This document shows positions 1 to 64,000 of a DNA stretch of 64,000 nucleotides, one piece after another (the stretch's first letter is position 1; each line of letters starts with the position of its first letter). A model generated the notes under the pieces. The model worked only from the letters and a program-made list of their open reading frames with translations, made no database searches and was not told where the DNA came from. Position numbers and translations under genes: made by a program. The stretch spans positions 582 to 64,581 of the forward strand of contig DASZXH010000081.1 of assembly GCA_035545995.1 (NCBI GenBank), written 5' to 3'. The stretch comes from Verrucomicrobiia bacterium (GTDB lineage: Bacteria; Verrucomicrobiota; Verrucomicrobiia; Limisphaerales; UBA11358).

Positions 1-2230
1 TCCGAGAGGTATCGGCCGTCAGAATTCCATTCCCTGCCTGCGACACGTCCCAGCGCAATTCCCCGGTATCGCTGGAAACGACATTCCCGGACGGACCTGG
101 AGGAGCCGTCAGCAAACCGGACGCGTTCGTCCCCACACTGGTGTCTATACGATTGGTGAAGGCCAAACTTGCTGAAACACCTAGGTAACTACTTGAGAAA
201 ATATTGTTAGCGCTTTTATTTATGAGCAAACCCAATTCCGTGTCAGGCGTCATTGCCATGGTAATCTCATTCATCGCCGGTTTCACATCATATCGTCGAA
301 AGAGATTGGCCGCTAATAGCAGGTTGGACAATTTAGTCGGGTGCTGACCAATGGAGAAATAGTCCTGAACATACCCCAAGGTCGTGACCGGGTCGCCATA
401 GCCATAGTCGAAAAGCCAGATCCCATCCCAATCTTGCAATCCCGCATAAGCTGCCAACATTAGCGGGCCTTCGCCTCCATAATAGTTTGGCGAAGAATGC
501 TCATACTCAGTGACTGTAAATGGTTTACCCTTAATCCGCATACGAGCAATATTCGCCAAAGTATTATCATCCCCTATCGTATTAACCATTGATATGTTCG
601 TCACGCTCCAATTCACCGGATCCCAAGGTGTGCCAGGAAACCGGGGATCTGCCCAGTAATCATGAGAGTCAATTACGTCCAACTGGCTCTGAACTGTCGC
701 CGGACTTTCTGAAACAATTGTGCCAATTATAAGACCTTGGTAACCTATGTTTGTCCGGATATAGCCAACCATGGTATTATAATAATTACTTTCAAGACTA
801 CGTAAAAAGCTTGCCCAATCGAGTTGCGCTGCCTGGTTCCCCGTATAACCACCAGTGGCCTGAAACGCTATGTTTGGCACGTTGCGGGCGGCCAACGAAG
901 TGCCCACAGGCAGCGCCTGCCCACCCGACTGCACTTGCACCGCAGCATACCAAAACGTGCCCACCTCGTTACCCATGGACCCAAAGTTGATCCTTGCATT
1001 GGTATCCGATGCACTGGGTTGGAACGTATTGGAAAAGAACTGCCAATTCGTTGTGAGATTGAGACCTTGATAGTATCCCAGCAATGAATAACTATCATGC
1101 GCCTGTTGCACTCCAGCACTTGCATTGGTGGCCGGACTAGATTTCGCCCAAAAAGACACCGTATAGATTTGGTTGGACGATAAACTCATTCCAGCACGAT
1201 TGAGTTGAACATACCATGAAACAGTATCTGCTGTGCTTACGACAACTTTTGCCGAGGGTTGGCCATTGGTGAAATCATGTGTGACTGAAAAGGTAGCTAT
1301 TGCATTTCCATGCTGCTCGGTTCCCCATCCCGTAAGGCCATTGCTGAAGTCTCCGTTGACAACAAGGTTCGTTCCAAGGGGCTGATTGGTCGCCAATCCC
1401 CATGCCGTCAGCATGGTTGCGTCGTTCGTATAGTGAGCCACCAGCCAGTCATTCCATTGCGCCTGCAAATTGGTAGTGTAACGCGCCGGCATACTGTCAA
1501 GCACACCCTCATGCCATTTTAGAAATAGCCCGTTTTCATTAACAATCTCCACGAATGCTACCGCTGGATCTTTGGCAAGTGGCAAGCCCGTATATCCATT
1601 GGTAGGGGAAAGTAGCTTGGTGGCATAGTCTTCCTGTAAGGCTAGTGCCGGCGCATAAAAAAAACCTAGCACATGGCTGTCGAGATAGTTCATGTTCGTG
1701 ACTTCCGGGCCCAAGCCATCTCCAGCTAGATATTCATGTCCCACCAGAAGATTGACATCTGAATAAATACCGTGGGCCTTAAGACGTGAAACGAGATAAT
1801 GCAAGCGGTCCAAGTTGGTCGAATTAAAATTGGTGCTGCTCCCTAAAGTATAATAGGATATCAAGCCGCCGCCATAGGCGTTAATGGCATCCATCTGATG
1901 TAGTCTAACACAGTTGACACCAAACTTGGCCAATCGCCCCGCCACACTGTCTGCATAGTTCGTTGGCGTAAAACTAGGAGAATCCCAGGCGAAATTCACC
2001 CCCAGAAAGCGAATGCGCTGGCCGTTCACGACAAAATGCGCATTTGTGTCCACCAAAACCCTATTAGTGCTAATCGGGGTGTTGAGAGATGAGAAATCAG
2101 TCACGCTTGAATTCGTATCGTTCCATGGCAAGACCCATGGAATTGTTTGGGCGTAAATCACTGACTGCCATGCTGCCAAGAGCAAAGACAAACAAGACAA
2201 CACTCCACCGAATGACCTTTGATATTTCAT
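1..2230 (-). CDS. Secreted clan GH-A (GH5-like) glycoside hydrolase with probable CBM4/9-like insert; runs off the window start
   Basis: Not in the ORF track (no stop in the window). Manual translation from ATG 2230: MKYQRSFGGVLSCLSLLLAAWQSVIYAQ (signal peptide)...GQRIRFLGVN...RLAKFGVNCVRLHQMD...KDPAVAFVEIVNENG (acid/base NE)...PFTVTEYEH (nucleophile)...AYAGLQDWDGIWLFDY. Confidence 0.8.
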   Translation of the reverse strand, partial: MKYQRSFGGVLSCLSLLLAAWQSVIYAQTIPWVLPWNDTNSSVTDFSSLNTPISTNRVLVDTNAHFVVNGQRIRFLGVNFAWDSPSFTPTNYADSVAGRLAKFGVNCVRLHQMDAINAYGGGLISYYTLGSSTNFNSTNLDRLHYLVSRLKAHGIYSDVNLLVGHEYLAGDGLGPEVTNMNYLDSHVLGFFYAPALALQEDYATKLLSPTNGYTGLPLAKDPAVAFVEIVNENGLFLKWHEGVLDSMPARYTTNLQAQWNDWLVAHYTNDATMLTAWGLATNQPLGTNLVVNGDFSNGLTGWGTEQHGNAIATFSVTHDFTNGQPSAKVVVSTADTVSWYVQLNRAGMSLSSNQIYTVSFWAKSSPATNASAGVQQAHDSYSLLGYYQGLNLTTNWQFFSNTFQPSASDTNARINFGSMGNEVGTFWYAAVQVQSGGQALPVGTSLAARNVPNIAFQATGGYTGNQAAQLDWASFLRSLESNYYNTMVGYIRTNIGYQGLIIGTIVSESPATVQSQLDVIDSHDYWADPRFPGTPWDPVNWSVTNISMVNTIGDDNTLANIARMRIKGKPFTVTEYEHSSPNYYGGEGPLMLAAYAGLQDWDGIWLFDYGYGDPVTTLGYVQDYFSIGQHPTKLSNLLLAANLFRRYDVKPAMNEITMAMTPDTELGLLINKSANNIFSSSYLGVSASLAFTNRIDTSVGTNASGLLTAPPGPSGNVVSSDTGELRWDVSQAGNGILTADTSR

Positions 2231-2576
2231 ATACTGTAAAGACATGTAATATCACGATGGCGCCTTACTTCAAACATGTATGCGTTTTACAGTAAAATGA
2301 ATTTAGTGGCTTTGGAAACCGATTAATTACGGCGATGCTTCCTTTAATGCAACCAATGACATTCCGATTACCGGAGTGACGCACATACCGTTGGTGAAGT
2401 CGGCCACAGTTGATTTCCTACGGTTTTGTGACCTATGACTGGTGGATATAGGTATGATGCCAATGACGCTTCATTCGTGGTGGATTTTTATCTTTTGCTA
2501 AGAAACGGGGTTTTCACCGTTCATTCCGCCGTCAATCCTTCTGGCTCGCGCAATTTAGAGTCACGATGAAATTAAT

Positions 2577-2963
2577 ATGAAACGCCTTACTAAAATTTTG
2601 AGCATTGTTGCAAAGCTGGTCATATTGACGGAATTACAGATTGCGGCGCAAAACTTCGACGCCGCTGGGCCGCTGGATTTTTTCACGGATGTAACTTCGC
2701 GGTTGTTGGTGTCGTAGTTGAATGTGGATTGGTTGTAGATTGAGATTTATCCTACCAATCAATACACGCCCGCTATTCATCGCCTATTGCAGGTCGCGGC
2801 CAACGTTTATGACGTTATAACGACCAATGTGTATCTGTCCGTCTTCTTCCCGATTTTCATGAATGACGGTGCGGCGGTTTTCGTCACCGATTGTGAACAG
2901 AGCGTGCCCGTAATCAACTGCGCCGATTCGCAACTGGTTTTGCCCGTGAATTTTGAGTATTAG
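2577..2963 (+). pseudogene. Decayed N-terminus of a secreted/surface protein, two in-frame TAG stops
   Basis: MKRLTKILSIVAKLVIL...PLDFFTDVTSRLLVS*LNVDWL*IEIYPTNQYTPAIHRLLQVAANVYD; the frame stays protein-like across both stops. Confidence 0.6.
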
Positions 2964-3159
2964 TGATAGTGCATACAAAGGGTGCGGCAATTTAGTTAGC
3001 GTTTCCATAGCCAATGGCGTCACTATTATTGGGGCACTGGCATTTTACCGCGGCGTCAAGCTAGGAAGCATTTTTATTCCCGATAGTGTGACGGTTTTGA
3101 GAAATGGTGCATTTAACGGTTGCACTAGCTTGACGAATGTTTATTGCCAAATGGATTGA
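2953..3159 (+). pseudogene. BspA-type leucine-rich repeat (LRR_5) fragment
   Basis: GCGNLVSVSIANGVTIIGALAF...SIFIPDSVTVLRNGAFNGCTSLTNV; only about 2.5 repeats. Confidence 0.7.
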
Positions 3160-3207
3160 TCTACATTGATGATGATTTTTTTGCTGTATGTAGTAATCTA
3201 GTTTCTA

Positions 3208-3771
3208 TTAAAAAAGATCGTGATAGTGAGTCGAAGTGGGGTGGGAAGGTTGGGAAGATGGAAGATAAATAGGTGTGATGTCCTTGCGCCATTGAATGAA
3301 TGCCTTGCCCAGCGTGGCGCGCAAGCGCGGCCAGCCCTTTTCCAATTCCACTTCATCAATGCACCTTGCGGTGCGACCACCATCAAACTCCTTGCGGGCA
3401 ATCTCCAGTAACTCGGCCAGATTCATTTCTGCGGGAGATTCACCGAGCAGATGGCCGTCGAGCACCAGTTCGGAGGCGTCGTTCTTTTCATGGAGATTGG
3501 CTTCCAGCCTGCGGTCAATGCTGCCCTCGCAAATGACCGACCAGACGTTGACCGGCCACGGCGAATTAAGTTTGAATTGGCAGGTCAACTGGCCGCGTTT
3601 GCTTTGGGACGTGCGGCCATCGAGCACCAGATGCCGGATACCGGCTTCGCGGAGTCGCGCGCTGATGACATCCAGTGAATCATTAAACGCGCCAAAGACG
3701 GTGGCCTGCTCGCCGCGTTCAAGCACTTGTTGAATCAAGGACAACACAGTGGCGACTTTGGGGATATACAA
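3208..3771 (-). pseudogene. SNF2-like helicase C-terminal fragment with apparent internal deletion
   Basis: PKVATVLSLIQQVLERGEQATVF...LVLDGRTSQSKR then jumps to PVNVWSVICEGSIDRR; motif V/VI segment and ATPase N-domain absent. Confidence 0.65.
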
Positions 3772-3943
3772 GTATTTGCTTCTAGGTGTTAGACCGCTGG
3801 GCTGAAAGTAACGACGTGTATTGTTACACGCTGGCTTATCAGTGGGCGTATTATTATCCCGGCCATGCCACGCTCTTTTTTGTCAAAGGGTCGCTGGCAC
3901 TTGTGGCGAATAAACGCCAACGCCGGAGGAAATGTCTGCAACC

Positions 3944-4272
3944 ATGAACGAACAGCAACATCGCATTTTAATGTTGTTGCGGCAGTTGCCCGCCCGCTTG
4001 ACGGCGGAACAAACGGCGTGGGTTTTGAATTGCCAGTCGCATGACATTCCCTGTCTGGTGACGGCGAGTTGTTGAAGCCGCTCGGCAATCCGCCATCCAA
4101 CGGCACTAAATTTTTTGCGACGTTGGATGTGCTGGAACAAATGAAAGACCGCAACTGGCTCGTGCGTGTCACGCTCACCATCAACCAGCATTGGCGCAAA
4201 CAAAACGCCAAACGCAAAGACCATTCTGTGAACGGGTCACAGAATGGTCTTGCGCCGGCAGAGGCCAATTAA
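3944..4272 (+). pseudogene. Frameshifted small excisionase/HTH-like mobile-element protein
   Basis: MNEQQHRILMLLRQLPARLTAEQTAWVLNCQSHDIPCLVTA, frameshift near 4066, continuing LLKPLGNPPSNGTKFFATLDVLEQMKDRNWL; stop overlaps the integrase-fragment stop. Confidence 0.55.
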
Positions 4273-4395
4273 CTTTTCACCACGACGGCATTGGCCGCCT
4301 GTTTCTTTTCGTATTCCTCCAATGTCGGCACAATGACGACGGCCTTTTTCGCGTAAGAGCGGTGAACGGCCTTGCTGTTATGTCCGAGCGCGGCC
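4269..4395 (-). pseudogene. C-terminal remnant of a tyrosine recombinase/integrase
   Basis: AALGHNSKAVHRSYAKKA fits the box II LGH...Y catalytic end; the rest of the gene is absent. Confidence 0.7.
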
Positions 4396-4665
4396 GTGCG
4401 CGAAGTGGAATCCGGTCGCACGCTCGAAGTGCCGAAACATCTGCGTGACATGCATTACAAAGGCGCAGAAAAACTCGGACACGGCGAAGGCTACAAATAC
4501 GCGCACGATTTTGAAGGCCATTACGTCCCGCAGGATTATCTCGGTGCGGACAAAAAATTTTACGAACCGACCGAACAAGGTGTGGAAAAGAAAATCAAGG
4601 ACCGGCTGGAAAATTGGCGGAAGCAAAAACAAGCGGCACTCGACAGCAAAGCAAAAAAAGAATAA
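4390..4665 (+). pseudogene. rarA: 3' fragment of replication-associated recombination protein RarA/MgsA
   Basis: EVPKHLRDMHYKGAEKLGHGEGYKYAHDFEGHYVPQDYL...FYEPTEQGVEKKI is the MgsA C-terminal domain; AAA+ domain missing. Confidence 0.85.
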
Positions 4666-4696
4666 TTATCACAAACGATTGAAATCAATTTGCAAA

Positions 4697-5143
4697 ATGG
4701 CAAATAAAATTGAACACGAGAATTTTTTAGAAATCGTCCATGCGATTCGGACGCGCTTTCCAAATTTACAAACTGAACTTAAAACGGAAAATCTTCGAGT
4801 TATTGACGCCGAACTAACAATGCCAACGCAAAACGGACTTTCGTTTCCAATCAGCATATATCTTCAAAATGATGAACTCCATCTTCATGCTGGCAATTTT
4901 TGGTGTGAGTGGTTTCCTAGCCATAAACAAGAAGTTTGTGACAAATTTGTAGATATAGTTTGTGGATTGCTTTCTGGTTCTTACAGAGTTGTTGAATACC
5001 TACGATTTGGCTCCGTTTTGAAAACACAAATTCAAAAACCCGATGGAAGTAATTGGGAATTGGTAGCTTGGTCTTCAAGACCTCATATTCCTATTAGTTG
5101 GGGAATGCGCACAAAAATTATACAAAATATTAATTCCGTTTAG
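4697..5143 (+). CDS. Hypothetical protein (AT-rich, 148 aa)
   Basis: ATG 4697 shortly after the rarA stop; MANKIEHENFLEIV...; fills the gap before ygfA. Confidence 0.6.
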   Translation: MANKIEHENFLEIVHAIRTRFPNLQTELKTENLRVIDAELTMPTQNGLSFPISIYLQNDELHLHAGNFWCEWFPSHKQEVCDKFVDIVCGLLSGSYRVVEYLRFGSVLKTQIQKPDGSNWELVAWSSRPHIPISWGMRTKIIQNINSV

Positions 5144-5161
5144 GCTTTCTAAAAAATTCAG

Positions 5162-5740
5162 ATGATTTCTTCCGTTTCAAATTCCAAATCCGAGTTGCGC
5201 TTACAAATCCGTGAGCGGTTGAAAAACATTTCGCTGGCGGTGCGGACGGTGGAGTCCATGGAATTGTGCGCGCGGCTGGAACCGCAGTTGCGGAGCGCGC
5301 AGACAATTTTATTTTACGCGCCGCTGCCGGACGAATTGGATGTCTGGCCGTTGATGGAAAAATTATTGAAATCGAAAATCTGCGCCCTGCCCGCTTTTGA
5401 TTCCGCAACGCAAACTTACGTCGCACGCCGCGTGAAAAATCTGGAAACGGATATTGTCGAAGGCAAATTCAACGTGTCCGAGCCGTTGCCGGATTGCGAA
5501 AAAATTCCATTGAGCCAATTTCATTTGATTCTTGTTCCCGGACTGGCGTTTGATTCACATGGAAACCGGCTCGGTCGCGGCAAGGGTTTTTATGACCGGA
5601 TTTTATCGGAAGCGGACGGCGTGAAATGCGGCGTAGCTTATGATTTTCAGCTTTTGGAAAAAATTCCCGCTGAACCGCATGACGCGCCGGTGGATTTTAT
5701 TTTTACGCCGAAGAATTGCGTGACCGCGCAACTGAATTAA
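5162..5740 (+). CDS. ygfA: 5-formyltetrahydrofolate cyclo-ligase
   Basis: KSELR...ILVPGLAFDSHGNRLGRGKGFYDRIL...EPHDAPVD. Confidence 0.95.
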   Translation: MISSVSNSKSELRLQIRERLKNISLAVRTVESMELCARLEPQLRSAQTILFYAPLPDELDVWPLMEKLLKSKICALPAFDSATQTYVARRVKNLETDIVEGKFNVSEPLPDCEKIPLSQFHLILVPGLAFDSHGNRLGRGKGFYDRILSEADGVKCGVAYDFQLLEKIPAEPHDAPVDFIFTPKNCVTAQLN

Positions 5741-5913
5741 TAGTGTTGTTGCTGCGGATTTATCGGCATCCCACCACCGTATTCCCAGCCTTGCGGCGAA
5801 TCCCACGGACGGACAGAAGCGTTTTGCGCCTCATTTGTCCCACAACCGCTGACAGCCATAATCATCGCGGCAAACGCTAAAAGCAAAAGTATTCTGCCGG
5901 CGGAAATTTTCAT
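5737..5913 (-). CDS. Small lipoprotein (58 aa, below ORF-track cutoff)
   Basis: MKISAGRILLLLAFAAMIMAVSGCGTNEAQNASVRPWDSPQGWEYGGGMPINPQQQHY*; lipobox VSGC; ATG 1 nt after the upstream gene's stop. Confidence 0.75.
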   Translation of the reverse strand: MKISAGRILLLLAFAAMIMAVSGCGTNEAQNASVRPWDSPQGWEYGGGMPINPQQQHY

Positions 5914-5914
5914 C

Positions 5915-6682
5915 TCAAGAAGCCGGATGCGCGGGCGTCACTTCGTCGCCTTCGATGACTTCACCCAATTGCCAGCCCGGCACGACGTTGGCGATGCTGC
6001 GATCCTTTTGCACGCTGCGGACGACGACTTTGGCGACCAATTTGCCGTCGCGGCTGACGAGCAATTCGCCATCTTCAAGCACGCCCTGCTCTTCGCCGAC
6101 GTTCAACACAACAAAATCCCATTTCGGGTCCACAACAAGAATTTTTCCTTTGAGGTCGGCGCGCAATTTGACATCTGTTTCCGGCCCTTCATATTTTGCC
6201 AGTCGAGTTTGCAAATGGCTGACGGTGCGCTGTAAAACCAATTTTTCTTCGTTGGCAACATCGAGCGCGTTTTGCGCGTCTTTGAGATTTTTATTCAAAC
6301 TGCTGATTTGATCGGGGCGCAAACCTGTGGCCTGAAAAGCGGCAAGGTCATTTCGCGCGTCGTCGCGTTCCTGCGTGGTCTTGGCCAGCTTGTCGGACAA
6401 ATCGTTCGCGCGTTTGGTTTGCGCCTGTGATTCGGCCACCGCCTTGTCCCGCTCGGTTTGCGTGTCGGCCAATTCCTGTTGCGTCTGCTTGAGCGTGTCC
6501 TGCGTCTTGGCCAATTCCTTTTTGGTATTGCTTAAATCCGTCCGCGCCTGATCGCGCTCGGAATGATAACCGTCGCGTTGCGTGATCAACGTGTTAATTT
6601 TATCGCGAACCTGAAGGACGTTCAGCGCGCCTGCGGCCAATGCCGCGACGATGGCGACAATCAAACTGATGCGAATCAACAT
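5915..6682 (-). CDS. Membrane-anchored coiled-coil protein with C-terminal beta domain
   Basis: N-terminal TM, long heptad-rich helix, C-terminal VVDPKWDFVVLNVG. Confidence 0.8.
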   Translation of the reverse strand: MLIRISLIVAIVAALAAGALNVLQVRDKINTLITQRDGYHSERDQARTDLSNTKKELAKTQDTLKQTQQELADTQTERDKAVAESQAQTKRANDLSDKLAKTTQERDDARNDLAAFQATGLRPDQISSLNKNLKDAQNALDVANEEKLVLQRTVSHLQTRLAKYEGPETDVKLRADLKGKILVVDPKWDFVVLNVGEEQGVLEDGELLVSRDGKLVAKVVVRSVQKDRSIANVVPGWQLGEVIEGDEVTPAHPAS

Positions 6683-6753
6683 GGTTTGGTTTGTTACTTT
6701 CAAAAGAGATTAACATTTGCGCCGGAAGTGTCAACGTTGTTTCCGCTTTGCAA

Positions 6754-7959
6754 ATGAACAATTTTATCCATCCTGCGCGTGTGAAATTGAGCCGGAATCT
6801 GCACCTCGCCTATTGCACCAACATTCATCGCGGCGAAACGTGGGCGGAAACCTTTGATTCGCTCAGAAAGTATGCACTGGCCGTGCGCGAAAAAGTTTGC
6901 CCGCGCGATGAATTTGCCATCGGCCTGCGCTTAAGCCATCAAGCCGCGATGGAATTGTCCGATGCAAAAACACTTCTGCAATTCCAAAAATGGCTCGAAA
7001 AAAATGCCTGTTACATTTTCACCATCAACGGATTTCCGTTCGGCAATTTTCACGGTGCGCGCGTGAAAGAAAAGGTTTACGCGCCCGACTGGACTTCGCC
7101 GGAACGATTGGATTACACGAATCTGCTTTTCGATTTGCTCGCGCAACTTGTTCCGGCGGGAATTGAAGGCAGCGTCAGCACCGTGCCCGGCTCGTTCAAG
7201 GAATTCATTTCGTCGCGCGAACAGGAAATCGAAATCCGCAAAAATCTTTTCCGTTGCGTCGAACACATTGCGCGTTTGAGCGAAAAATCAAAACGCAAAT
7301 TACATCTCGGTCTCGAACCCGAACCGCTTTGCCTTTTGGAAAATTCCGCCGGGACGATGGTTTTCTTCGAGCAAATTCGCGCCGAATATAAAAACGATTC
7401 GCGACTCGCTGAATTTCTCGGCGTGAATTACGACTGTTGCCATTTCGCCGTGGAATTTGAAGAATCGCAAAATGCTTTGATTGCTTTCCAAAAGGCCGGA
7501 ATCAAAATCAGCAAAATCCATTTGAGTTCCGCATTGAAAACCAAACCGACCGATGATGCGTTCGCCATCCTCAAAAAATTTTCTGACGACGTTTATCTGC
7601 ATCAAGTCATCGCGCGTGGCGAAAGCGGCACACTAAAAATTTTCCGCGATTTGCCGGACGCTTTGACGGCTTCAAATTCGCAATCCGCAGTCCGCAATCT
7701 GCAATTGGAAGAATGGCGCGTCCATTTCCATGTGCCTTTACACGCGCCGACCGTGCCACCATTGCAAAACACCAACGACCATTTGCTCGGCGCTCTGGAT
7801 TGGCTGGCGAAAAATCCGGCGCTCTGTTCGCATCTGGAAATGGAGACTTACACGTGGGAAGTGTTGCCGCCGGAATTGCGGACATGCAGCGTCATTGACC
7901 AACTTGCGGCGGAATACGAATGGACTTTGGCGCGCCTGAAAGAACGCAAACTGGTCTGA
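6754..7959 (+). CDS. eboE: Metabolite traffic protein EboE (xylose-isomerase-like TIM barrel)
   Basis: HLAYCTNIH, FTINGFPFGNFH...VKEKVYAPDW, LGLEPEP, DCCHFAVEFE, YLHQV, WRVHFHVPL, HLEMETYTW. Confidence 0.92.
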   Translation: MNNFIHPARVKLSRNLHLAYCTNIHRGETWAETFDSLRKYALAVREKVCPRDEFAIGLRLSHQAAMELSDAKTLLQFQKWLEKNACYIFTINGFPFGNFHGARVKEKVYAPDWTSPERLDYTNLLFDLLAQLVPAGIEGSVSTVPGSFKEFISSREQEIEIRKNLFRCVEHIARLSEKSKRKLHLGLEPEPLCLLENSAGTMVFFEQIRAEYKNDSRLAEFLGVNYDCCHFAVEFEESQNALIAFQKAGIKISKIHLSSALKTKPTDDAFAILKKFSDDVYLHQVIARGESGTLKIFRDLPDALTASNSQSAVRNLQLEEWRVHFHVPLHAPTVPPLQNTNDHLLGALDWLAKNPALCSHLEMETYTWEVLPPELRTCSVIDQLAAEYEWTLARLKERKLV

Positions 7960-8111
7960 TTTGCTGCCTTTGCTAAAAAGAAATCGTCCTGCATCTTCCG
8001 GTAAAAAAATATGCTGGACAACAACCTTACGACAAGCGCAACGTTGTCTCGTAACTAAAGATAGGCCACAAAATCTAATATCTAGTAAAGGTTAGGCCAC
8101 TTGACACACTT

Positions 8112-8615
8112 ATGACATTAGACCAGTTCTGGAACATTGTTCAAAAGGTTCACCGCGATTCCGGCGGTGACATGGACAAGAAGTGCGAGCTACTCGACGC
8201 GGAGTTACGTCGCTTGTCGCTCGACGAGGTGCATTCGTTTCATAGGCACTTCGATGAGTGCAAAGATCGAGCTTACAGTTGGGAGCTTTGGGCAGCAGCA
8301 TACATCATAGGCGGCGGTTGTTCCGACGACGCTTTCTCGGATTTTCGTGCCACGCTCATTTCGATGGGCCGGCAGACATTCGAGCAGGCACTTGCCAATC
8401 CGCAGTCGCTTGCAGATATAGATTATGACGCGGAGATTGCGCACTACGAGGGCTACCAGTATGTTCCCACCACAGTTGAGACGGAACTTGGTGACGGTAA
8501 GCGTTTTCCTCGTTACCAAGCTCACCCGGCGGAGCCATCCGGCAAGTCTTGGGACGAGGACAAGGTTGCAGAGCTTTACCCGAAGTTGGCAGAAAAATAT
8601 GACTATTCAGGTTGA
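8112..8615 (+). CDS. DUF4240-family protein, cassette-like insertion
   Basis: MTLDQFWNIV...WELWAAAYIIGGGCSDDAFSDFRATLISMG...YPKL; bounded by GTTAGGCCAC (8091) and GTGGCCTAAC (8619). Confidence 0.85.
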   Translation: MTLDQFWNIVQKVHRDSGGDMDKKCELLDAELRRLSLDEVHSFHRHFDECKDRAYSWELWAAAYIIGGGCSDDAFSDFRATLISMGRQTFEQALANPQSLADIDYDAEIAHYEGYQYVPTTVETELGDGKRFPRYQAHPAEPSGKSWDEDKVAELYPKLAEKYDYSG

Positions 8616-8708
8616 GACGTGGCCTAACACCTAGATAGGCTGCAAAGTACAATAGCCTGATTCAAACTTTCTTTTCAGACGCAATCATTTTTGTTTTCCT
8701 TCGCGTGG

Positions 8709-9566
8709 ATGAATCAAACATTTCGCACACTGCTGATTCTTGGCCGCGTTTCCAATTTGCCGACAGTTTGGACAAATTGCCTCGCAGGCTGGTGGCTTTC
8801 GGGTGGCGGCAATGTTTGGAAATTGCCGCTGTTGCTTTCCGGCACGAGTTTTCTTTACGTCAGCGGCATGTTCTTGAACGACGCATTTGACGCGGAATTT
8901 GACCGGCAACGCCGCGCGTCTCGGCCAATTCCTTCGGGCGCGATTTCTTTGGACGCCGTCTGGCGGTTTGGCTGGGCTTGGATGGCATTGGGAATTTTGT
9001 GCCTGCTGTTTCTTGGAAAAATCGCGGCGGCTCTGGCCGTCGCGCTGGCGGCAAACATTCTGATTTACAATGTGACGCACAAATATATCACCGCGTCGCC
9101 GTGGTTGATGGGTTTGTGCCGTTTCTGGGTTTATGTCATCGCCGGAACGACGGGCGCGGGCGGCTTGAACGGCTGGCCGGTCTGGTGCGGCCTCGCGCTG
9201 GCATTATACATCGTCGGCTTGAGTTACGTCGCGCGCCGGGAAAGTTTTCGCGGGCCGATTCCTCATTGGCCGCTGATTTTTCTGGCCGCGCCGGTTCTCT
9301 GGGCGATGTTGATGAACACCGAGGAATATCGCATCCCGGCCATCTGGCTTTCGTTGATTTTGGTTTTATGGATTGCGTTTTGCACCCGGCAAATTTTTCA
9401 GGCCGGTGAAATCAACGTCGGCAGAATCGTTTCCGGTCTGCTGGCGGGAATTGTTTTCGTGGATTGGCTGGCGGTCGCACCGGTCAGTCCGGAGGGACTG
9501 AATTTCGCTTTTCTGATTTTATTCGGCGCGACGATTTTGCTGCAACGTTTTGTGCCGGCGACTTGA
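8709..9566 (+). CDS. eboC: UbiA-family prenyltransferase (EboC-like)
   Basis: GRVSNLPTVW, GMFLNDAFDAEFD...RPIPSG, multiple TMs, near eboE. Confidence 0.85.
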   Translation: MNQTFRTLLILGRVSNLPTVWTNCLAGWWLSGGGNVWKLPLLLSGTSFLYVSGMFLNDAFDAEFDRQRRASRPIPSGAISLDAVWRFGWAWMALGILCLLFLGKIAAALAVALAANILIYNVTHKYITASPWLMGLCRFWVYVIAGTTGAGGLNGWPVWCGLALALYIVGLSYVARRESFRGPIPHWPLIFLAAPVLWAMLMNTEEYRIPAIWLSLILVLWIAFCTRQIFQAGEINVGRIVSGLLAGIVFVDWLAVAPVSPEGLNFAFLILFGATILLQRFVPAT

Positions 9567-9569
9567 AAA

Positions 9570-11033
9570 TCATTGGTCGCCGCCGTTGTTGCCACCGCCA
9601 TTGCCTCCATTACCGCCGCCAAAACCTCCCGGCCCAAAGCCACCACCGCCCCCACGACGGCCACCGCCAAAAAGCTGCCGCATATCCACCGACTGACCGT
9701 TTTGCAATGCGTCAATCGTTGCAGAGATTGTCTGCGACATTTGCTGGTCGTTGGCGTATTGCGATTGAAGTTGATTCAGCAATTGGATGCGGCCATTGAC
9801 CATTTGCGGGTCGGTTGGACTTGCCGCCGCGAACGGTCCGAACCCACCACCGGCGAGTTGCGCCACGACAAATGTTTTCACACGCGCGTCAATGTTCGTG
9901 TTGTTCAGCGTGTCCTTGAACAACGTGTCCGCCTGTGAATTTGCGCCGACGTAATTCAAGATTTGCCGGTCAAGCGTCATTTTGTCGAATTGATTCGTAA
10001 GATTGGAGTTTTGGCTTGCCGCATAAAGCGCGGAAATCGCCTGGTCCTTCAGCACGTCCATCAGGTAATCCAGCGCGTCCTGGTCCAATCGCCCGTCCGC
10101 GCCGACCAGCATTTGTTCGGCATTGGGCGCGAAGGAGGCGTCCTGAAACATTTCCAGCACGCCGAAAAGATAACCTTCGGACAAATTGTCGAGCCGGTCG
10201 GGGTCGTCCACTGCCGGCGGGTTCAACAAAAGTTCCTTGGCGGCGGCGCAGGCGGCGTCCCGATATTTCCCCGGAGCCATTTCATCCAGCACGCGGGCGA
10301 GGTAGGCCACTTCAACGCCGCGCGCGGTGGAACTCAACATTTCCGCCAGCGCCTGCTCTGCTTCCGGCCCGCCAATTTCCTGCAACGCACCGACCAATCC
10401 CAAGCGCAGTGACGGCGGCGCGACCCAATCCGTCCGCAAATTCTGCAAATTGCGAGGACCTCTACGTCCGCCACCGAATCCACCCGCGAATCCGCCTCCA
10501 CCAAATCCGCCGAAACCGCCTTGGCCGAAACCGCCACGATTACGGCGATTGCCGCCACGACCGTTGTTGGCGTTGGTCTGGTCGTTTCCGCCGTTGGCGT
10601 TTGCCGCGACCGTCTCGGCATCATTTGTATTTTGCTCAGGCTGCACACTGTAATCTATGTCCACGTTGCGCCCGATAAATGCACGGATGGCCGGCACTGC
10701 CGCCGGGCCACGTTGCGCAAGACTTTCCAATTTGTAGACTACCATCCGCAGACTGCCGTTGTGCGCGGCGCCAGAACCCAGTTTGAGCGCCAGCAAATCG
10801 TTGATGATGTCCTCCGGTGATTCTTCAACCGGCGCGGACGATTGGGCGGCGGCGATGACGGTCGTATGCGTCACGGCGGGAGCATTGCTTTGAGCGGCTT
10901 CGAGTTGGGCTTTTTCGGCGTTCCACGCGGCTTGCGCGGCTTTCAGTTGCGCCGCTTTCTGGTTGGCAACGACAAAATAAGTCGAGGCGCAGGCGGCGGT
11001 CGCCGCCAACAGGATGATTATCAATGTTTTCAT
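9570..11033 (-). CDS. Secreted/anchored hypothetical protein with Gly/Arg-rich tracts and helical-repeat core
   Basis: MKTLIIILLAATAACAS leader; RGGFGQGGFGG tracts; SLRLGLVGALQEIGG. Confidence 0.75.
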   Translation of the reverse strand: MKTLIIILLAATAACASTYFVVANQKAAQLKAAQAAWNAEKAQLEAAQSNAPAVTHTTVIAAAQSSAPVEESPEDIINDLLALKLGSGAAHNGSLRMVVYKLESLAQRGPAAVPAIRAFIGRNVDIDYSVQPEQNTNDAETVAANANGGNDQTNANNGRGGNRRNRGGFGQGGFGGFGGGGFAGGFGGGRRGPRNLQNLRTDWVAPPSLRLGLVGALQEIGGPEAEQALAEMLSSTARGVEVAYLARVLDEMAPGKYRDAACAAAKELLLNPPAVDDPDRLDNLSEGYLFGVLEMFQDASFAPNAEQMLVGADGRLDQDALDYLMDVLKDQAISALYAASQNSNLTNQFDKMTLDRQILNYVGANSQADTLFKDTLNNTNIDARVKTFVVAQLAGGGFGPFAAASPTDPQMVNGRIQLLNQLQSQYANDQQMSQTISATIDALQNGQSVDMRQLFGGGRRGGGGGFGPGGFGGGNGGNGGGNNGGDQ

Positions 11034-11149
11034 GCGAAATCGGGCTGAACCAAAATGACGACAATTGTAAGACGTTTCGAGACCGGATACAGTTACAAAC
11101 AAGCGCGCTTGAATACCCACCTGTTTGTCGCTATGATAGTTGTTCGCTT

Positions 11150-12823
11150 ATGAGCGATATTGCAACAACCAAATTGACCCACAACGAAGAAATCAAAGCC
11201 GCCATTCCGACGCTCGCCGGCACCATTGCCGTCGCTCTGGCCAACGAAGCCGAAGACCATTTTTCGCAGGATGACTACGAATTTTTGAAGTTTCACGGCA
11301 GCTATCAGCAGGATGACCGCGACCTGCGCAAGACCGGCAAAAAATATATCATGATGGTGCGCGGGCGGATTCCCGGCGGTGTGATGACCGCGAATCAATG
11401 GCGCGTGTTCGACGATTTGTCCGCGCGTTACGGCAACAACACGCTCCGCATCACGACACGCCAGAGCATCCAGTTTCACGGCATCGCCAAAAATAATTTG
11501 CGCAATGTTATCAAAGGCATCAACGAATCGCTGCTTTCAACTTTGTCCGCCTGCGGCGACGTAAACCGGAATGTTCTCGCGCCGCCCACGCCCGCTTACA
11601 CGAAGGCGCGCGAACAGGTTTATGCCGATTGCAAAAAAATCGCGCTGGAAGTTGCGCCGAAAACCATAGCGTATCACGCCATCTGGATCGACGGTGTGCA
11701 GTTGGATTTGAACACGCCCGAAAATAAAAATTTCGTGGACCCGCTCTACGGCAAAACCTATCTGCCGCGCAAATTCAAAATCGCCTTTGCCATTCCGCCG
11801 TCGAATGACATTGACGTTTTGACGAACGACGCGGGCTTCATTGCCATCGTCGAAAACGATCAACTGGTCGGCTACAACGTCGCCGTGGGCGGCGGCATGG
11901 GACGCAGCCACGGCAATCAAGCCACGTATCCGCGCCTTGCCGACGTGCTCGGATTTCTGCCGGCGGAAAAAGTCGTGGACGTGGCGAAAGCCGTTCTCAC
12001 GATTCACCGCGATTTCGGCGACCGCACCGACCGTAAACACGCGCGGCTCAAATACGTCATCGCCGAACGCGGCGTGGATTGGGCGCGCGCGGAAATCGAG
12101 CAGCGCGCGGAAATCAAATTGCAGCCCGCGCGAGAATTCAAATTCACGACGACTAGCGATTTGCTCGGCTGGCATAAATCCGTGGATGGAAAAAATTTCT
12201 TCACGTTATTCGTCGAAACCGGCCGCGTGAAAGACGCCAAGAAAATCGCGCTGCGCGAAATCGCGGAAACACTGCCGCACCTCGAATTTCGCCTGACGAC
12301 GAATCAAAATTTGATTCTGGCGAACGTTGACCACCACGAAAAAGTCGCCGTCAACGCCATTTTGGCCAAACACGGTGTCGCGATTGAAAATCAGGCCAGC
12401 ATTTTGCACGCGGCGGCGATGGCTTGTCCCGCTCTGCCCACCTGCGGCCTCGCGCTCGCCGAAAGCGAACGCATGTTGCCCGGTCTCGTTGACCGCATCG
12501 AAAAATTGTGCGCCGAAGTCGGACTCGCCGGCGAAGAAATCATCATCCGCTCCACCGGCTGTCCGAACGGCTGCGCGCGGCCTTACGTCGCGGAAATCGC
12601 CTTCGTCGGCAAAGCACCCGGACGCTATCAAATCTGGCTCGGCGCGAACACCGCCGGCACGCGTATGAATCGCATTTGGAAAGACGTTGTGAAAGACCCG
12701 GACATCGAAAACGAATTGCGCCCGGTGCTGCTGCGCTTCGCCAAAGAACGCCATTCCGGCGAACGCTTCGGCGATTGGTGCGAGCGAATTTTTTTGAAAG
12801 AACAATCTGTTGCTACAAATTGA
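11150..12823 (+). CDS. cysI: Assimilatory sulfite reductase hemoprotein subunit
   Basis: LKFHGSYQQDDRD, TYLPRKFKI, ACPALPTCGLA and TGCPNGCAR siroheme/4Fe-4S motifs. Confidence 0.95.
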   Translation: MSDIATTKLTHNEEIKAAIPTLAGTIAVALANEAEDHFSQDDYEFLKFHGSYQQDDRDLRKTGKKYIMMVRGRIPGGVMTANQWRVFDDLSARYGNNTLRITTRQSIQFHGIAKNNLRNVIKGINESLLSTLSACGDVNRNVLAPPTPAYTKAREQVYADCKKIALEVAPKTIAYHAIWIDGVQLDLNTPENKNFVDPLYGKTYLPRKFKIAFAIPPSNDIDVLTNDAGFIAIVENDQLVGYNVAVGGGMGRSHGNQATYPRLADVLGFLPAEKVVDVAKAVLTIHRDFGDRTDRKHARLKYVIAERGVDWARAEIEQRAEIKLQPAREFKFTTTSDLLGWHKSVDGKNFFTLFVETGRVKDAKKIALREIAETLPHLEFRLTTNQNLILANVDHHEKVAVNAILAKHGVAIENQASILHAAAMACPALPTCGLALAESERMLPGLVDRIEKLCAEVGLAGEEIIIRSTGCPNGCARPYVAEIAFVGKAPGRYQIWLGANTAGTRMNRIWKDVVKDPDIENELRPVLLRFAKERHSGERFGDWCERIFLKEQSVATN

Positions 12824-12829
12824 TTTGAA

Positions 12830-13483
12830 ATGACCGCCGAACAAATTTCTAAAACGAACGCGGAATTACGTTCCAAATCGCCGCTCGAAATCGTGAAGTG
12901 GGCGATTGCTCAAGCCAAAGGCCGCGCGATTGTCTCGACGAATTTTCGTCCTTACGAAGCGGTGATTTTGCATCTGTGCGTGCAAGTCCAACCGGACATT
13001 CCGGTTTTGTGGGTTGACCACGGCTACAACCGTCCGGCGACTTACCAACACGCCGAGCAATTAAAAAAATTACTCAAGCTGAATCTCAAGCCGTATTTGC
13101 CAAAAATTTCCGCCGCGCATCGCGACGCGATTTATGGCGAAATTCCCACACCAGACGACGAGGACGGCCTGAAAAAATTCAGCGCGCTGATGAAACTCGA
13201 ACCGTTCCAGCGCGGCATGAAGGAACTCGCACCAACGGTCTGGATTACCGCGTTGCGAAAAATTCAAAACCCGAATCGCGCGGAACTGGATATTGTGAGC
13301 GAAGATAAAAATTTCGGCGCGTTGAAAGTCAGCCCGGTTTTTTATTGGGGCGATGCGGATATGGAAAATTATTTGAAGCAAAATAATTTGCCAAACGAAT
13401 GGGATTATTTTGACCCGGCCAAAGCCGATGAAAAACGCGAGTGCGGCCTGCACGCGAACTGGGGCGGAAAAGCGGTTGCATAA
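12830..13483 (+). CDS. cysH: PAPS/APS reductase
   Basis: VLWVDHGY, C-terminal KRECGLH. Confidence 0.9.
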   Translation: MTAEQISKTNAELRSKSPLEIVKWAIAQAKGRAIVSTNFRPYEAVILHLCVQVQPDIPVLWVDHGYNRPATYQHAEQLKKLLKLNLKPYLPKISAAHRDAIYGEIPTPDDEDGLKKFSALMKLEPFQRGMKELAPTVWITALRKIQNPNRAELDIVSEDKNFGALKVSPVFYWGDADMENYLKQNNLPNEWDYFDPAKADEKRECGLHANWGGKAVA

Positions 13484-13490
13484 CAGAATT

Positions 13491-13559
13491 TATCCGCAGA
13501 TGCCGCAGATTTCACAGATTTGAATTTTTATCTGCGTCCATCTGCATTAATCTGTGGAC
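13491..13559. repeat. Intergenic palindrome (CGCAGAT/ATCTGYG family)
   Basis: tccgcagatgccgcagatttcacagat...atctgcgtccatctgcattaatctgtgga. Confidence 0.8.
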
Positions 13560-13564
13560 ACAAG

Positions 13565-14467
13565 ATGAGTTCGTATCATTTGGATCATTTACAGTATTTG
13601 GAAACGGAAGCGATTCACATCATGCGTGAAGTTGCGGCGGAATTCGAGCGTCCGGCCATTTTATTTTCCGGCGGCAAGGATTCCATCTGCCTGCTGCGGC
13701 TCGCGGAAAAAGCGTTTCGCCCGTCCGACATTCCGATGCCATTGCTCAACGTGGACACCGGCCATCATTTTCCCGAATTAAATGAATTCCGCGACAAGCG
13801 CGCCAAAGAACTCGGCGCGAAATTGATTGTTCGCAAAGTTGAAGACGCCATCAAAAATGGAATCGCCGTTCCGAATCCCGGCGAAATCAGCCGCAACAAA
13901 TTGCAAATTCCAACATTGCTCGCGGCGGTTGAAGAATTTCAATTTGATTGCCTGATTGGCGGCGCGCGGCGCGACGAAGAAAAAGCGCGCGCGAAAGAAA
14001 GATTTTTTTCCTTCCGCGATTCATTCGGCCAATGGGATCCGAAAAATCAGCGGCCAGAAATCTGGAATCTTTACAACGCGCGCGTGAATCCCGGCGAACA
14101 CATGCGCGTGTTTCCGTTGAGCAATTGGACGGAGATGGACGTTTGGGAATACATCAAAAAAGAAAAGCTCGCCGTGCCGACGATTTATTTCAGCCACAAG
14201 CGTCAATGTGTCCGGCGCAACGACCAATGGCTGCCGGTCACGGATTTGCTGCCGCCCAAGCCGAAGGAAAAAGTGCAGGAACTCGTCGTGCGTGTGCGCA
14301 CGATTGGCGACATCATCAGCACCGGCATGGTGGAATCGCCGGCGGATTCGGTGGATGACATTATCGCGGAAATCGCCGCCGCGCGCGTGACCGAACGCGG
14401 CTCGCGCGCCGATGACAAGGCCAGTGAAGCGGCGATGGAGGACCGAAAAAAAGCGGGCTATTTTTAA
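13565..14467 (+). CDS. cysD: Sulfate adenylyltransferase subunit 2
   Basis: LFSGGKDS, GGARRDEEKARAKER, WDPKNQRPEIW, AMEDRKKAGYF. Confidence 0.97.
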   Translation: MSSYHLDHLQYLETEAIHIMREVAAEFERPAILFSGGKDSICLLRLAEKAFRPSDIPMPLLNVDTGHHFPELNEFRDKRAKELGAKLIVRKVEDAIKNGIAVPNPGEISRNKLQIPTLLAAVEEFQFDCLIGGARRDEEKARAKERFFSFRDSFGQWDPKNQRPEIWNLYNARVNPGEHMRVFPLSNWTEMDVWEYIKKEKLAVPTIYFSHKRQCVRRNDQWLPVTDLLPPKPKEKVQELVVRVRTIGDIISTGMVESPADSVDDIIAEIAAARVTERGSRADDKASEAAMEDRKKAGYF

Positions 14468-14511
14468 GAATGCTTTAAAACTCAAGTATCTCAGGAAAAA
14501 CTCTAAATTTC

Positions 14512-15846
14512 ATGGGCACTTGGTCACGAAATTTTCTGATTCCAAAAGCTAATCCAGCCATTGTACGGGAATGTTTTGTAAAATGGATGGAGCGAAGAGG
14601 CTTCGATTTGATGAAGCGTCCGCCACTGTTTGAGTGTACGAAGGACGAAGAACGAATCGCGTTTCTATTTTCGAATGCAGAATGGACAATCTTGATTTAC
14701 GACGAGGCGTTTCCTGAAGGCGACCGGATTTTGGCGGAGTTGGATGATTATCCAGTGTTACTTGAAGTATGGATTGGTGACAGTGATCATTGGGGTTACG
14801 CACTCTACGAAAAAGGGAAATTTTCGGCTGGTTGCACACTTAATCAAGAATACGCCGAGTCAAGTTCCAAGCCGCCAGCTACATCGGAAGATGCAGGCAA
14901 GATCTGTAAAATCCTTGGCTTCGAGGATCGTCTGGCAGACGTGAAAAGAGCACAACGCAAATGGCATCTTTTTTCTGATATTCCATGCGAGCGTTTCTGT
15001 CAAACAATCGGAGCTTTGCCTGCCGTGCTTCCCGCCAAAGACATCGAAGGCTGGAACGCCGGTAGGCTTGAGTCTTGCGAAATTGCTGGTTGGAAAATTG
15101 AACCGCTTCTTTTCGAGAAACGGAAATTGCTGGGACATGAAGGTAACGAACCGATTCTTCACGCTTTAGCCACACGGTCATTTTCACCGCGCGAATCTCG
15201 TTCGCAAGTTGATCCAGAATTCGTCAAGCAAATGCAAAGAAATGTGCAAGTAATGGTTTGGCTGCTTCGCCCGATTGGCTGGTTACTTGCCGCTCCATTT
15301 TTGATTCAAATATGGTTGCACAAACTTGGAATCAAGAAGCCAGCAAAGTTGAAGGCTGGTCAGGAAATTCTCAGCGTAATCCTTACAGCGGAACTCCCGT
15401 GGCACTGGGATGGTTCATGGCTCGTAAATAAACGACATGGTTGCCGAATACGCGCACCGAAGCCAAACGAAGACGACAAAGCTTTACTATTCGCCCATGG
15501 CGTCTTCCGGTTTTTCGTAGGCGAAATTGAGATGTCATGTTTTGCTGTACATCCGACTTCAATACGTCGAGTTTTTGATTTGCGACCAAAAGAAACAGTT
15601 CTAAAAGATGAAAGTTTTCTTGTTGGAAATTTTCCTGCGCGAATTCTTGTAAAACAAACAACAGAGAGAGACGGCGCAAACTACCACTATTTTTGGTTTG
15701 TGGAACTTCCCAGAGCCATTTATCAGTTCAGCGTTTTTCAAAAAGCAGAATTACCGCAAAGCAAAGCTGACCAAATTACAGAAGTGGTAAAATCATTTGA
15801 GGTATTCTCTGAAATCCAAAATCCGGACTCGCCTGCATTTGAATAA
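14512..15846 (+). CDS. Hypothetical protein inserted between cysD and cysN
   Basis: 444-aa ORF, one hydrophobic segment, codon style unlike the cys genes. Confidence 0.75.
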   Translation: MGTWSRNFLIPKANPAIVRECFVKWMERRGFDLMKRPPLFECTKDEERIAFLFSNAEWTILIYDEAFPEGDRILAELDDYPVLLEVWIGDSDHWGYALYEKGKFSAGCTLNQEYAESSSKPPATSEDAGKICKILGFEDRLADVKRAQRKWHLFSDIPCERFCQTIGALPAVLPAKDIEGWNAGRLESCEIAGWKIEPLLFEKRKLLGHEGNEPILHALATRSFSPRESRSQVDPEFVKQMQRNVQVMVWLLRPIGWLLAAPFLIQIWLHKLGIKKPAKLKAGQEILSVILTAELPWHWDGSWLVNKRHGCRIRAPKPNEDDKALLFAHGVFRFFVGEIEMSCFAVHPTSIRRVFDLRPKETVLKDESFLVGNFPARILVKQTTERDGANYHYFWFVELPRAIYQFSVFQKAELPQSKADQITEVVKSFEVFSEIQNPDSPAFE

Positions 15847-15918
15847 ATACATCAAATCTTCGAATCAGTTTTGGCTTGGTTGACGCTAAACAGTAATTAC
15901 AATTTGCTATTTATTGCA

Positions 15919-17238
15919 ATGCCCCATACGCAACATCCCATTGAAATTTTGCGCTTCAACACTTGCGGCAGTGTTGACGACGGCAAGTCCACGCTCATCG
16001 GCCGGTTGCTTTACGATTCCAAGTCACTGATGGAAGACCAGATTGAAGCGCTCGAACGCAGCGCGGACATCACCGGCGGCGGACAAATCAATCTGGCGAA
16101 TTTGACCGACGGCTTGCGCGCCGAACGCGAACAGGGAATTACAATTGACGTCGCGTATCGCTATTTTGCGACGCCGAAACGCAAATTTATCGTCGCCGAC
16201 ACGCCCGGTCATGTGCAATACACTCGAAACATGGTCACGGGCGCGAGCACGGCGAATCTTTCCATCGTGCTCGTGGACGCGCGGCAAGGCGTCATCGAGC
16301 AAACGCGGCGGCATATTTACATCGCGGCGCTGCTCGGCATTCCGCACCTCGTCATCGCCATCAATAAAATGGATTTGGTGGATTGGAGCGAGGAGCGATT
16401 CGAGGAAATCCGCGACGAAATTGAAGATTTTCTGCCGAAGCTGGACGTTTTCCGCGACGTGAAGTTCATTCCCATCAGCGCGCTCAACGGTGACAACGTT
16501 GTGGACGCTTCCAAACAAACGCCGTGGTATCCCGGCCCGACGTTGCTCGCGCATCTGGAAACCGTCCATATCGCGAGCGATTGGAATTTGAACACGCTGC
16601 GGTTTCCGGTGCAATGGGTGAATCGTCCGAACAATCCGACGGACAAAAAACTGCACGACTTTCGCGGCTTGAGCGGGCAAATCGCCAGCGGCATCGTGCG
16701 GCAAGGTCAGGAAGTCATCGTGCTGCCTGCTGGAATCAAAACGACCATCAAGGATATTTGGACTTACGACGGTTCGCTGGCCGAAGCGTTTTGCCCGCAA
16801 TCGGTGACGCTGTGCCTCGCGCACGACATTGACGTGAGCCGCGGCGACATGATTGTCGGTCTGGAAAATCTGCCCGGCCACAGCGCGGAATTGCACGCGC
16901 GCATTTGCTGGATGCACTCGCGTCCGTTGCAAACCGGCAAAAAGTATTTTCTCAAGCACGCCACGCAAACGGTTCAGGCCGTCGTGACGCAAATCGAAAA
17001 TCGCGTTAACATGGAGACACTTGAACCGGAACCCAACCCGACCGCGCTGGCGATGAACGACATTGGCTCAATCCGTTTGAAAATTTCCAAACCAACCGTC
17101 TTCGATGGCTACTCGACGAATCGTCTGACCGGCTCGTTCATTTTGATTGAGCAAGGCTCGAATGCAACGGTCGCCGCCGGAATGTTGTTCCCGCCGACCG
17201 AAGCCGTGAAACCGGAATATACGGATTTTGCGATTTGA
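15919..17238 (+). CDS. cysN: Sulfate adenylyltransferase subunit 1 (GTPase), no CysC fusion
   Basis: CGSVDDGKSTLIGRLL, EREQGITIDVAYRYF, ADTPGH, NKMD. Confidence 0.96.
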   Translation: MPHTQHPIEILRFNTCGSVDDGKSTLIGRLLYDSKSLMEDQIEALERSADITGGGQINLANLTDGLRAEREQGITIDVAYRYFATPKRKFIVADTPGHVQYTRNMVTGASTANLSIVLVDARQGVIEQTRRHIYIAALLGIPHLVIAINKMDLVDWSEERFEEIRDEIEDFLPKLDVFRDVKFIPISALNGDNVVDASKQTPWYPGPTLLAHLETVHIASDWNLNTLRFPVQWVNRPNNPTDKKLHDFRGLSGQIASGIVRQGQEVIVLPAGIKTTIKDIWTYDGSLAEAFCPQSVTLCLAHDIDVSRGDMIVGLENLPGHSAELHARICWMHSRPLQTGKKYFLKHATQTVQAVVTQIENRVNMETLEPEPNPTALAMNDIGSIRLKISKPTVFDGYSTNRLTGSFILIEQGSNATVAAGMLFPPTEAVKPEYTDFAI

Positions 17239-17252
17239 AGCCGAAAGTTTGA

Positions 17253-17284
17253 TTGCAAGAGCCGAATTATTCCGGCTCTTGCAA
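17253..17284. terminator. Hairpin between convergent cysN and fusA
   Basis: ttgcaagagccg-aattattc-cggctcttgcaa. Confidence 0.75.
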
Positions 17285-17300
17285 TGCAAAAGGAGAATTT

Positions 17301-19487
17301 TTAGGTGCGCGCCGCAGGTTTTTTAGCCGCTTGGTCCAAAATCGTTGTCAACACGCTGTTCGGCACTTGCTCGAACGTCAACGGTTCCATCGAATAGCTC
17401 GCCCGGCCTTTGGACAACGAGCGAATTGCCGTGGCGTAACCGAACATTTCGGCCAGCGGCACTTGCGCGTTCACAATCGTTTGTCCCTGCTTCGCTTCGA
17501 TGTTGATAATCATTCCGCGGCGGCGCGTGATGTCGCCGATCAAATCGCCTTGATATTCGTCGGGCGTGGTCAATTCGACTTTCATGATCGGCTCGAGCAA
17601 AATCGGATTCGCTTTTTTGAAAGCGTCTTTGAGCGCGAAAATGCCCGCCATCTTGAACGCGAGTTCGTTCGAGTCCACTTCGTGAAACGTGCCATCCACG
17701 ACTTGCACTTTCACGTCAATGACCTGATAGCCCGCATAAACTCCGCCTTTGATGGCTTCCTCGATGCCGTCAATGACCGCCGGAATGTATTCCTTCGGAA
17801 TCGCACCGCCGACGATTTCATTTTCAATCTCAATGCCTTTGCCCTTTTCGTTTGGTTGAATCTTGATGAGCGCGTGGCCGTATTGACCGCGACCGCCGGA
17901 TTGACGGATGAATTTGCCTTCGCCGTCCGCCGGTTTGGTGATGGTTTCGCGATACGCGATTTGCGGCGCGCCGGTGTTGGCCTCGACCTTGAATTCGCGC
18001 TTCAAACGGTCGGTGATGATTTCCAAATGCAATTCGCCCATGCCCGCGATGATGAGCTGGCCCGTTTCCTCGTTCGTGAACATGCGGAACGTCGGGTCTT
18101 CCTCGGCAAGGCGTTGCAAGCCTTCGGACATTTTGTCGCGGTCTTGCTTCGTCTTCGGCTCGACAGCCATAGAAATGACCGGCTCTGGAAACGTCGGCGG
18201 TTCGAGCGTCACGTCAAAACTTTCGTCGCAAAGCGTGTCGCCGGTCGTAATGTTGCGCAAACCAACGAGCGCGGCGATGTCGCCGGAATAAACCGAATCA
18301 ATGTCTTTGCGTTCGCTGCCTTGAATGATCATCAGTCGGCTGACGCGCTCGCGTTTGCGCGTGCGCGGATTGTAAATCGTGTCGCCTTTTTTCAACTGGC
18401 CGGAATAGACGCGGAAGAAAACCAATTTGCCCGCGTAAGGGTCGGTCCACAATTTGAACGCGAGCGAACAGAATTTTCCATTGTCGTCCGTCGGCACTTG
18501 AACTTTGTTTTCAGTTCCCGGCTCATGGCCTTCGGCGGGCGGAATATCGAGTGGACTCGGCAAATAATCAACGACTGCGTCCACGAGAACTTGCACGGCT
18601 TTCTTTTTGAACGCCGAACCGCACAAAACCGGAACGAGTTCGATTTTGCAGGTCAAACGGCGAATGGCCGCTTTCAAGACTTGCGGCGTGATTGGCTTGT
18701 CTTCGAGAACCAATTCGGCAATCGCGTCGTCTTTGTTCGAGACGGCGTCAATCAGTTCCGCGAGCGCGGCCTTCGCTTTTTCTTTCAAGCCGTCGCGAAT
18801 TTCTTTGATTTCGTAATTGAGACCTTCGTTGGCAACGTCGCCCGGTCCCCAAACGATTTCCTTTTGGTTCACGACGTCAACGACGCCTTCAAATTTGTCT
18901 TCCGCGCCGATGGGCAGGAAAATCGGAAACGCGTACGCGCGCAATTTCGTGCGCATGTCGTTCAGCGCATTTTCAAAATTCGCGCCCGTGCGATCCATTT
19001 TATTCACGAATGCGATGCGCGGCACTTTGTATTTCGTCGCCTGACGCCAGACCGTTTCTGATTGCGGCTGCACGCCCGCGACACCGCAGAACACGGCGAC
19101 CGCGCCGTCCAGCACGCGCATCGAGCGCTCAACTTCCGCCGTGAAATCCACGTGGCCGGGAGTATCAATGATGTTGATGCGATGCGGAACGTCTTTGAAC
19201 GCTTTATAAAGTTGGTCTTCACCCGGCTTCGTCGATTTTTGCGTCCAGAAACAAGTGACGGCGGCGGATGTAATTGTAATGCCGCGTTCCCTTTCCTGCT
19301 CCATCCAATCGGTCACAGTATTGCCGTCGTCCACGTCGCCGATTTTGTGGATGAGGCCGGTGTAAAAGAGGATGCGCTCGGTCGTCGTCGTTTTGCCCGC
19401 GTCAATGTGCGCGGCGATGCCGATGTTGCGCGTGCGCTCCAACGTGTATTCACGTTTGGGTGAATTCAATGATTTGGCGTCTGACAT
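17301..19487 (-). CDS. fusA: Elongation factor G
   Basis: RNIGIAAHIDAGKTTTTERIL, DTPGHVDF, GMGELHLEI, RQSGGRGQYGH. Confidence 0.98.
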   Translation of the reverse strand: MSDAKSLNSPKREYTLERTRNIGIAAHIDAGKTTTTERILFYTGLIHKIGDVDDGNTVTDWMEQERERGITITSAAVTCFWTQKSTKPGEDQLYKAFKDVPHRINIIDTPGHVDFTAEVERSMRVLDGAVAVFCGVAGVQPQSETVWRQATKYKVPRIAFVNKMDRTGANFENALNDMRTKLRAYAFPIFLPIGAEDKFEGVVDVVNQKEIVWGPGDVANEGLNYEIKEIRDGLKEKAKAALAELIDAVSNKDDAIAELVLEDKPITPQVLKAAIRRLTCKIELVPVLCGSAFKKKAVQVLVDAVVDYLPSPLDIPPAEGHEPGTENKVQVPTDDNGKFCSLAFKLWTDPYAGKLVFFRVYSGQLKKGDTIYNPRTRKRERVSRLMIIQGSERKDIDSVYSGDIAALVGLRNITTGDTLCDESFDVTLEPPTFPEPVISMAVEPKTKQDRDKMSEGLQRLAEEDPTFRMFTNEETGQLIIAGMGELHLEIITDRLKREFKVEANTGAPQIAYRETITKPADGEGKFIRQSGGRGQYGHALIKIQPNEKGKGIEIENEIVGGAIPKEYIPAVIDGIEEAIKGGVYAGYQVIDVKVQVVDGTFHEVDSNELAFKMAGIFALKDAFKKANPILLEPIMKVELTTPDEYQGDLIGDITRRRGMIINIEAKQGQTIVNAQVPLAEMFGYATAIRSLSKGRASYSMEPLTFEQVPNSVLTTILDQAAKKPAART

Positions 19488-19889
19488 AAAATCTAACTTT
19501 CTACTACAATTTTCTTAAATGGCAAAATTTCTGCCGTTAATGACAAAAAGGAGCGTGGATAATACGCGAGAAAACTGCCGAGGCAATCAATTTCTAAACG
19601 AAATTCGGGTGTCGCAATCGCTTTGCGCAAGATGCCGGACATTGAAAACTGCTTGTCAGCTCCGATTTACAAGCAGCCGCGAAGGTGTCAACAACATCAA
19701 CCCTGATTCAGCGCCAGCGACAAATTATCGCCCACTGAAGCCACGGCATTTTTGTTGTTGTTGAGATTCATCATTTCAGCAGCGGATGCGCTGTCACAAA
19801 CCACCCTACGCTGCCGAGAAAACAAAATGACATAAATCGAAGGGAATTTCAAATTGGAAAAATTTCGCAAAAAAGCTGGATGGCTGAAA

Positions 19890-20180
19890 TTAGGCGCTTT
19901 TTGGCTTTCGTTTCCGCGCCATTGATTTTTTGATTCGCTCCAGTCGTTTGGCGTCTGCTTCCGGCAAGCCGTCTAATAACCGATTCGGGCTGGTTTCCAA
20001 CGCTTGGCTGATTTTGAAGAACGTCAAGATGGACGCAGGAAATTTTCCGTTCTCGACATAGCTCACCGTCTGCCAATGAACGCCCGCTAACTCGGCAAGA
20101 CATTCTTGCGTGAGATTGGCGCGCAAGCGCGCCGCTTTCACATTCTGGCCGATTTGCCGTAAAATTTGGCGTTCTGTCAC
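19890..20180 (-). CDS. XRE-family HTH regulator (module 1)
   Basis: IGQNVKAARLRANLTQECLAELAGVHWQTVSYVENG. Confidence 0.88.
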   Translation of the reverse strand: MTERQILRQIGQNVKAARLRANLTQECLAELAGVHWQTVSYVENGKFPASILTFFKISQALETSPNRLLDGLPEADAKRLERIKKSMARKRKPKSA

Positions 20181-20210
20181 TATTCATTGTAGGCAAGATT
20201 TCGTTTCTAT

Positions 20211-20240
20211 TTGACATCGAATATATTCGATGTTAATAAT
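20211..20240 (+). promoter_or_regulatory. Sigma-70-like promoter overlapped by a perfect 20-bp palindromic operator
   Basis: TTGACA at 20211, AATAAT at 20235; palindrome ACATCGAATATATTCGATGT 20214-20233. Confidence 0.7.
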
Positions 20241-20264
20241 GACCGTCGTTGCAATTGATCCGCC

Positions 20265-20513
20265 ATGAGCCGTGACGATTACCGAAAACTCATCACCATA
20301 GACCCGCAACTGAGGAATGGAGAGCCTTGTATTCACGGCTGGCCAATCAAAGTTTATGAGGTTGTCAGTGAGGTTATCGGCGGGGCGACGTGGACGCAGC
20401 TTTCGGCCAAGTATCCGCAATTGCGGCGGGAAGACATTTTGGCGTGTTTGATATTTGCCGCCGAGCAACCGAAGCCATTATTTTTATTGCGCGATGAGGA
20501 CTTGTGGCCTTAA
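20265..20513 (+). CDS. DUF433 protein (module 1)
   Basis: ITIDPQLRNGEPCIHG...YPQLRREDILACLIFAA. Confidence 0.88.
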   Translation: MSRDDYRKLITIDPQLRNGEPCIHGWPIKVYEVVSEVIGGATWTQLSAKYPQLRREDILACLIFAAEQPKPLFLLRDEDLWP

Positions 20514-20527
20514 CCCGGAACAGGCTA

Positions 20528-20827
20528 TCAAATTTCAATTTTCTTGGCAATATCAGCAGGCAACGATTTTTTCTGTTTGGGATTTTTCTTCAAAACCGTT
20601 GCTCGCGCCTGCTTGGTCACATCAGCCAAATCAACGCCAATGCCATCGGCAATTCGTAATAAAAGTTCCATCGTCGGATTGCGCCGTCCCCGCTCCACCA
20701 AACTCAACATGGATTCAGAAACTCCGGAATTTTGCGCGACCACGTAATTGGAAAGTTTCCGGCGCAAACGTTCCTCGCGCAGGCAGCGGATAATTTCGGC
20801 ACGAACAGCTTCGTAATGGCTCGGCAC
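20528..20827 (-). CDS. XRE-family HTH regulator (module 2; GTG start assumed)
   Basis: LREERLRRKLSNYVVAQNSGVSESMLSLVERGRRNPTMELLLRIADGIG. Confidence 0.85.
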   Translation of the reverse strand: MPSHYEAVRAEIIRCLREERLRRKLSNYVVAQNSGVSESMLSLVERGRRNPTMELLLRIADGIGVDLADVTKQARATVLKKNPKQKKSLPADIAKKIEI

Positions 20828-20858
20828 AGGCACACGGCAACATGGCAGAAAAAATCGC

Positions 20859-20892
20859 TTGACCGATACTTTGCCATAGTCAAGTATCGTCG
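20859..20892 (+). promoter_or_regulatory. Probable operator/promoter of module 2
   Basis: TTGACC followed by inverted repeat CGATACTT-N10-AAGTATCG (20864-20889). Confidence 0.55.
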
Positions 20893-20927
20893 CCGGCGCA
20901 AAAGCCTGGCAATTGGGAAGGACAACA

Positions 20928-21152
20928 ATGCTACCCATAGATTTTCAGCGATACATTACCTATGACCCGCAAGTGAGAAATGGCGAACCGTGTATTCGTG
21001 GTTTGCCGATTACGGTTTTTGAAATTATCGGCCGGCTGGGAGCAGGTCGGACCTTTAATCAGATTTTAGCAGATTTTCCTCAGTTGACACGAGCTGATAT
21101 TATGGCATGCGTGGAGTTTGGTGAGCAGCAGTTTGGCGCATATTTAGATTGA
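20928..21152 (+). CDS. DUF433 protein (module 2)
   Basis: ITYDPQVRNGEPCIRGLPITVFEII...FPQLTRADIMACVEF. Confidence 0.88.
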   Translation: MLPIDFQRYITYDPQVRNGEPCIRGLPITVFEIIGRLGAGRTFNQILADFPQLTRADIMACVEFGEQQFGAYLD

Positions 21153-21281
21153 GTCAGATTTGAGAAAGTTTTGTTTATCTCGTGACCTAATACGGGAATA
21201 GGCTACAAAATTTCACGCCTTCCATATTTTCACCATTCTGAATTTGGCTAAAGAAGTGTTCTTTGCAAATAAAAATAATAA

Positions 21282-21307
21282 AAGCCGAAGTCTTTCGACT
21301 TCGGCTT
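21282..21307 (-). terminator. Rho-independent terminator after rpsG
   Basis: aagccgaagtc-tttc-gacttcggctt followed by a T-rich tract on the minus strand. Confidence 0.8.
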
Positions 21308-21324
21308 GATGTTTGAAAAAAATT

Positions 21325-21798
21325 TTACCAGCGGAAATGGGCAAATGCCTTGTTGGCTTGCGCCATTTTGTGAACTTCGTCGCGCTTGCGAATCGCGTTG
21401 CCCTGACCTTGATATGCTTCAAGAATCTCAGTGGCGAGCGCAGCCTTCATCGGCGTGCCTTTGCGGGCGTCCGCAAAATCAACAATCCAGCGCAACGCCA
21501 AAGCGTTCTGGCGATCAGTTGGAATTTCCATCGGCACTTGATAGGTGGCGCCACCAACGCGCCGAGCTTTGGTTTCAATGCGCGGCTTGGCGTTGTCCAC
21601 CGCGCGCTGCAAAATTTCAATCGGGTTGCTCGCCGGATTTTTTTCGGAAATGGAGTCGAACGCGCCGTAAACGATGCGTTGCGCGGTGCTTTTTTTGCCG
21701 GAAATCATCACGGTGTTGACCAACCGCGAAACCAAAGCGCTGTGGAATTTTCCATCTTTGGTCGCGGGTCTTTTAGTAGCTTGACGTCTGCGGGACAT
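21325..21798 (-). CDS. rpsG: 30S ribosomal protein S7
   Basis: MSRRRQA...RRVGGATYQVP...MAQANKAFAHFRW. Confidence 0.98.
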   Translation of the reverse strand: MSRRRQATKRPATKDGKFHSALVSRLVNTVMISGKKSTAQRIVYGAFDSISEKNPASNPIEILQRAVDNAKPRIETKARRVGGATYQVPMEIPTDRQNALALRWIVDFADARKGTPMKAALATEILEAYQGQGNAIRKRDEVHKMAQANKAFAHFRW

Positions 21799-21819
21799 GA
21801 TTATTGTTCGTTAAAAATT

Positions 21820-22218
21820 TTATTTGGCAGGAGCGGCGGCTTTGGCTTCTTTCGGGCGCTTGACACCATATTTGGAACGACTGACACGGCGTTTTTCCAC
21901 GCCGGCGGCGTCGAGCGTGCCGCGCACAATATGATAACGCACGCCGGGCAAATCTTTCACGCGTCCGCCGCGCACGAGCACGATGGAATGCTCCTGCAAA
22001 TTGTGGCCTTCGTCGGGAATGTAAGCGATGACTTCGTAACCGTTCGTCAGGCGAACCTTGGCAACCTTGCGCATGGCCGAATTCGGTTTCTTGGGCGTGC
22101 GGGTCATAACTTGAATACACACGCCGCGGCGAAACGGGGAATTTTCCAAGGCGGGCGACTTGGATTTATATTTCACTTTGCGTCGGCCTTTGCGAACGAG
22201 TTGATTGATTGTCGGCAT
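21820..22218 (-). CDS. rpsL: 30S ribosomal protein S12
   Basis: [12 protein letters not shown]...[11 protein letters not shown]...[12 protein letters not shown]. Confidence 0.98.
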
Positions 22219-22628
22219 TTCGTTGTTAAAAAATTGAACGAAGATTTTATCAGGCGCGTTTTCAATCGCAACCATTTTCTGAAAGATTTTTTAATCGTCA
22301 CGCCGCCGGACGATTGCAAACTGCAATTCTCTTTTCGCGCCGGATTGCAAGTCGCATATCCTCATTCGGCCAATGTTTAAGCCGTTTATTTGCAGATGCA
22401 AGCAGACATTGCAAATCGTGCAAAATACGAAACAGGCACGCCGCAAGCTAGGAATTTTCAAACGAGAGGTCGGGCCAAACAGCAAATAAAAATAATTTTC
22501 GCCGGAATCCTTTCGTCCAATCAGAGAGATTTTATGGAGCGAGATCAAAGCCAAAATTTCTGCGCGGCAGAAAGCCGTTACGCAAATAAGATCTTGCTCG
22601 AATCCCAACCCGTTAAAGGAAGTTTCTC

Positions 22629-24899
22629 ATGACTGACGGTTTCCAAAGGAAATACCCCGTCAAATCTGACGGAAAAACCAATCAGGAAGGCCTGTTGGGG
22701 TGGCTCAAATCATGGGTTGTTTTTCACGTGCGGCCTTTGGATTCCTGGCCTAAAGTAGAGGAGCGTATGGCTCGACAACCCGGAAACCGGTTTTACAAGA
22801 CGGCAATGATCGCGTGGCTCGCGGTCTCTGTCGGCAGTGTGATTTTGGCGGCCGTGTGTTGGTTTCAATTGTTCACCTTGATTGACAGCCGCGCGGACAT
22901 CATGTCCTTCGGCAGTGAATTGGACAAGGTCCAGAATTCGTTGCTCGACGCCGAAAGAGGTGTGCGTGGATATGTCATCACAAAGGATAAAAGTTTTCTG
23001 CCGCCATTCAATTCCACCAAAGCCGAACTGCCAAAACATTTTGATCATTTGATTGAACTGGCGCATGACAATCCTCAATTGCTCAAAGGCATCACCAAGC
23101 TTCGCGGACAGGCGGAATTAAGCTTGAACTGGCAGCAGGACATCATTGACGCGCGCAGCCACACTTTCGACCGTGCGGCCACATTGATGGTTGATGGCGA
23201 CGGCAAGGACATCATGGACGGCATCAACGCCCAGATGAATGAACTGACGCAATTGTATTCCACTTTAAGTTTGGACGTGCGCGGGCAGATCAAAAGCCGT
23301 CTTCTGCGCGCCAGTTTGACCAGTCTTATTACCGGCGTCATCGGCATCGGCGCAGGCATATTGGCGCTTTGGCTGTCGGGCGTGACTTTGAAACATCAAT
23401 TGCGCGAACGCGAATTGGTCGAAGCGAAATTACAGGCCGAGCAAAGCAATCGGGAAAAGACGGTCTTCCTCGCCAACGTGAGCCATGAAATCCGCACGCC
23501 GATGAACGCCATTTTGGGATTCAGCGAATTGCTCGAAGGCGATTTGCGCGACCCGAAACACCGCCAGTATTTGCGCACCATCCGTTCCAGCGCCGGCTCA
23601 CTGCTGCAACTCATCAACGACATTCTCGACATGTCGAAAATCGAAGCCGGCGTGATGGAATTGAATCCCGAACCGACCGACCCGCGCGAACTTTGCGATT
23701 TCATCCGCACACTGTTTTCCGAACCGGCGGCTAAAAAAGGTCTCAAATTAGAGTGTCATATTGCCGAAGATTTGCCGCGCGCGCTGTTGATTGACCGTAT
23801 CCGTTTGCGCCAAATCTTGGTCAACCTCGTCGGCAATGCCGTTAAATTCACAGACACAGGCAGCGTTGAAACGCGCATATTTTGGGAACGCCGGCAAGCG
23901 GGTAGTCATGTTACACTCATCATCGAAGTTTTGGACACCGGTGTGGGCATTCCTCAAGACAGATTGGACGCGATTTTCAAACCATTTGTTCAAGCCGGCG
24001 CCCACCCGGAAAAGGAAAAACAAGGTTCGGGTCTCGGACTTTCCATCGTCAAACGTCTGGTCGAAACAATGGGCGGAACAGTGACCGTCTCAAGCATGAT
24101 GAGTCAGGGATCGGCTTTCCACCTCCGATTCCCCAACGTGCCGATTTCCGTGCGGCTTTCGTCCTCACAAAAATTGCTGCCCGACGGCGAAGTGGATTTC
24201 AACGAACTTCGCCCGGCTATTTTGCTGGTGGTGGACGACAACGAAACCAATTGCGACTTGATGGCGGGGATGTTCGCCGGTTCGCATCATCGTCTGGTTT
24301 TCGCGTCAAACGGCGAAGAGGCGATTCACAAGGCGCTCGAAATCAAGCCGGACGTGATTCTTTTGGATGTGCGAATGCCAGGCATCAGTGGCGGAGAAGT
24401 GCTGGCAAAAATCCGCGAATCCAACGGCCTTGAATTGATTCCCATCATTGCGGTCACCGCCTCAAGTTTGACGGACGAGGAAAGTTCGTTGAAAAAACAA
24501 TTCAGCGGTTATGTCCGCAAACCGTTTTCCAAACGCGAATTGTTTGAAGAACTCACCGAATTTTTACCACATTACCTCAAGGTTGAAAAGAATGGCCAGA
24601 ACCAAGCACAATCGCCGGAAAGTTCAAAAGATTTTGCTCCCGCGCCAAAAGAACTTGTTTCGCGATTGCGCCAACTGGAAGTTGAGCCGTGGCCTTCGCT
24701 CCGCGACAGCGTGGCCATCAACGAAAGCAAACTATTCGCCCGTGATTTGAAGGATTTGGGACGCAAATGGCACTGCCAGCCGCTGGTGATTTATGCGCAC
24801 ACTCTTTTGAATGACGCGGAAAATTACGCGGTCACGGATTTGGAGAAACATCTCGGCGAATTCGCCACGCTCGTTGAACAGCTCGACAACAAGTCGTGA
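22629..24899 (+). CDS. Hybrid sensor histidine kinase (CHASE3-HisKA-HATPase-REC); start may be downstream (about 22767)
   Basis: LLDAERGVRGYVIT (CHASE3), FLANVSHEIRTPMN, NLVGNAVKFT, GSGLGL, VVDDN...LLDVRMP. Confidence 0.92.
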   Translation: MTDGFQRKYPVKSDGKTNQEGLLGWLKSWVVFHVRPLDSWPKVEERMARQPGNRFYKTAMIAWLAVSVGSVILAAVCWFQLFTLIDSRADIMSFGSELDKVQNSLLDAERGVRGYVITKDKSFLPPFNSTKAELPKHFDHLIELAHDNPQLLKGITKLRGQAELSLNWQQDIIDARSHTFDRAATLMVDGDGKDIMDGINAQMNELTQLYSTLSLDVRGQIKSRLLRASLTSLITGVIGIGAGILALWLSGVTLKHQLRERELVEAKLQAEQSNREKTVFLANVSHEIRTPMNAILGFSELLEGDLRDPKHRQYLRTIRSSAGSLLQLINDILDMSKIEAGVMELNPEPTDPRELCDFIRTLFSEPAAKKGLKLECHIAEDLPRALLIDRIRLRQILVNLVGNAVKFTDTGSVETRIFWERRQAGSHVTLIIEVLDTGVGIPQDRLDAIFKPFVQAGAHPEKEKQGSGLGLSIVKRLVETMGGTVTVSSMMSQGSAFHLRFPNVPISVRLSSSQKLLPDGEVDFNELRPAILLVVDDNETNCDLMAGMFAGSHHRLVFASNGEEAIHKALEIKPDVILLDVRMPGISGGEVLAKIRESNGLELIPIIAVTASSLTDEESSLKKQFSGYVRKPFSKRELFEELTEFLPHYLKVEKNGQNQAQSPESSKDFAPAPKELVSRLRQLEVEPWPSLRDSVAINESKLFARDLKDLGRKWHCQPLVIYAHTLLNDAENYAVTDLEKHLGEFATLVEQLDNKS

Positions 24900-26101
24900 A
24901 CATGAATTCAAACAGTCAAACCGCTCTGCAACCGGAGCCAAATAACATTTTGCCCCTGCCCTCGCCAGCGCATTCACCGGCGCGCGTCTCACTCGATGAA
25001 ATCGGGCCGGCGCGAATTCTTGTGGTGGACGACCAGCCGCCGAACATCCAGATTCTTGGAACCGTTCTCGGGCAATTGGGACACGAAATCATTCCGGCGG
25101 CGGACGGCGCGACCGCCCTGAAACGCGTGGCGCTGCGGCGACCAGATTTGATTCTGCTCGATTTGTTGATGCCGGAAATGGACGGCTGCGAAGTCTGCCG
25201 TCAATTGAAGGCAAACGCCGAATGGAAAGATATTCCGGTGATTTTCCTGTCGGCTGCCGGCGACAAGGATTTGATTGTCCGCGCGTTCGACGCCGGCGGC
25301 GTGGATTACATCACCAAACCGTTCAATCAGGCGGAATTGATTTCGCGCGTGCGGACGCAATTGGCTTTGAAAAGCGCGCGTGACCAATTGGAGCAGTTGG
25401 CCGAGGACAAGGATGAATTGCTCGGCATTCTGGCGCACGATTTGAAAAATTATCTCGGCGGCATGAGCATGAGCGCCGAATTGTTGCACGGATACATCGA
25501 ACAATCCGACGATGGACGCCTCACCCGTTTGTCGGGAAATATCCTGCGTTCCAGTATGCAATTGCAGTCGTTCCTCAAGGAATTTTTGGCGAACGCTTCC
25601 GCGGATTACCGTTTTGCCCCAAAAATTGACCCCGTCAACCTTGTGGACATCGTCGCCGCCGTGGTGCAACAATACGAAGACGCGGCACGGCGCAAACAGT
25701 TGAAGATTTTGACCGATTTCCCGTCGGAAAAAACCATCACGGCGATGGCGGACGCTTCCGCGTTGGATCAGGTGCTGGACAATTTGCTGTCAAACGCGGT
25801 TAAGTTTTCGCCGTTGGGCAAGCGCATCTTTGTTCATGTTCACGAAAAAGACGGCAATTATGCCGAATGTGTCATTCGTGACGAAGGACCGGGTTTCACA
25901 GCCGAAGATAAAGTGCGTATGTTTCGTCGTTATGGCAGACTTTCGGCGCGACCGACCGGCGGAGAACCTTCCACAGGCTTAGGCTTGAGCATTGTGCGCA
26001 AATTGGCGCTGGCGATGCACGGCGAATTGATATGCGAGAGCAATCCGGGACACGGCGCGACGTTCATCATCCGTTTGCCGCGTCCCACGGCACAGCAATA
26101 A
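24896..26101 (+). CDS. Hybrid response regulator/histidine kinase (REC-HisKA-HATPase)
   Basis: ILVVDDQPPN, LLDLLMPEMDG, LAHDLKN, NLLSNAVKFS, STGLGL. Confidence 0.92.
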   Translation: MNMNSNSQTALQPEPNNILPLPSPAHSPARVSLDEIGPARILVVDDQPPNIQILGTVLGQLGHEIIPAADGATALKRVALRRPDLILLDLLMPEMDGCEVCRQLKANAEWKDIPVIFLSAAGDKDLIVRAFDAGGVDYITKPFNQAELISRVRTQLALKSARDQLEQLAEDKDELLGILAHDLKNYLGGMSMSAELLHGYIEQSDDGRLTRLSGNILRSSMQLQSFLKEFLANASADYRFAPKIDPVNLVDIVAAVVQQYEDAARRKQLKILTDFPSEKTITAMADASALDQVLDNLLSNAVKFSPLGKRIFVHVHEKDGNYAECVIRDEGPGFTAEDKVRMFRRYGRLSARPTGGEPSTGLGLSIVRKLALAMHGELICESNPGHGATFIIRLPRPTAQQ

Positions 26102-26107
26102 ATTTCT

Positions 26108-27472
26108 ATGGATTTTCTGGTCATTGACGACGACAAAACATTTCGCGACGCGACGTGCTTTCTGATTGAAGAAGCCGGCCATTACGCGGAAGGCGTGGAT
26201 TCCGGTCAAATGGGTTTAACCTGGTTGAAGGATGACAAATTTGACGCCGTGCTGCTGGATTTGAATCTTGGACGCGAAAACGGTTTGGACGTGCTCACCG
26301 AAATTCAAAAACGGCAGCCGCAAATTCCCATCGTCATGTTCACGGCGCAGGGAAATGTGAAAGTTGCCGTCGAAGCGATGCGGCGCGGCGCGGTGGACTT
26401 TCTCGAAAAACCATTTCAGCGCGAGCAGTTCATGACTGTGCTGGCGCGACTGCAACGCCTGCGCCAGATGAACCAGCGCATTGAGCGGCTGGAACAGGAA
26501 GTCACCGAAATCAAAACCCAGCGGCTCGAACCGATTTTCGACTTCACGACACCCGCCATGTGCGACGCGATGGAAATTTTGTCCCGCGCCGCCAAAACAC
26601 CAGCGTCCATTCTCATTCTCGGCGAAAGCGGCACGGGCAAAAGCATCGCCGCCCGCTCCGTTCACGAACGCAGCCATCTGGCCGACAAGCCCTTTGTGAC
26701 CGTCAGTTGCCCAAGCCTTTCAAAAGAATTGTTGGAGAGCGAATTGTTTGGACACGTGCGCGGCTCGTTCACCGGCGCGGTCAAAGACCATTGGGGTAAA
26801 GTCAAAGCCGCCGAAGGTGGAACTTTATTTCTTGATGAAATCGGCGACCTGCCGCTGGAAATTCAACCCAAACTGCTGCGATTGCTTCAGGAACATGAAT
26901 ACGAGCGGCTCGGCGAAAATACCGTGCGGCAATCTAATGTGCGCGTCATCGCCGCCACCAATCGCGATTTGAAAAAACGCGTCGCCAGTGGCGCGTTCCG
27001 CGAAGATTTATATTTCCGCCTCAACGTCATCAACGTCGAGATTCCACCGTTGCGCGCGTGTGCTGCCGATTTGGCTCGTCTGGCCGAACATTACGTGAAA
27101 TTCTTTGCCGCACAATGCGGACGAAAAATTGCCGGACTCTCTCCCGAAGCCACCGCTTGCATCCGTGCCTATTCCTGGCCGGGAAATCTGCGCGAACTCC
27201 GCAACGCCATCGAACGCGCCGTCATCATGACACAGCACGAACAACTTTTACCTGAAGATTTTCCGGCTGAATTACGCAGCCAAAATTTGAACGTGGCGGC
27301 AGGCGATCAAAATTCAGTCGAAATCGGCTCGTTGATTTCGCTTGAAAAACTGGAAGAAGTCCATTTACGCAAAATCCTGGAACGAACACCAAGCCTTACT
27401 GAAGCCGCAAACATTCTTGGAATTGACCAAGCCACTCTCTATCGCAAACGTAAAAAAATCGGATTGGAATAA
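26108..27472 (+). CDS. Sigma-54-dependent response regulator (NtrC family)
   Basis: REC, GESGTGKS, ESELFGHVRGSFTGA, FLDEIG, WPGNLREL, Fis-type HTH. Confidence 0.95.
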   Translation: MDFLVIDDDKTFRDATCFLIEEAGHYAEGVDSGQMGLTWLKDDKFDAVLLDLNLGRENGLDVLTEIQKRQPQIPIVMFTAQGNVKVAVEAMRRGAVDFLEKPFQREQFMTVLARLQRLRQMNQRIERLEQEVTEIKTQRLEPIFDFTTPAMCDAMEILSRAAKTPASILILGESGTGKSIAARSVHERSHLADKPFVTVSCPSLSKELLESELFGHVRGSFTGAVKDHWGKVKAAEGGTLFLDEIGDLPLEIQPKLLRLLQEHEYERLGENTVRQSNVRVIAATNRDLKKRVASGAFREDLYFRLNVINVEIPPLRACAADLARLAEHYVKFFAAQCGRKIAGLSPEATACIRAYSWPGNLRELRNAIERAVIMTQHEQLLPEDFPAELRSQNLNVAAGDQNSVEIGSLISLEKLEEVHLRKILERTPSLTEAANILGIDQATLYRKRKKIGLE

Positions 27473-27518
27473 ATTTAATAAAAACCCAACGGATTTATTG
27501 CCCTAAATCCGAAAGGAA

Positions 27519-28061
27519 TCACCCGCTGATTTTCTCGCCGAACCATTCTTTCGTGCGTTTGAAAGAATCTTTCAAATCGTCAAACGAGTCTTTGAATTTA
27601 CCCTTTGCCTTGTCCCAGTCCGCTTGCGACGACTTTTTTACATCATCCAATTTCTTGTCCAAATCAGCCCGTTTACCCTTTAATGCCTTCAATTTAGTTT
27701 GAGCGGTATCTCTGGTCGCATCACCGATATTTACCACCTTGTCCGATAATTGCTTAATCTTCCTGTCCATCACCGCTAAATCCCGCTTGGCCTTGGTCAC
27801 AAACTTGTCCTTTTCGTCGTAACTATAACCTGTCGTCGAATGAACCGATTGTTTCACGTCCGTCCATGCTTGCGTCGTGCCTGATTCAACCTTTGACCAT
27901 GTTTGTGTGCTGACCTGCTTGACATCCTGCCAAGCATTGCTCGTGCCCGATTTGAATTGCGAGACGAAGGTCACATTGGTTTCTTCCGATTTGGCGGATT
28001 GTCCGAAATAGGCCACCGCTCCCATGATGAAAACGAAAACAGGAAGAATTTTAACATTCAT
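27519..28061 (-). CDS. Secreted Lys-rich helical-repeat protein (stress-protein-like)
   Basis: Signal peptide; 11-residue repeats with periodic W (AWQDVKQ, TWSKVES, AWTDVKQ). Confidence 0.7.
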   Translation of the reverse strand: MNVKILPVFVFIMGAVAYFGQSAKSEETNVTFVSQFKSGTSNAWQDVKQVSTQTWSKVESGTTQAWTDVKQSVHSTTGYSYDEKDKFVTKAKRDLAVMDRKIKQLSDKVVNIGDATRDTAQTKLKALKGKRADLDKKLDDVKKSSQADWDKAKGKFKDSFDDLKDSFKRTKEWFGEKISG

Positions 28062-28111
28062 AATTCAATCAGCGTTGAGCCTCATTTGACAATTGGGCTG
28101 CAATGACAAAC

Positions 28112-28186
28112 TGGCAGCGCGTACGGGAATCGAACCCGTCTTTCAGCCTTGAGAGGGCCGTGTCCTGGCCGATAGACGAACGCGCC
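28112..28186 (-). tRNA. tRNA-Glu(CTC)
   Basis: GGCGCGTTCGTCTATCGGCCAGGACACGGCC-CTCTCAA-GGCTGAAAGACGGGTTCGATTCCCGTACGCGCTGCCA; cloverleaf, TTCGA loop, encoded CCA. Confidence 0.96.
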
Positions 28187-28391
28187 TTGTAAAGCCGAAT
28201 CCATCCTACGTTCAACCTGCAAAATGTCAATAAAACCAGCGGCCAATCTTCATCTTGCGTCGCCGGAAAACCCGTTTATCATGACAATAAATTTCAATCA
28301 AAGGCACACTGCCTGCTTGTTGATTTGTTCCCGAAACCAATCTGTTTTGGCGGTGTTTGAATTTGAGCCGGTGGACGGTATATTTTATTTG

Positions 28392-29156
28392 ATGAAACGT
28401 GTTGGAAAAATTGTAGTTTGCCTTGCGAGCGGACTGGCATTAAGTGCCAGCCTGTTTGCGGTTGAAGACACATCCACCAATAATCCTTACACTTTGATTC
28501 CTGCACGAAATGTTTTCGGTTTGAATCCGCCACAATTAGTCACCAATACTTCGACTATTGACCCGCCGGTGAAAATCACTCCAAATGGTATCATGACCAT
28601 CTCCGGGATGAAACAGGTTCTTTTCAAAGTCGCTGGCGTTGCAAAGCCCGGCGTGCCGGCAAAAGACGATTCTTACATCCTCGGCGAAGGCCAGCGGCAG
28701 GACGACATTGAAGTCACGCACATTGACGAAAAAAATGGCATCATCAGCTTCAACAATCACGGCGTCGCGCAACAACTTCCATTGGCTGCCGCACCCACCA
28801 TCACTGCACCAACGCCAGTAGCGGCTAGACCGGTGACCGTTAATACCACGAGTGGTAATATTCCCAACCCAAATGGCGGAAATGGAAATGCTGGAAATGG
28901 CCGTGGTTTTGGCCGTTTTGGCCGCAATCGCGACGGCAATACCGGCAATTCAAGCGGCGGAAACAATGGTTCCAATTTGCGCAACACGCCAACGCAGCAA
29001 CAAACACAACAGATTGACCCTGATACGCAAATGATCATGATGGAAGCCAACCGGCAATTGACGGCAGACCAAGTAAAGCGCGGAGAGCTACCACCTATTC
29101 CACCTACCGAACTTACACCATCCGATGCTCCGGGGTATACACCGCCAGCACCCTGA
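28392..29156 (+). CDS. Secreted hypothetical protein with Pro/Gly/Asn/Gln-rich tail
   Basis: Signal peptide; NPYTLIPARNVFGLNPP; low-complexity C-terminus. Confidence 0.75.
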   Translation: MKRVGKIVVCLASGLALSASLFAVEDTSTNNPYTLIPARNVFGLNPPQLVTNTSTIDPPVKITPNGIMTISGMKQVLFKVAGVAKPGVPAKDDSYILGEGQRQDDIEVTHIDEKNGIISFNNHGVAQQLPLAAAPTITAPTPVAARPVTVNTTSGNIPNPNGGNGNAGNGRGFGRFGRNRDGNTGNSSGGNNGSNLRNTPTQQQTQQIDPDTQMIMMEANRQLTADQVKRGELPPIPPTELTPSDAPGYTPPAP

Positions 29157-29264
29157 TAGCAAATCTGCTGCCGACTTTGTTCAACTTTTTTGAATCAGAA
29201 AAAACTAATTTGATCTTTCATTTGCGCAGCGAATGAACATGCCTATTGTTCCAACGTTATCATC

Positions 29265-30803
29265 ATGAAACATTCACGATTAGTTTCTCAAGGTTCTTTA
29301 AATCGTATGCTTCGAGAAGCTGATGATGCTTGGAAAAGATATGATTTCCCAGCCGCCATTGAGACCGTTAAGCGGGCCAGTCGATTAGACCCTTCAAACG
29401 CAAGATTACTGCTCAGCCTTGGTCGCATGTATGGGCTTCATTTTGATTACGCCACCGCTGAAAAATGTTTTGAACAGGCAGTCCGTGTAGCTATTCAAAA
29501 ATCTGAAACATTAACAATTGCGGGCCAATATAGCTATGATTTTGGTAATTATTCCATGGCTGAAAATTACCTCCGACGTGCTCTAAAAGAGAAAAATCTT
29601 CCCACAATTCTGGTCAAACTAGCCGAAGTTTTTGAACGACTCCGGCGGTCCGAAGAGGCAACTGACTTGGTTCAACAGGCTTTAAAAATAGATCCTGCGT
29701 GCGCTTCGGCATTACTCTCGAGCGCTCGACTCAATCGGCAGGCGAAACAACTTGAGACTGCAGAAACATTACTTCGAAATTTTCCGTCGAATGCCGACCC
29801 CGCTCTTCGTGCAAGCGCGGCATATCAACTCGGCGACATACTGGACCGTCAGGGACGATACAGTGAAGCTATGGCAGCGTTTTTCGAAGCCAAGGCCATG
29901 CTAAAACCTTTGGCCGCGCAACCCATAGCAGAATTGAAAGTGATGCGAGCCAGGATCAATCACCTTATAGCGAACATCTCTAGTGACAAATTAAAACAGT
30001 GGACCGCTATAGCTAATCTATTTCAGCCAATCCACAAAATAGTTTTGTTAGGTGGACACCCGCGTTCTGGCACTACTTTATTGGAGCAGGTTTTGGATTC
30101 GCACCCTGACATTATTTCGGCGGAAGAAACCGAAAACTTTTTTAACTATGCCTATGGCCCTCTTTTGCGCGGCCACTCCGATAATACGGCTATGTTTGAA
30201 GCGCTCACTGCAACTACTTTTAGCGCACTTCAACAAGCCCGGAAAAATTATTATTATGCCATGGAATCATCACTAGGGAAACCTCTCAACGAACGATTGT
30301 TGATTGATAAAAACCCCTCATACACTTTTTTGATTCCTGCGTTTATCCGCATCTTCCCGGAAACCAAGTTCTTGATCGCTTTGCGCGACCCGCGAGACGT
30401 GGTCCTGAGTTGTTTTATGCAAAATCTTCCACTCAACCAAGTTGGTGCCGCATATTTGACTCTGGAGAGCACTGCCGAAGAATACACCGCTTTGATGGGG
30501 GTGTGGCAAACCATTGTGCCTCTAATGTCCTCGCCTTTTCTTGAGATACGATACGAAGATATGGTGGAAAATCTCGAATCCGTCGCACGCAAAACTTTGG
30601 ATTTTTTGGGTATTTCGTGGAACACCCAAGTGCTGGGATTTGATGAACATGCGCGTAAAAGGACGGTTCGTTCTCCCACTTACGCCGACGTGACACAACC
30701 GGTCTACAAACGTGCCGTGGGTAGATGGCAACATTACCAAAAATATCTGGAGCCTTGCCTAACCAAACTGAAACCGTTTATAAAAGCATTTGGTTATGAA
30801 TAA
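29265..30803 (+). CDS. TPR-containing sulfotransferase, paralog 1
   Basis: N-terminal TPRs; 5'-PSB GHPRSGTTLLEQVL; DKNP; 3'-PB RDPRDVVLSCF; RYEDMV. Confidence 0.92.
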   Translation: MKHSRLVSQGSLNRMLREADDAWKRYDFPAAIETVKRASRLDPSNARLLLSLGRMYGLHFDYATAEKCFEQAVRVAIQKSETLTIAGQYSYDFGNYSMAENYLRRALKEKNLPTILVKLAEVFERLRRSEEATDLVQQALKIDPACASALLSSARLNRQAKQLETAETLLRNFPSNADPALRASAAYQLGDILDRQGRYSEAMAAFFEAKAMLKPLAAQPIAELKVMRARINHLIANISSDKLKQWTAIANLFQPIHKIVLLGGHPRSGTTLLEQVLDSHPDIISAEETENFFNYAYGPLLRGHSDNTAMFEALTATTFSALQQARKNYYYAMESSLGKPLNERLLIDKNPSYTFLIPAFIRIFPETKFLIALRDPRDVVLSCFMQNLPLNQVGAAYLTLESTAEEYTALMGVWQTIVPLMSSPFLEIRYEDMVENLESVARKTLDFLGISWNTQVLGFDEHARKRTVRSPTYADVTQPVYKRAVGRWQHYQKYLEPCLTKLKPFIKAFGYE

Positions 30804-30809
30804 CCGAAA

Positions 30810-32357
30810 ATGAAAAAATCTCAATTAATTGCCACAGGCTCACTAAATCGGATGCTACAAACAGCTGAAGAGGCGTGGCACAGAAAAGATTTCCAAGAAT
30901 GCCTTGATATGCTAGAACGCGCCAGCCGGCTTGCGCCTTCCAACATTAATATCCTTCTTCAACTGGGCCGCATTCATGGTTTGCGTTACAACTTTTCTGC
31001 GGCTGAACAATGTTTTGAAAAAGTACTCCGTTTCACGGTTAAAAAAACAGAAGCACTTATAGCCATCGCAGACCATTGTCAAAATTTTCAAAATTCAACC
31101 ATTGCAGAAAATTATTTGAAGCAAGCTCTTAAGCAACCGGATGCGACATCCAATACATACGTCAAGCTTGCAGAACTTTATGAACGCCTCCGCCGATTGC
31201 CCGAAGCTTCGCAGTTAATTGAGCAAGCACTCGAATTGGACCCAACCCATCCAGCGACATTGCTGACCTATGCCCGATTAGAACGGCTGGCAGGAAAATT
31301 TGAGTCAGCCGAACGGATTTTACGTTCATTTATTTTTAAGCCATCCGCTGATGTTTGGACTCATGCCCGTGCTTATTATGAACTGGGAAATATTTTAGAT
31401 CGCCAAAAAAGGTATGACGAAGCCATGTCGGCGTTTCTTGAAGCCAAAACGCTCATGCGACCACAAGCAGCGAAACATCTGATTGAATTAAAGACGCTTC
31501 GCGAACGACTGAAGGTAATGGAAACAAACGTTTCATCAGAAATGTTAAAACGTTGGTTCGATGAAGCGCCAAATCTTTTTCCTTCCCGACGGCTGTCCCT
31601 GTTATGTGGTCATGCCCGCTCCGGCACCACTTTATTGGAGCAAGTTTTGGACTCGCATTCTGATATCATCTCAGCGGAGGAGACCACTATCTTTGTTGAA
31701 GATGCTTTTGCCCCGCTAAAGCGCAATCTACCACCAGATGCTTACATGCTGCCCGTTTTAGAAGCGGCTCAAATTTCCGATTTAAAACAAGCGCGCACAT
31801 CTTATTTCCATTCGATGGAATTGTCTTTGGGAAACATTATCGGCGGTCGATTACTACTCGACAAGAACCCCGTGCTTACATTTATGATTCCAGCCTTTAT
31901 CCGTGTTTTTCCTGAAACCAAATTTCTGATTGCTTTACGCGACCCTCGTGACGTGGTTCTAAGTTGTTTTATGCAACCACAACCGCTTAATCCGGTGACA
32001 GCGGCCTACTTAACTTTGGAAGGGACAGTTGATGATTATATCGCCAATATGAGCCTGTGGCGAACATTCGCACCGTTGATGCCAGTGCCTTATCTTGAGA
32101 TTAAGTATGAAGGCATGGTGGAAAACTTGGAATCCGTGGCACGTAAAACTTTAACTTTCCTCGGCGTCTCCTGGGAAGCGAAGGTGTTAGGATTTAATGA
32201 ACATGCCAGAAATAAATTGGTGCGTTCCCCCACTTATGCTGACGTCACCCAGCCTATTTATAAACGCGCATTGGGCAGATGGCAACATTATCAAAAGTAT
32301 TTGGAACCACATCTTATCAAACTACAATCTTTCATTAAAGTGTTTGGTTATGAATAA
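30810..32357 (+). CDS. TPR-containing sulfotransferase, paralog 2
   Basis: GHARSGTTLLEQVL; RDPRDVVLSCF; VRSPTYADVTQP shared with paralog 1. Confidence 0.92.
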   Translation: MKKSQLIATGSLNRMLQTAEEAWHRKDFQECLDMLERASRLAPSNINILLQLGRIHGLRYNFSAAEQCFEKVLRFTVKKTEALIAIADHCQNFQNSTIAENYLKQALKQPDATSNTYVKLAELYERLRRLPEASQLIEQALELDPTHPATLLTYARLERLAGKFESAERILRSFIFKPSADVWTHARAYYELGNILDRQKRYDEAMSAFLEAKTLMRPQAAKHLIELKTLRERLKVMETNVSSEMLKRWFDEAPNLFPSRRLSLLCGHARSGTTLLEQVLDSHSDIISAEETTIFVEDAFAPLKRNLPPDAYMLPVLEAAQISDLKQARTSYFHSMELSLGNIIGGRLLLDKNPVLTFMIPAFIRVFPETKFLIALRDPRDVVLSCFMQPQPLNPVTAAYLTLEGTVDDYIANMSLWRTFAPLMPVPYLEIKYEGMVENLESVARKTLTFLGVSWEAKVLGFNEHARNKLVRSPTYADVTQPIYKRALGRWQHYQKYLEPHLIKLQSFIKVFGYE

Positions 32358-32363
32358 AAAACG

Positions 32364-32387
32364 AAAGCCGCTCCGAAGAGCGGCTTT
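32364..32387. terminator. Bidirectional terminator (duplicated at 34549-34572)
   Basis: aaagccgctc-cgaa-gagcggcttt. Confidence 0.8.
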
Positions 32388-32417
32388 CCTGGTGAAAACA
32401 AAAACAATCAAACAACT

Positions 32418-33017
32418 TTATGCCTGTTTGCGGCGATACGCCACAAGGGCTGCCAAACCACCTAAGCCGGCTAAAGCCAACGTGGTAGGTTCAGGAACAA
32501 CTTGGAACACAGAAAATGGCACCAAATTATTCAACTGGTTAGCATTTGGTAACGTCGTTCCAGTTGCCAGAGTCGCCGTAAACGCCGCCGAATGCCCACT
32601 ATAGGTACTACTTGCATAATCGGCACCATTAAAGGCAACTATCTCAAAATACAAAACCTGTCCTACAGCTTGCGATATATTCAAGTTAGGGCCGCTGACA
32701 TAACCTATTCCACCTGGACCAGCCGCATTCCCAGTGTCGAACAGAGCAGTTGAACCAACCGTCCAACCGTCAGTCAACGGACTACCAGCCGTTCCAGCCG
32801 TAGTTGCAGCATCATTAATGGGTGTTGCCGACCAAAGCAACTCGCCAGTAAATGTGCTGTCCAAGCCTTGGCCAGCCAAAGGACCATTACCATAGGTAGT
32901 TAAAATTCCAGCAAAGTTTTGAGCATTATATGTGTCAAAAGCAATACTGCCCTGACCATACGATGAAACAACCATGCCAGCCACACCCAACGCTGCTATG
33001 ATTACTGTTTTTTTCAT
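32418..33017 (-). CDS. PEP-CTERM surface protein, copy 1
   Basis: Signal peptide; C-terminal VPEPTTLALAGLGGLAALVAYRRKQA. Confidence 0.93.
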   Translation of the reverse strand: MKKTVIIAALGVAGMVVSSYGQGSIAFDTYNAQNFAGILTTYGNGPLAGQGLDSTFTGELLWSATPINDAATTAGTAGSPLTDGWTVGSTALFDTGNAAGPGGIGYVSGPNLNISQAVGQVLYFEIVAFNGADYASSTYSGHSAAFTATLATGTTLPNANQLNNLVPFSVFQVVPEPTTLALAGLGGLAALVAYRRKQA

Positions 33018-33079
33018 ATTTTAATTATTGTTGTTGTTTTTGCTTTTCAGATTTTATTTTAATTATCTTAGTCAAATGA

Positions 33080-33736
33080 TTATGGGTTCAAAGTTTGCAC
33101 CCAATTCGATCCGGAAACTGGAGTATTAATAAAAAACCCTTGGCCAACAGATATGTTGAAACTGCCACCCCACCCGCTACCACTTTTTCCAACCGCAGTA
33201 TTATATTGCTGACTTCCAGTATTCCACGAAATCAACTGACTTTTATTAGCTAAACTACCGCCTAAATTAATATTCGTGTCTGTTGTAGCATCACCAGTAT
33301 ATGGAACAGGACTACCAACTGCCGAAAAACCCGAAGCAATAGAATTGGTAATGCTTGAGCTGGAGGCAACCACAACACTTCCAACAAACGTGTTGGTCAC
33401 TGGTGTCGGGCTGCTATTTAAAACAAAAAAGCCTTCACCGGGTGGCAGAGCAACACTTGAAGCCCATCCACCGGTAACTTTTCCAATACCAGTATTAAAC
33501 GAAGTGCCGTTCCATGTAACCACTTGGGATTTATTCGCAAACGCTCCAGTTAAAACGTTGGTAAGCTGATTACCATTGCCGTCATCAAACGGATTTGCCA
33601 TCAACGTATAACCGTTACCGACAGCCACGACATTGGCATAGCCGACGACATTTTGGGAATAGACGTTTTGAGCCTGGGAGGAAACAATTCCGGCGGCGCT
33701 CAAACCCGCAGTCAGAAGTAGTGCTTTCGTTCTCCT
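33080..33736 (-). pseudogene. Secreted 'NVYSQNVVGY' protein, copy 1: frame intact but ATG and promoter -10 deleted
   Basis: Paralog of 35206-35862; ATG AGA ACG reads AGG AGA ACG here; 46 nt replaced by 4 nt. Confidence 0.7.
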
Positions 33737-33877
33737 AAATTCAACCCCCTGTCAACAACTTTTTTCAGGTTTTAGCCACACAAATTACGTTAGGTTTGGC
33801 AAATTCAGACTTCCCGCCTTGCCACACACTATCTCTGCGCCAATATCATCATGTCCATTGACTCAAAAACAGTATTT

Positions 33878-34285
33878 TTAATGAGTTGCTTCCGGGAAAT
33901 TGCAAGGAATGACTTGATTACCGTGTTTACGATAAACTGTAAAATCCTCACGATCAAGGGTGAAAATTACAGCCGAATCATCAAGTTCGGACATACACAC
34001 CAAACAGGCATCGGCCAAGTCCATTTTGTAATCTTGATATTTGCCAAGCAGTTCCAAAAGGCGCTTTGCTTCCGCTTCGGCGGCGAAACTCACCCGCACA
34101 TCGCCGTAAGAAACCAATTGCATCACTTTTTGCGGCGCACGGCTTAAATGGGCTGTTTCTGTCAACACCGCTTCGCAAGTTGCCCATGGCGCATACTGGG
34201 GAAATACCGTGGCCGCCCAGCGATGATAAGGGTCATTGCGGTCCAAAAGCGCTTTTAGCAAGCCGGTATCCGCTACCGCTTGCAT
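33878..34285 (-). CDS. PIN-domain (VapC-like) toxin
   Basis: VADTGLLKALLDRNDPYH, TCEAVLTE, MDLADACLV, IFTLDREDF. Confidence 0.9.
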   Translation of the reverse strand: MQAVADTGLLKALLDRNDPYHRWAATVFPQYAPWATCEAVLTETAHLSRAPQKVMQLVSYGDVRVSFAAEAEAKRLLELLGKYQDYKMDLADACLVCMSELDDSAVIFTLDREDFTVYRKHGNQVIPCNFPEATH

Positions 34286-34482
34286 TGCATGACCTCTTTT
34301 ACCCGTTCGTTGGTTGCCGGAATACCGTCACCGCTTACGCTGCCAATCAAATCCGCCGAAGCAAATCTGTACGGTTTGGTTTGCAATTCGAGCGGCTCAA
34401 CACGAACTTTTGTACCGTCAGCCAAATTGGCGTCAGAAGGCAATTTGACGAGTCCGTGTTCAACTGTTCCCATGTAACTCAT
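34273..34482 (-). CDS. Probable antitoxin (AbrB/AF2212-like N-terminus)
   Basis: MSYMGTVEHGLVKLPSDANLADGTKVRVEP; overlaps the PIN start. Confidence 0.75.
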   Translation of the reverse strand: MSYMGTVEHGLVKLPSDANLADGTKVRVEPLELQTKPYRFASADLIGSVSGDGIPATNERVKEVMQCKR

Positions 34483-34602
34483 ATTTTGAAAATATCGTTG
34501 CTGCCCATGTAAAAAGCAAATCCTTTCCATGTTTTATGAATAAAAGCGAAAGCCGCTCTGAAGAGCGGCTTTCCTGGTGAAAACAAAAACAATCAAACAA
34601 TT

Positions 34603-35178
34603 TTAAGCCTGTTTGCGGCGATACGCCACAAGCGCGGCCAAACCACCAAGGCCGGCTAAAGCCAATGTGGCAGGTTCAGGAACAGGCTGCAAAACAAGAG
34701 CCGAAATCAAACCCGATCCTCCATTTGCCGGATTTCCATCTGCGACCCACGCCTGCACTGTTCCAGTGGCTAACGGCATACTAAATGATGCAGTATGTCC
34801 ATATGCGGTTCCCGCTCCATAAGAAGCGCCATTAAACGCAATTATTTCAAAATATACCAAACCACTCGTATAGCTCGGCAATACCAAGTTTGGGCCTTGG
34901 ATATAACCTGCAATTACGCCCGGCTGATCGAAAAGCGCTGTTGACCCAACTGTCCACCCCTGACTTAAAGGACCAGCACCGGCAGTATCATTAATCGGAG
35001 TTAATGAATAAAGCAGCTCTCCGGTAAATGTTCCGTCAAGCGGCACTCCATTAAAAGTTGACAAAATACCATTGCTATTATTAGCAGTATAGGTATTAAA
35101 CTGAATTGACCCTTGACCGCGCGATGAAAGAACACCGACAGCCAAGCCAAGCACTCCAAGTATCAACGTTTTTTTCAT
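34603..35178 (-). CDS. PEP-CTERM surface protein, copy 2
   Basis: Signal peptide; C-terminal VPEPATLALAGLGGLAALVAYRRKQA. Confidence 0.93.
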   Translation of the reverse strand: MKKTLILGVLGLAVGVLSSRGQGSIQFNTYTANNSNGILSTFNGVPLDGTFTGELLYSLTPINDTAGAGPLSQGWTVGSTALFDQPGVIAGYIQGPNLVLPSYTSGLVYFEIIAFNGASYGAGTAYGHTASFSMPLATGTVQAWVADGNPANGGSGLISALVLQPVPEPATLALAGLGGLAALVAYRRKQA

Positions 35179-35205
35179 ATTATTTCTTATTGTTTTTGTT
35201 TTTGG

Positions 35206-35862
35206 TTATTGCAAAGATTGAGTCCAATTAGTCCCAGATTGAGCCTTGATAAAAAAGCCTTCGCCCACTGAAATATTGAAAGCCGATCCCCAAACACCAC
35301 CACCTTTTTGAACCGGCGTGTCATAAACCTGACCAGCAGTATTCCATGAAATCAACTGGCTTTTATTCGGCAAAACACCGCCCAAGTTAATGTTGGTATC
35401 GCTAGTTGCATCCCCAGTATAAGGCACATAGCTGCCAGCCAGACTAAACCCAGTTGGAATCGAATTTGTCGCACTCGACCCCGAGCTCACAACAACACTT
35501 CCAACAAAGGTGTTGGTAACATCAGGATTGCCCGCTATTCCGTTTTTTACAAAAAAACCAGTTCCAGGAGGCAGGCTTATGCTGCTACCCCAAACACCAC
35601 CACCCTTTTGAATCGGAGTATCAAACGTTGTGCCATTCCAAGTAATGACTTGAGACTTATTCGGAAGAGACCCAACAAGATTCGTCAGCTGATTTCCATT
35701 GCCATCATCGAAGGGATTGGCAATCAGCGTATATTCGCCATTGCCTTTAATGATGACATTGGCATAGCCGACGACATTTTGGGAATAGACGTTTTGAGCC
35801 TGGGAGGAAACAATTCCGGCGGCGCTCAAACCCGCAGTCAGAAGTAGTGCTTTCGTTCTCAT
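35206..35862 (-). CDS. Secreted 'NVYSQNVVGY' protein, copy 2, with two internal repeats
   Basis: MRTKALLLTAGLSAAGIVSSQAQ signal; LPNKSQ..W..QKGGGVWGS..GFF occurs twice. Confidence 0.88.
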   Translation of the reverse strand: MRTKALLLTAGLSAAGIVSSQAQNVYSQNVVGYANVIIKGNGEYTLIANPFDDGNGNQLTNLVGSLPNKSQVITWNGTTFDTPIQKGGGVWGSSISLPPGTGFFVKNGIAGNPDVTNTFVGSVVVSSGSSATNSIPTGFSLAGSYVPYTGDATSDTNINLGGVLPNKSQLISWNTAGQVYDTPVQKGGGVWGSAFNISVGEGFFIKAQSGTNWTQSLQ

Positions 35863-35894
35863 ATTTTTTATTTAGTGTTACCGTGTGTGCCTCA

Positions 35895-35923
35895 AATATC
35901 TCAATGATTCAACCCCCTGTCAA
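35895..35923 (-). promoter_or_regulatory. Sigma-70-like promoter of cassette copy 2
   Basis: Minus strand TTGACA-17 nt-GATATT with an extended TG, about 32 nt upstream of the ATG. Confidence 0.6.
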
Positions 35924-36004
35924 CAACTTTTTTCAGGTTTTAGCCACACAAATTACGTTAGGTTTTAAGCAATTACCTCTGGAAAATTAGAAAAAAGGCA
36001 GAAA

Positions 36005-37573
36005 TCACAAACCGCTTGGAAATTGAGGCGATTCCAGCCAATCGATCAAAATCTGCAATTCCAACGCGGTAAATCCCAAAGTGGAGCGGCGCAGCAACGA
36101 TAATTCATTGGTATTGGTCAAAGTGGCTACAGTCGTAGAAGCATCGAGGCGGGGCATAATCGTATTCAACCAAACTGCGCCAACTGAATTCAATGGAAGT
36201 TGAGGCTGGCGCGAGATTTGACGAATAAATTGGCCGAGATAGAGGGTGGATTGGACGCGCGGTGCGCTGACTTCCCAATCATAATAAAGCAGATTCGTCC
36301 GGCTGGTCACGTCGTGAATCATGCCCTGCGACGGCGGCGCGGCGTTGGCAACCGTATCAGGAAGCAGGCCGGCAAAAAACCATCCGGTATTGTCTGTTTT
36401 TATGAACGGCAGAATGGAAGGGTCACTTCCCCATTTCACTCCATTGGCATCCGGCAATTTTTCAAAACCAACATAACCATGTGCTGCCAGCCAGGGATTT
36501 GATTTTTGTAACAATACACTTGTGAGGCTTTGCATCTGGTTTTCGGCGTTTGCCATCGGTGCGGCCAAATAAGTTTGATAAGGACTGCCTTGCAATGACC
36601 AAAGATAAATCTGATTTGGCGGATTGATTTGAAGTTCATTCCAGCATCTCATGGATACCAACCATGATTTAATGCCGCGAATAGCTGTAAAGCCGATTAA
36701 CGGCTCGTGCATCAAATGAACGGGTATGTTCCAGGGTTCCATTTCAACCTCAAGCGGCTTTGGGAACACGGCCTTGCCACGCGTGAAAACGCTGCCACCA
36801 TCGCCGTTCATTGTGAACGAAATACGCGGAGAGTTTTCAGGAAGGCCCCAATCTATTGAAAATGCTTTGGCAGCACGCTGCAAATCAATATCCGCCTCCA
36901 GCCAATTGGCATTGGTCGTTTTTTGACCGGAAAATGGAACTTGAAATTGCCGAATGCACGCGCCGGCTTCATTCAGCAGGTCGCTTTTCCCGTCAGACCA
37001 ACCGATAACTGTCCAATTATTTATTCGCGCGAGCTTGATTTTATTGGTTTCACCGTGATTTTGAACTGTCCAGGCATCGTCGGCATTTTCAACAATATGA
37101 ATGCCGGGCAACGCGTGCAGGACGGCCGGAAAATTCGTTTGCCAATAGCGAGCCTGCTCTTCACCAAGTCGTATGGCAAAAATCATTTGTTTCGACTGAT
37201 TGGTCAGTTGCCGGATTTCAAAATATGATTCTTCCTGAACAATATCGTTTAACAACGGTCGTAGCCGCAGCGCATTGGTGGCAATAATATCATTGGATAA
37301 GGACAGCCATGGAGCGACGGCCAGTTTATTCAGTGTTTGCGTTTCCAACCGCGCGCTCTGGGGTAATTGCCAGATGCGGGTGAAATAATAGGCGCTCGCC
37401 ATGATTCCCAACCGTTTTTTTCCCAACCAATGAACTCGGGCAATGGTGTCGGGTGACGAGACGGCGGGTATTGATAACAACGGCGGCAAATCAGAATTTG
37501 ATTTGTTACAACCCAGAGCAAATACGAGAAGAAAAAGAGCTATCAATCCTGTAAAAACACGCCTGATTTGCAT
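36005..37573 (-). CDS. Hypothetical lipoprotein
   Basis: MQIRRVFTGLIALFLLVFALGC lipobox; long ORF. Confidence 0.75.
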   Translation of the reverse strand: MQIRRVFTGLIALFLLVFALGCNKSNSDLPPLLSIPAVSSPDTIARVHWLGKKRLGIMASAYYFTRIWQLPQSARLETQTLNKLAVAPWLSLSNDIIATNALRLRPLLNDIVQEESYFEIRQLTNQSKQMIFAIRLGEEQARYWQTNFPAVLHALPGIHIVENADDAWTVQNHGETNKIKLARINNWTVIGWSDGKSDLLNEAGACIRQFQVPFSGQKTTNANWLEADIDLQRAAKAFSIDWGLPENSPRISFTMNGDGGSVFTRGKAVFPKPLEVEMEPWNIPVHLMHEPLIGFTAIRGIKSWLVSMRCWNELQINPPNQIYLWSLQGSPYQTYLAAPMANAENQMQSLTSVLLQKSNPWLAAHGYVGFEKLPDANGVKWGSDPSILPFIKTDNTGWFFAGLLPDTVANAAPPSQGMIHDVTSRTNLLYYDWEVSAPRVQSTLYLGQFIRQISRQPQLPLNSVGAVWLNTIMPRLDASTTVATLTNTNELSLLRRSTLGFTALELQILIDWLESPQFPSGL

Positions 37574-37691
37574 GGCTGATTTAATGCCAGAAAACCTTTT
37601 AGCTCTCAAACATAATCAATTGCTTATCGGAAGGTAGCATTTTTTAATTTGTCAACTTGCGGGTGCGTTATGAGGTCACTACGCTTACGGC

Positions 37692-40430
37692 ATGCAATCA
37701 ACAAATCGCGCGCGGATGGTTCTATTTTTGTTCTTTTTTTCCGGCGCAACGGCGCTTGTCTATGAGGTTGTTTGGTCAAAACTGCTGGCTCAAATGCTTG
37801 GCAGCACCATTTACGCACAGACAGTCGTGCTGGCCGCATTCATGGGCGGGTTGGCGCTGGGAAATCGTTTATTTGGCCAGCGATCTGACCGCTGGCCGCA
37901 TCCGGTTCGGGCTTACGGTTGCCTTGAAATCATTATCGGCATCTACGCTTTTTTGTTTTTGACATTGAATCAACTGGCGGATCGAATCTTCGTCGCTGTC
38001 GGTTCGCACATTGTAGAACGTTCCGGTTTGCTTTTAATTCTTAAGGCCACGTTGAGCGCGGCCATTCTACTTGGGCCAACGATTTTGATGGGCGGCACGT
38101 TGCCGCTACTCGCTGCTTGGTTGCAAAAATCTTCTTCCGATGCCGGTCGTCGCTCGGCGCGATTTTACTCGGTGAACAGTCTTGGTGCGGTCGCAGGTGC
38201 CGCAGCGGCGGGATTTTTTCTTGTGCAAAATTTTGGCATGGCCAGAACTTTACAAATCACTGCTACAATTAATATTGTTGTCGGCATTCTTGCTATTCTC
38301 ATCAGCCAAGATGTTTCTGCACGTACAGAACAACTCGAAAGCACAACTTTAGAATCAACAACGGAAATTGTTCCACCGGAAATGCTGCGCTGGGCCGGTT
38401 TAATTGTTGCCGTGACAGGTGGTGTTTCCATGGGATTGGAAGTTTTGGCATCACGTTCATTGGCTCTGATTTTTGGTTCGTCGCTTCAATCATTTGCCGT
38501 TGTATTGATCGCTTTCATTTTGGGTATTGGATTGGGCAGCGCATGGATTGCGTCGCCAAGACGACGTAAATGGCTGGGAGAACGAATAGTCGCTTTATTG
38601 CTTTGCACAGCGGCGGCCTGGATAACATTGCTGGTTTTCAACATCGAACAATGGGTTGATTTTTATCGAGTTGCGCGCACCGGCTTAGGTCGCACGCCGG
38701 TCGGCTATGTTTATCATGAATTATTGACAGTGGGAATTGCTTTGATCGTCCTTGGCCTGCCAGCGGCATGGATTGGCGCAGTGTTGCCACTGATGATTCG
38801 TTCCATGTCGCGTGAAGGAAAACTGCTGGGTGCAAAAGTGGGAGCTTTACTGACGTGGAATACGCTGGGCGCCGTTTTGGGAACGTTGCTGACGGGTTTT
38901 GTATTGATGCCGGTTTTGGGACTGCGCAATGCCTTTGGGATGTTGGCATTAATATTGGGACTGTCGGCATTCATCATAGCATTAAAACGCCGTTGGCTTG
39001 CAGGCTTGGTAATCACACTCGGCGCTTGTGGATTTATCGGTTGTCTTCTGATTTTCGGCGGCGAAAACTGGCAATATGTTATGAGTTCAGGAATTTTCCG
39101 GGTTTGGGAAACAAAGTATGAGCCATCGTTGATGGCATTACGCAAACAACATATTAAAATTTTATTTTACAAGGATGCGCCGGATGCAACTGTATCCGTG
39201 GAAAAAACCGACGCCGTCGCTGGTCGCCCATTTATCGGATTACGAATCAATGGAAAGCCTGATGCCGGAACCGATGTTGATATTGGCAATCAATTGTTGC
39301 TGGCCCATTTGCCAATGCTGGCAAAGCCGGGTGCCAAAGATGTTTTTGTGCTTGGTCTTGCCTCAGGCATGACCGCCGGCGCATTACTGGCGTATCCCAT
39401 TAATCGTGTTGATGTGGCTGAAAATTGTGACGCTGTCATTGATGCCTCCAAAATATTTAGCGATTGGAACCATTATGTTCTTGATGATCCGCGCACACAC
39501 CTTTGGTATGAAGATGCGCGCACTGTCCTTAAACTACGCCCGCAACTTTACGACGTCATCATAACAGAACCGTCAAACCCTTGGACTATCGGTGTAGGCA
39601 GTGTATTCAGCCGTGAATTTTATCAAACTGCGGCAAGCCGGCTTAAACCAGATGGGATCGTCGCACAATGGTTTCATATTTATGAAGTAAATGACGATAT
39701 TGTGCGTCTTGTATTGCACACTTTTAATTCTGTTTTTCCTTATATTGAAATTTGGGATACAGGCGTCGGTGATATTGTTATTCTCGGTTCCAAGCAGCCT
39801 TGGCAGACGGGACCAGAAGTTTTTCAAAAAGGATTCGCCATTGATCGAGTCCGAACAGATTTACACATGATTGACATTCAATCCCCGGAAGCGTTGCTCG
39901 CCCGCCAACTGGCTTCACAACGAACTGCATTTGCCATTGCAGGCAATGGACCGATTCAAAGCGACCTTTTCCCAATCCTTGAATATGCAGCACCGCAAGC
40001 TTTCTACATTGGCTCCAATTCTCAAATGCTTGACGAATACGACGAACGCACCCGGCAACAATTGCTGGCTCCGCCCGAAAAGCGCGCGACACTTGCTGCG
40101 CTGCCCGTGGTCAACGCACAGCTTATTTTTAGTGATTTTTCAACAGTAAACGGTGAACTTTTCAGTTGCCTGTTTGGCGCAACGCCACCGGCACCTTGTG
40201 TTTTTAATATTTCTCCATCGCCGTCAGCACCGATGTCTGATGGAAGTGTTGTGGCGCAAGCGGAAAAAGCGTTTGCCGCCGGCAATCTGGCAATGGCTGA
40301 ACAAATTGTCGCATTTGCGTTAAAGCAAAGTCCAACCGACTCTCAAGCCAGCTATTTGATGCGCGTGATTGAACGCGAGAAAGAAACACGCGCTTCAAAC
40401 AGTACCAATTCGGCACTTTCGCAAAATTAA
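37692..40430 (+). CDS. Fused MFS-like membrane domain / spermidine-synthase-like SAM-binding protein
   Basis: FFFSGATALVYEVVW, LMGGTLP, YSVNSLGA; VLGLASGMT, EDAR, YDVIITEPSNPW. Confidence 0.9.
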   Translation: MQSTNRARMVLFLFFFSGATALVYEVVWSKLLAQMLGSTIYAQTVVLAAFMGGLALGNRLFGQRSDRWPHPVRAYGCLEIIIGIYAFLFLTLNQLADRIFVAVGSHIVERSGLLLILKATLSAAILLGPTILMGGTLPLLAAWLQKSSSDAGRRSARFYSVNSLGAVAGAAAAGFFLVQNFGMARTLQITATINIVVGILAILISQDVSARTEQLESTTLESTTEIVPPEMLRWAGLIVAVTGGVSMGLEVLASRSLALIFGSSLQSFAVVLIAFILGIGLGSAWIASPRRRKWLGERIVALLLCTAAAWITLLVFNIEQWVDFYRVARTGLGRTPVGYVYHELLTVGIALIVLGLPAAWIGAVLPLMIRSMSREGKLLGAKVGALLTWNTLGAVLGTLLTGFVLMPVLGLRNAFGMLALILGLSAFIIALKRRWLAGLVITLGACGFIGCLLIFGGENWQYVMSSGIFRVWETKYEPSLMALRKQHIKILFYKDAPDATVSVEKTDAVAGRPFIGLRINGKPDAGTDVDIGNQLLLAHLPMLAKPGAKDVFVLGLASGMTAGALLAYPINRVDVAENCDAVIDASKIFSDWNHYVLDDPRTHLWYEDARTVLKLRPQLYDVIITEPSNPWTIGVGSVFSREFYQTAASRLKPDGIVAQWFHIYEVNDDIVRLVLHTFNSVFPYIEIWDTGVGDIVILGSKQPWQTGPEVFQKGFAIDRVRTDLHMIDIQSPEALLARQLASQRTAFAIAGNGPIQSDLFPILEYAAPQAFYIGSNSQMLDEYDERTRQQLLAPPEKRATLAALPVVNAQLIFSDFSTVNGELFSCLFGATPPAPCVFNISPSPSAPMSDGSVVAQAEKAFAAGNLAMAEQIVAFALKQSPTDSQASYLMRVIEREKETRASNSTNSALSQN

Positions 40431-41224
40431 ACACCCGCAAAATCCCTGAACCAAAATTCAGGCTCACAGGAAAATTCGCGCAATTTGTCACGCCATTGAA
40501 TTTTGATGGCTTGGGCATGAAGCGCATGGTTTTCTAAAATCAAGCCGGCGCGTTGTTCGGCGGTCAGACGGTTTTCGACCAACGCCAGATAGCAATCCTC
40601 GTCGCCACCATAAAGTTTATCTCCGACAATCGGGTGGCCAATGTGCGCGAGGTGGATGCGGATTTGATGTTTGCGTCCAGTTCGCGGAAAAATGCGAAGC
40701 AGGGAAAATTTCTCCTCACCCGACCTATCGGCCACCCTCTTCTCGCTGAGCGGGGTGAGGGGCGCAACAAATTTTTTTTCGACAAAAAATTTAGTTTGCG
40801 CCGGTGTGCCATCGGCACAAACGCAATCTTTCACGGCCACTTTGCTTCGCTCGTCTTTACCCAACGGCGCATCAATCATCCCCTGCTCCGCCGCAACATG
40901 ACCGTGAACGATGGCAAGGTATTCTTTTTCAACGGCGCGGTTTTCGAGGATTTTTCCCAGTTCGCCGGCGATCTCAGAATTTTTGGCAATCAAAACAACT
41001 CCACTGGTCTCGCGATCAAGACGATTAACAAGGCGCGGAAAAACCACCTCACCCTGGCCCTCTCCCCCGCCAGCGGCGGAGAGGGAAAATTGCAAATACA
41101 GTCGCGCGCGACCAATCAAGCTGGACATCTCGCCGTTTTTGGTGGGATGGCAGACCAATCCGGCGGGTTTGTTGGCGACGAGCAATTCATCGTCTTCGTA
41201 AATGATGTCGAACAGTTTTTCCAC
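40427..41224 (-). CDS. RluA-family pseudouridine synthase with two in-frame palindromic inserts
   Basis: NKPAGLVCHP, NRLDRETSG, TGRKHQIRIHL, GHPIVGDKLY, ALHA. Confidence 0.93.
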   Translation of the reverse strand: MEKLFDIIYEDDELLVANKPAGLVCHPTKNGEMSSLIGRARLYLQFSLSAAGGGEGQGEVVFPRLVNRLDRETSGVVLIAKNSEIAGELGKILENRAVEKEYLAIVHGHVAAEQGMIDAPLGKDERSKVAVKDCVCADGTPAQTKFFVEKKFVAPLTPLSEKRVADRSGEEKFSLLRIFPRTGRKHQIRIHLAHIGHPIVGDKLYGGDEDCYLALVENRLTAEQRAGLILENHALHAQAIKIQWRDKLREFSCEPEFWFRDFAGV

Positions 41225-41263
41225 AGCTTGTTTTTATCCAACGCGAGCGTATTATGAGCGCGA

Positions 41264-41908
41264 ATGAAAGAAAAATGGAATCGCTGGCTGCCGTTGATTT
41301 TTGTGGCGCTGTTTGCCGTATCGCGAATTCCGGGATTGTGGCCGTTGAATTTCAGCGCCGTGTATGCGTTCGCATTTTGTGCCGGCGTTTTTTTTCCAAA
41401 ACGACAGGCATGGTATTTGCCGCTGGCCACCATCATCATCACCGACATTGGGCTGAATTTTTATTATCAATGGAAAGGCTACACGGTTTGGGATGCGCCG
41501 GATTTGGCAAATCTGATCTTTAATTATGTCGCTTACGCCGCGTTGATTTTTCTCGGTCGCTGCTTCAAACCGCAATCCTCTTTTCCGGCTTTGCTTGGCG
41601 GTGGATTGCTCGGCGCCATTCTCTTTTACCTCATCACGAACACGGCGTCGTGGTTCTTTAACCCATTTCATAATGCTGAATATACGAAAACTTTTTCCGG
41701 CTGGCTGCTGGCGCTGACGAAAGGCATCAACGGGTGGCCGACCACTTTGGAATTTTTCCGCAATACGCTGTTGAGCAGCGGGTTGTTCACGGCGTTGTTC
41801 GCCGGCGCGGCCAAATGCGGTCTTTCTGAATCGCCGGCAGAAAAAAATGCCGGCGTGCGCGAGCCGGAAAGCGAAGTGGAAGAAAAGCCTGAAGAAGCGA
41901 GCGCATGA
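41264..41908 (+). CDS. DUF6580-like membrane protein (putative transporter substrate-binding component)
   Basis: SRIP...NFSAVYAFAF, ILFYLITN, FFRNTL; 5-6 TMs. Confidence 0.7.
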   Translation: MKEKWNRWLPLIFVALFAVSRIPGLWPLNFSAVYAFAFCAGVFFPKRQAWYLPLATIIITDIGLNFYYQWKGYTVWDAPDLANLIFNYVAYAALIFLGRCFKPQSSFPALLGGGLLGAILFYLITNTASWFFNPFHNAEYTKTFSGWLLALTKGINGWPTTLEFFRNTLLSSGLFTALFAGAAKCGLSESPAEKNAGVREPESEVEEKPEEASA

Positions 41909-42366
41909 AAATCGGCGTTATCTCCGACACGCACGGCTTTCTCGATCATAAAATCTTCAAACTGTTTGAAGGTGTCGGACACATTTTGCACGCGGGCGAC
42001 ATCGGCTATGCCTCCATCATTTTGGAACTCGAAGCCATCGCGCCGGTCACGGCTGTGCGCGGCAACACCGATATGGATTTGCCCTTTCGGGAAACGGAAA
42101 CGATTGAATTGGCCGCAAAAAAATTTCTCGTTCATCACATCGTCAATCCCCGCGCGCCGGACGACAAAATCAAAAACCACATGGCGCGCGAGCGGCCAAA
42201 CGCAATTATTTTCGGCCACACGCACAAATGTTTTTGCGAAACCATCGGTGGAATTTTATTTTTCAATCCCGGTTACGCAGGCAAACCGAAAGCCGGCGTC
42301 GAACGCAGCGCGGCGATTTTGCATGGCGATGAAAAAGAATTACACGCGGAATTTTTGAAATTGTGA
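41905..42366 (+). CDS. YfcE-family metallophosphoesterase
   Basis: ISDTHG, HAGD, VRGNTD, FGHTH, NPG. Confidence 0.92.
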   Translation: MKIGVISDTHGFLDHKIFKLFEGVGHILHAGDIGYASIILELEAIAPVTAVRGNTDMDLPFRETETIELAAKKFLVHHIVNPRAPDDKIKNHMARERPNAIIFGHTHKCFCETIGGILFFNPGYAGKPKAGVERSAAILHGDEKELHAEFLKL

Positions 42367-42417
42367 CGGCGATTGAATTTACTTTTGTTGCGCCTGCGGA
42401 TTTGCTAAAAAATCGCC

Positions 42418-43347
42418 GTGAATAAAATCTTTTGCGCCATTTGTGGCTTGTGGTTTTGCAGTCTGCTGGTCGCTGCGGGAGCGGATTCCTATTCGCTGAC
42501 CGACGGCTCGTCCTTGACCGGCGATACCGTGACGTTCAACGACAACGGCATCACCCTCCGCCTGACGAATGACTCCTATACCAACGTCATGTGGACGAAA
42601 TTTTCGCAGGATGCATTGCGGCAGCTCTCCCAAAACCCGAAAATCAAGCCGCTCGTGGAGCCATTCGTGGAAATCCCTGAATCCGAACGCCCGAAAAAGC
42701 CGGAAATCAAAGTTCACGACGTGACGCGATTGGAATTGCCAGCCAAACAATCGTTGATTGGCGCATTGTTCTCATCGTCGGTCGGACTGTTCGCGTTGTT
42801 TCTGATTTACGCGGCGAACATTTATTCGGGTTACGAAATCGCCATCGCCCGTGCGCGGCCAAAAGCGTTGGTGATGGGCGCAGCAGTGATTCTGCCGATT
42901 CTGGGGCCGATTATTTTTCTCTCCATGCCGGTTTATGTGAAACCAACTCCGGTGGAAGAACAAGTGCCCGCCGAAGAACAAACTTTTGCCATGCCCGGAC
43001 AACCTGCGCCACAAGCGGAAGCCGCCGCCGCCATTTCTCTTTCCGAAACAGCGCGACGAAAAGCGTCACTGCCCGAATCGCAGATTTTCCAGCGCGGCCA
43101 ATTCACCTTCAACCGCCGGTTTTTCGAGACGAAATTTTCCAATTATTTCGGCACGACGCGGCGCGAAGCCGACCGCGACATGGTGCTCACGGTGAAAACG
43201 ACGCGTGGACAATTCGTCGTCCAACGCATCTCGCGCATCGCCGCCAACGACGTGCATCTCGAAACCATTCAAGGCGCGGCGCGGCAGGAAATCATGGTGC
43301 CGTTCGCCGACATTCAGGAAATCCAACTCAAGCATAAAGACGCGTGA
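42418..43347 (+). CDS. Hypothetical membrane protein
   Basis: Signal peptide plus 2 TMs; stop overlaps the next start. Confidence 0.75.
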   Translation: MNKIFCAICGLWFCSLLVAAGADSYSLTDGSSLTGDTVTFNDNGITLRLTNDSYTNVMWTKFSQDALRQLSQNPKIKPLVEPFVEIPESERPKKPEIKVHDVTRLELPAKQSLIGALFSSSVGLFALFLIYAANIYSGYEIAIARARPKALVMGAAVILPILGPIIFLSMPVYVKPTPVEEQVPAEEQTFAMPGQPAPQAEAAAAISLSETARRKASLPESQIFQRGQFTFNRRFFETKFSNYFGTTRREADRDMVLTVKTTRGQFVVQRISRIAANDVHLETIQGAARQEIMVPFADIQEIQLKHKDA

Positions 43348-43925
43348 AATATAAAACGATTTTGATGTTCGGCGCGCCCGGTTCGGGCAAGGGCACGCAC
43401 GGAAAAATTCTCGGTGCCATTCCCGGATTTTTCCATTGCAGTTGCGGCGACGTTTTTCGCAGCTTGAGTCCTGATTCGCCGCTCGGAAAAACGTTCGTCG
43501 AATACTCCAGCCGCGGCTCGCTCGTGCCCGACGAACCGACCATCGAACTCTGGAAAAATTACATGCACGGCCTCACCGCCGCCGGGCGGCTCGACCCGAA
43601 ACGCAACGTCCTCGTGCTCGATGGCATCCCGCGCAACGTGCGCCAGGCGCAAATGCTCAAAGAACTTCTCAACGTCACCGCGGTGTTTTACATGTGCAGC
43701 GCGAATTTTGAAAATCTCGTCAAACGCCTGCAACGACGCGCGCTCAAGGACAATCGCCTCGACGACGCCAATCTGGATGTGATTCGCGCGCGCCTGAAAA
43801 CTTACGAGAAAGAAACCAAACCCGTGCTGAATTTCTACGGCAAGAAAATCGTCCACAAAATCAACACCGACGGCACGCCGCCGGAAACCTTCTTCAAAGT
43901 TTTGCGTCAGGTCGTCAAACTCTGA
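43344..43925 (+). CDS. adk: Adenylate kinase family (short LID)
   Basis: GAPGSGKGT, SCGDVFR, LVPD, LDGIPRN, NRLDD. Confidence 0.85.
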   Translation: MKYKTILMFGAPGSGKGTHGKILGAIPGFFHCSCGDVFRSLSPDSPLGKTFVEYSSRGSLVPDEPTIELWKNYMHGLTAAGRLDPKRNVLVLDGIPRNVRQAQMLKELLNVTAVFYMCSANFENLVKRLQRRALKDNRLDDANLDVIRARLKTYEKETKPVLNFYGKKIVHKINTDGTPPETFFKVLRQVVKL

Positions 43926-43994
43926 AAAGATTTTTTACGCGAAGATTGCAAAGTAGATTCGCAGCCTATCTCCGTATTAGGCTTTGCACAGCAA

Positions 43995-44351
43995 TTAGGC
44001 CACAGCCGGCTGATCAATTACCCAACGCCATGAACCGTCTGGTTGCCGGCGAGCTACCTCTGCTGTGATTGTGCCATTGGGGAGGCGTGTCGAAGTAAGA
44101 GCGAGCTCACCACTCAACATCGCGGGGCGCTGTTCTCCAACATTGAACCGCACACCAGTCGCGAGAAATTTGGTGTAGAAGGTGCGAATTTGGTCTGCGC
44201 CCTTTGCGACGGTCATGTCGCTGGCTGCGAGCACGGCATCAGGCTCATAGAGCTCGACCATACCATCGACATCACCGACATTGGCCCTTGCGACAAGCAG
44301 TCTGGCCAACTCTTGCGGGTCATCAGCACGTTCTCGTCTCTTGGTATTCAT
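43995..44351 (-). CDS. SnoaL/NTF2-like (DUF4440/YybH) protein, cassette-like insertion
   Basis: GDVDGMVELYEPDAVL...EVARRQPDGSWRWVID; flanked by 25-bp palindromic sites. Confidence 0.88.
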   Translation of the reverse strand: MNTKRRERADDPQELARLLVARANVGDVDGMVELYEPDAVLAASDMTVAKGADQIRTFYTKFLATGVRFNVGEQRPAMLSGELALTSTRLPNGTITAEVARRQPDGSWRWVIDQPAVA

Positions 44352-44520
44352 AGTCTTCTCGTCAGCAGCCTAACCTTTAGATTAGCTGCGCGGTCTGCAG
44401 TCTAACACTTTTCATAAGATTAACTTTGCGCTTGGTAAAAAGTTTGTCCAGAAAAATTCATGTTGGAAATTTTCTGTGTTTCATCTGTGTTCCATCTGTG
44501 GCTAAAATCCTGAAACAGAA

Positions 44521-45441
44521 ATGAAAATCATTTTCATGGGCACGGCGGAATTGTCCTGCGCCAGTCTGGAAAGGCTGGTGGGGAAATTTTCCGTCGCCGC
44601 CGTTGTCACGCAGCCGGACAAACCCAAAGGCCGCGATTTGAAATTGCAATTTTCGCCGGTCAAAATCCTCGCGGAAAAATTTCAACTGCCCGTTTTGCAG
44701 CCAGCCAAAGCGCGCGATGAAAAATTCATTTCCGAACTGCGAGAACTGAAACCGGACTTGATTGTCGTCGTCGCCTACGGACAGATTTTGCCGCAAGCGA
44801 TTTTGGATTTACCGAAGTTTGGTTGCGTGAATGTCCACACGTCGCTGCTGCCAAAATATCGCGGCGCATCGCCAATTCAATCGGCCATTCTCAACGGTGA
44901 AACCGAAACCGGCGTGACGATTATGAAAATGAACGCAGGCTTGGACACCGGCGAAATCATTTCGCAAGCGCACGCGCCGATTTTGCCGGAAGACAATTCG
45001 CAAACGCTGCATGACCGGCTGGCGCAACTCGGCGCGGATTTGCTGGTCAAAACCATTCCCGATTATGTCGCCGGGAAAATTGTGCTGAAACCGCAAAATA
45101 ATTCAGAGGTGACAACAACAGCGAAAATCAAAAAGGAAGACGGCAAGATTGATTGGAACGAACCGGCGGAAAAAATTTTGAACCGACTGCGCGCGTTCAC
45201 GCCGTGGCCGGGGATTTTTACAATTTTGAACGGGCAATTATTGAAAATCTGGCGCGCAGAAATTTTGGGGAAATCCGGCAAGGCGGGAGAAATTTTGTCG
45301 GCGGATAAAAATGGAATTGTTGTCGCGTGCGGAAAAAATGCGCTGCGGGTTTTGGAATTGCAACGCGAAGGCGGACGGCGATTGAACGCGCAAGAATTTT
45401 TGGCCGGCCATCCGCTGAAATCGGGCGAAAAATTCGGTTGA
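44521..45441 (+). CDS. fmt: Methionyl-tRNA formyltransferase
   Basis: IIFMGT, VTQPDKPKGR, NVHTSLLPKYRGASPIQ, LDTG. Confidence 0.97.
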   Translation: MKIIFMGTAELSCASLERLVGKFSVAAVVTQPDKPKGRDLKLQFSPVKILAEKFQLPVLQPAKARDEKFISELRELKPDLIVVVAYGQILPQAILDLPKFGCVNVHTSLLPKYRGASPIQSAILNGETETGVTIMKMNAGLDTGEIISQAHAPILPEDNSQTLHDRLAQLGADLLVKTIPDYVAGKIVLKPQNNSEVTTTAKIKKEDGKIDWNEPAEKILNRLRAFTPWPGIFTILNGQLLKIWRAEILGKSGKAGEILSADKNGIVVACGKNALRVLELQREGGRRLNAQEFLAGHPLKSGEKFG

Positions 45442-45443
45442 GT

Positions 45444-46532
45444 TTATATCCAGCCGAATGCGCGTGAAATTTCGACGAGCGCGTAAGCGATTGCGCCGCT
45501 GGCGGGCAATGTCAAAATCCACGCCCACAGGATGCGTTCGACGACGACCAGTTGAAGCGCGTTGAAACTTTTCGCGCAGCCGACGCCCATGATGGACGTG
45601 GTGATGGCGTGCGTGGTGGAAACGGGCATCCCGAATTGCGCCGCCGTCACCAACACGGTCGCACTCGTGGCTTCCGCCGCAAATCCGTTGACGGGATGAA
45701 GTTTCACCATTTTGTGGCCGAGCGTCTTGATGATTCTCCAGCCGCCAGCAGCGGTTCCGGCGCACATGGTCAGCGCGCATAAAAAAATGATCCACACGGC
45801 GATATGAACCGGCTGACCGGCGGGCGACGCGGGTGATTTCAAAAAGGAAAGCCATTGGGGCAGCGAATCGAATTTGCCGGAAGCCGTGCCGCCGGCGAGC
45901 GCGAGCGCGATGATGCCCATCGTTTTTTGCGCGTCGTTTGTGCCGTGGGCGAAACCCAGATAACCGGCGCTGAACAATTGCAATTTGCTGAAAGCGCGAT
46001 TCACCGTGACAGGCTTCCAATGGCGCAGAGCAAAATAGAGCAAAGCCATGACGATGAAACCGGCCACGAAGCCGATGAACGGCGACGTGACCATCGGAAC
46101 AATCACTTTCCATAAAATGCCTCTGCCGTGCCACCAATGTTCCTTGTCGGGAACGGACCAGACGATGGACGACCAGCGGCCGCTTGCGGCGAGGCACGCG
46201 CCGCACAATCCGCCGACCAGCGCGTGCGACGAACTGGAAGGCAATCCCGACCACCATGTGATTAAATTCCACGCAATGGCGGCCAGCAACGCGCAACAGA
46301 GCACGGGCATGGTGGCCACTTGCGCGTCCACAAGACCGGACGCGATGGTGGTAGCGACCGCCGTTCCAAAAAATGCGCCGATGAGATTGGTGACGGCGGC
46401 GAGCAAAACGGCCTGTCGCGGTGTCAGCACTTTCGTGGCGATGACGGTGGCGATGGAATTGGCCGTGTCGTGAAAACCGTTGATGTAAGTGAACACCAGC
46501 GCCACAAAAATGACGATGAAAATGAGAATCAT
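45444..46532 (-). CDS. pit: PiT-family inorganic phosphate transporter
   Basis: NGFHDTANSIAT, PSSSSHALVGG, HGTNDAQKTMG, PVSTTH. Confidence 0.95.
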   Translation of the reverse strand: MILIFIVIFVALVFTYINGFHDTANSIATVIATKVLTPRQAVLLAAVTNLIGAFFGTAVATTIASGLVDAQVATMPVLCCALLAAIAWNLITWWSGLPSSSSHALVGGLCGACLAASGRWSSIVWSVPDKEHWWHGRGILWKVIVPMVTSPFIGFVAGFIVMALLYFALRHWKPVTVNRAFSKLQLFSAGYLGFAHGTNDAQKTMGIIALALAGGTASGKFDSLPQWLSFLKSPASPAGQPVHIAVWIIFLCALTMCAGTAAGGWRIIKTLGHKMVKLHPVNGFAAEATSATVLVTAAQFGMPVSTTHAITTSIMGVGCAKSFNALQLVVVERILWAWILTLPASGAIAYALVEISRAFGWI

Positions 46533-46924
46533 TGCGGAGTGCGAAGCGCGGAATGCGGAATGGATTTGTCGCCGCGCGTTTTTTTTGCGGTTCGGATTGA
46601 AGCAACAGAAATGGCGACCAGTTCGTTGCTTTCTTTAAGCAAGAGCGCCGCTTTGTCGTATTTTAACTTTCCCGCTTCAACTAAAAGTTCAATCCAGAAA
46701 CTCGATTCATCGGCTTCTTCTTCCACAATGCCCATCTTGAAAATAAAATCGGCGGGCGACTTGGCGCGGCAGGCGGCGCGATAATTCGCCCCGACCGAAG
46801 TGCCTGAACGCAATAATTGACGTCCCACAACATCGCAGGTTTTTCCGGGCGGCAAAGATTCAATCAATCTGATAATATCCAACGCAAACCGCTTGGTGCG
46901 TATCTTCAAATTTTCGTTGCTCAT
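46529..46924 (-). CDS. Four helix bundle protein (23S rRNA IVS protein-like family)
   Basis: LKIRTKRFAL...QLLRSGTSVGANYRAACRAKSPADFIFKMGIVEEEADESSFWIELL. Confidence 0.92.
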   Translation of the reverse strand: MSNENLKIRTKRFALDIIRLIESLPPGKTCDVVGRQLLRSGTSVGANYRAACRAKSPADFIFKMGIVEEEADESSFWIELLVEAGKLKYDKAALLLKESNELVAISVASIRTAKKTRGDKSIPHSALRTPQ

Positions 46925-46959
46925 GGTTTTTCCACACTCCGAATTCCGAACTCCGCATT

Positions 46960-47589
46960 TCAAGAGTTTTTGAGGACGATTTGCATGACGACGTTGCCGG
47001 CGTCGTGACAGCGATCCACCAGTTTTTCCATCAACTCGTAAATGTCGCGGATGACCATCGCGCGGAGCGGCTCGTATTTGCCGTTGTAAAGGTCACGCAG
47101 CAATTCAATCATGTATTTGTCCGCTTCGACTTCGACGAGTTGCAGCCGGTCATTGAATGTCTTAATTTTTTCCAAATCTTTCATGTCGCGAAGCTGCCGC
47201 ACCATGCCATAAATGGCGTCGGTGGCCTTGGTCATCATTTCAGCCTGTTTGGAAAAATCAATGCCATCTAAATGATGACCGGCCATCGTCAGGCGTTCGG
47301 CGAGTTTTTCGGCGGTTTTGGGGATGCGAAACAATCCGCGCGCCAGCGCCTCGATGTCCTCGCGTTCGAGGCCGGTGATGAAGGTGTTGACGAGTTCGGT
47401 GCTGATTTGCTCGGAAATTTTTTTCTCCCGGCGGCGGGCAAGAACGAGGTCGTCCAGCGTTTGCGTGTTGCGCGGCGACTTCATCAATTCAATCACCAGC
47501 CGCACGCTTTCGTGCGCCTCCTGCGCGGCGGCTTCGAGCAACTCCTGAAAACGGTCGCCCTTGCCGAAAAGTTGCTGGATGGAAAACAT
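46960..47589 (-). CDS. DUF47 phosphate transport regulator
   Basis: ELVNTFITGLEREDI, EVEADK, IYELMEKLVDRCHD; upstream of PiT. Confidence 0.9.
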   Translation of the reverse strand: MFSIQQLFGKGDRFQELLEAAAQEAHESVRLVIELMKSPRNTQTLDDLVLARRREKKISEQISTELVNTFITGLEREDIEALARGLFRIPKTAEKLAERLTMAGHHLDGIDFSKQAEMMTKATDAIYGMVRQLRDMKDLEKIKTFNDRLQLVEVEADKYMIELLRDLYNGKYEPLRAMVIRDIYELMEKLVDRCHDAGNVVMQIVLKNS

Positions 47590-47633
47590 GCGGGCGCAGT
47601 CTGGCAAAAAACATTTTGCCGCGCACGCAAAAA

Positions 47634-48290
47634 TCAATTCTTCGCCGCGTGCCGGATGTCCTGCGCTTCGCAAAGATAAACCACTTCTTCCGCGATGTTT
47701 TTGGCGTGGTCGGCGATGCGTTCCAGGCTTTTCGTGGCGACAATCCAATGCAGGCAGCGGCCAATTGTGTCGGGATTTTCCATCATGTGCTGCGCGAGCG
47801 CGGCATGAAGCTGCTTGTTCAATGCATCCACTTCCTTGTCGCGCGGAATGATGGCGCGCGCGGCGTCGGGGTCGCGTTGCACAAAGGAATCCAGCGATTC
47901 CTTGACCATCGCCAGCGCGAGCGTGGCCATGCGCGGCAAATCCAGAACGATTTTTACCGGCGGTTCCTGCGAAAGGTCGCGCGCGCGTTTGGCGATTTTC
48001 GTCGCCTCGTCGCCGATGCGTTCGAGATTTTGGGAAACTTTCATCGCCACGGTCACGAGCCGGAGATTGCTGGCGAGCGGCGCCTTGGTCAACAGTTGGA
48101 TGGCCATTTCGTCAATCTCAATTTCAAAACGGTCAATCACGTCGTCCTCGTTCTTGACGCGCACGGCAAGGTCGCGGTCGCGCTGCATGAGCGCCTGCAC
48201 GGATTGATTGACGGCGGCTTCCGCGCGTCCGGCCATGAGCAGCAGCTTTTGCCGCAGCCCGTCCAATTCCGTTTCAAAATGATTTTCCAT
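47634..48290 (-). CDS. phoU: Phosphate signalling protein PhoU
   Basis: LERIGDEATKIA, LERIADHAKNIAEEV. Confidence 0.96.
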   Translation of the reverse strand: MENHFETELDGLRQKLLLMAGRAEAAVNQSVQALMQRDRDLAVRVKNEDDVIDRFEIEIDEMAIQLLTKAPLASNLRLVTVAMKVSQNLERIGDEATKIAKRARDLSQEPPVKIVLDLPRMATLALAMVKESLDSFVQRDPDAARAIIPRDKEVDALNKQLHAALAQHMMENPDTIGRCLHWIVATKSLERIADHAKNIAEEVVYLCEAQDIRHAAKN

Positions 48291-48299
48291 AAATTAGCG

Positions 48300-49112
48300 T
48301 CAGCCGAACCGTCCGGTCACGTAATCCTCGGTTTGTTTTTTGGCCGGACTGGTGAAAACCTTGGTCGTGGTGTCGAATTCAATCAATTCGCCCAGATAAA
48401 AAAATGCGGTGAAATCAGATGAGCGCGCGGCCTGCTGCATATTGTGCGTCACGATGACAATCGTGTAATCCTTTTTCAATTCCAAAATCAAATCCTCGAT
48501 TTTTTGCGTCGCCAGCGGGTCGAGTGCGGACGCCGGTTCGTCCATCAACAACACTTCCGGCTGCACGGCCAGCGCGCGCGCGATGCAAAGCCGTTGCTGC
48601 TGGCCGCCGGACAAACTGATGGCCGGCGCGTGCAAACGGTCTTTGACTTCATCCCACAACGCCGCCATTTGCAGCGATTGCTCGATGCGTTCGGCGAGCA
48701 GTTTTCTGTCGCGCAAACCGTTCAAGCGCAACCCGACGGTCACATTTTCGGCGATGGACATGGTCGGAAACGGATTCGATTTCTGAAACACCATGCCGAC
48801 GCGGCGACGCACGACGACCGGCTCGACGTTTTTGGAATAAATGTCGTCGCCGAACAATCGGATTTCGCCTTCCATGCGCGCGTCGGGATTCAACTCGTGC
48901 ATCCGGTTGAGCGAACGAAGGAACGTGGATTTGCCGCAACCGCTCGGCCCGATGATGGCCGTCACCGCTCTGGACGCGATGTCAATGGAAACGTCCTTCA
49001 GCACTTTCTTGCCGCCGAAAAAAATGGAAAGATTGCGCACGGTCAAAGCCGGGGCGTTCGCCGCTTTTTGTTCCGGCGCGACCGATGAATTTGGATTAAC
49101 GACTTCGGGCAT
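48300..49112 (-). CDS. pstB: Phosphate ABC transporter ATPase
   Basis: [41 protein letters not shown]. Confidence 0.97.
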
Positions 49113-49121
49113 GACGTTCAA

Positions 49122-49973
49122 TTAAGTTTTTTGTTGAAAACGGTCGCGCGTCAAAACGCGCACGCTGACGTTGATGAACAGCACCAGCACGAGCAACACG
49201 AGCGCACCCGCCCACGCCTGCCGATGCCAGTCGTCGTAGGGCGAAATCGCGTAGGCGAAAATCTGCAACGGCAGCGCGGCGATGGGTTCGGTCAAGCCGT
49301 GCGCCCAAAAACGGTTGCCCAACGCGGTGAACAGCAACGGCGCGGTTTCGCCCGCGACGCGCGCGAGCGCGAGCAATACGCCGGTGACAATGCCTTTGGT
49401 CGCCGTGCGCAAAACGATTTGCACGATGGTTTTCCATTTGGCAATTCCCAACGCCAGCGCGGCTTCGCGATAACCATTCGGCACGAGTTGCAAAACTTCC
49501 TCCGTCGTGCGCATCACCAGCGGACTCATCATCAGGCCAAGAACCGCGCCGCCGGCGAGCGCGGAAAATGTGTGCATCGGCACAACGAGCAGCGCATAGA
49601 CGACGATGCCCCAAGTGATGGACGGCACGCCGTTCAAAATGTCGGCGGCGAAACGAATCCACCAATTCAATTTCGACGACCCGTATTCGGAAAGATAAAC
49701 GCCGCCGAGCACGCCGACCGGCACGCCAACCACCGCGGCTTGCGCGAGCAAAATGAACGTGCCGACAATGGCGTTGCCCATGCCGCCGCCGATTTCGCCG
49801 ACGGGTTTGGGCAATTGCGTGAAGAACGCCCAATTGATGGACGTGAAACCTTCCTTCACCAAATGATAAAACACGAGCAACAGCGGCGCGATGACCACAA
49901 TCGCGCACGCAAACGCCAGCGTTTGCATGAACGCGTTCTTGAATTTTCGCCAGTTGTGATTGGAGGCAACCAT
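49122..49973 (-). CDS. pstA: Phosphate ABC transporter permease
   Basis: LNGVPSI, EAALALG, ARVAGETAPLLFT. Confidence 0.96.
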   Translation of the reverse strand: MVASNHNWRKFKNAFMQTLAFACAIVVIAPLLLVFYHLVKEGFTSINWAFFTQLPKPVGEIGGGMGNAIVGTFILLAQAAVVGVPVGVLGGVYLSEYGSSKLNWWIRFAADILNGVPSITWGIVVYALLVVPMHTFSALAGGAVLGLMMSPLVMRTTEEVLQLVPNGYREAALALGIAKWKTIVQIVLRTATKGIVTGVLLALARVAGETAPLLFTALGNRFWAHGLTEPIAALPLQIFAYAISPYDDWHRQAWAGALVLLVLVLFINVSVRVLTRDRFQQKT

Positions 49974-49982
49974 TTTTTTATT

Positions 49983-50129
49983 CAACCACAGATAAACACA
50001 GATGAAACATGAAAAAGATTTTAAGCCGCAGATTTCGCCGATGAACGCGGATTAAAAATAAATCTGCGAAAATCTGCGCCATCTGCTGTTGAAAGAATCC
50101 GTGTTTATCTGTGTCCATCTGTGGTTAAA
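49983..50129. repeat. Nested intergenic palindrome (CACAGAT/ATCTGTG family)
   Basis: aaccacagataaacacagat...(gcagatttcgc...gcggat/atctgcg...atctgc)...atctgtgtccatctgtggtt. Confidence 0.85.
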
Positions 50130-50131
50130 AT

Positions 50132-51091
50132 TCAATGTTGCGGTTTCACGTTCGGGCCGGCGAACGTTTTCAAAAGCAATTGCGCTAAAATGTTGACGAG
50201 CACCGTCACGCCAAGTAGCACCAATCCAATTTCAAACAACGCGCTCGGATAAATGTCGCCGGTCGCTTCGTTGAATTCATTGGCGATGACGCTCGCCAGC
50301 GTGTAGCCGGGCGCAAAAAGTGATTTCACGATTTGCGGCGTGTTGCCGATGACCATTGTGACGGCCATCGTTTCGCCGAGCGCGCGGCCAAGTCCCAAAA
50401 TCACCGCACCAAAAATGCCTCTTTTCGCATAACTCAAAACGGCAATGCGCGTGACTTCCCAGCGCGTCGCACCGAGCGCGTAGGCAGCTTCACGCTGCAA
50501 GCCGGGAACGCTACGCAAAATTTCGCGAGAGACACTGGTGATGATGGGAATAATCATGATGGCGACGATGATGCCCGCCGACAAAATGCAGGGGCCATAA
50601 ATGGCTCCGTGAAACAACGGCAGAAAACCGAAATATCTTTGCAGCCATTGGTAGGGATGATTCGGATGCGCCGCGTCACCTGCCAAAAACGGCACCATCA
50701 CAAAAATTCCCCACAAACCCAAAATGACGCTCGGCACGGCGGCGAGCAATTCGATGAACATGATGAGCGGCTGGCGCAGCCAGAGCGGCGCGAGTTCGGT
50801 CAAATAAACCGACGTGGCGACGCTGATGGGCACGGCGATAATCAGCGCGATGATTGAAGAAACCACTGTGCCGAAAATGAACGGCAGCGCGCCGTAAACA
50901 TCATTGACCGGGTCCCAATCGCTGCTGACGAGAAAATGCCAGCCAAATTTTTGAATGGAAGGCTTCGCGCCTTGCGCCAGTTCGTAACCGATTAAAAAAA
51001 TTAGCCCGAAAATGGTCAACGCCATGAGCAACGTCAGCCATTTGAAGGCGCGGTCGCCGAAGGGTTTGTTTTGTCGCGCGATTTCGTTCAC
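50132..51091 (-). CDS. pstC: Phosphate ABC transporter permease
   Basis: ELLAAVPSVILGLWG, EAAYALGATRWE, GRALGETMAV. Confidence 0.96.
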   Translation of the reverse strand: MNEIARQNKPFGDRAFKWLTLLMALTIFGLIFLIGYELAQGAKPSIQKFGWHFLVSSDWDPVNDVYGALPFIFGTVVSSIIALIIAVPISVATSVYLTELAPLWLRQPLIMFIELLAAVPSVILGLWGIFVMVPFLAGDAAHPNHPYQWLQRYFGFLPLFHGAIYGPCILSAGIIVAIMIIPIITSVSREILRSVPGLQREAAYALGATRWEVTRIAVLSYAKRGIFGAVILGLGRALGETMAVTMVIGNTPQIVKSLFAPGYTLASVIANEFNEATGDIYPSALFEIGLVLLGVTVLVNILAQLLLKTFAGPNVKPQH

Positions 51092-51118
51092 AATTTCTTT
51101 CCGGTCAAAAAATCAAAG

Positions 51119-51152
51119 GGACGAAGAGCGGGAGGAATGGCGCTCTTCGTCC
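51119..51152 (-). terminator. Stem-loop between pstS and pstC
   Basis: ggacgaagagcg-ggaggaatgg-cgctcttcgtcc. Confidence 0.6.
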
Positions 51153-51193
51153 GGCCCACGCCGATAAAAATATCGGGCGGCGCAACGAAGTCA

Positions 51194-52207
51194 TCATTTA
51201 ATTGTGTCCAGCAAGGCCAATTCGCGCTGCTGCACGCTGTCCGGCAGCGGCGCGTAATCCAATTGCGGGGAAAGTTTCTGGCCTTCCGTGATCGCCCATT
51301 TCAAAAAGGCGACCAGTTTTTTGCCGTGTTCGGCGTTTTTGGATTTTTCATAAACCAAAACCCAGCTTGCGCCAGCAATCGGATATGATTTGTCGCTCGG
51401 CGCGTTGACCATCGAGAAACGGAAATCGTCGGGAATTTTCGCCGTGGCGAGCGCGGCGCTGACGGAATCCGGCGACGGCGAAATGAAACTACCCGCCGCA
51501 TTTTTGATGTCAGCATAGGGAATTTTATTTTGGTCGGCGTAAGCCAATTCCGCGTAACCGATGCCGCCGGACAATTGCTTGACCTGACCAGCCACGCCTT
51601 CACTGCCTTTCGCAGCCAGACCGATACCCGCCGGCCATTTGACCGCCGTGCCTTTGCCAACGGTGTCGCCCCACGCCGGATTTACGCTGCTCAAATAATC
51701 GGTGAAGATGAAACTCGTGCCGCTGCCGTCGGCGCGGTGCACTGGCACAATCGCCGTGTCCGGCAAATCAATTCCCGGATTTAGCGCGGCGATTTTTGCG
51801 TCGTTCCATTTGGTGATGTTGCCGAGATAAATGTTGGCGAGCGTGTCGCCGTCCAGTTTCAATTTGGGATTGCCCGGCAGGTTGTAGATGATGGCCACGC
51901 CGCCCGCGACGATGGGCAAGTGCAAAATTTTGCCCGGCGCGGTGGCCAGCGCGTCATCCTTCATCGGCGCGTCGGAAGCGCCGAAATCCACCGTGTTGTT
52001 CAGCAACAATTTTTGTCCCGCGCCCGAACCGATGGATTGATAATTGAAGCGCACGCTGGAATCCACGCTGCCATACGCCTCAAACCATTTAGTGAAGGCC
52101 GGATAATCGAACGTCGAACCTGCGCCGTTGATGAGCAGTTGCGCTTGAGCTTGCGCGGCCAGCAAGAAAGTTGCGCCGCCAAGGATTGAAAGAATTTTAT
52201 TTTTCAT
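51194..52207 (-). CDS. pstS: Phosphate-binding protein
   Basis: INGAGSTF, NYQSIGSGAG, DFGASD, RADGSGTS. Confidence 0.97.
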   Translation of the reverse strand: MKNKILSILGGATFLLAAQAQAQLLINGAGSTFDYPAFTKWFEAYGSVDSSVRFNYQSIGSGAGQKLLLNNTVDFGASDAPMKDDALATAPGKILHLPIVAGGVAIIYNLPGNPKLKLDGDTLANIYLGNITKWNDAKIAALNPGIDLPDTAIVPVHRADGSGTSFIFTDYLSSVNPAWGDTVGKGTAVKWPAGIGLAAKGSEGVAGQVKQLSGGIGYAELAYADQNKIPYADIKNAAGSFISPSPDSVSAALATAKIPDDFRFSMVNAPSDKSYPIAGASWVLVYEKSKNAEHGKKLVAFLKWAITEGQKLSPQLDYAPLPDSVQQRELALLDTIK

Positions 52208-52257
52208 TTTCGTGAAGATTAAATCAGTTTTCGTCGTTTGTTTATGTTACATTCCGG

Positions 52258-53649
52258 TTAAAATTTCTACATCAAATCGGCCATGGCGTGAACCGCGCCG
52301 GTCTTGGTGCCCGGAATTGGATTGTTAATCAAATCGTTGACGTAGCAGGTAAAGGTGAAGGTCAACGAATCAAAAATCGAGTAGTTCACCTTGACCAAAT
52401 GACCTTTGATGTTTGTTCCGCCAGCAGCAGCGCCGGCGGTAGCCGAAGTCGGGAAGACCGCGATATTGTCGTCGTCTACAACTTGATCCCACCACGCATC
52501 TGCTTCCAGCCGTTGATAGCGATAAGAAATATCCCAATTCCCTTTTTTACCCGATTTGCCCAAAATAACGCCCGCCCACCAACCTTCGTTGTTACTGGAA
52601 GCGGCGGGATTGTTCAGGTATTCACCCGCGAGTTTGATTGGAAACGCGCCGGTGTAGAGCGGGAAACTGTCCAACGTGTAAGTGACGCTGCCGCTGGCAA
52701 CAATCGGATTGAATTCGCTCACATACGGACTGCCGGTGGCCGCGCCGGTGATGGTGTTCCCGCGATTGGAATCATAGGGTGTTCCGGTCGCGCTGGCGGC
52801 AAAATTGTGCGCATTGGCAATATCGTAAAAGGCAACTCCTGCCGAAGAGGTGATTTTGGGCGTCCAATTCGCGTTCCAGATGGCTTGGCCGCCGTAGAGA
52901 AATGGTCCGCGCGAATTCACTTGATCCAACACAAATCCCGCGCCGTTGAATGCGAGTGAATTCATGTCGTTGATTTTGTAAGTGGCTTGCAACGCGCCGC
53001 CTTCGGGCGTGTAATCAGGGTCAAACACCATCGGCGACGCCACGAACGGTTGATCCATTTTGCCGAAGGTTCCCGACAACGTCCAAGTGTCGTTTTTGAT
53101 GGGCGTCCATTTCCCGTAGGCCGCGTCCATATAAATGAACTTCTTCGAGCCGTTGGCTTGAAAGGTCGTGTTGTTGGAAAGCGGATTGCCGCCCGTCGTT
53201 CCGCCGGTCGTTCCCGGCGAATCATCCGTGCCCAGACGAAATCCGACTTGCATATTGTCCGCCATGTTCACCGTCAAACCGACGCGCAGGCGATAACGCA
53301 AACGGATATTATCATCATGCCCACCAAAAGCCGGCATGTCCGTGCTAACTTGATCGTAACGCCCGCGGAAATCACCGCTCAATTTGTAACCCGTAATCCA
53401 ACCCGGCGCACCTAAGCCTTTCGGCAAACTGCCGGCGATATTGTTGGTCAAACTATTGTTGAAATCCTGTGCGTTTTCCGCGCGCAATTCCTTGGCTTCG
53501 TCGCCGGTCAAAATTCCCTTTTGCTCCAACTTGTCAATCAACGCATCCCCGGAAGTTTGCGCTTGAATTTGCGGCGTCAAAGCCATCAACGCCGTTGCCC
53601 CAGCAAATAGAGCAATTTTTGAAGTATTTGTTCTTTTGTTTTTTTTCAT
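52258..53649 (-). CDS. Putative outer-membrane porin (Porin_5-like) with TAG three codons before the expected end
   Basis: DALIDKLEQKGILT, LSGDFRGRY, RLRYRLRVG, GGTNIKGH; ends GAT TTG ATG TAG AAA TTT TAA. Confidence 0.85.
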
Positions 53650-53690
53650 GGTTGTTAGTTCGAAGTGCGGCGGCACTTTGCAGCCACACC

Positions 53691-53730
53691 GTTACAACCA
53701 TGCGGAGAAATTGTTACAAGTGAGTGACAA
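53691..53730 (-). promoter_or_regulatory. Pho box (PhoB-type 11-bp-phased direct repeats)
   Basis: Minus strand TTGTCAC-tcac-TTGTAAC-aatt-tctccgc-atgg-TTGTAAC upstream of the porin-pst operon. Confidence 0.75.
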
Positions 53731-53818
53731 CGAATCAGGAAACCGATGGCTGAAGCAGAACGGCCATGACCGGCAATCGTATTTTATTGCAGGAAGAAGT
53801 TACCGTCGCGGGAAAAAA

Positions 53819-54400
53819 TCACATCGCGCGAAACGCCGTCAAACCGAGCAGGACGATAAAGAGCGCGAACGCCAGACGAATCGCGCTGCCGATTTTGACG
53901 CGGCTTTCCGTAGCCGTCGCCCAATTCAAAAAATCGCGCAACCGCCACGGCGCGACGGTGAACCAAATGCCCGCAATCACAAGAACATACGCCCAAACTT
54001 GAATGACCAAAACCCAGGATGATTCACCCGCTTGTGCCTGAAACAAAGCGGTCGGCAAATGCGGACGTCCTGCATCCACCATCAATTTGGCAAGCAATAA
54101 AAATAAAACCGCCAGCCCGCGCACGGCCAAAAAATCCTGCACATACACGCACGTCAAAATACCGATCGCGGCAAAGGCAATCATCATTTCCGGTTTGTAA
54201 GCCGAATAATCCGCCAGCGTTTCACCATTCACGTTCCACAAAAACCAAGCCGTCGCCAACAGCGTCAGCACGATTCCGACCGGCAGATTGCGCGGAAATT
54301 TGCGGACAGACGCCGCGAATTTCTGCGGACTGGCGAGACCGTAAACCTGCGGCACGCTCATCCCGACGCCGAGCAAAATGGACAACAGCGACAATTTCAT
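53819..54400 (-). CDS. Conserved hypothetical membrane protein
   Basis: Multiple TMs; QDFLAVRGLAV, APWRLRDF. Confidence 0.8.
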   Translation of the reverse strand: MKLSLLSILLGVGMSVPQVYGLASPQKFAASVRKFPRNLPVGIVLTLLATAWFLWNVNGETLADYSAYKPEMMIAFAAIGILTCVYVQDFLAVRGLAVLFLLLAKLMVDAGRPHLPTALFQAQAGESSWVLVIQVWAYVLVIAGIWFTVAPWRLRDFLNWATATESRVKIGSAIRLAFALFIVLLGLTAFRAM

Positions 54401-54443
54401 TTGAACATTTAACTATGAATGGACACGAAAGGACACGAAAAAT

Positions 54444-55289
54444 TCAAACGCCAAACATTTCTTTCGCCGTGACGCCTTCCGCGACTTTCGTGACCGGCCC
54501 CGTCATGCGAATTTCAAAACCGTCGCTGATTTCAATCTCGATTTTTCCGCCGGGCATGTGAACGGAAATCTCGCGGTCGCACAACCCCAGCCGGTGCGCC
54601 ACCGCCGCCGCCGCACTGCTGCTGCTGCCGCTGGCCAGCGTGTAACCCGCGCCGCGCTCCCAGATTTCAATCTGGATGTTGTTCCGGTCGAGCACCTTCA
54701 TCAATTGCACGTTAGTGCGGTTCGGAAACCGCGCGTGCGTTTCCAATTGCGGCCCGATTTGTTTCGCCAGTTCCGCGCTGATGCGTTGCAGCGGCAGAAC
54801 GCAATGCGGATTGCCCACGGTCGCCGCGCAAAAATTGAACCGCTCGCCGCGCAAATGAATCGGCTCGTTGATGACCTCGCGGCGCGGACCGGCCACGGGA
54901 ATTTCGTCGCTCCAAAAACTGACCTTGCCCATTTCCACGCGCACGATTTTGCCGCGCTGCATGACGGTGGCCTGGACGATGCCGCCTTTCGTTTCTACGG
55001 CGAATTCCTCCTTGCCGACCAGTTTTTTATCGAACAGATAGCGCGAAAAAATCCGCAGGCCGTTGCCGCTTTTTTCCGCCTCGCTGCCGTCGGGATTGAA
55101 AATGCGCAGCCCGAACTTCGCCTTTTTTGACGGCAACGGTCCTAGCAAAATGCCGTCCGAACCGACGCCGTAATTCCGATGACAAATGGTTTTGATTTGC
55201 TCCGGCGTCAATGACGGCGGCGCGTCTTTTGGATCAATGACAAGATAATCGTTGCCCAGCGCGTGATATTTCGTGAACGCAAGTCGCAT
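54444..55289 (-). CDS. dapF: Diaminopimelate epimerase
   Basis: FTKYHALGNDY, GVGSDG, NPDGSEAEKSGNG, GNPH, WERGAGYTLASGS. Confidence 0.92.
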   Translation of the reverse strand: MRLAFTKYHALGNDYLVIDPKDAPPSLTPEQIKTICHRNYGVGSDGILLGPLPSKKAKFGLRIFNPDGSEAEKSGNGLRIFSRYLFDKKLVGKEEFAVETKGGIVQATVMQRGKIVRVEMGKVSFWSDEIPVAGPRREVINEPIHLRGERFNFCAATVGNPHCVLPLQRISAELAKQIGPQLETHARFPNRTNVQLMKVLDRNNIQIEIWERGAGYTLASGSSSSAAAAVAHRLGLCDREISVHMPGGKIEIEISDGFEIRMTGPVTKVAEGVTAKEMFGV

Positions 55290-55298
55290 GTGAATGAT

Positions 55299-56291
55299 TC
55301 AACCTTTCAAAATGATTTCGATTCTTTGGAGTTCTTCGGCGGTGAATTTCAAATTTTTCAGCGCGCCGACGGCATCGTCAATTTGCGCGACTTTACTCGC
55401 GCCTACGAGCGCCGAAGTCATTTGCGAATGCCGCAGCACCCACGCCAACGCCATTTGTGCGAGCGTCTGGCCGCGTGCTTTGGCGAGGTCGTTGAGTTGG
55501 TTGACTTGCGCGAGTTTCGCTTCCGTGACGTGCGCGGGTCGCAAAAATCCGTGCGGCTTGGACGCGCGCGAACCTTCGGGAATACCTTGCAAATACTTAT
55601 CGGTCAACAACCCTTGCGCGAGCGGCGAAAACGCGATGCAACCAATGCCATCCTGCTCCAGCACGCCGAGTAAACCGTCTTCAATCCAGCGATTGAACAT
55701 GCTGTAAGACGGCTGATGAATCAGACACGGCGTGCCGAGCGCGCGGAGAATTTTCGTGGCTTGCGCGGTCTTGTCCGCCGGATAATTCGAAATACCTGCG
55801 TAAAGCGCACGCCCGCTGCGGACGATGTAATCCAGCGCGCCCATCGTTTCTTCGAGCGGCGTTTCGGGGTCGGGACGGTGATGATAAAAAACGTCCACGT
55901 AGTCGAGCTTCATCCGCTTGAGACTTTGGTCGCAACTCGCGACGAGGTATTTGCGCGAACCCCAATCGCCATAAGGCCCGTCCCACATCGTGTAACCGGC
56001 TTTGGACGAAATCACCAATTCATCGCGGAGCGTGGCAAAATCGTCGTGCAAAATGCGTCCGAAATTTTCTTCCGCTGAGCCGGGCGGCGGGCCGTAGTTG
56101 TTCGCCAAATCAAAATGCGTGACGCCCAAATCGAATGCGCGGCGCAGCATCGCGCGGCCATTTTCCAGCGTGTCCACGCCGCCGAAATTATGCCAGAGGC
56201 CGAGTGAAATCGCGGGCAGCTTCAAACCGCTGCGACCGCTGCGGCGATAAATCATTTCCGAGTAACGGGAATTGGCGGGCAAATAGTTCAT
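55299..56291 (-). CDS. mgrA: Aldo/keto reductase, L-glyceraldehyde 3-phosphate reductase type
   Basis: SLGLWHNFG, FDLANNYGPPPGSAE, SKAGYTMWDGPYGDWGSRKY. Confidence 0.9.
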   Translation of the reverse strand: MNYLPANSRYSEMIYRRSGRSGLKLPAISLGLWHNFGGVDTLENGRAMLRRAFDLGVTHFDLANNYGPPPGSAEENFGRILHDDFATLRDELVISSKAGYTMWDGPYGDWGSRKYLVASCDQSLKRMKLDYVDVFYHHRPDPETPLEETMGALDYIVRSGRALYAGISNYPADKTAQATKILRALGTPCLIHQPSYSMFNRWIEDGLLGVLEQDGIGCIAFSPLAQGLLTDKYLQGIPEGSRASKPHGFLRPAHVTEAKLAQVNQLNDLAKARGQTLAQMALAWVLRHSQMTSALVGASKVAQIDDAVGALKNLKFTAEELQRIEIILKG

Positions 56292-56360
56292 GGCTTTATG
56301 TAACTGAAACGCGGAGCGAATTGCAATTTCTCAAACCAGAAAAAATTTCCAGTAAAGCAT

Positions 56361-56717
56361 TTACTCTTTGTCCAGTTTCTTGTCTTCCAGATGAAACTGG
56401 TGCAGGAAACGGTGGACGACCGGCGCAAAAATGATTCCCAAAATGCCGGTCAACGCGATGCCGCTAAAAATCGCATAGCTGCCGGCGAAAATTTTTCCCG
56501 CGTGCGTCTGCAGCGTCGCCACCGGCCCCATGCCGGACAAAATCATCGCCGCGTTTAGAAAAGCGTCCAGCCACGAAAGTTTTTCCAAGCCGTGATAACC
56601 GGCCATGCCGACGCCCAGCCAGACGATGAGAACGCCGACGCCCAGCGCGACATGGCGCGCGACGCGCCGAAAGTATTCCCGGCGCGGCAGCAAACGTTGG
56701 TTGCGCGGCTCGAACAT
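56361..56717 (-). CDS. Small two-TM ion-channel-like membrane protein
   Basis: SWLDAFLNAAMILSGMGP pore-like segment, GKIFAGSYA. Confidence 0.75.
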   Translation of the reverse strand: MFEPRNQRLLPRREYFRRVARHVALGVGVLIVWLGVGMAGYHGLEKLSWLDAFLNAAMILSGMGPVATLQTHAGKIFAGSYAIFSGIALTGILGIIFAPVVHRFLHQFHLEDKKLDKE

Positions 56718-56722
56718 GGCAT

Positions 56723-57820
56723 TCAATTAGTCGAACCGACAGCGTTTGACAAATTTTTCATGCCTTCGTTTTTCAATTTTTGAATCAGGCCGGCGACAAT
56801 TTTTTTTGCTAAATCCGGCCCTTCATAAATCAGTCCGGTGTAAATTTGAATCAAACTCGCGCCGGCGCAAATTTTTTCCCACGCATCGTCCGCGCTGAAA
56901 ATGCCGCCGACGCCGATGATAGGCAATTTGCCGTTCGTCTGCCGAAAAATGTGACGGGTGATTTCCGTGCTGCGCGCGCGCAACGGTTGGCCGCTCAAAC
57001 CGCCGGTTTCAGAATAAATCTTTTGCGCCTGCGAATTAGTTGTGTGCGGACGAGTGATCGTCGTGTTCGTCGCCACAATTCCAGAAATGTTTCGCGCTCC
57101 AGTCAATTCCAAAATTTCGTCAATCGCTTCAAATGAAAGATCGGGCGCAATTTTTATGAGGACAGGCTTGCTGGAATTCGGAATCTGATTCCGTTGAATT
57201 GCCGCTAAAATTTCGTCCAGCGCCGATTTGTCCTGCAATTGCCGCAAATTCGGCGTGTTCGGTGAGCTGACATTCACGACAAAAAAATCCGCCAACTCAC
57301 GCAAAACTCGAAATGAATTGGCGTAATCCTCGGCGGCCTTTTCCAATGGCGCGTTTTTGGATTTGCCCAGATTGACCCCGACCGGCGATTCCGGCCATTG
57401 GCCGGAATTTTTCCATTTGAGAAGTTTTTGCGCAAAAATTTCCGCGCCGGGATTGTTGAAACCCATGCGGTTCACAATCGCATTTTCGGCAAACGTGCGG
57501 AACATTCGCGGTTGCGGATTGCCCGGTTGCGCATGCCACGTCACACCGCCAAGTTCGCAAAATCCGAAGCCGAGTTTTTCCCAAACCGGAACTGCGACGG
57601 CAAATTTATCCATTCCAGCGGCGATGCCGATGGGATTGGGAAATTTCAACCCGAACAGTTCAACAGGCAATTCCGCCGCGGCAAAAAAATTTCCAATCGA
57701 ATCGCAAATCAATTCGTCACGGCTGGCTTGCGCAAGAAGATTCAGCGCGAAATCATGCGCGCGTTCCGCGTCTTGGGCAAAAAGAAGCGGGCGAATAGCG
57801 TGATGATAAAACCAACTCAC
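56723..57820 (-). CDS. pyrD: Quinone-dependent dihydroorotate dehydrogenase
   Basis: NPIGIAAGMDK, NRMGFNN, NVSSPNTP, KIAPD, GGLSG, IQIYTG. Confidence 0.96.
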   Translation of the reverse strand: MSWFYHHAIRPLLFAQDAERAHDFALNLLAQASRDELICDSIGNFFAAAELPVELFGLKFPNPIGIAAGMDKFAVAVPVWEKLGFGFCELGGVTWHAQPGNPQPRMFRTFAENAIVNRMGFNNPGAEIFAQKLLKWKNSGQWPESPVGVNLGKSKNAPLEKAAEDYANSFRVLRELADFFVVNVSSPNTPNLRQLQDKSALDEILAAIQRNQIPNSSKPVLIKIAPDLSFEAIDEILELTGARNISGIVATNTTITRPHTTNSQAQKIYSETGGLSGQPLRARSTEITRHIFRQTNGKLPIIGVGGIFSADDAWEKICAGASLIQIYTGLIYEGPDLAKKIVAGLIQKLKNEGMKNLSNAVGSTN

Positions 57821-57839
57821 GTAGCCAGTATGCTACGAT

Positions 57840-58973
57840 TTACGCTTCGGATTTACGAGCAAAAAACCGGCGGCAACGCACAGCCAGCATCACACCAATC
57901 AAGGTTCCGGTCGTGTTCGTCAGCAAATCGGTCATGGAGGATGTCCGGTTGGGCAGCCAGACTTGAATCAGTTCAATCGTCAGGCTGATGGCGAAACCGG
58001 CGAGCATGACGAAAAGAAAATTAGTGGTTTGACGATTTGGAGCAACTGCCCGGCGATAAATGGAAAAGCAAAACCCAAACGGGATGAAGCCGAGTATATT
58101 CACGGCGATGTCCGAATAATCCGGCGTGTTGTTGTAAGCCAAATCTTTCCACGGCGGAATGAGAACCCGCCGGTGAAGCGGCTGAAAAATTTCAGGGATG
58201 ACGACGCGATGCCGGTTGCCGGACAAATCTTTCACTTGCTGTCCCCCGCCCTCGTCGAAAAGATAGAGCGCCGTCAGACCGGGAGCATTTGTCAATTGCC
58301 GGGCGTTCCCGCTCGTCCAAAGTTCGCGGTGCGCGGCGATTTCCGCCGTGTCGAGCCGCCGGTTGAACAAAGCCAGGCCGAACAACCGACCCGACCACGA
58401 ATGTTTCCCGGAATCGTCATTGCCCAGAATCAATTGGCCGTCCAACGCGTTCGGTCGCAAAACAAATCCGGGAAAATGTCCCTTGGGCGAACCATCTAAA
58501 AATAAATCTGTTCCCACTGCACCGCCTCGGATCGCGATGAAATGAGTCTTTCCCAACGGCAACGCGTCGCTGATGCCGATTTCGCTGATGTGATGCACAA
58601 AAGGGTGTGTAATCGCCGCGCGAAATAGAAATTCATGTTTCCACTGACAAAAAACGAAGTCGTCGGGCAAATCGGAATTGTAAATGGTCAGAATATTAAA
58701 AACGTCGTCGTCCGGTTCACTGTCCGCAGCGAGCCGGATTTCTGCGGAAAAATCCGCAGCCCCGGCGTTGGTTTCATTTGATTCAGAGAACGCCAACGGA
58801 ATGGGATCGTAAGCAATTCCGTTGTTTCCAAATTGCAAACCGGATTGATTTGCCGGCCAATTTACACGATTCAACGGGCGAAAATCAAACGGCCAAAACC
58901 CCACGATGAAGTAACCGACTATGATTGCAAGCGTCAGCCAACCAAACCACTTGGAATTGAAAATGCCTTTCAC
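57840..58973 (-). CDS. LamG-like plus VanZ-family membrane protein
   Basis: LILGN...WSGRLFGLALFNRRL; NILGFIPFG, IELIQVWLPNRTSSMTDLLTN. Confidence 0.85.
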   Translation of the reverse strand: MKGIFNSKWFGWLTLAIIVGYFIVGFWPFDFRPLNRVNWPANQSGLQFGNNGIAYDPIPLAFSESNETNAGAADFSAEIRLAADSEPDDDVFNILTIYNSDLPDDFVFCQWKHEFLFRAAITHPFVHHISEIGISDALPLGKTHFIAIRGGAVGTDLFLDGSPKGHFPGFVLRPNALDGQLILGNDDSGKHSWSGRLFGLALFNRRLDTAEIAAHRELWTSGNARQLTNAPGLTALYLFDEGGGQQVKDLSGNRHRVVIPEIFQPLHRRVLIPPWKDLAYNNTPDYSDIAVNILGFIPFGFCFSIYRRAVAPNRQTTNFLFVMLAGFAISLTIELIQVWLPNRTSSMTDLLTNTTGTLIGVMLAVRCRRFFARKSEA

Positions 58974-59023
58974 ACTGAATGGTGACAGGCGAGCAATTTT
59001 TTATACCGCCAGCTCATTTGCTT

Positions 59024-61117
59024 TCAAGCGTAATTGCCGTTTTTGGTAACGGCGCGTTCGCAGATTTTTTTGTAAGTGGCCAGAGCGAGTAATGGCCAGG
59101 CATTGCGATACATATCGTATTTCAAATAAAACACCTTCGGAAAACCCGTGCCGGTGGTTTCGAGTTCGGTCCACGAACCGTCGGGATTTTGCGTGCGAAT
59201 CAAATACTCGACGCCGCGTTGGAGCGCGGGATTGTTCGGATCGTCAAACGCGCACAAACCCATGACCGCCCACGCGGTTTGCGACGCGGTGCTCGGCCCC
59301 TGCCCTTTGTAAATCGGGTCGTCGTAAGTGTTGCAACGTTCGCCCCAGCCGCCATCGGCATGCTGGACGCTTTCAAGCCATTTGCGTCCGCGTTGCAGCC
59401 AGTCTTCAGTCATGTCCCAATTCATCGCGCGCATTCCGCGCAATACTTGCCACGTGCCGTAAATGTAATTCACGCCCCAGCGGCCATACCACGAGCCGTC
59501 GCCTTCCTGCTGTTTGCGGATGTATTCGATTGCAGGCCGAATCTGATGATGATCGCGGTTCCAGCCTTCGTAACCGAGCAATTCCAAAATGCGCGCGGTG
59601 ATGTCGGCACATTCGGGGTCGAGCATGGCGTTGTGGTCGGCGAACGGGACTTTGTCCAAAATGTTTTTCGTGCAATCCTTGTCGAACGCCGCCCAGCCGC
59701 CGTCCTTGCATTGGAACGTCATCATCCATTTAAGGCCGCGCCGGAAACATTCGTCGCGTTTCTTCGGATTGTCTGTGGGAATTTTACGCAACGCGAGCAG
59801 CACCATCGCCGTGTCGTCCACGTCGGGATTCCATTTGTTATTGTATTCAAAGACCCAGCCGCTGGCCTCAACTTTGGCCGGATTTTTATACTGCCAATCG
59901 CCGCGAAAACGGATTTCCTTTTCCATCAGCCATTCGACAGCACGTTTCAATTTCGGATGGTTTTCGGGAACGCCGGATTCATGCAGGCAAATCAAAACAA
60001 TGGCGGTATCCCAAACGGGCGAAAAACACGGTTCGATGCGCACGTCGTCTTCCGTTTCGTGCTCCAATTTTTTTAATTCATGCGCTGCGCGTTTCACCTG
60101 CGGATGGTCATCGGGATAACCGAGCGCCTGCAACGCGATGAGCGCATTAAGCATGGCCGGGAAAATTGCCGCCAAACCGTCCGCGCCTTCAAACCGGTCG
60201 AGCATCCAATTCTCGGCTTTTTTCAAAGCGAATTTGCGGAACGGATGAATTTTATGCTCCGCGAACCATTCCGCGAATTTGTGCAAACGGTCCAGCCACA
60301 GGAAAAAATTGCGCCACGAAATTTTTTCCGGGTCGGGCGCGAGCGCCAAATCGCGCTCGTGAATGCCTTCGGGATAAAGCTCGTCGAGCGTGACGTTGAC
60401 GGGATGTGTCGGTTTGAAATGATTGATGATGGCCAGCGGCACGAGCATTCCGCGCGACCAATTGCTCATGTCCCAAAAATTCACGTGAAACCATTTGCCA
60501 AGCAGCAGCACTTCGCAGGGAATCGTCGGCACGTATTCCCATGGGAAAAGTCCGAGCAACGCGAGATATAATTTGGAAAACGTGTTCATGCGCGGCACGC
60601 CGCCGAGGCTCAATGCTATTTGTCGGGCGCGCAACATCCGCGAATCAGTCACCGGCACTCCCGCCAATTTCAACGCAAGATACGCCTTAATGGTCGCATT
60701 CACTTCCGACGGGCCGCCGTAATAAATGTTCCAGCCGCCGTCCGGCAATTGCATGGAGAAAATGTGATTGACCGCCTTGCGCTGCCATTCGCGGTCAATT
60801 TTCCCGTCCCAATGGTGATATGCAATCGTGTCGGACACGAGCGTGGAATCCACCATCAATTCGCCCACCCAATAACCTTCGGCCTTTTGCCCGCCCAACA
60901 GGAATTGTTGCGACCGCTCAATGGAAGTCTCCAGAGCGCTGGCAAAATCCGCTTGAACCCTGGATTGAGCCAGCGACCGTGCGGGCTGAACTTTGATTTC
61001 GTTTTCAGTCAACACGCCATAACTTTGCGAACTGGCGCGCAAGCTGTAAAGTTTTTTAACACCGCTGTTTTTGCCCCAAAAAACGTCCTTAAACCCGTTG
61101 AATTTTTTTGTGGACAA
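59024..61117 (-). CDS. shc: Squalene-hopene cyclase
   Basis: QW repeats (QLPDGGW, QCKDGGW, QEGDGSW), PDVDDTA, SPVWDTA. Confidence 0.96.
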   Translation of the reverse strand: MSTKKFNGFKDVFWGKNSGVKKLYSLRASSQSYGVLTENEIKVQPARSLAQSRVQADFASALETSIERSQQFLLGGQKAEGYWVGELMVDSTLVSDTIAYHHWDGKIDREWQRKAVNHIFSMQLPDGGWNIYYGGPSEVNATIKAYLALKLAGVPVTDSRMLRARQIALSLGGVPRMNTFSKLYLALLGLFPWEYVPTIPCEVLLLGKWFHVNFWDMSNWSRGMLVPLAIINHFKPTHPVNVTLDELYPEGIHERDLALAPDPEKISWRNFFLWLDRLHKFAEWFAEHKIHPFRKFALKKAENWMLDRFEGADGLAAIFPAMLNALIALQALGYPDDHPQVKRAAHELKKLEHETEDDVRIEPCFSPVWDTAIVLICLHESGVPENHPKLKRAVEWLMEKEIRFRGDWQYKNPAKVEASGWVFEYNNKWNPDVDDTAMVLLALRKIPTDNPKKRDECFRRGLKWMMTFQCKDGGWAAFDKDCTKNILDKVPFADHNAMLDPECADITARILELLGYEGWNRDHHQIRPAIEYIRKQQEGDGSWYGRWGVNYIYGTWQVLRGMRAMNWDMTEDWLQRGRKWLESVQHADGGWGERCNTYDDPIYKGQGPSTASQTAWAVMGLCAFDDPNNPALQRGVEYLIRTQNPDGSWTELETTGTGFPKVFYLKYDMYRNAWPLLALATYKKICERAVTKNGNYA

Positions 61118-61278
61118 GTCCGCGGAATTCCCCTACTTCACAACAGTTGTTTAACTCAAATACGAGTAAAACTTATGAACGGTTGGATTTCCCGTTGCGA
61201 TTGGCCGTTTGAACCGCGACAGCAGCAATTTACAGACAATCCACCATTCGATAATAATCGGAAAATCAGAACAAAATT

Positions 61279-61578
61279 ATGACTCTTACCAAACGCGACA
61301 TCGTCCTGCGCATCAGCAACGAAACTGGCCTCGGCCAGCAGCAAGTTTTCGATGTGGTGCAGAAAACCCTCGACTACATTTCCGAAGCGCTCGCCAAAGG
61401 CGACAAAGTGGAACTGCGTAACTTCGGCGTCTTTGAAGTCAAAACCCGCAAAGCCCGCGTCGGACGCAACCCGAACAAACCGGAAACCGACGTGCCCATT
61501 CCCGCCCGCTCGATGGTCAAATTCAAAGCCGGCAAGGAAATGCGCGCCGAAGTCCTGAAACTTACGCCGCAATCGTGA
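61279..61578 (+). CDS. HU/IHF family DNA-binding protein
   Basis: TLTKRDIV, VELRNFGVF, RVGRNP, VKFKAGK. Confidence 0.95.
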   Translation: MTLTKRDIVLRISNETGLGQQQVFDVVQKTLDYISEALAKGDKVELRNFGVFEVKTRKARVGRNPNKPETDVPIPARSMVKFKAGKEMRAEVLKLTPQS

Positions 61579-61673
61579 TTGGTTGAACGGTCGAAGAGTT
61601 AAAGCGGCCCCAAATCTTCCGCTTCAACACTTTAACACTTTAACCCTTCAACGGAATTTCTTAAGTTGGGCAA

Positions 61674-63008
61674 ATGGAACGATTGCCCGGCTTTCGCGAC
61701 TTTTATCCCGAACCGCTCCCGCACGCCGACACCTGGAGCGCCGACGCGCGCCAATTCATTTTTGAAAAATGGCGAACTGTTGCGCGCCGCTACAATTTCC
61801 GCGAATACGACGGCCCGCCGCTCGAATCGCTCGAACTGTTCACCACCAAAAGCGGCGACGAAATCGTCGGCCAACTTTACAATTTCACCGACAAAGGCGA
61901 ACGGCAAATTTCGTTGCGACCGGAAATGACGCCAACGCTCGCGCGCATGGTCGCCGCGCACGAACGCAATTACAAAAAACCGATTAAATGGTTCGCCATC
62001 CCGCAATTGTTCCGCTACGAACGCCAGCAAAAAGGCCGCCTGCGTGAACATTTTCAATTCAACGCCGACATTCTTGGCGAAAAAGATTCGGCGGCGGACG
62101 CGGAATTGATTGCGCTGCTCATTGACACCTTGCGCGCGTTCGGTTTGACGGCGGAAGATTTTGTCATCCGCTTGAGCAGCCGCAACGCATGGTCAGAATT
62201 TTTCCAAATGAAAAAAGGGAGCGCGCCCGCCTCGGGCGCATCGGGCGGCGTCTCGCCGACCGAATCTGCGACGCGAGGCGCGTCGCAAAACGCGCGGGGC
62301 GCGCGTGCTCCTCAAAACGACAACTCCGAATACGAATTTTTTCAAATCATTGACAAACTCGAACGCACGCCGCCGGAAGAATCGGAGAAAAAACTTGCCG
62401 CGCTCGGATTTTCATTGGCCGACGTGAATCAATTCATCGAATCCGGCAAACCGACCGCCGAACTCGAAAGCATTTTACAAAATCTCGCCGCGCGCGGTTT
62501 GCGCGATTTTGTTAAAATTGATTATCACGTCATTCGCGGCCTCGCCTATTACACCGGCGTCGTGTTCGAGGCGTTCGACAAAAAAGGTGAATTTCGCGCC
62601 ATCGCGGGCGGCGGACGTTACGACAATCTCGTCAAGCTCATCAGCGGCGGCAAGGTGGATTTGCCCGCGCTCGGTTTCGGCATGGGCGACGTAGTTTTGC
62701 TTGAATTGCTCAAAGCGCGAAAATTATTGCCCGCGTTCGATTCTTCAACGGATGTTTTTGTTTTGATTGAAGACGAAAACCTGCACGCGCCATCGCTGAA
62801 ACTCGTTCAGGATTTGCGCGCCGCCGGATTTGCTGTCGAGTATCCGCTTACACCCGCGAAATCGGACAAACAATTCAAGCGCGCGCAGGAATTGAAAGCG
62901 GCGTTCACCGCGAGATTGGAAAGCGACGCACACGTTCGCATCCGCAATTTGAAAACGCGGGCTGAAGTCGTCGCGGGATTTGGCGACGTGGCGAATCACT
63001 TGAAGTAA
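61674..63008 (+). CDS. hisS: Histidine--tRNA ligase with an in-frame palindromic insert
   Basis: LPGFRDF, LRPEMTP, FRYERQQKGRLREHFQ, RGLAYYTG, GGGRYD. Confidence 0.95.
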   Translation: MERLPGFRDFYPEPLPHADTWSADARQFIFEKWRTVARRYNFREYDGPPLESLELFTTKSGDEIVGQLYNFTDKGERQISLRPEMTPTLARMVAAHERNYKKPIKWFAIPQLFRYERQQKGRLREHFQFNADILGEKDSAADAELIALLIDTLRAFGLTAEDFVIRLSSRNAWSEFFQMKKGSAPASGASGGVSPTESATRGASQNARGARAPQNDNSEYEFFQIIDKLERTPPEESEKKLAALGFSLADVNQFIESGKPTAELESILQNLAARGLRDFVKIDYHVIRGLAYYTGVVFEAFDKKGEFRAIAGGGRYDNLVKLISGGKVDLPALGFGMGDVVLLELLKARKLLPAFDSSTDVFVLIEDENLHAPSLKLVQDLRAAGFAVEYPLTPAKSDKQFKRAQELKAAFTARLESDAHVRIRNLKTRAEVVAGFGDVANHLK

Positions 63009-63009
63009 A

Positions 63010-63033
63010 AAAGCGAGGCTACAGCCTCGCTTT
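63010..63033. terminator. Bidirectional terminator between hisS and rplS
   Basis: aaagcgaggct-ac-agcctcgcttt. Confidence 0.8.
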
Positions 63034-63053
63034 GAAAAGTTTGATTGGAAAAA

Positions 63054-63428
63054 TTATTTCGCGGCAGGTGCGGCTTTTTCTTCCTTTTCCTTCACCAACG
63101 TCGCGCCTTTGCCGAGACGTTTGCGCAAGTAAGTCAATTTTGCGCGGCGCACGGAACCGTGGCGTTCGATTTCAATCTTGTCCACGCGCGGCGAGTGCAA
63201 CGGGAAAATGCGCTCGACGCCTTCGCCGTAGCTGATGCGGCGGACGGTGAAGGTTTCGTTCAAGCCAGCACCGCGTTTGCCGATGACGACGCCTGCAAAA
63301 ATCTGGATGCGTTCCTTGTCGCCTTCGACGACTTTGGTGTGGACTTTCACGGAATCGCCGACGCCGAATTTTGCGTCGTCTTTGCGAAACTGTTCCGATT
63401 CAATCTTTTTCAACAATGTTTGATTCAT
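63054..63428 (-). CDS. rplS: 50S ribosomal protein L19
   Basis: [40 protein letters not shown]. Confidence 0.97.
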
Positions 63429-63501
63429 AAATTTTAAGTAATGAGTGATGTATGACGGGTGATGAGCTTTGCCGTTCTTGTCACTCATCACATATCACTT
63501 G

Positions 63502-64000
63502 TCACTGCAATAAATCCGGTCTTTTTTCTTTCGTCTTTAACTTCGCTTGTTCGCGCCGCCATTTTTCAATCTCGGCGTGATTGCCGGAAACCAAAACTTC
63601 CGGCACTTTCATGCCGCGAAATTCCGCCGGCCGCGTGTATTGCGGATATTCCAGCAATCCGTGACTGAACGATTCGTCGCGCGAACTTTCATCATCGCCC
63701 AAAACGCCGGGCAATAATCGCGTCACCGCGTCAATCACCACCATCGCGGGCAGCGCGCCGTTCGTCAAAACGTAATCGCCGATGGATAATTCGTCGTCCG
63801 TCAATTTTTCCCGCACGCGCTCGTCAAAACCTTCGTAATGGCCGGTAACGAGCAGCAAATCTTTTTCCTGCGCCAATTCTCGCGCAATTTCCTGCGAAAA
63901 TTTTCTTCCGCCGGGCGAAAGCAAAATCACTTTCGTTTCTGTGCGCCGCAAACTTTCGACCGCCTCAAACAGCGGCTCCGGCTTCATCAACATTCCCGGC
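63502..64000 (-). CDS. trmD: tRNA (guanine-37-N1)-methyltransferase, 5' end outside the window
   Basis: [35 protein letters not shown]. Confidence 0.96.

Follow-up and report, generated by a model that had tools for sequence, protein, structure and literature searches.

Recurring sites that mark small gene slots scattered through the chromosome in a group of soil Verrucomicrobia

Background

Integrons are described as systems with a single entry site, in which the array grows from the front. Recombination at the R'' box of a cassette is regarded as a rare error that inserts cassettes backwards. In the pdif modules of XerC/XerD, single genes lie between two inverted tyrosine-recombinase simple sites, and the geometry of dif is 11-6-11. 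For integron integrases (IntI), PMC4792948 places the cleavage point at AA|C, and for IntI1 top-strand attC recombination is given in PMC5027507 as ∼1,000–10,000 times rarer than bottom-strand recombination. In the full-text literature searched, mostly non-subscription papers, neither a conserved terminal site in inverted orientation nor a set of dispersed attI slots was found to be described.

The sites described here mark small gene slots scattered through the chromosome in a group of soil Verrucomicrobia. Two such slots lie in the window, i.e. the whole stretch of 64,000 nt that was analysed. Its genome (G000) is compared with that of a sister species (G019) and with other genomes of the genus.

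Two kinds of site in the window

The original prediction for the window was a single repeated 25-bp quasi-palindrome. Its five full copies (8619–8643, 20504–20528, 21182–21206, 43961–43985 and 44365–44389) and four partial ones (8060–8069, 8091–8100, 44397–44406 and 3773–3797) are all present, but they fall into two kinds, namely parts of attI and a second site, termed A. A half-site matrix built from the five full copies, used at a score of at least 18 with 16 spacers, returns 14 genome-wide matches for the 5-nt spacer (the five training sites and nine new ones), 0–4 for each of the other 15 spacers, and 0–3 per spacer for direct and everted arrangements. The matches are non-random, and all 14 lie outside confidently called genes, compared with 15% of random positions. 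The integron-type simple-site geometry that had been proposed is borne out. The original prediction had not noticed the sites beside housekeeping genes; they actually occupy gaps between adk, fmt, rpsG, hemC, glnA, ubiE and galK.

Site A is the R'' box of a cassette joined to a conserved arm, Y-N5-GATAGGCTGCAAA. The GCCTAA arm of the 25-mer and the bases to its left are derived from the cassette, and differ from one cassette to the next. The copies at 8619 and 43961 are A sites, those at 21182 and 20504 probably are, and the membership of 3773–3797 is uncertain. The remaining ones are parts of orphan integron platforms, which consist of a predicted promoter and an attI from which intI has been deleted: 44365–44389, taken for a copy of the 25-mer, is the L–R core of an attI, and the presumed partial copies 8060–8069, 8091–8100 and 44397–44406 are attI boxes.

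In the eboE–eboC slot, all parts are on the plus strand. The left edge (7960..7972) abuts the eboE stop codon and represents what is left of the 5' end of a deleted intI, its first codons, which ran on the minus strand; the sister species retains a longer, internally deleted remnant at this slot. A predicted Pc-like promoter (8015..8044), with a –35 TGGACA at 8015–8020 and a degenerate –10 ∼18 nt further, is not picked up by a consensus promoter scan of that stretch. The orphan attI (8060..8097) scores 43.7 bits with the slot-attI HMM (E 4e-11 genome-wide) and is a weak match (E 1.9) for an HMM built solely from intI-adjacent DNA. It comprises a DR1-like GATAGGC (8060–8066), a degenerate L box and an R box GTTAGGC (8091–8097), with the crossover at 8091|8092. 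The cassette body from R' to R'' (8092..8627) has a 10-bp perfect terminal inverted repeat and carries an ORF of 167 aa (8112–8615, DUF4240). It ends in site A (8619..8646), where the cassette R'' extends to 8627 and is followed by the platform sequence C-ACCTA-GATAGGC-TGCAAA; from the sequence, the crossover would be at 8627|8628. In the sister species, an unrelated 84-aa gene lies between identical junctions.

The fmt–adk slot is on the minus strand. Its predicted Pc-like promoter (44429..44450) has a –35 TGGACA at 44450–44445. The orphan attI (44368..44406; 39.2 bits, E 1e-9 with the slot-attI HMM), with DR1-like, L and R boxes at 44406–44400, 44386–44380 and 44374–44368, takes in the predicted copies 44365–44389 and 44397–44406. 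The cassette body (43977..44373) contains a SnoaL-like ORF (43995–44351, 118 aa) and a second R''-like box (44000–43994) that overlaps the stop codon. Its terminal A (43961..43985) is a T allele with a putative crossover at 43977|43976. In the sister species, this slot is occupied by an unrelated gene of 148 aa.

Three further sites lie in the window. The A-type site at 21182..21210 (plus strand, score 35), 30 nt 3' of a DUF433 gene and with no attI match nearby, is probably an eroded slot; it is missing with ∼90 bp around it in the sister species, where the DUF433 gene is retained. The degenerate site at 20504..20528 (plus strand, score 24) overlaps the stop codon of a second DUF433 gene, and the DUF433 block that holds it is missing in the sister species. 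The truncated A-like site at 3773..3797 (minus strand), in a decayed island and below the scan threshold, keeps R'' and spacer and has lost the arm. Neither of the last two has an attI partner within the window. PADLOC, run on five window proteins, gave no match for the cargo genes and generic HTH matches only; an Rfam search of the window found one tRNA and nothing else.

Slot anatomy across genomes

With an HMM derived solely from the intI-adjacent DNA of relatives, four orphan attI sites are detected in this genome (E 2e-7 to 0.015). A refined HMM finds 12 (E at most 0.002), and for nine of them an A-type site lies opposite, no more than 1.3 kb away; the genome has about a dozen platforms. 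Among A loci from a GTDB scan, an attI match occurs on the same strand at most 2 kb upstream in 46 of 76, and downstream in one. The slots possess the R box with GTT crossover, the L box and the DR1 of an integron attI, the DR1-like box being found 31–32 nt before the crossover in 42/44 slots. The motif T[GCT]GACA is present in 33/44 slots (75–77 nt before the crossover in 31 of these). In 32/33, a hexamer whose second base is A and whose sixth is T stands 17 nt further on, an arrangement suggestive of Pc-like promoter function. A left-edge motif, 131–145 nt from the crossover, occurs in 22/56 platforms versus 1/43 controls; in intI-linked loci, its position is that of the sequence coding for the IntI N-terminus.

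Between attI and A, which point towards each other, lies usually one gene, in sense orientation and with complementary ends. Positions 8–10 of R' and R'' are complementary in 119/132 cases over 44 slots (mean 65.6 and maximum 84 in 5000 shuffles) and the longest ORF is in sense orientation in 47/52 cassettes, as in integron cassettes. The five exceptions lack a full-length sense ORF; one is a 130-bp cassette with an antisense ORF over 80% of its length. A switch that inverts cargo between attI and A was considered and is unsupported, given the 47/52 sense ORFs. Ordinary attC sites, one or two, precede the last gene in 5/44 slots, which are intermediates; contig C22 of this genome contains a slot with an internal attC. 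For the terminal gene of two loci (L163 and L175), a 66% identical homologue occurs as an ordinary attC cassette. Downstream, A is flanked by host genes (among the 80 loci listed).

Exact A sites number 153, in 77/151 genomes of the genus, and occur in 1/400 genomes elsewhere in the phylum. Of 80 A sites, 44 have C and 36 have T directly behind GCCTAA, a position occupied by C in 107/107 real attC sites. The earlier assertion that the sites are not attC holds. A lacks the R''-L''-VTS-L'-R' hairpin with extrahelical bases; no L'-R' partner is found downstream in 80 loci, where conservation ends at AAA, and neither of the two window A sites, when folded, makes an attC hairpin with downstream DNA, which rules out A as half of a long attC. 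The attC family of the genus also has other L boxes and spacers.

This genome and the sister species have both sites at five shared loci, with junctions at GTT and AA|Y, and the gene differs in all five, in agreement with the proposed swapping of single genes in operon gaps. The idea of a dispersed cassette system stands as regards scattered single-gene slots and fails as regards free-standing units, each slot being a reduced integron. Empty slot alleles are common (the fmt empty-allele comparison covers 18/30 fmt loci). At rpsG–fusA, no site is present in any of 17 other genomes, and gene order differs in many. In contigs of three metagenome runs from one study, no excision or inversion joints were found for the two window slots; a related-strain joint links 43933 to 44483, with unknown sequence between.

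The integrase

The original prediction reported no integrase nearby, and indeed no intI above the TIGR02249 cut-off was detected in the whole genome, which has only 5' remnants; none is found in the sister species either. An intI elsewhere in this genome was considered; its seven tyrosine recombinases (three of them XerC/XerD-like) all fall short of the IntI cut-off. In four relatives (L088, L095, L096 and L156), intI does lie beside attI, and these complete integrons end in A. A second site downstream of intI, at which the whole integron could be excised, was not seen in the integron arrays read. Their IntI all belong to one clade of 10 (SH-aLRT 98, in a tree made by a quick method without bootstrap). 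The attI sites linked to this clade score 39–69 bits versus at most 26 for the rest, with an HMM that descends from a set including four clade members. An exact A site is present in 10/11 genomes with this clade and in 67/140 others; conversely, IntI of the clade is not seen in 67/77 A-bearing genomes. These genomes, like those of the window and of the sister species, are draft metagenome bins. The protein has the I2 region, its best PDB match is VchIntIA (2A3V, E 1e-74), and the residues diagnostic of the clade occupy 11 columns, mostly in the N-terminal domain. The likely enzyme at the slots is a bona fide IntI of one clade known in relatives, which we infer to act in trans. A phage source was also considered and rejected, since the sole exact A site in IMG/VR has neither intI nor an attI match nearby.

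Proposed working of the slots

Collectively, the layout of the slots, the homology of their 5' site to intI-adjacent attI, the positions of the junctions, the turnover of cargo and the A that ends integrons of one clade are observed features. They favor a reading, given a probability of roughly 0.58, in which A is the conserved far end of integron-derived slots and an inverted attI-like site for IntI, probably supplied in trans; an integrase encoded elsewhere is likely to use A to replace the slot gene. Slots would be integrons stripped of intI down to its first codons. A new cassette would enter at attI in the usual way, and a second exchange, at AA|Y, would then join its R'' (as the top strand of an attC hairpin or as a double-stranded R''-L'' half-site) with A. 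This would remove the rest of the new attC and everything distal to it, the old gene included. The outcome would be a one-in, one-out replacement, after which the promoter would be followed directly by a gene that lacks an attC; ordinary attC × attC excision could not remove such a gene. The reverse reaction could append cassettes at the distal end in sense orientation, so that IntI in trans might trim or extend arrays from the far end. Several observations weigh against the use of A by IntI. Top-strand attC recombination is rare for IntI1 (PMC5027507), and in the attC folds of these genomes the unpaired bases are arranged as usual or their arrangement is ambiguous. IntI of the clade is not seen in most A-bearing genomes, no intI at all is detected in this genome or the sister species, and no recombination joint appears at the two window slots in the metagenome contigs.

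It is tempting to go further and propose, with the odds evenly balanced, that this verrucomicrobial clade of IntI runs two-ended integrons in which an inverted attI-like site at the far end makes the R''-side reaction, otherwise wasteful, productive, the dozen or so slots forming a distributed integron served in trans. If true, fixation of the R'' end in sense orientation would be a reaction used on purpose, the slots would be a natural cassette-exchange device that leaves no attC, one integron would be spread over many promoter-equipped slots in a genome, and attC-based counts of integron cargo would miss them.

Alternative explanations

The strongest rival, although unlikely, holds that A is a passive terminus. 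Its arm would derive from the right half of the attI in its empty state, or from a duplicated DR1, and would have been linked to R'' a single time. IntI would never cut at AA|Y. Cargo would change when a cassette inserts at attI in the normal way and RecA-independent slippage between two GCCTAA boxes then follows, or when whole alleles are exchanged by homologous recombination. Slippage deletion between two such boxes would give the identical junction, which also weighs against the IntI model, and top-strand recombination is described as rare (PMC5027507). Over 42 slots, the five bases that precede the arm are similar to the five that precede DR1 in the attI of that slot (96 matches; shuffles 78.5 ± 5.8), which is what a single duplication event would produce. 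At two loci of the sister species, a full attC is joined at G|TT to sequence that aligns with the right arm of a degenerate A of this genome; a full attC joined to that arm is also seen in 4/151 genomes, once as G|AT. The arm is thus used as an R box in direct orientation too, which likewise counts against the IntI model. What speaks against passivity is that the arm and its exact 5-nt spacing persist at 153 exact sites, spread over 77 genomes and numerous unrelated loci, although the bases of the spacer drift; this suggests that a candidate protein-binding site is under selection. Moreover, slippage over 6–9 bp should produce many other junctions, whereas single-gene slots nearly all end exactly at R'', and decay looks different, as in five loci where the sister species has no platform and still has a gene.

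More doubtful is a reading of A as a direct-orientation delta-attI-like site, with R'' as L box, GATAGGC as R box and a crossover at G|AT, so that every cassette would bring its own Y-N5. In its favor, PMC12901181 describes R'' as the point where delta-attI cassettes originate and IntI1 as the enzyme that excises them, IntI1 is reported to accept GWT cores (10.1101/2022.09.11.507474), and one full attC is joined to the arm at G|AT (L392). Yet Y-N5 stays with the locus as the gene changes. In the slots shared with the sister species, the base after AA is identical in 5/5 and base plus spacer in 3/5, and at trpF three alleles have a common Y-N5 with different cassettes; across genomes, agreement at the same locus is only moderate (mean 3.3/6 in 38 pairs versus 2.6 between loci). 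In addition, N5 is unlike the L–R spacer of these attI sites and unlike attC spacers, and among the arrays read none was seen to contain an internal cassette with R''-N5-GTT at its end.

Even less probable is that the slot, from its left edge to the A arm, behaves as a small mobile element, non-autonomous and with inverted ends, which IntI or another recombinase such as XerCD would move or invert as a whole, as in pdif modules. The sharp left edge of many slots does look like the A arm in reverse complement and in nine cases directly adjoins a host stop codon, one ubiE–MBL allele (L120) has the opposite orientation, this genome has a second XerD-like gene, and empty alleles are frequent. The left-edge motif, however, doubles as intI coding sequence, of which the sister species keeps more at ebo. 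Neither target-site duplication nor a clean empty junction was found at slot edges, and the central region has the 7 bp of attI sites, versus 6 bp in dif. Mobility would explain dispersal and not cargo exchange, and is compatible with the preferred reading of A as the far end used by IntI. Finally, a transcription-factor operator or a chance match, which an intergenic quasi-palindrome might suggest, is contradicted by the position of the sites at the 3' end of the cargo (in 42/72 loci the gene that follows is convergent), by an arm that is cassette-borne and changes with the cassette, and by the reversed pattern, seen in 1/151 genomes of the genus versus 77 for the true one.

Comparison with known systems

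As in pdif modules, single genes lie between two inverted sites; the slot sites differ in having integron R boxes and a core that reads as 7 bp, in being unlike each other, and in deriving half of each from the cassette, and they do not match the 11-6-11 geometry of XerCD sites. Insertions of IS1111/IS110 elements or group II introns also interrupt attC just after R'', and do occur in these arrays. Unlike such insertions, no transposase or intron body follows A (80 loci listed), AA is frequently followed by T, and one and the same A is found joined to various genes.

CALIN/SALIN and attG insertions resemble the slots in having cassettes far from intI, at scattered loci and with presumed service in trans (PMC4889954; 10.1101/2022.09.11.507474). 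They are defined by attC, without attI and Pc, whereas most slots have an attI and a predicted promoter and no attC; an attC without intI is found in a minority of slots and in neither slot of the window. From the method in PMC4889954, an attC-based search would be expected to miss most of them. In the delta-attI cassettes of classes 1 and 2, attC is replaced at R'' by attI-related sequence to form a double-stranded simple site, an origin by recombination of R'' with the attI L box that PMC12901181 credits to Partridge et al. 2000. As described there, the delta-attI piece is the L–R core in direct orientation; it ends at G|TT, moves along with its cassette and occurs sporadically. The slot piece instead corresponds to the DR1 region, remains at its locus, is terminal only and is conserved across the genus, rare direct junctions notwithstanding.

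With sedentary chromosomal integrons, the slots share the platform, the GTT crossover at attI, a pool of attC-bearing cassettes and an IntI with I2. They differ in that each genome has many platforms at unrelated loci, most of them without intI, in that most slots hold one gene and no attC, and in that arrays end not in a last attC but in a conserved second site joined to R''.

Slots and their distribution

In the window, two conserved sites, named A (8619 in the eboE-eboC gap and 43961, minus strand, between fmt and adk), each face an attI across one gene. A putative promoter, an attI, usually one gene and A make up a slot, and its non-cassette part is the platform. All nine motif stretches named in the original prediction are present at their coordinates, and a matrix scan run with half-sites gives 14 matches when the spacer is 5 nt long and 0-4 for other lengths, all 14 intergenic; the window is contig C81 of a 2.9 Mb draft genome (G000). 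The motif is directional, with a first arm GCCTAAY and a second arm GATAGGC, then TGCAAA. Of 151 genomes in the genus, 77 contain its exact pattern, with 153 matches in all, versus one for the reversed-pattern control. Elsewhere in the phylum, one of 400 sampled genomes has it (2 for the controls), only two of the 400 belonging to the same order; a looser pattern occurs in 3 of 16 same-order genomes from other families.

Among the matches listed, 64 of 80 titles of related-locus records name Verrucomicrobiota, several of them Limisphaerales. Full slots in records titled Bifidobacteriaceae or Methylomirabilota (L099, L107, L125, L127, L142 and L157) may reflect mislabels; the flanking genes of several match verrucomicrobial loci. 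At L358:5750-6030, an A site with a cassette-like gene lies at a viral contig end, flanked by phage structural genes and a gapA-like gene of the host, with no attI match nearby. At many A sites (e.g. G000 contigs C53 and C86; L138, L146, L164), the arm is followed by one half of a short, palindromic ttcgcg-type intergenic repeat, and slots may lie inside pairs of this repeat.

The attI side

Reading the surroundings of the motif matches revealed a second element 5' of each small gene: a -35/-10 pattern and a GATAGGC box 31-32 nt ahead of a GTTAGGC box, with a degenerate box between. This matches the DR1-L-R layout of attI1 (PMC12901181). An HMM trained solely on DNA adjoining intI genes of the genus recovers four orphan elements in G000 (E 2e-7 to 0.015) and matches the ebo element weakly. 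Refining the HMM with 44 slots from other genomes raises the number to 12 at E<=0.002, including both window elements. The stretches at 8060, 8091, 44365 and 44397 are therefore attI parts; the recurrence originally described stands, while the single repeated site resolves into two kinds.

In many cases, the left edge of the platform consists of the first few intI codons. In 22 of 56 platforms, versus 1 of 43 controls, a left-edge motif is found at a distance of 131-145 nt from the crossover, at the position coding for the IntI N-terminus in intact loci, and nine times it immediately follows a host stop codon. Internally deleted intI genes are kept in the sister-species genome G019 (ebo locus) and in L133. 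At G000:C90:8566-8623, the end of a host gene runs into an intI 5' remnant, behind which lies an attI of the type belonging to another IntI clade; in L120, the ubiE-MBL gap slot is reversed relative to three other alleles, with a shortened promoter side.

Cassette ends and the junction at A

Out of 100 matches, 80 A loci were listed and used, 76 of them preceded by 1 kb of DNA or more; among these matches, an attI lies on the same strand upstream of A in 46 of 76 loci and downstream in one. Excluding three attI matches without a clear GTTRRRY left 44 slots. In these, R' and R'' complement each other at 119 of 132 variable positions (8-10 of each box; shuffles: mean 65.6, maximum 84), and thus each cargo gene retains both ends of an ordinary cassette. 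The longest ORF is in sense in 47 of 52 slots (the 44 plus eight from G000) and usually spans the whole slot. A homologue of one terminal gene (66% identical) is a normal attC cassette. One or two normal attC sites precede the last gene in 5 of 44 slots, as on G000 contig C22, and four integrons with intI terminate in A (L088, L095, L096, L156). This makes A the distal end of an integron array, of which the single-gene slot is the smallest form. IS110/IS1111-like insertions in attC sites of the genus, directly after R'' or L'' (L083, L319, L342, L337, L343), recur with identical left ends.

Directly after GCCTAA, 44 of the 80 A sites (among the matches listed) have C and 36 have T, versus C in all 107 attC sites. 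Between G000 and G019, the base after GCCTAA is identical at five of five slots, and together with the 5-nt spacer at three of five. Over 38 same-locus pairs with different cassettes, these six bases agree on average at 3.3 positions versus 2.6 between loci; for the three bases left of GCCTAA, same-locus agreement is no better than between loci. Since base and spacer stay with the locus and the bases to the left do not, platform and cassette split at AA, the platform part being Y-N5-GATAGGCTGCAAA and the cassette part everything up to AA. On the opposite strand, A reads L box, 5 nt, R|TT, an attI-like simple site directed back towards attI; its arm and spacer resemble, in direct orientation, the DR1 region of the attI of its own slot. 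The predicted crossover at A coincides with the A/C position given for IntI1 (PMC4792948).

Cargo turnover

G000 and G019 (~89% identity over the window) were compared at 17 loci, none with common cargo. Five have attI and A in both genomes (ebo, fmt-adk, MBL-ubiE, prepilin peptidase and hemC-glnA); at all five the terminal gene differs, and similarity ends at GTT and AA|Y. At galK, A is present in both with unlike left flanks. The platform occurs in G019 alone at three loci and in G000 alone at five, where G019 carries a different small gene without sites; G019 has attI, gene and full attC at two loci and a truncated attC at one. Empty alleles exist, as short site-less gaps in 13 of the 30 closest ebo loci and short gaps in 13 of 18 fmt loci examined, the fmt slot occurring among these 18 in G000 and G019 only. 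At rpsG-fusA, no attI was found, and G019 retains one DUF433 gene with both A-like sites missing, so these sites look like eroded slots. The G000:C86 and C87 slots carry cassettes for a 70-aa membrane protein, 80% identical, which suggests that cargo shifted between slots or was drawn twice from one pool.

Next to 5-FTHF cyclo-ligase, on the side of the rarA 3' end, lies a variable small gene (window 4667-5153; L012 in G019) that differs between the two species and has neither attI nor A. Variable genes of this kind, likewise free of sites, occupy five further gaps in G019, so single genes may also turn over by a second, unmarked route. A four-helix-bundle gene (23S rRNA-IVP family; 46529-46963) between the phosphate-transport genes is missing in G019, where its flanks meet almost directly. 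Between cysD and cysN lies a 444-aa ORF without Pfam match (14463-15919), the G019 gap being a shorter, unrelated stretch. A decayed island at 3208-4665, with a truncated A-like site at 3773, holds, as labelled from translations, an excisionase-like ORF and three fragments: one helicase-like, one from an integrase C-terminus and one from the rarA 3' end.

The integrase and the proposed exchange

Of the 151 genomes in the genus, 72 carry intI above the family cut-off, often in several copies; none was found in G000 and none in G019, its closest relative. A quick tree built from 58 IntI rows places the enzymes of the four integrons ending in A within a single clade of 10 (SH-aLRT 98). Under the slot model, the attI of this clade reach 39-69 bits versus <=26 in the rest. 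DNA fetched for the other 48 rows, many ending at contig edges, contains no A; of the six clade members without A, three end at contig edges and three have arrays broken by transposase or recombinase genes. Eleven genomes have an IntI that shares at least 65% identity with that of L096; the exact A site occurs in 10 of these, versus 67 of 140 others (Fisher p 0.009, overstated because kin are not independent). The clade protein is a normal IntI. No clade intI was detected in 67 of 77 genomes with A, which speaks against a simple trans model; this gap could be filled by IntI of other clades, by genes missing from the assemblies or by homologous recombination of finished alleles. G000:C70:10112-11080 is a second XerD-like gene, with Q replacing the first H of the HxxR motif.

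Layout, homology, junctions, turnover and clade link are established, and we give the identification of the parts a probability of about 0.9. For the exchange, a cassette would enter at attI through the normal bottom-strand reaction; its R'' box would then recombine with A at AA|Y, as a top-strand hairpin or double-stranded half-site, deleting the old terminal gene and what is left of the attC. Owing to the inverted orientation of A, genes would stay in sense; at attI the same reaction would insert them backwards (PMC4792948). The rate of top-strand events is an obstacle, those of IntI1 being 1,000-10,000 times rarer than bottom-strand events (PMC5027507). Slippage between GCCTAA boxes would give an identical product; the conservation of the arm and its spacing argues against it, and active IntI exchange at A appears somewhat favoured. 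Four of 151 genomes contain a full attC joined to the arm, which then acts as a direct R box; the join is G|AT in one case, and in L395, one of the four, another cassette follows and the junction may be ordinary. The same join is found at two G019 loci, one of which is counted among the four. Because the spacer is removed, we read such junctions as a loss route.

Comparison with known systems

A did not class as an attC site, a delta-attI, a CALIN/SALIN or an IS or intron scar. The comparison drew on PMC12901181, PMC5027507, PMC4792948, PMC4889954, 10.1101/2022.09.11.507474 and PMC12614218. No published account of this architecture was found in full-text literature, whose coverage leaves out most subscription papers. 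The system works like an integron, with attI as the slot platform. It is a real, lineage-wide integron variant with a conserved, undescribed terminal site, in a dispersed, mostly integrase-less single-gene form.

Follow-up and report, generated by a model that had tools for sequence, protein, structure and literature searches.

The 64,000-nucleotide stretch of DNA analysed here (the window) is best explained, with a probability of roughly 0.55, as carrying two divergent alleles of a two-gene predicted surface-protein operon stacked on identical 5' ends (heads), one of them switched off and one likely of horizontal origin, with the silent allele forming a reserve that can be used only once. Base-level comparison bore out the original prediction of two direct copies of a unit consisting of a promoter, a secreted protein with the motif NVYSQNVVGY (NV), a PEP-CTERM protein (PEP) and a terminator, both on the minus strand. 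Copy 2 starts with a 59-nt upstream block (35907–35965) bearing the −35 element TTGACA at 35923, followed by a 46-nt block found in this copy only (35861–35906), which comprises an extended −10 element (TG-A-GATATT), the conserved leader CACACACGGTA, an A-rich initiation region and the AT of the start codon. The gene for NV2 (35206–35862; 218 aa, with signal peptide and NVYSQNVVGY motif) includes the 106-nt head (35755–35860), spanning the signal peptide to VVGYANV, and is followed by the gene for PEP2 (34603–35178; 191 aa) and by the tail (34548–34600), made up of a terminator (34548–34573) and a 41-nt block. Copy 1 consists of the upstream block with an orphaned −35 element (33739–33797), a 4-nt filler (33735–33738; CTAA on the plus strand), the open frame of NV1 without an ATG (33080–33734), PEP1 with its own ATG (32418–33017; 199 aa) and the tail (32363–32415, terminator at 32363–32388). 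The pair is bounded by the customary operon neighbours of congeners, namely, a hypothetical gene of 534 aa upstream (36005–37609, minus strand) and a convergent TPR-sulfotransferase gene downstream (30810–32357, plus strand), 10 nt matching the end of which also lie past the copy 2 terminator.

Both PEP proteins score above the cut-off for the PEP motif and display a signal peptide, a C-terminal hydrophobic helix and a basic tail; together with the exosortase encoded in the host genome (G000), this resembles PEP-CTERM/exosortase sorting (PF07589, TIGR02595, PF09721), whereas the NV partner sets the operon apart, with NV2 matching no Pfam or NCBIfam family. The predicted model of NV2 contains two small beta-sheet repeats (best structural match, Z 4.0) and that of PEP2 an Ig-like beta-sandwich, closest to SlaB (8qox_B; Z 7.3, rmsd 2.9, 92 aligned), both below the bar of 8. 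Perhaps NV and PEP have a role in a two-component S-layer made of a lattice protein and an anchored stalk.

Exact matching confirmed the identical 5' ends of 106 nt (33629–33734 and 35755–35860) and 59 nt (33739–33797 and 35907–35965) and revealed a 41-nt identity across the tail and terminator (32375–32415 and 34560–34600), plus two shorter matches inside the PEP tail (26 and 15 nt); within the mature regions, the longest match is 17 nt. The replacement of 46 nt by CTAA in copy 1 was likewise verified (35861–35906 versus 33735–33738). The lesion removes the −10 element (GATATT, ending at 35895), the leader and the AT of the ATG, retains the −35 TTGACA and leaves the entire 106-nt coding head intact, and all 4 reading frames of the two copies are open, including, as predicted, both frames of copy 1. 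In NV1, the first in-frame TTG, at 33703, would yield a truncated signal peptide. Because 165 of the 165 head bases are identical, the event must be recent, and the open frames of copy 1 are therefore no proof of maintenance. Judging from these signals, copy 2 is probably expressed and copy 1 silent, although read-through from the genes between the copies could allow expression of PEP1. A promoter-like site at chance level is present upstream of copy 1 (33857–33828).

The operon has a match in 281 of the 401 genomes of the order, in 256 of these a single one, and only 7 same-contig cassette pairs occur among the matches listed (from 120 genomes of the genus and 281 of the order that gave a match); two cassettes per genome are thus rare. 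The promoter and leader of copy 2 are conserved in relatives: TTGAC occupies the −35 position in 79 of 87 distinct NV+PEP starts (90 nt upstream included), a conservation from which we infer that the copy 2 promoter is functional. Thus, the assignment of the family's promoter to copy 2 and of its loss to copy 1 holds against the relatives. The remaining 8 starts all come from two-cassette genomes: copy 1 of the window, one off copy each from G075, G153, G155 and G160, one start from G177 (its second unit) and two from G207 (both units). Hence, the predicted layout of one copy on and one off, as judged from promoter signals, recurs in 4 congeners (G075, G153, G155 and G160). Promoters are present on both copies in G051, G150 and G381, where the copies lie on separate contigs and may represent strain mixtures. 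Furthermore, 24 of 45 metagenome contigs start 5–25 nt before the ATG and most stop near the PEP stop codon, ends which would resemble the shape of a bicistronic transcript.

The on/off genomes bear directly on an unlikely alternative that nevertheless survives best, namely, that copy 1, following the same horizontal origin, is a dead leftover, its deletion having been selected or having drifted, and is never reactivated before decay or loss. Transcription and translation signals were removed together by the lesion, the lesions differ between the five on/off genomes, remnants of the PEP tail and duplicates in decay are often found behind the operon (G146, G139, G090 and G153), and the open frames weigh nothing after so recent an event. 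A joint of 32374 to 34560 in metagenome run X3 (depth 4.5) also has the shape of copy 1 loss, although it may be a misjoin across the 41-nt repeat. Against this explanation, NV and PEP frames of the silent copies are open in all five on/off genomes, the coding head is wholly spared in the window, and G075 appears to have been switched through the heads. In the latter, the pair shares 99 identical nt from the ATG and 42 and 95 nt at the tail, with bodies 62% identical, and the genes downstream of the silent copy are arranged as in congeners with a single cassette, whereas the expressed copy adjoins an integrase; this layout appears to reflect a past inversion via recombination through the heads. 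Head identity within the pair is only 85% in G155 and 76% in G153.

A tyrosine integrase clade (6 rows, SH-aLRT 100) is found at the operon in G075, G152, G153, G155, G160 and L039. Islands that target tRNA genes by means of tyrosine integrases carry a duplicate of their target, and the elements of the relatives are of this kind, with arm repeats at both ends, an integrase reading toward the attachment end and a 46-nt duplicate of the tRNA-Arg 3' end located 132–135 nt from the arm. In one integrase clade, the NV-PEP terminator stands in the expected place of the tRNA piece, and in 3 genomes of that clade, a whole promoterless cassette follows the other arm. In G153, G155 and G160, the arm motif replaces the −35 element of the silent copy, at the same spacing as to tRNA ends elsewhere. 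The clade thus seems to have shifted from tRNA sites to the NV-PEP operon. Such elements, along with the inverted pairs of G075 and G155, which could flip back and forth, would be expected if cassettes were swapped by a programmed reversible switch, either by a dedicated tyrosine integrase or by gene conversion as in pilE/pilS, vlsE and sap. For the window this is improbable: unlike the tRNA-targeting islands, it has neither integrase nor arm, the clade being absent from G000 at E 1e-20 (genome 93% complete) and the arm motif with up to 3 mismatches allowed, and the 7 other PF00589 matches of G000 all lie on other contigs. Moreover, several integrases of the clade are split, truncated or remnants (long-read errors may contribute). 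An archive of the pilE/pilS or vlsE kind, as originally suggested, did not hold up either, since there are just two copies, in direct orientation and with no body tract longer than 17 nt, and searches of G000 (93% complete) with blastn, tblastn, a motif and a profile revealed no further cassette.

Constant ends and variable middles, in contrast, were borne out by the fourfold-degenerate sites as well as by exact matching. In NV, differences affect 0 of 20 such sites in the head versus 41 of 58 in the body (Fisher p 8e-9) and, in PEP, 4 of 17 in the tail versus 31 of 41 in the body (p 4e-4), the fourfold sites of the bodies being saturated. The NV bodies share 69% aa and 67% nt identity, and the PEP bodies 57% and 61%. 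In AU tests (26 rows), grouping copies 1 and 2 as one clade was rejected for the PEP body (p 0.0003) and for the joined NV and PEP bodies (p 0.005), whereas for the NV body alone a sister relation was not rejected (p 0.368). Copy 2 groups with L031 for both proteins, though the heads are only 62% alike, which agrees with the expectation that both surface proteins move together. Since the bodies are non-sister, the locus holds two alleles of a family-wide pool on one head rather than a diverged local duplicate, and one of the two was likely acquired horizontally from another lineage. Between unrelated contigs, heads are 95–99% identical and bodies 55–72%, G207, G309 and G381 show similar head/body mosaics between separate contigs, and across lineages the cassette alleles appear incongruent with their flanks, near-identical heads being joined to bodies from different clades. 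The pattern therefore reflects cross-lineage allele exchange and is, alone, no proof of within-genome switching. An old tandem duplication in place, with diverged bodies and ends homogenised by local gene conversion, would accord with the NV-only test, with each copy ranking among the closest matches to the other (69% aa) and with both ends reaching the same flanking landmarks. We consider it very improbable, because one clade is rejected for PEP and the joined bodies, saturated synonymous divergence would require long survival of 2-kb direct repeats, and the pair is absent from all 163 congeners searched.

The host assembly is metagenome-derived (93% complete, 91 contigs, contamination 0.08%), and the original prediction had named an assembly artefact as a possible source of the identical blocks. 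The contigs of four runs from one study, possibly of the source sample (X1–X4), speak against it. In X2, the 106-nt block forms a single contig of depth 102, versus 35–55 in its neighbours, with depths of 35, 48 and 55 over both bodies and the segment between the copies versus 41–45 in the flanks; in X1, one contig covers 32386–33797 across the CTAA junction with zero differences. Accordingly, a chimera of two co-occurring strains with one cassette each is the least credible explanation: although 31-mer contigs from such metagenomes cannot phase the heads with the bodies across the 106-nt repeat, the depths of bodies and intervening segment are near those of the flanks, head depth is twofold, contamination is low, and one contig links the copy 2 terminator to the copy 1 upstream block. 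In the 3 runs covering the junction, the contigs included no recombinant that joins copy 1 to the intact promoter, nor did the contigs of X1–X4, from which rare variants are dropped, include any head recombinant or third allele.

The segment between the cassettes, absent from the original account, encodes a putative PIN-domain (VapC-like) toxin (33878–34285, minus strand; 135 aa, open frame, PF01850 above cut-off) and a small upstream ORF (34273–34530, minus strand) overlapping its start by 13 nt. The ORF has no family match, and in G090 and G162 homologs of it are followed by PIN genes; it is likely the antitoxin of a Type II, VapBC-like pair. Homologs of the pair occur no more than about 10 kb downstream of the operon in G139, G141, G157, G162 and G163 and, in G090, after a remnant of the PEP tail.

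Under the stacked-allele reading, strains would ordinarily exchange the NV and PEP body through recombination within its conserved ends, the head and the tail. Here, the exchange would have been additive, a foreign body and the toxin-antitoxin pair entering while the host head was duplicated. In the simplest order, copy 1 would be the resident, still adjoining the ancestral sulfotransferase gene, and copy 2 would have been inserted in front of it; the opposite sequence of events, with entry via the tail, would produce the same map. The 46-to-4-nt deletion would then have silenced copy 1, leaving a single allele on display. A crossover in the 106-nt head, by RecA or slippage, would bring copy 1 behind the strong promoter, an irreversible change of both proteins together; G000 has RecA and a ComEC-type gene. 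Because the copies are direct repeats, 2126 nt (the copy 2 body and the toxin-antitoxin pair) would be deleted rather than exchanged. Crossing over in the 41-nt tail would instead remove copy 1. Because either crossover loses the toxin-antitoxin pair, the latter would hold the tandem in place. Selection is likely exerted by phages or predators that recognise an abundant protein on the cell surface.

Among known systems, slpA/slpB of Lactobacillus acidophilus, in which the shared 5' region is the crossover site, resembles the window, with its predicted on/off pair, in having one expressed and one silent surface-protein gene. Campylobacter fetus sap combines constant ends, a variable middle and a promoterless partner. 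Like the loci that capture a promoter by inversion (slpA/slpB and sap), the window has an identical 106-nt 5' block behind a single promoter, and it shares with pilE/pilS of Neisseria, vlsE of Borrelia and sap the conserved flanks, variable middle and partner without promoter or start. C. difficile reportedly (Dingle, 2013) has one S-layer cassette per genome, which is replaced. In Clostridioides difficile, hypervariable multi-gene S-layer cassette types are exchanged among lineages and tied to phage binding (PMC8809339); the window likewise holds a multi-gene predicted surface cassette, apparently exchanged between lineages, but stacks two, one of them off, in an order where 256 of 281 genomes have a single match. 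In slpA/slpB, rearrangement places the silent S-layer gene behind the active promoter, which is rare, at 0.3% of chromosomes according to a review (PMC3666127). G075 and G155 share this inverted layout, whereas the direct copies of the window would make the switch a one-way deletion; the window further differs in its two-gene unit with a PEP-CTERM anchor, in alleles apparently drawn from a cross-lineage pool and in the toxin-antitoxin pair between them. Unlike pilE/pilS and vlsE, it has neither a silent array nor segmental mosaic tracts, its bodies (67% and 61% nt) are far more divergent than vls cassettes, which are about 90% alike (PMC11499132), and, in contrast to the hosts of these systems and of sap, its host is a free-living soil bacterium. 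The literature searched reports no cassette stacking or switching for PEP-CTERM loci. Collectively, the comparison argues for stacked alleles, of which the silent one would be a single-use reserve, an arrangement akin to slpA/slpB combined with the cassette replacement of C. difficile.

On a broader reading, which is possible though on balance doubtful, the main surface operon of the order would be switched by stacking: mobile DNA would bring in an allele, at first silent, that subsequently acquires the host promoter via the conserved signal-peptide head, the retargeted integrase of the relatives carrying a promoterless allele instead of a tRNA duplicate, the window representing an integrase-free form guarded by toxin-antitoxin, and NV with its PEP-CTERM anchor perhaps forming a two-part S-layer. 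The five on/off genomes look like successive stages, with an element parked, an allele stacked and heads inverted, and suggest how, in a free-living bacterium, horizontal exchange of alleles could lead to on/off pairs resembling slpA/slpB, a route that can be tested. In a common soil lineage, the operon is near-universal (281 of the 401 genomes searched), probably abundant on the surface and under diversifying exchange. It is a candidate phage receptor, the integrase clade retargeted to it is a candidate for a natural tool to swap whole operons, and the pair in the window would let the cell surface be exchanged in one direction only.

The window carries 2 direct copies of a cassette on the minus strand, each consisting of a promoter, a gene for a secreted NVYSQNVVGY-motif protein (NV), a PEP-CTERM protein gene (PEP) and a terminator (copy 1, 32363-33797 region; copy 2, 34548-35965 region), as the original prediction had proposed. 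The 5' parts (heads) proved to be identical over exactly the claimed 106 nt (33629-33734 = 35755-35860) and 59 nt (33739-33797 = 35907-35965), the similar 3' ends (tails) share exact matches of 41, 26, and 15 nt, and the longest exact match within the mature regions (bodies), which had been described as diverged, is 17 nt. The reported replacement of 46 nt by CTAA in copy 1 was likewise confirmed, the lost block comprising the -10 box, the leader and the AT of the ATG. Fourfold degenerate sites of NV differ between the copies at 0/20 positions in the head and 41/58 in the body (Fisher p 8e-9), and those of PEP at 4/17 in the tail and 31/41 in the body (Fisher p 4e-4). The interval separating the copies contains a PIN toxin gene (PF01850) and, overlapping it on the upstream side, a small ORF, both absent from the original prediction.

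Several smaller features of the cassettes deserve mention. Within NV2, a 36-nt stretch of the internal repeats (35288-35323 and 35588-35623) is 89% identical, compared to 69% for the matching NV1 stretch, which is suggestive of intragenic homogenisation. The 80-nt spacer ahead of copy 1 contains a promoter-like TGGACA-18-GATAGT site (33857-33828, minus strand), which could drive low PEP1 expression; such sites occur at chance level. Restored translation of NV1 is unlikely: the deletion junction does create AGGAG, yet no in-frame CTG or TTG comes closer to it than 16 or about 29 nt, respectively. CTAA is an IS5 target, but an insertion-sequence footprint as its source is unsupported by the sequence.

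The two-cassette locus is real and recurrent and, to judge from the contigs, not an artefact. In sequencing run X2, contig depth is 102 over the head versus 35-55 for its neighbours, in support of 2 heads per genome, and the CTAA junction is present in contigs of run X1. No sequence differences within 32300-36100 were listed in the contigs of 3 soil runs from one study, which may include the source sample and whose contigs are unable to phase heads with bodies; run X4 contributed a small share, with 3 records. No switched form appeared in these contigs, and none of the runs listed as containing the sequence is an RNA run. A joint in run X3 (32374-34560) has the form of a tail crossover but was not counted as a recombinant, since it spans the 41-nt repeat at a depth of 4.5 with patchy cover and may be a misjoin. 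A search of the window's own genome (G000) for additional silent copies found none; a PEP-motif regular expression gave 26 matches there, including the 2 in the window and several spurious ones, the others having only the tail in common.

The organism is a Verrucomicrobium, presumably of the order Limisphaerales/Pedosphaerales. The operon is widespread, with the NV profile matching 120/163 genomes of the genus and 281/401 of the order, 256 of the latter once (G466 is counted only in the 281/401 tally). A PEP-CTERM gene lies downstream of 87 of the 106 distinct NV starts for which upstream sequence is available. The operon is usually preceded by a 534-aa gene and followed by a TPR-sulfotransferase gene in convergent orientation. 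Because the window has these same neighbours, it represents the ancestral site plus one extra unit. Relatives conserve both the promoter (TTGAC-N17-GATATT/GATAGT) and the leader (CACACACGGTA), confirming that genuine signals are struck by the deletion in copy 1. Among 45 metagenome contigs, 24 begin 5-25 nt ahead of the ATG and most stop at or near the PEP stop, a shape resembling that of an abundant bicistronic mRNA, although the contigs are not labelled as RNA.

Two tandem TPR-sulfotransferase paralogs (58% amino acid identity; 29265-32357) adjoin the operon in the window and in many congeners, further paralogs are cross-matching contigs in X1 and X2, and these enzymes might modify surface proteins or their glycans. 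The more distal tRNA-Glu (28112-28186) and GspC-like (28224-29156) genes are conserved neighbours as well. Extra PEP genes, or remnants consisting of a PEP tail and terminator, surround the operon at 8 loci (L193 in G146, L176 in G139, L177 in G090, L075, L179, L188, L097, and L032), with three PEP tails in G146 and three tandem PEP genes at L075, as if the operon tail acted as a landing site for cargo. The NV domain is also found fused to a PEP-CTERM tail or as part of long proteins with many domains, in one of which 8 stretches match (loci L029, L141, and L143; proteins P0147, P0157, and P0212); these occurrences support an extracellular role for NV.

Full NV genes paired on the same contig were found in 7 genomes among the matches listed (G000, G075, G153, G155, G160, G177, and G225). 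In 5 of these pairs (G000, G075, G153, G155, and G160), one copy has a consensus promoter and the other lacks it, with head identities of 100% (G000, G075), 98% (G160), 85% (G155), and 76% (G153). In G177, the second unit directly follows the first and has a different head, and in G225 it is a paralog without PEP. The -35 box is present in 79/87 NV+PEP starts, and the 8 starts lacking it all belong to two-cassette genomes, including G207, where neither copy has a -35 and on/off states are not assignable. Counting against generality, G051, G150, and G381 each have 2 copies with promoters on separate contigs. Upon inspection, G150 (97-100% identical copies on 2 contigs), G051, G225, G409, G415, G233, and G453 were rejected as on/off pairs. 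The silent copy of G075 is followed by tRNA-Glu, GspC-like, HNH, TPR and VCBS genes, the order found after single cassettes in G092 and partly in G011, and the expressed copy adjoins an integrase gene and a VCBS end; inversion through the heads accounts for this gene order, though not for the integrase's own orientation, and the order in G155 is uninverted. The different species representatives G153 and G155 (L085, L084) have expressed cassette bodies 99.6-100% identical and differing silent alleles on the same arm; the likeness points to recent transfer.

In G153, G155, and G160, the -35 of the silent copy is replaced by a 20-nt motif. Scanning 185,579 genomes for this motif yielded 29 stretches. 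A tRNA-Arg/Lys end or fragment follows at 45 or 55 nt in 21 of them, 1 more is associated with a tRNA fragment on its other side and 7 (6 places) lie at NV/PEP genes, a distribution matching the pattern of a putative integrase arm site. A second copy of the motif is located in the integrase 3' end, 132-135 nt from the tRNA-Arg anticodon core in 7 loci, and the PEP stop and terminator occupy this position in 7 others. In a quick tree of 17 integrases, the 6 associated with the operon form a single clade (SH-aLRT 100); several of them are split or truncated genes or remnants. Tyrosine integrases of the operon-placed clade, with sisters at tRNA-Arg ends, map to L083:4318-7314, L085:5815-8027, L086:5899-11078, L039:4416-7397, L095:3456, L112:3148, and L135:5882-6243, where arm motifs precede the leader and trail the terminator; L039 has the PEP-terminator-arm arrangement twice over. 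Neither the integrase nor the arm of the relatives was found in G000, and thus the window lies outside that element family; the outcome is the same.

In the NV body tree, copy 2 groups with P0002 and L031, and copy 1 with L048 and L051. NV bodies alone are compatible with a sister relation of the copies (AU p 0.368), which is rejected by PEP bodies (AU p 0.0003) and joined bodies (AU p 0.005) in trees of 26/48 rows picked for having both genes and for nearness to the window copies. Both copy 2 proteins group with L031, the head of which is only 62% like that of the window. Across unrelated contigs, heads that are 95-99% identical are joined to bodies of 55-72% identity, and near-identical heads with divergent bodies likewise occur on separate contigs of G207, G309, and G381. 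Bodies thus swap among heads family-wide, and the window holds 2 such alleles on one head. A 2.3-kb contig of G453 (L202, G453:C69) shares its upstream sequence, and very nearly its head, with the cassettes of G381 (L195/L196), a member of another family; either the allele was misbinned or transfer between families took place.

We infer that recombination at head and tail is the usual way in which one body takes the place of another. In the window, an additive event would have brought in a foreign body and the toxin-antitoxin pair, duplicating the host head, and this event was recent, because 165/165 nt are identical; the 46-to-4 nt deletion would then have silenced the copy adjoining the sulfotransferase gene. 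The site typically carries cargo of this sort, toxin-antitoxin homologs being found downstream of the operon in 5 congeners and, in a sixth, after a remnant of a PEP tail. A head crossover would remove 2126 nt and leave copy 1 expressed, a tail crossover would remove 2185 nt together with copy 1, and a crossover within the 59-nt block would result in a dead promoter. Every such crossover would also drop the toxin-antitoxin pair, and because losing such a pair is penalised, collapse of the tandem would be disfavoured. G000 encodes RecA and has a ComEC-type gene. Copy 1 could instead be a dead leftover, which we consider less probable; the intact reading frames of a silent copy this recent do not demonstrate its retention as a reserve.

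The confidently predicted NV2 structure (pLDDT 89.9) has 2 small beta repeats without a match among solved structures: Foldseek gave none at E 0.001, the best Z in a further fold search was 4.0, and no sequence relative was found in the PDB (best E 0.87). Its neighbours by Atlas features are Verrucomicrobiota clusters that lack names, and structural look-alikes include PKD, fn3 and T9SS-tail proteins, all of which serve as leads only. The NVVGY strand might conceivably act in donor-strand filament formation. PEP2 is predicted to be an Ig-like sandwich, its best match, SlaB (Z 7.3), falling under the bar of 8. G000 has an exosortase. A surface role is indicated for PEP by its motif and presumed for NV.

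A silent-cassette archive of the pilE/pilS or vlsE type, as originally suggested, is not supported for the locus, both the array and mosaic tracts being absent. In 0.3% of Lactobacillus acidophilus chromosomes, an inversion brings the silent gene of the slpA/slpB pair under the active promoter, according to PMC3666127; the window locus may be alike in promoter capture by the silent allele, but differs from inversion systems in that its copies are direct. S-layer cassette exchange in Clostridioides difficile is linked to phage binding in PMC8809339, and comparable exchange may feed the window alleles. Neither PEP-CTERM operon stacking or switching nor this NV family was found described in searches of the openly accessible literature. 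The locus would be a relative of known surface-variation schemes, in a lineage and a protein family that are new for them, and it is possible, with a probability of about 0.3, that it reflects mobile-element-fed switching of the main surface coat of the order.
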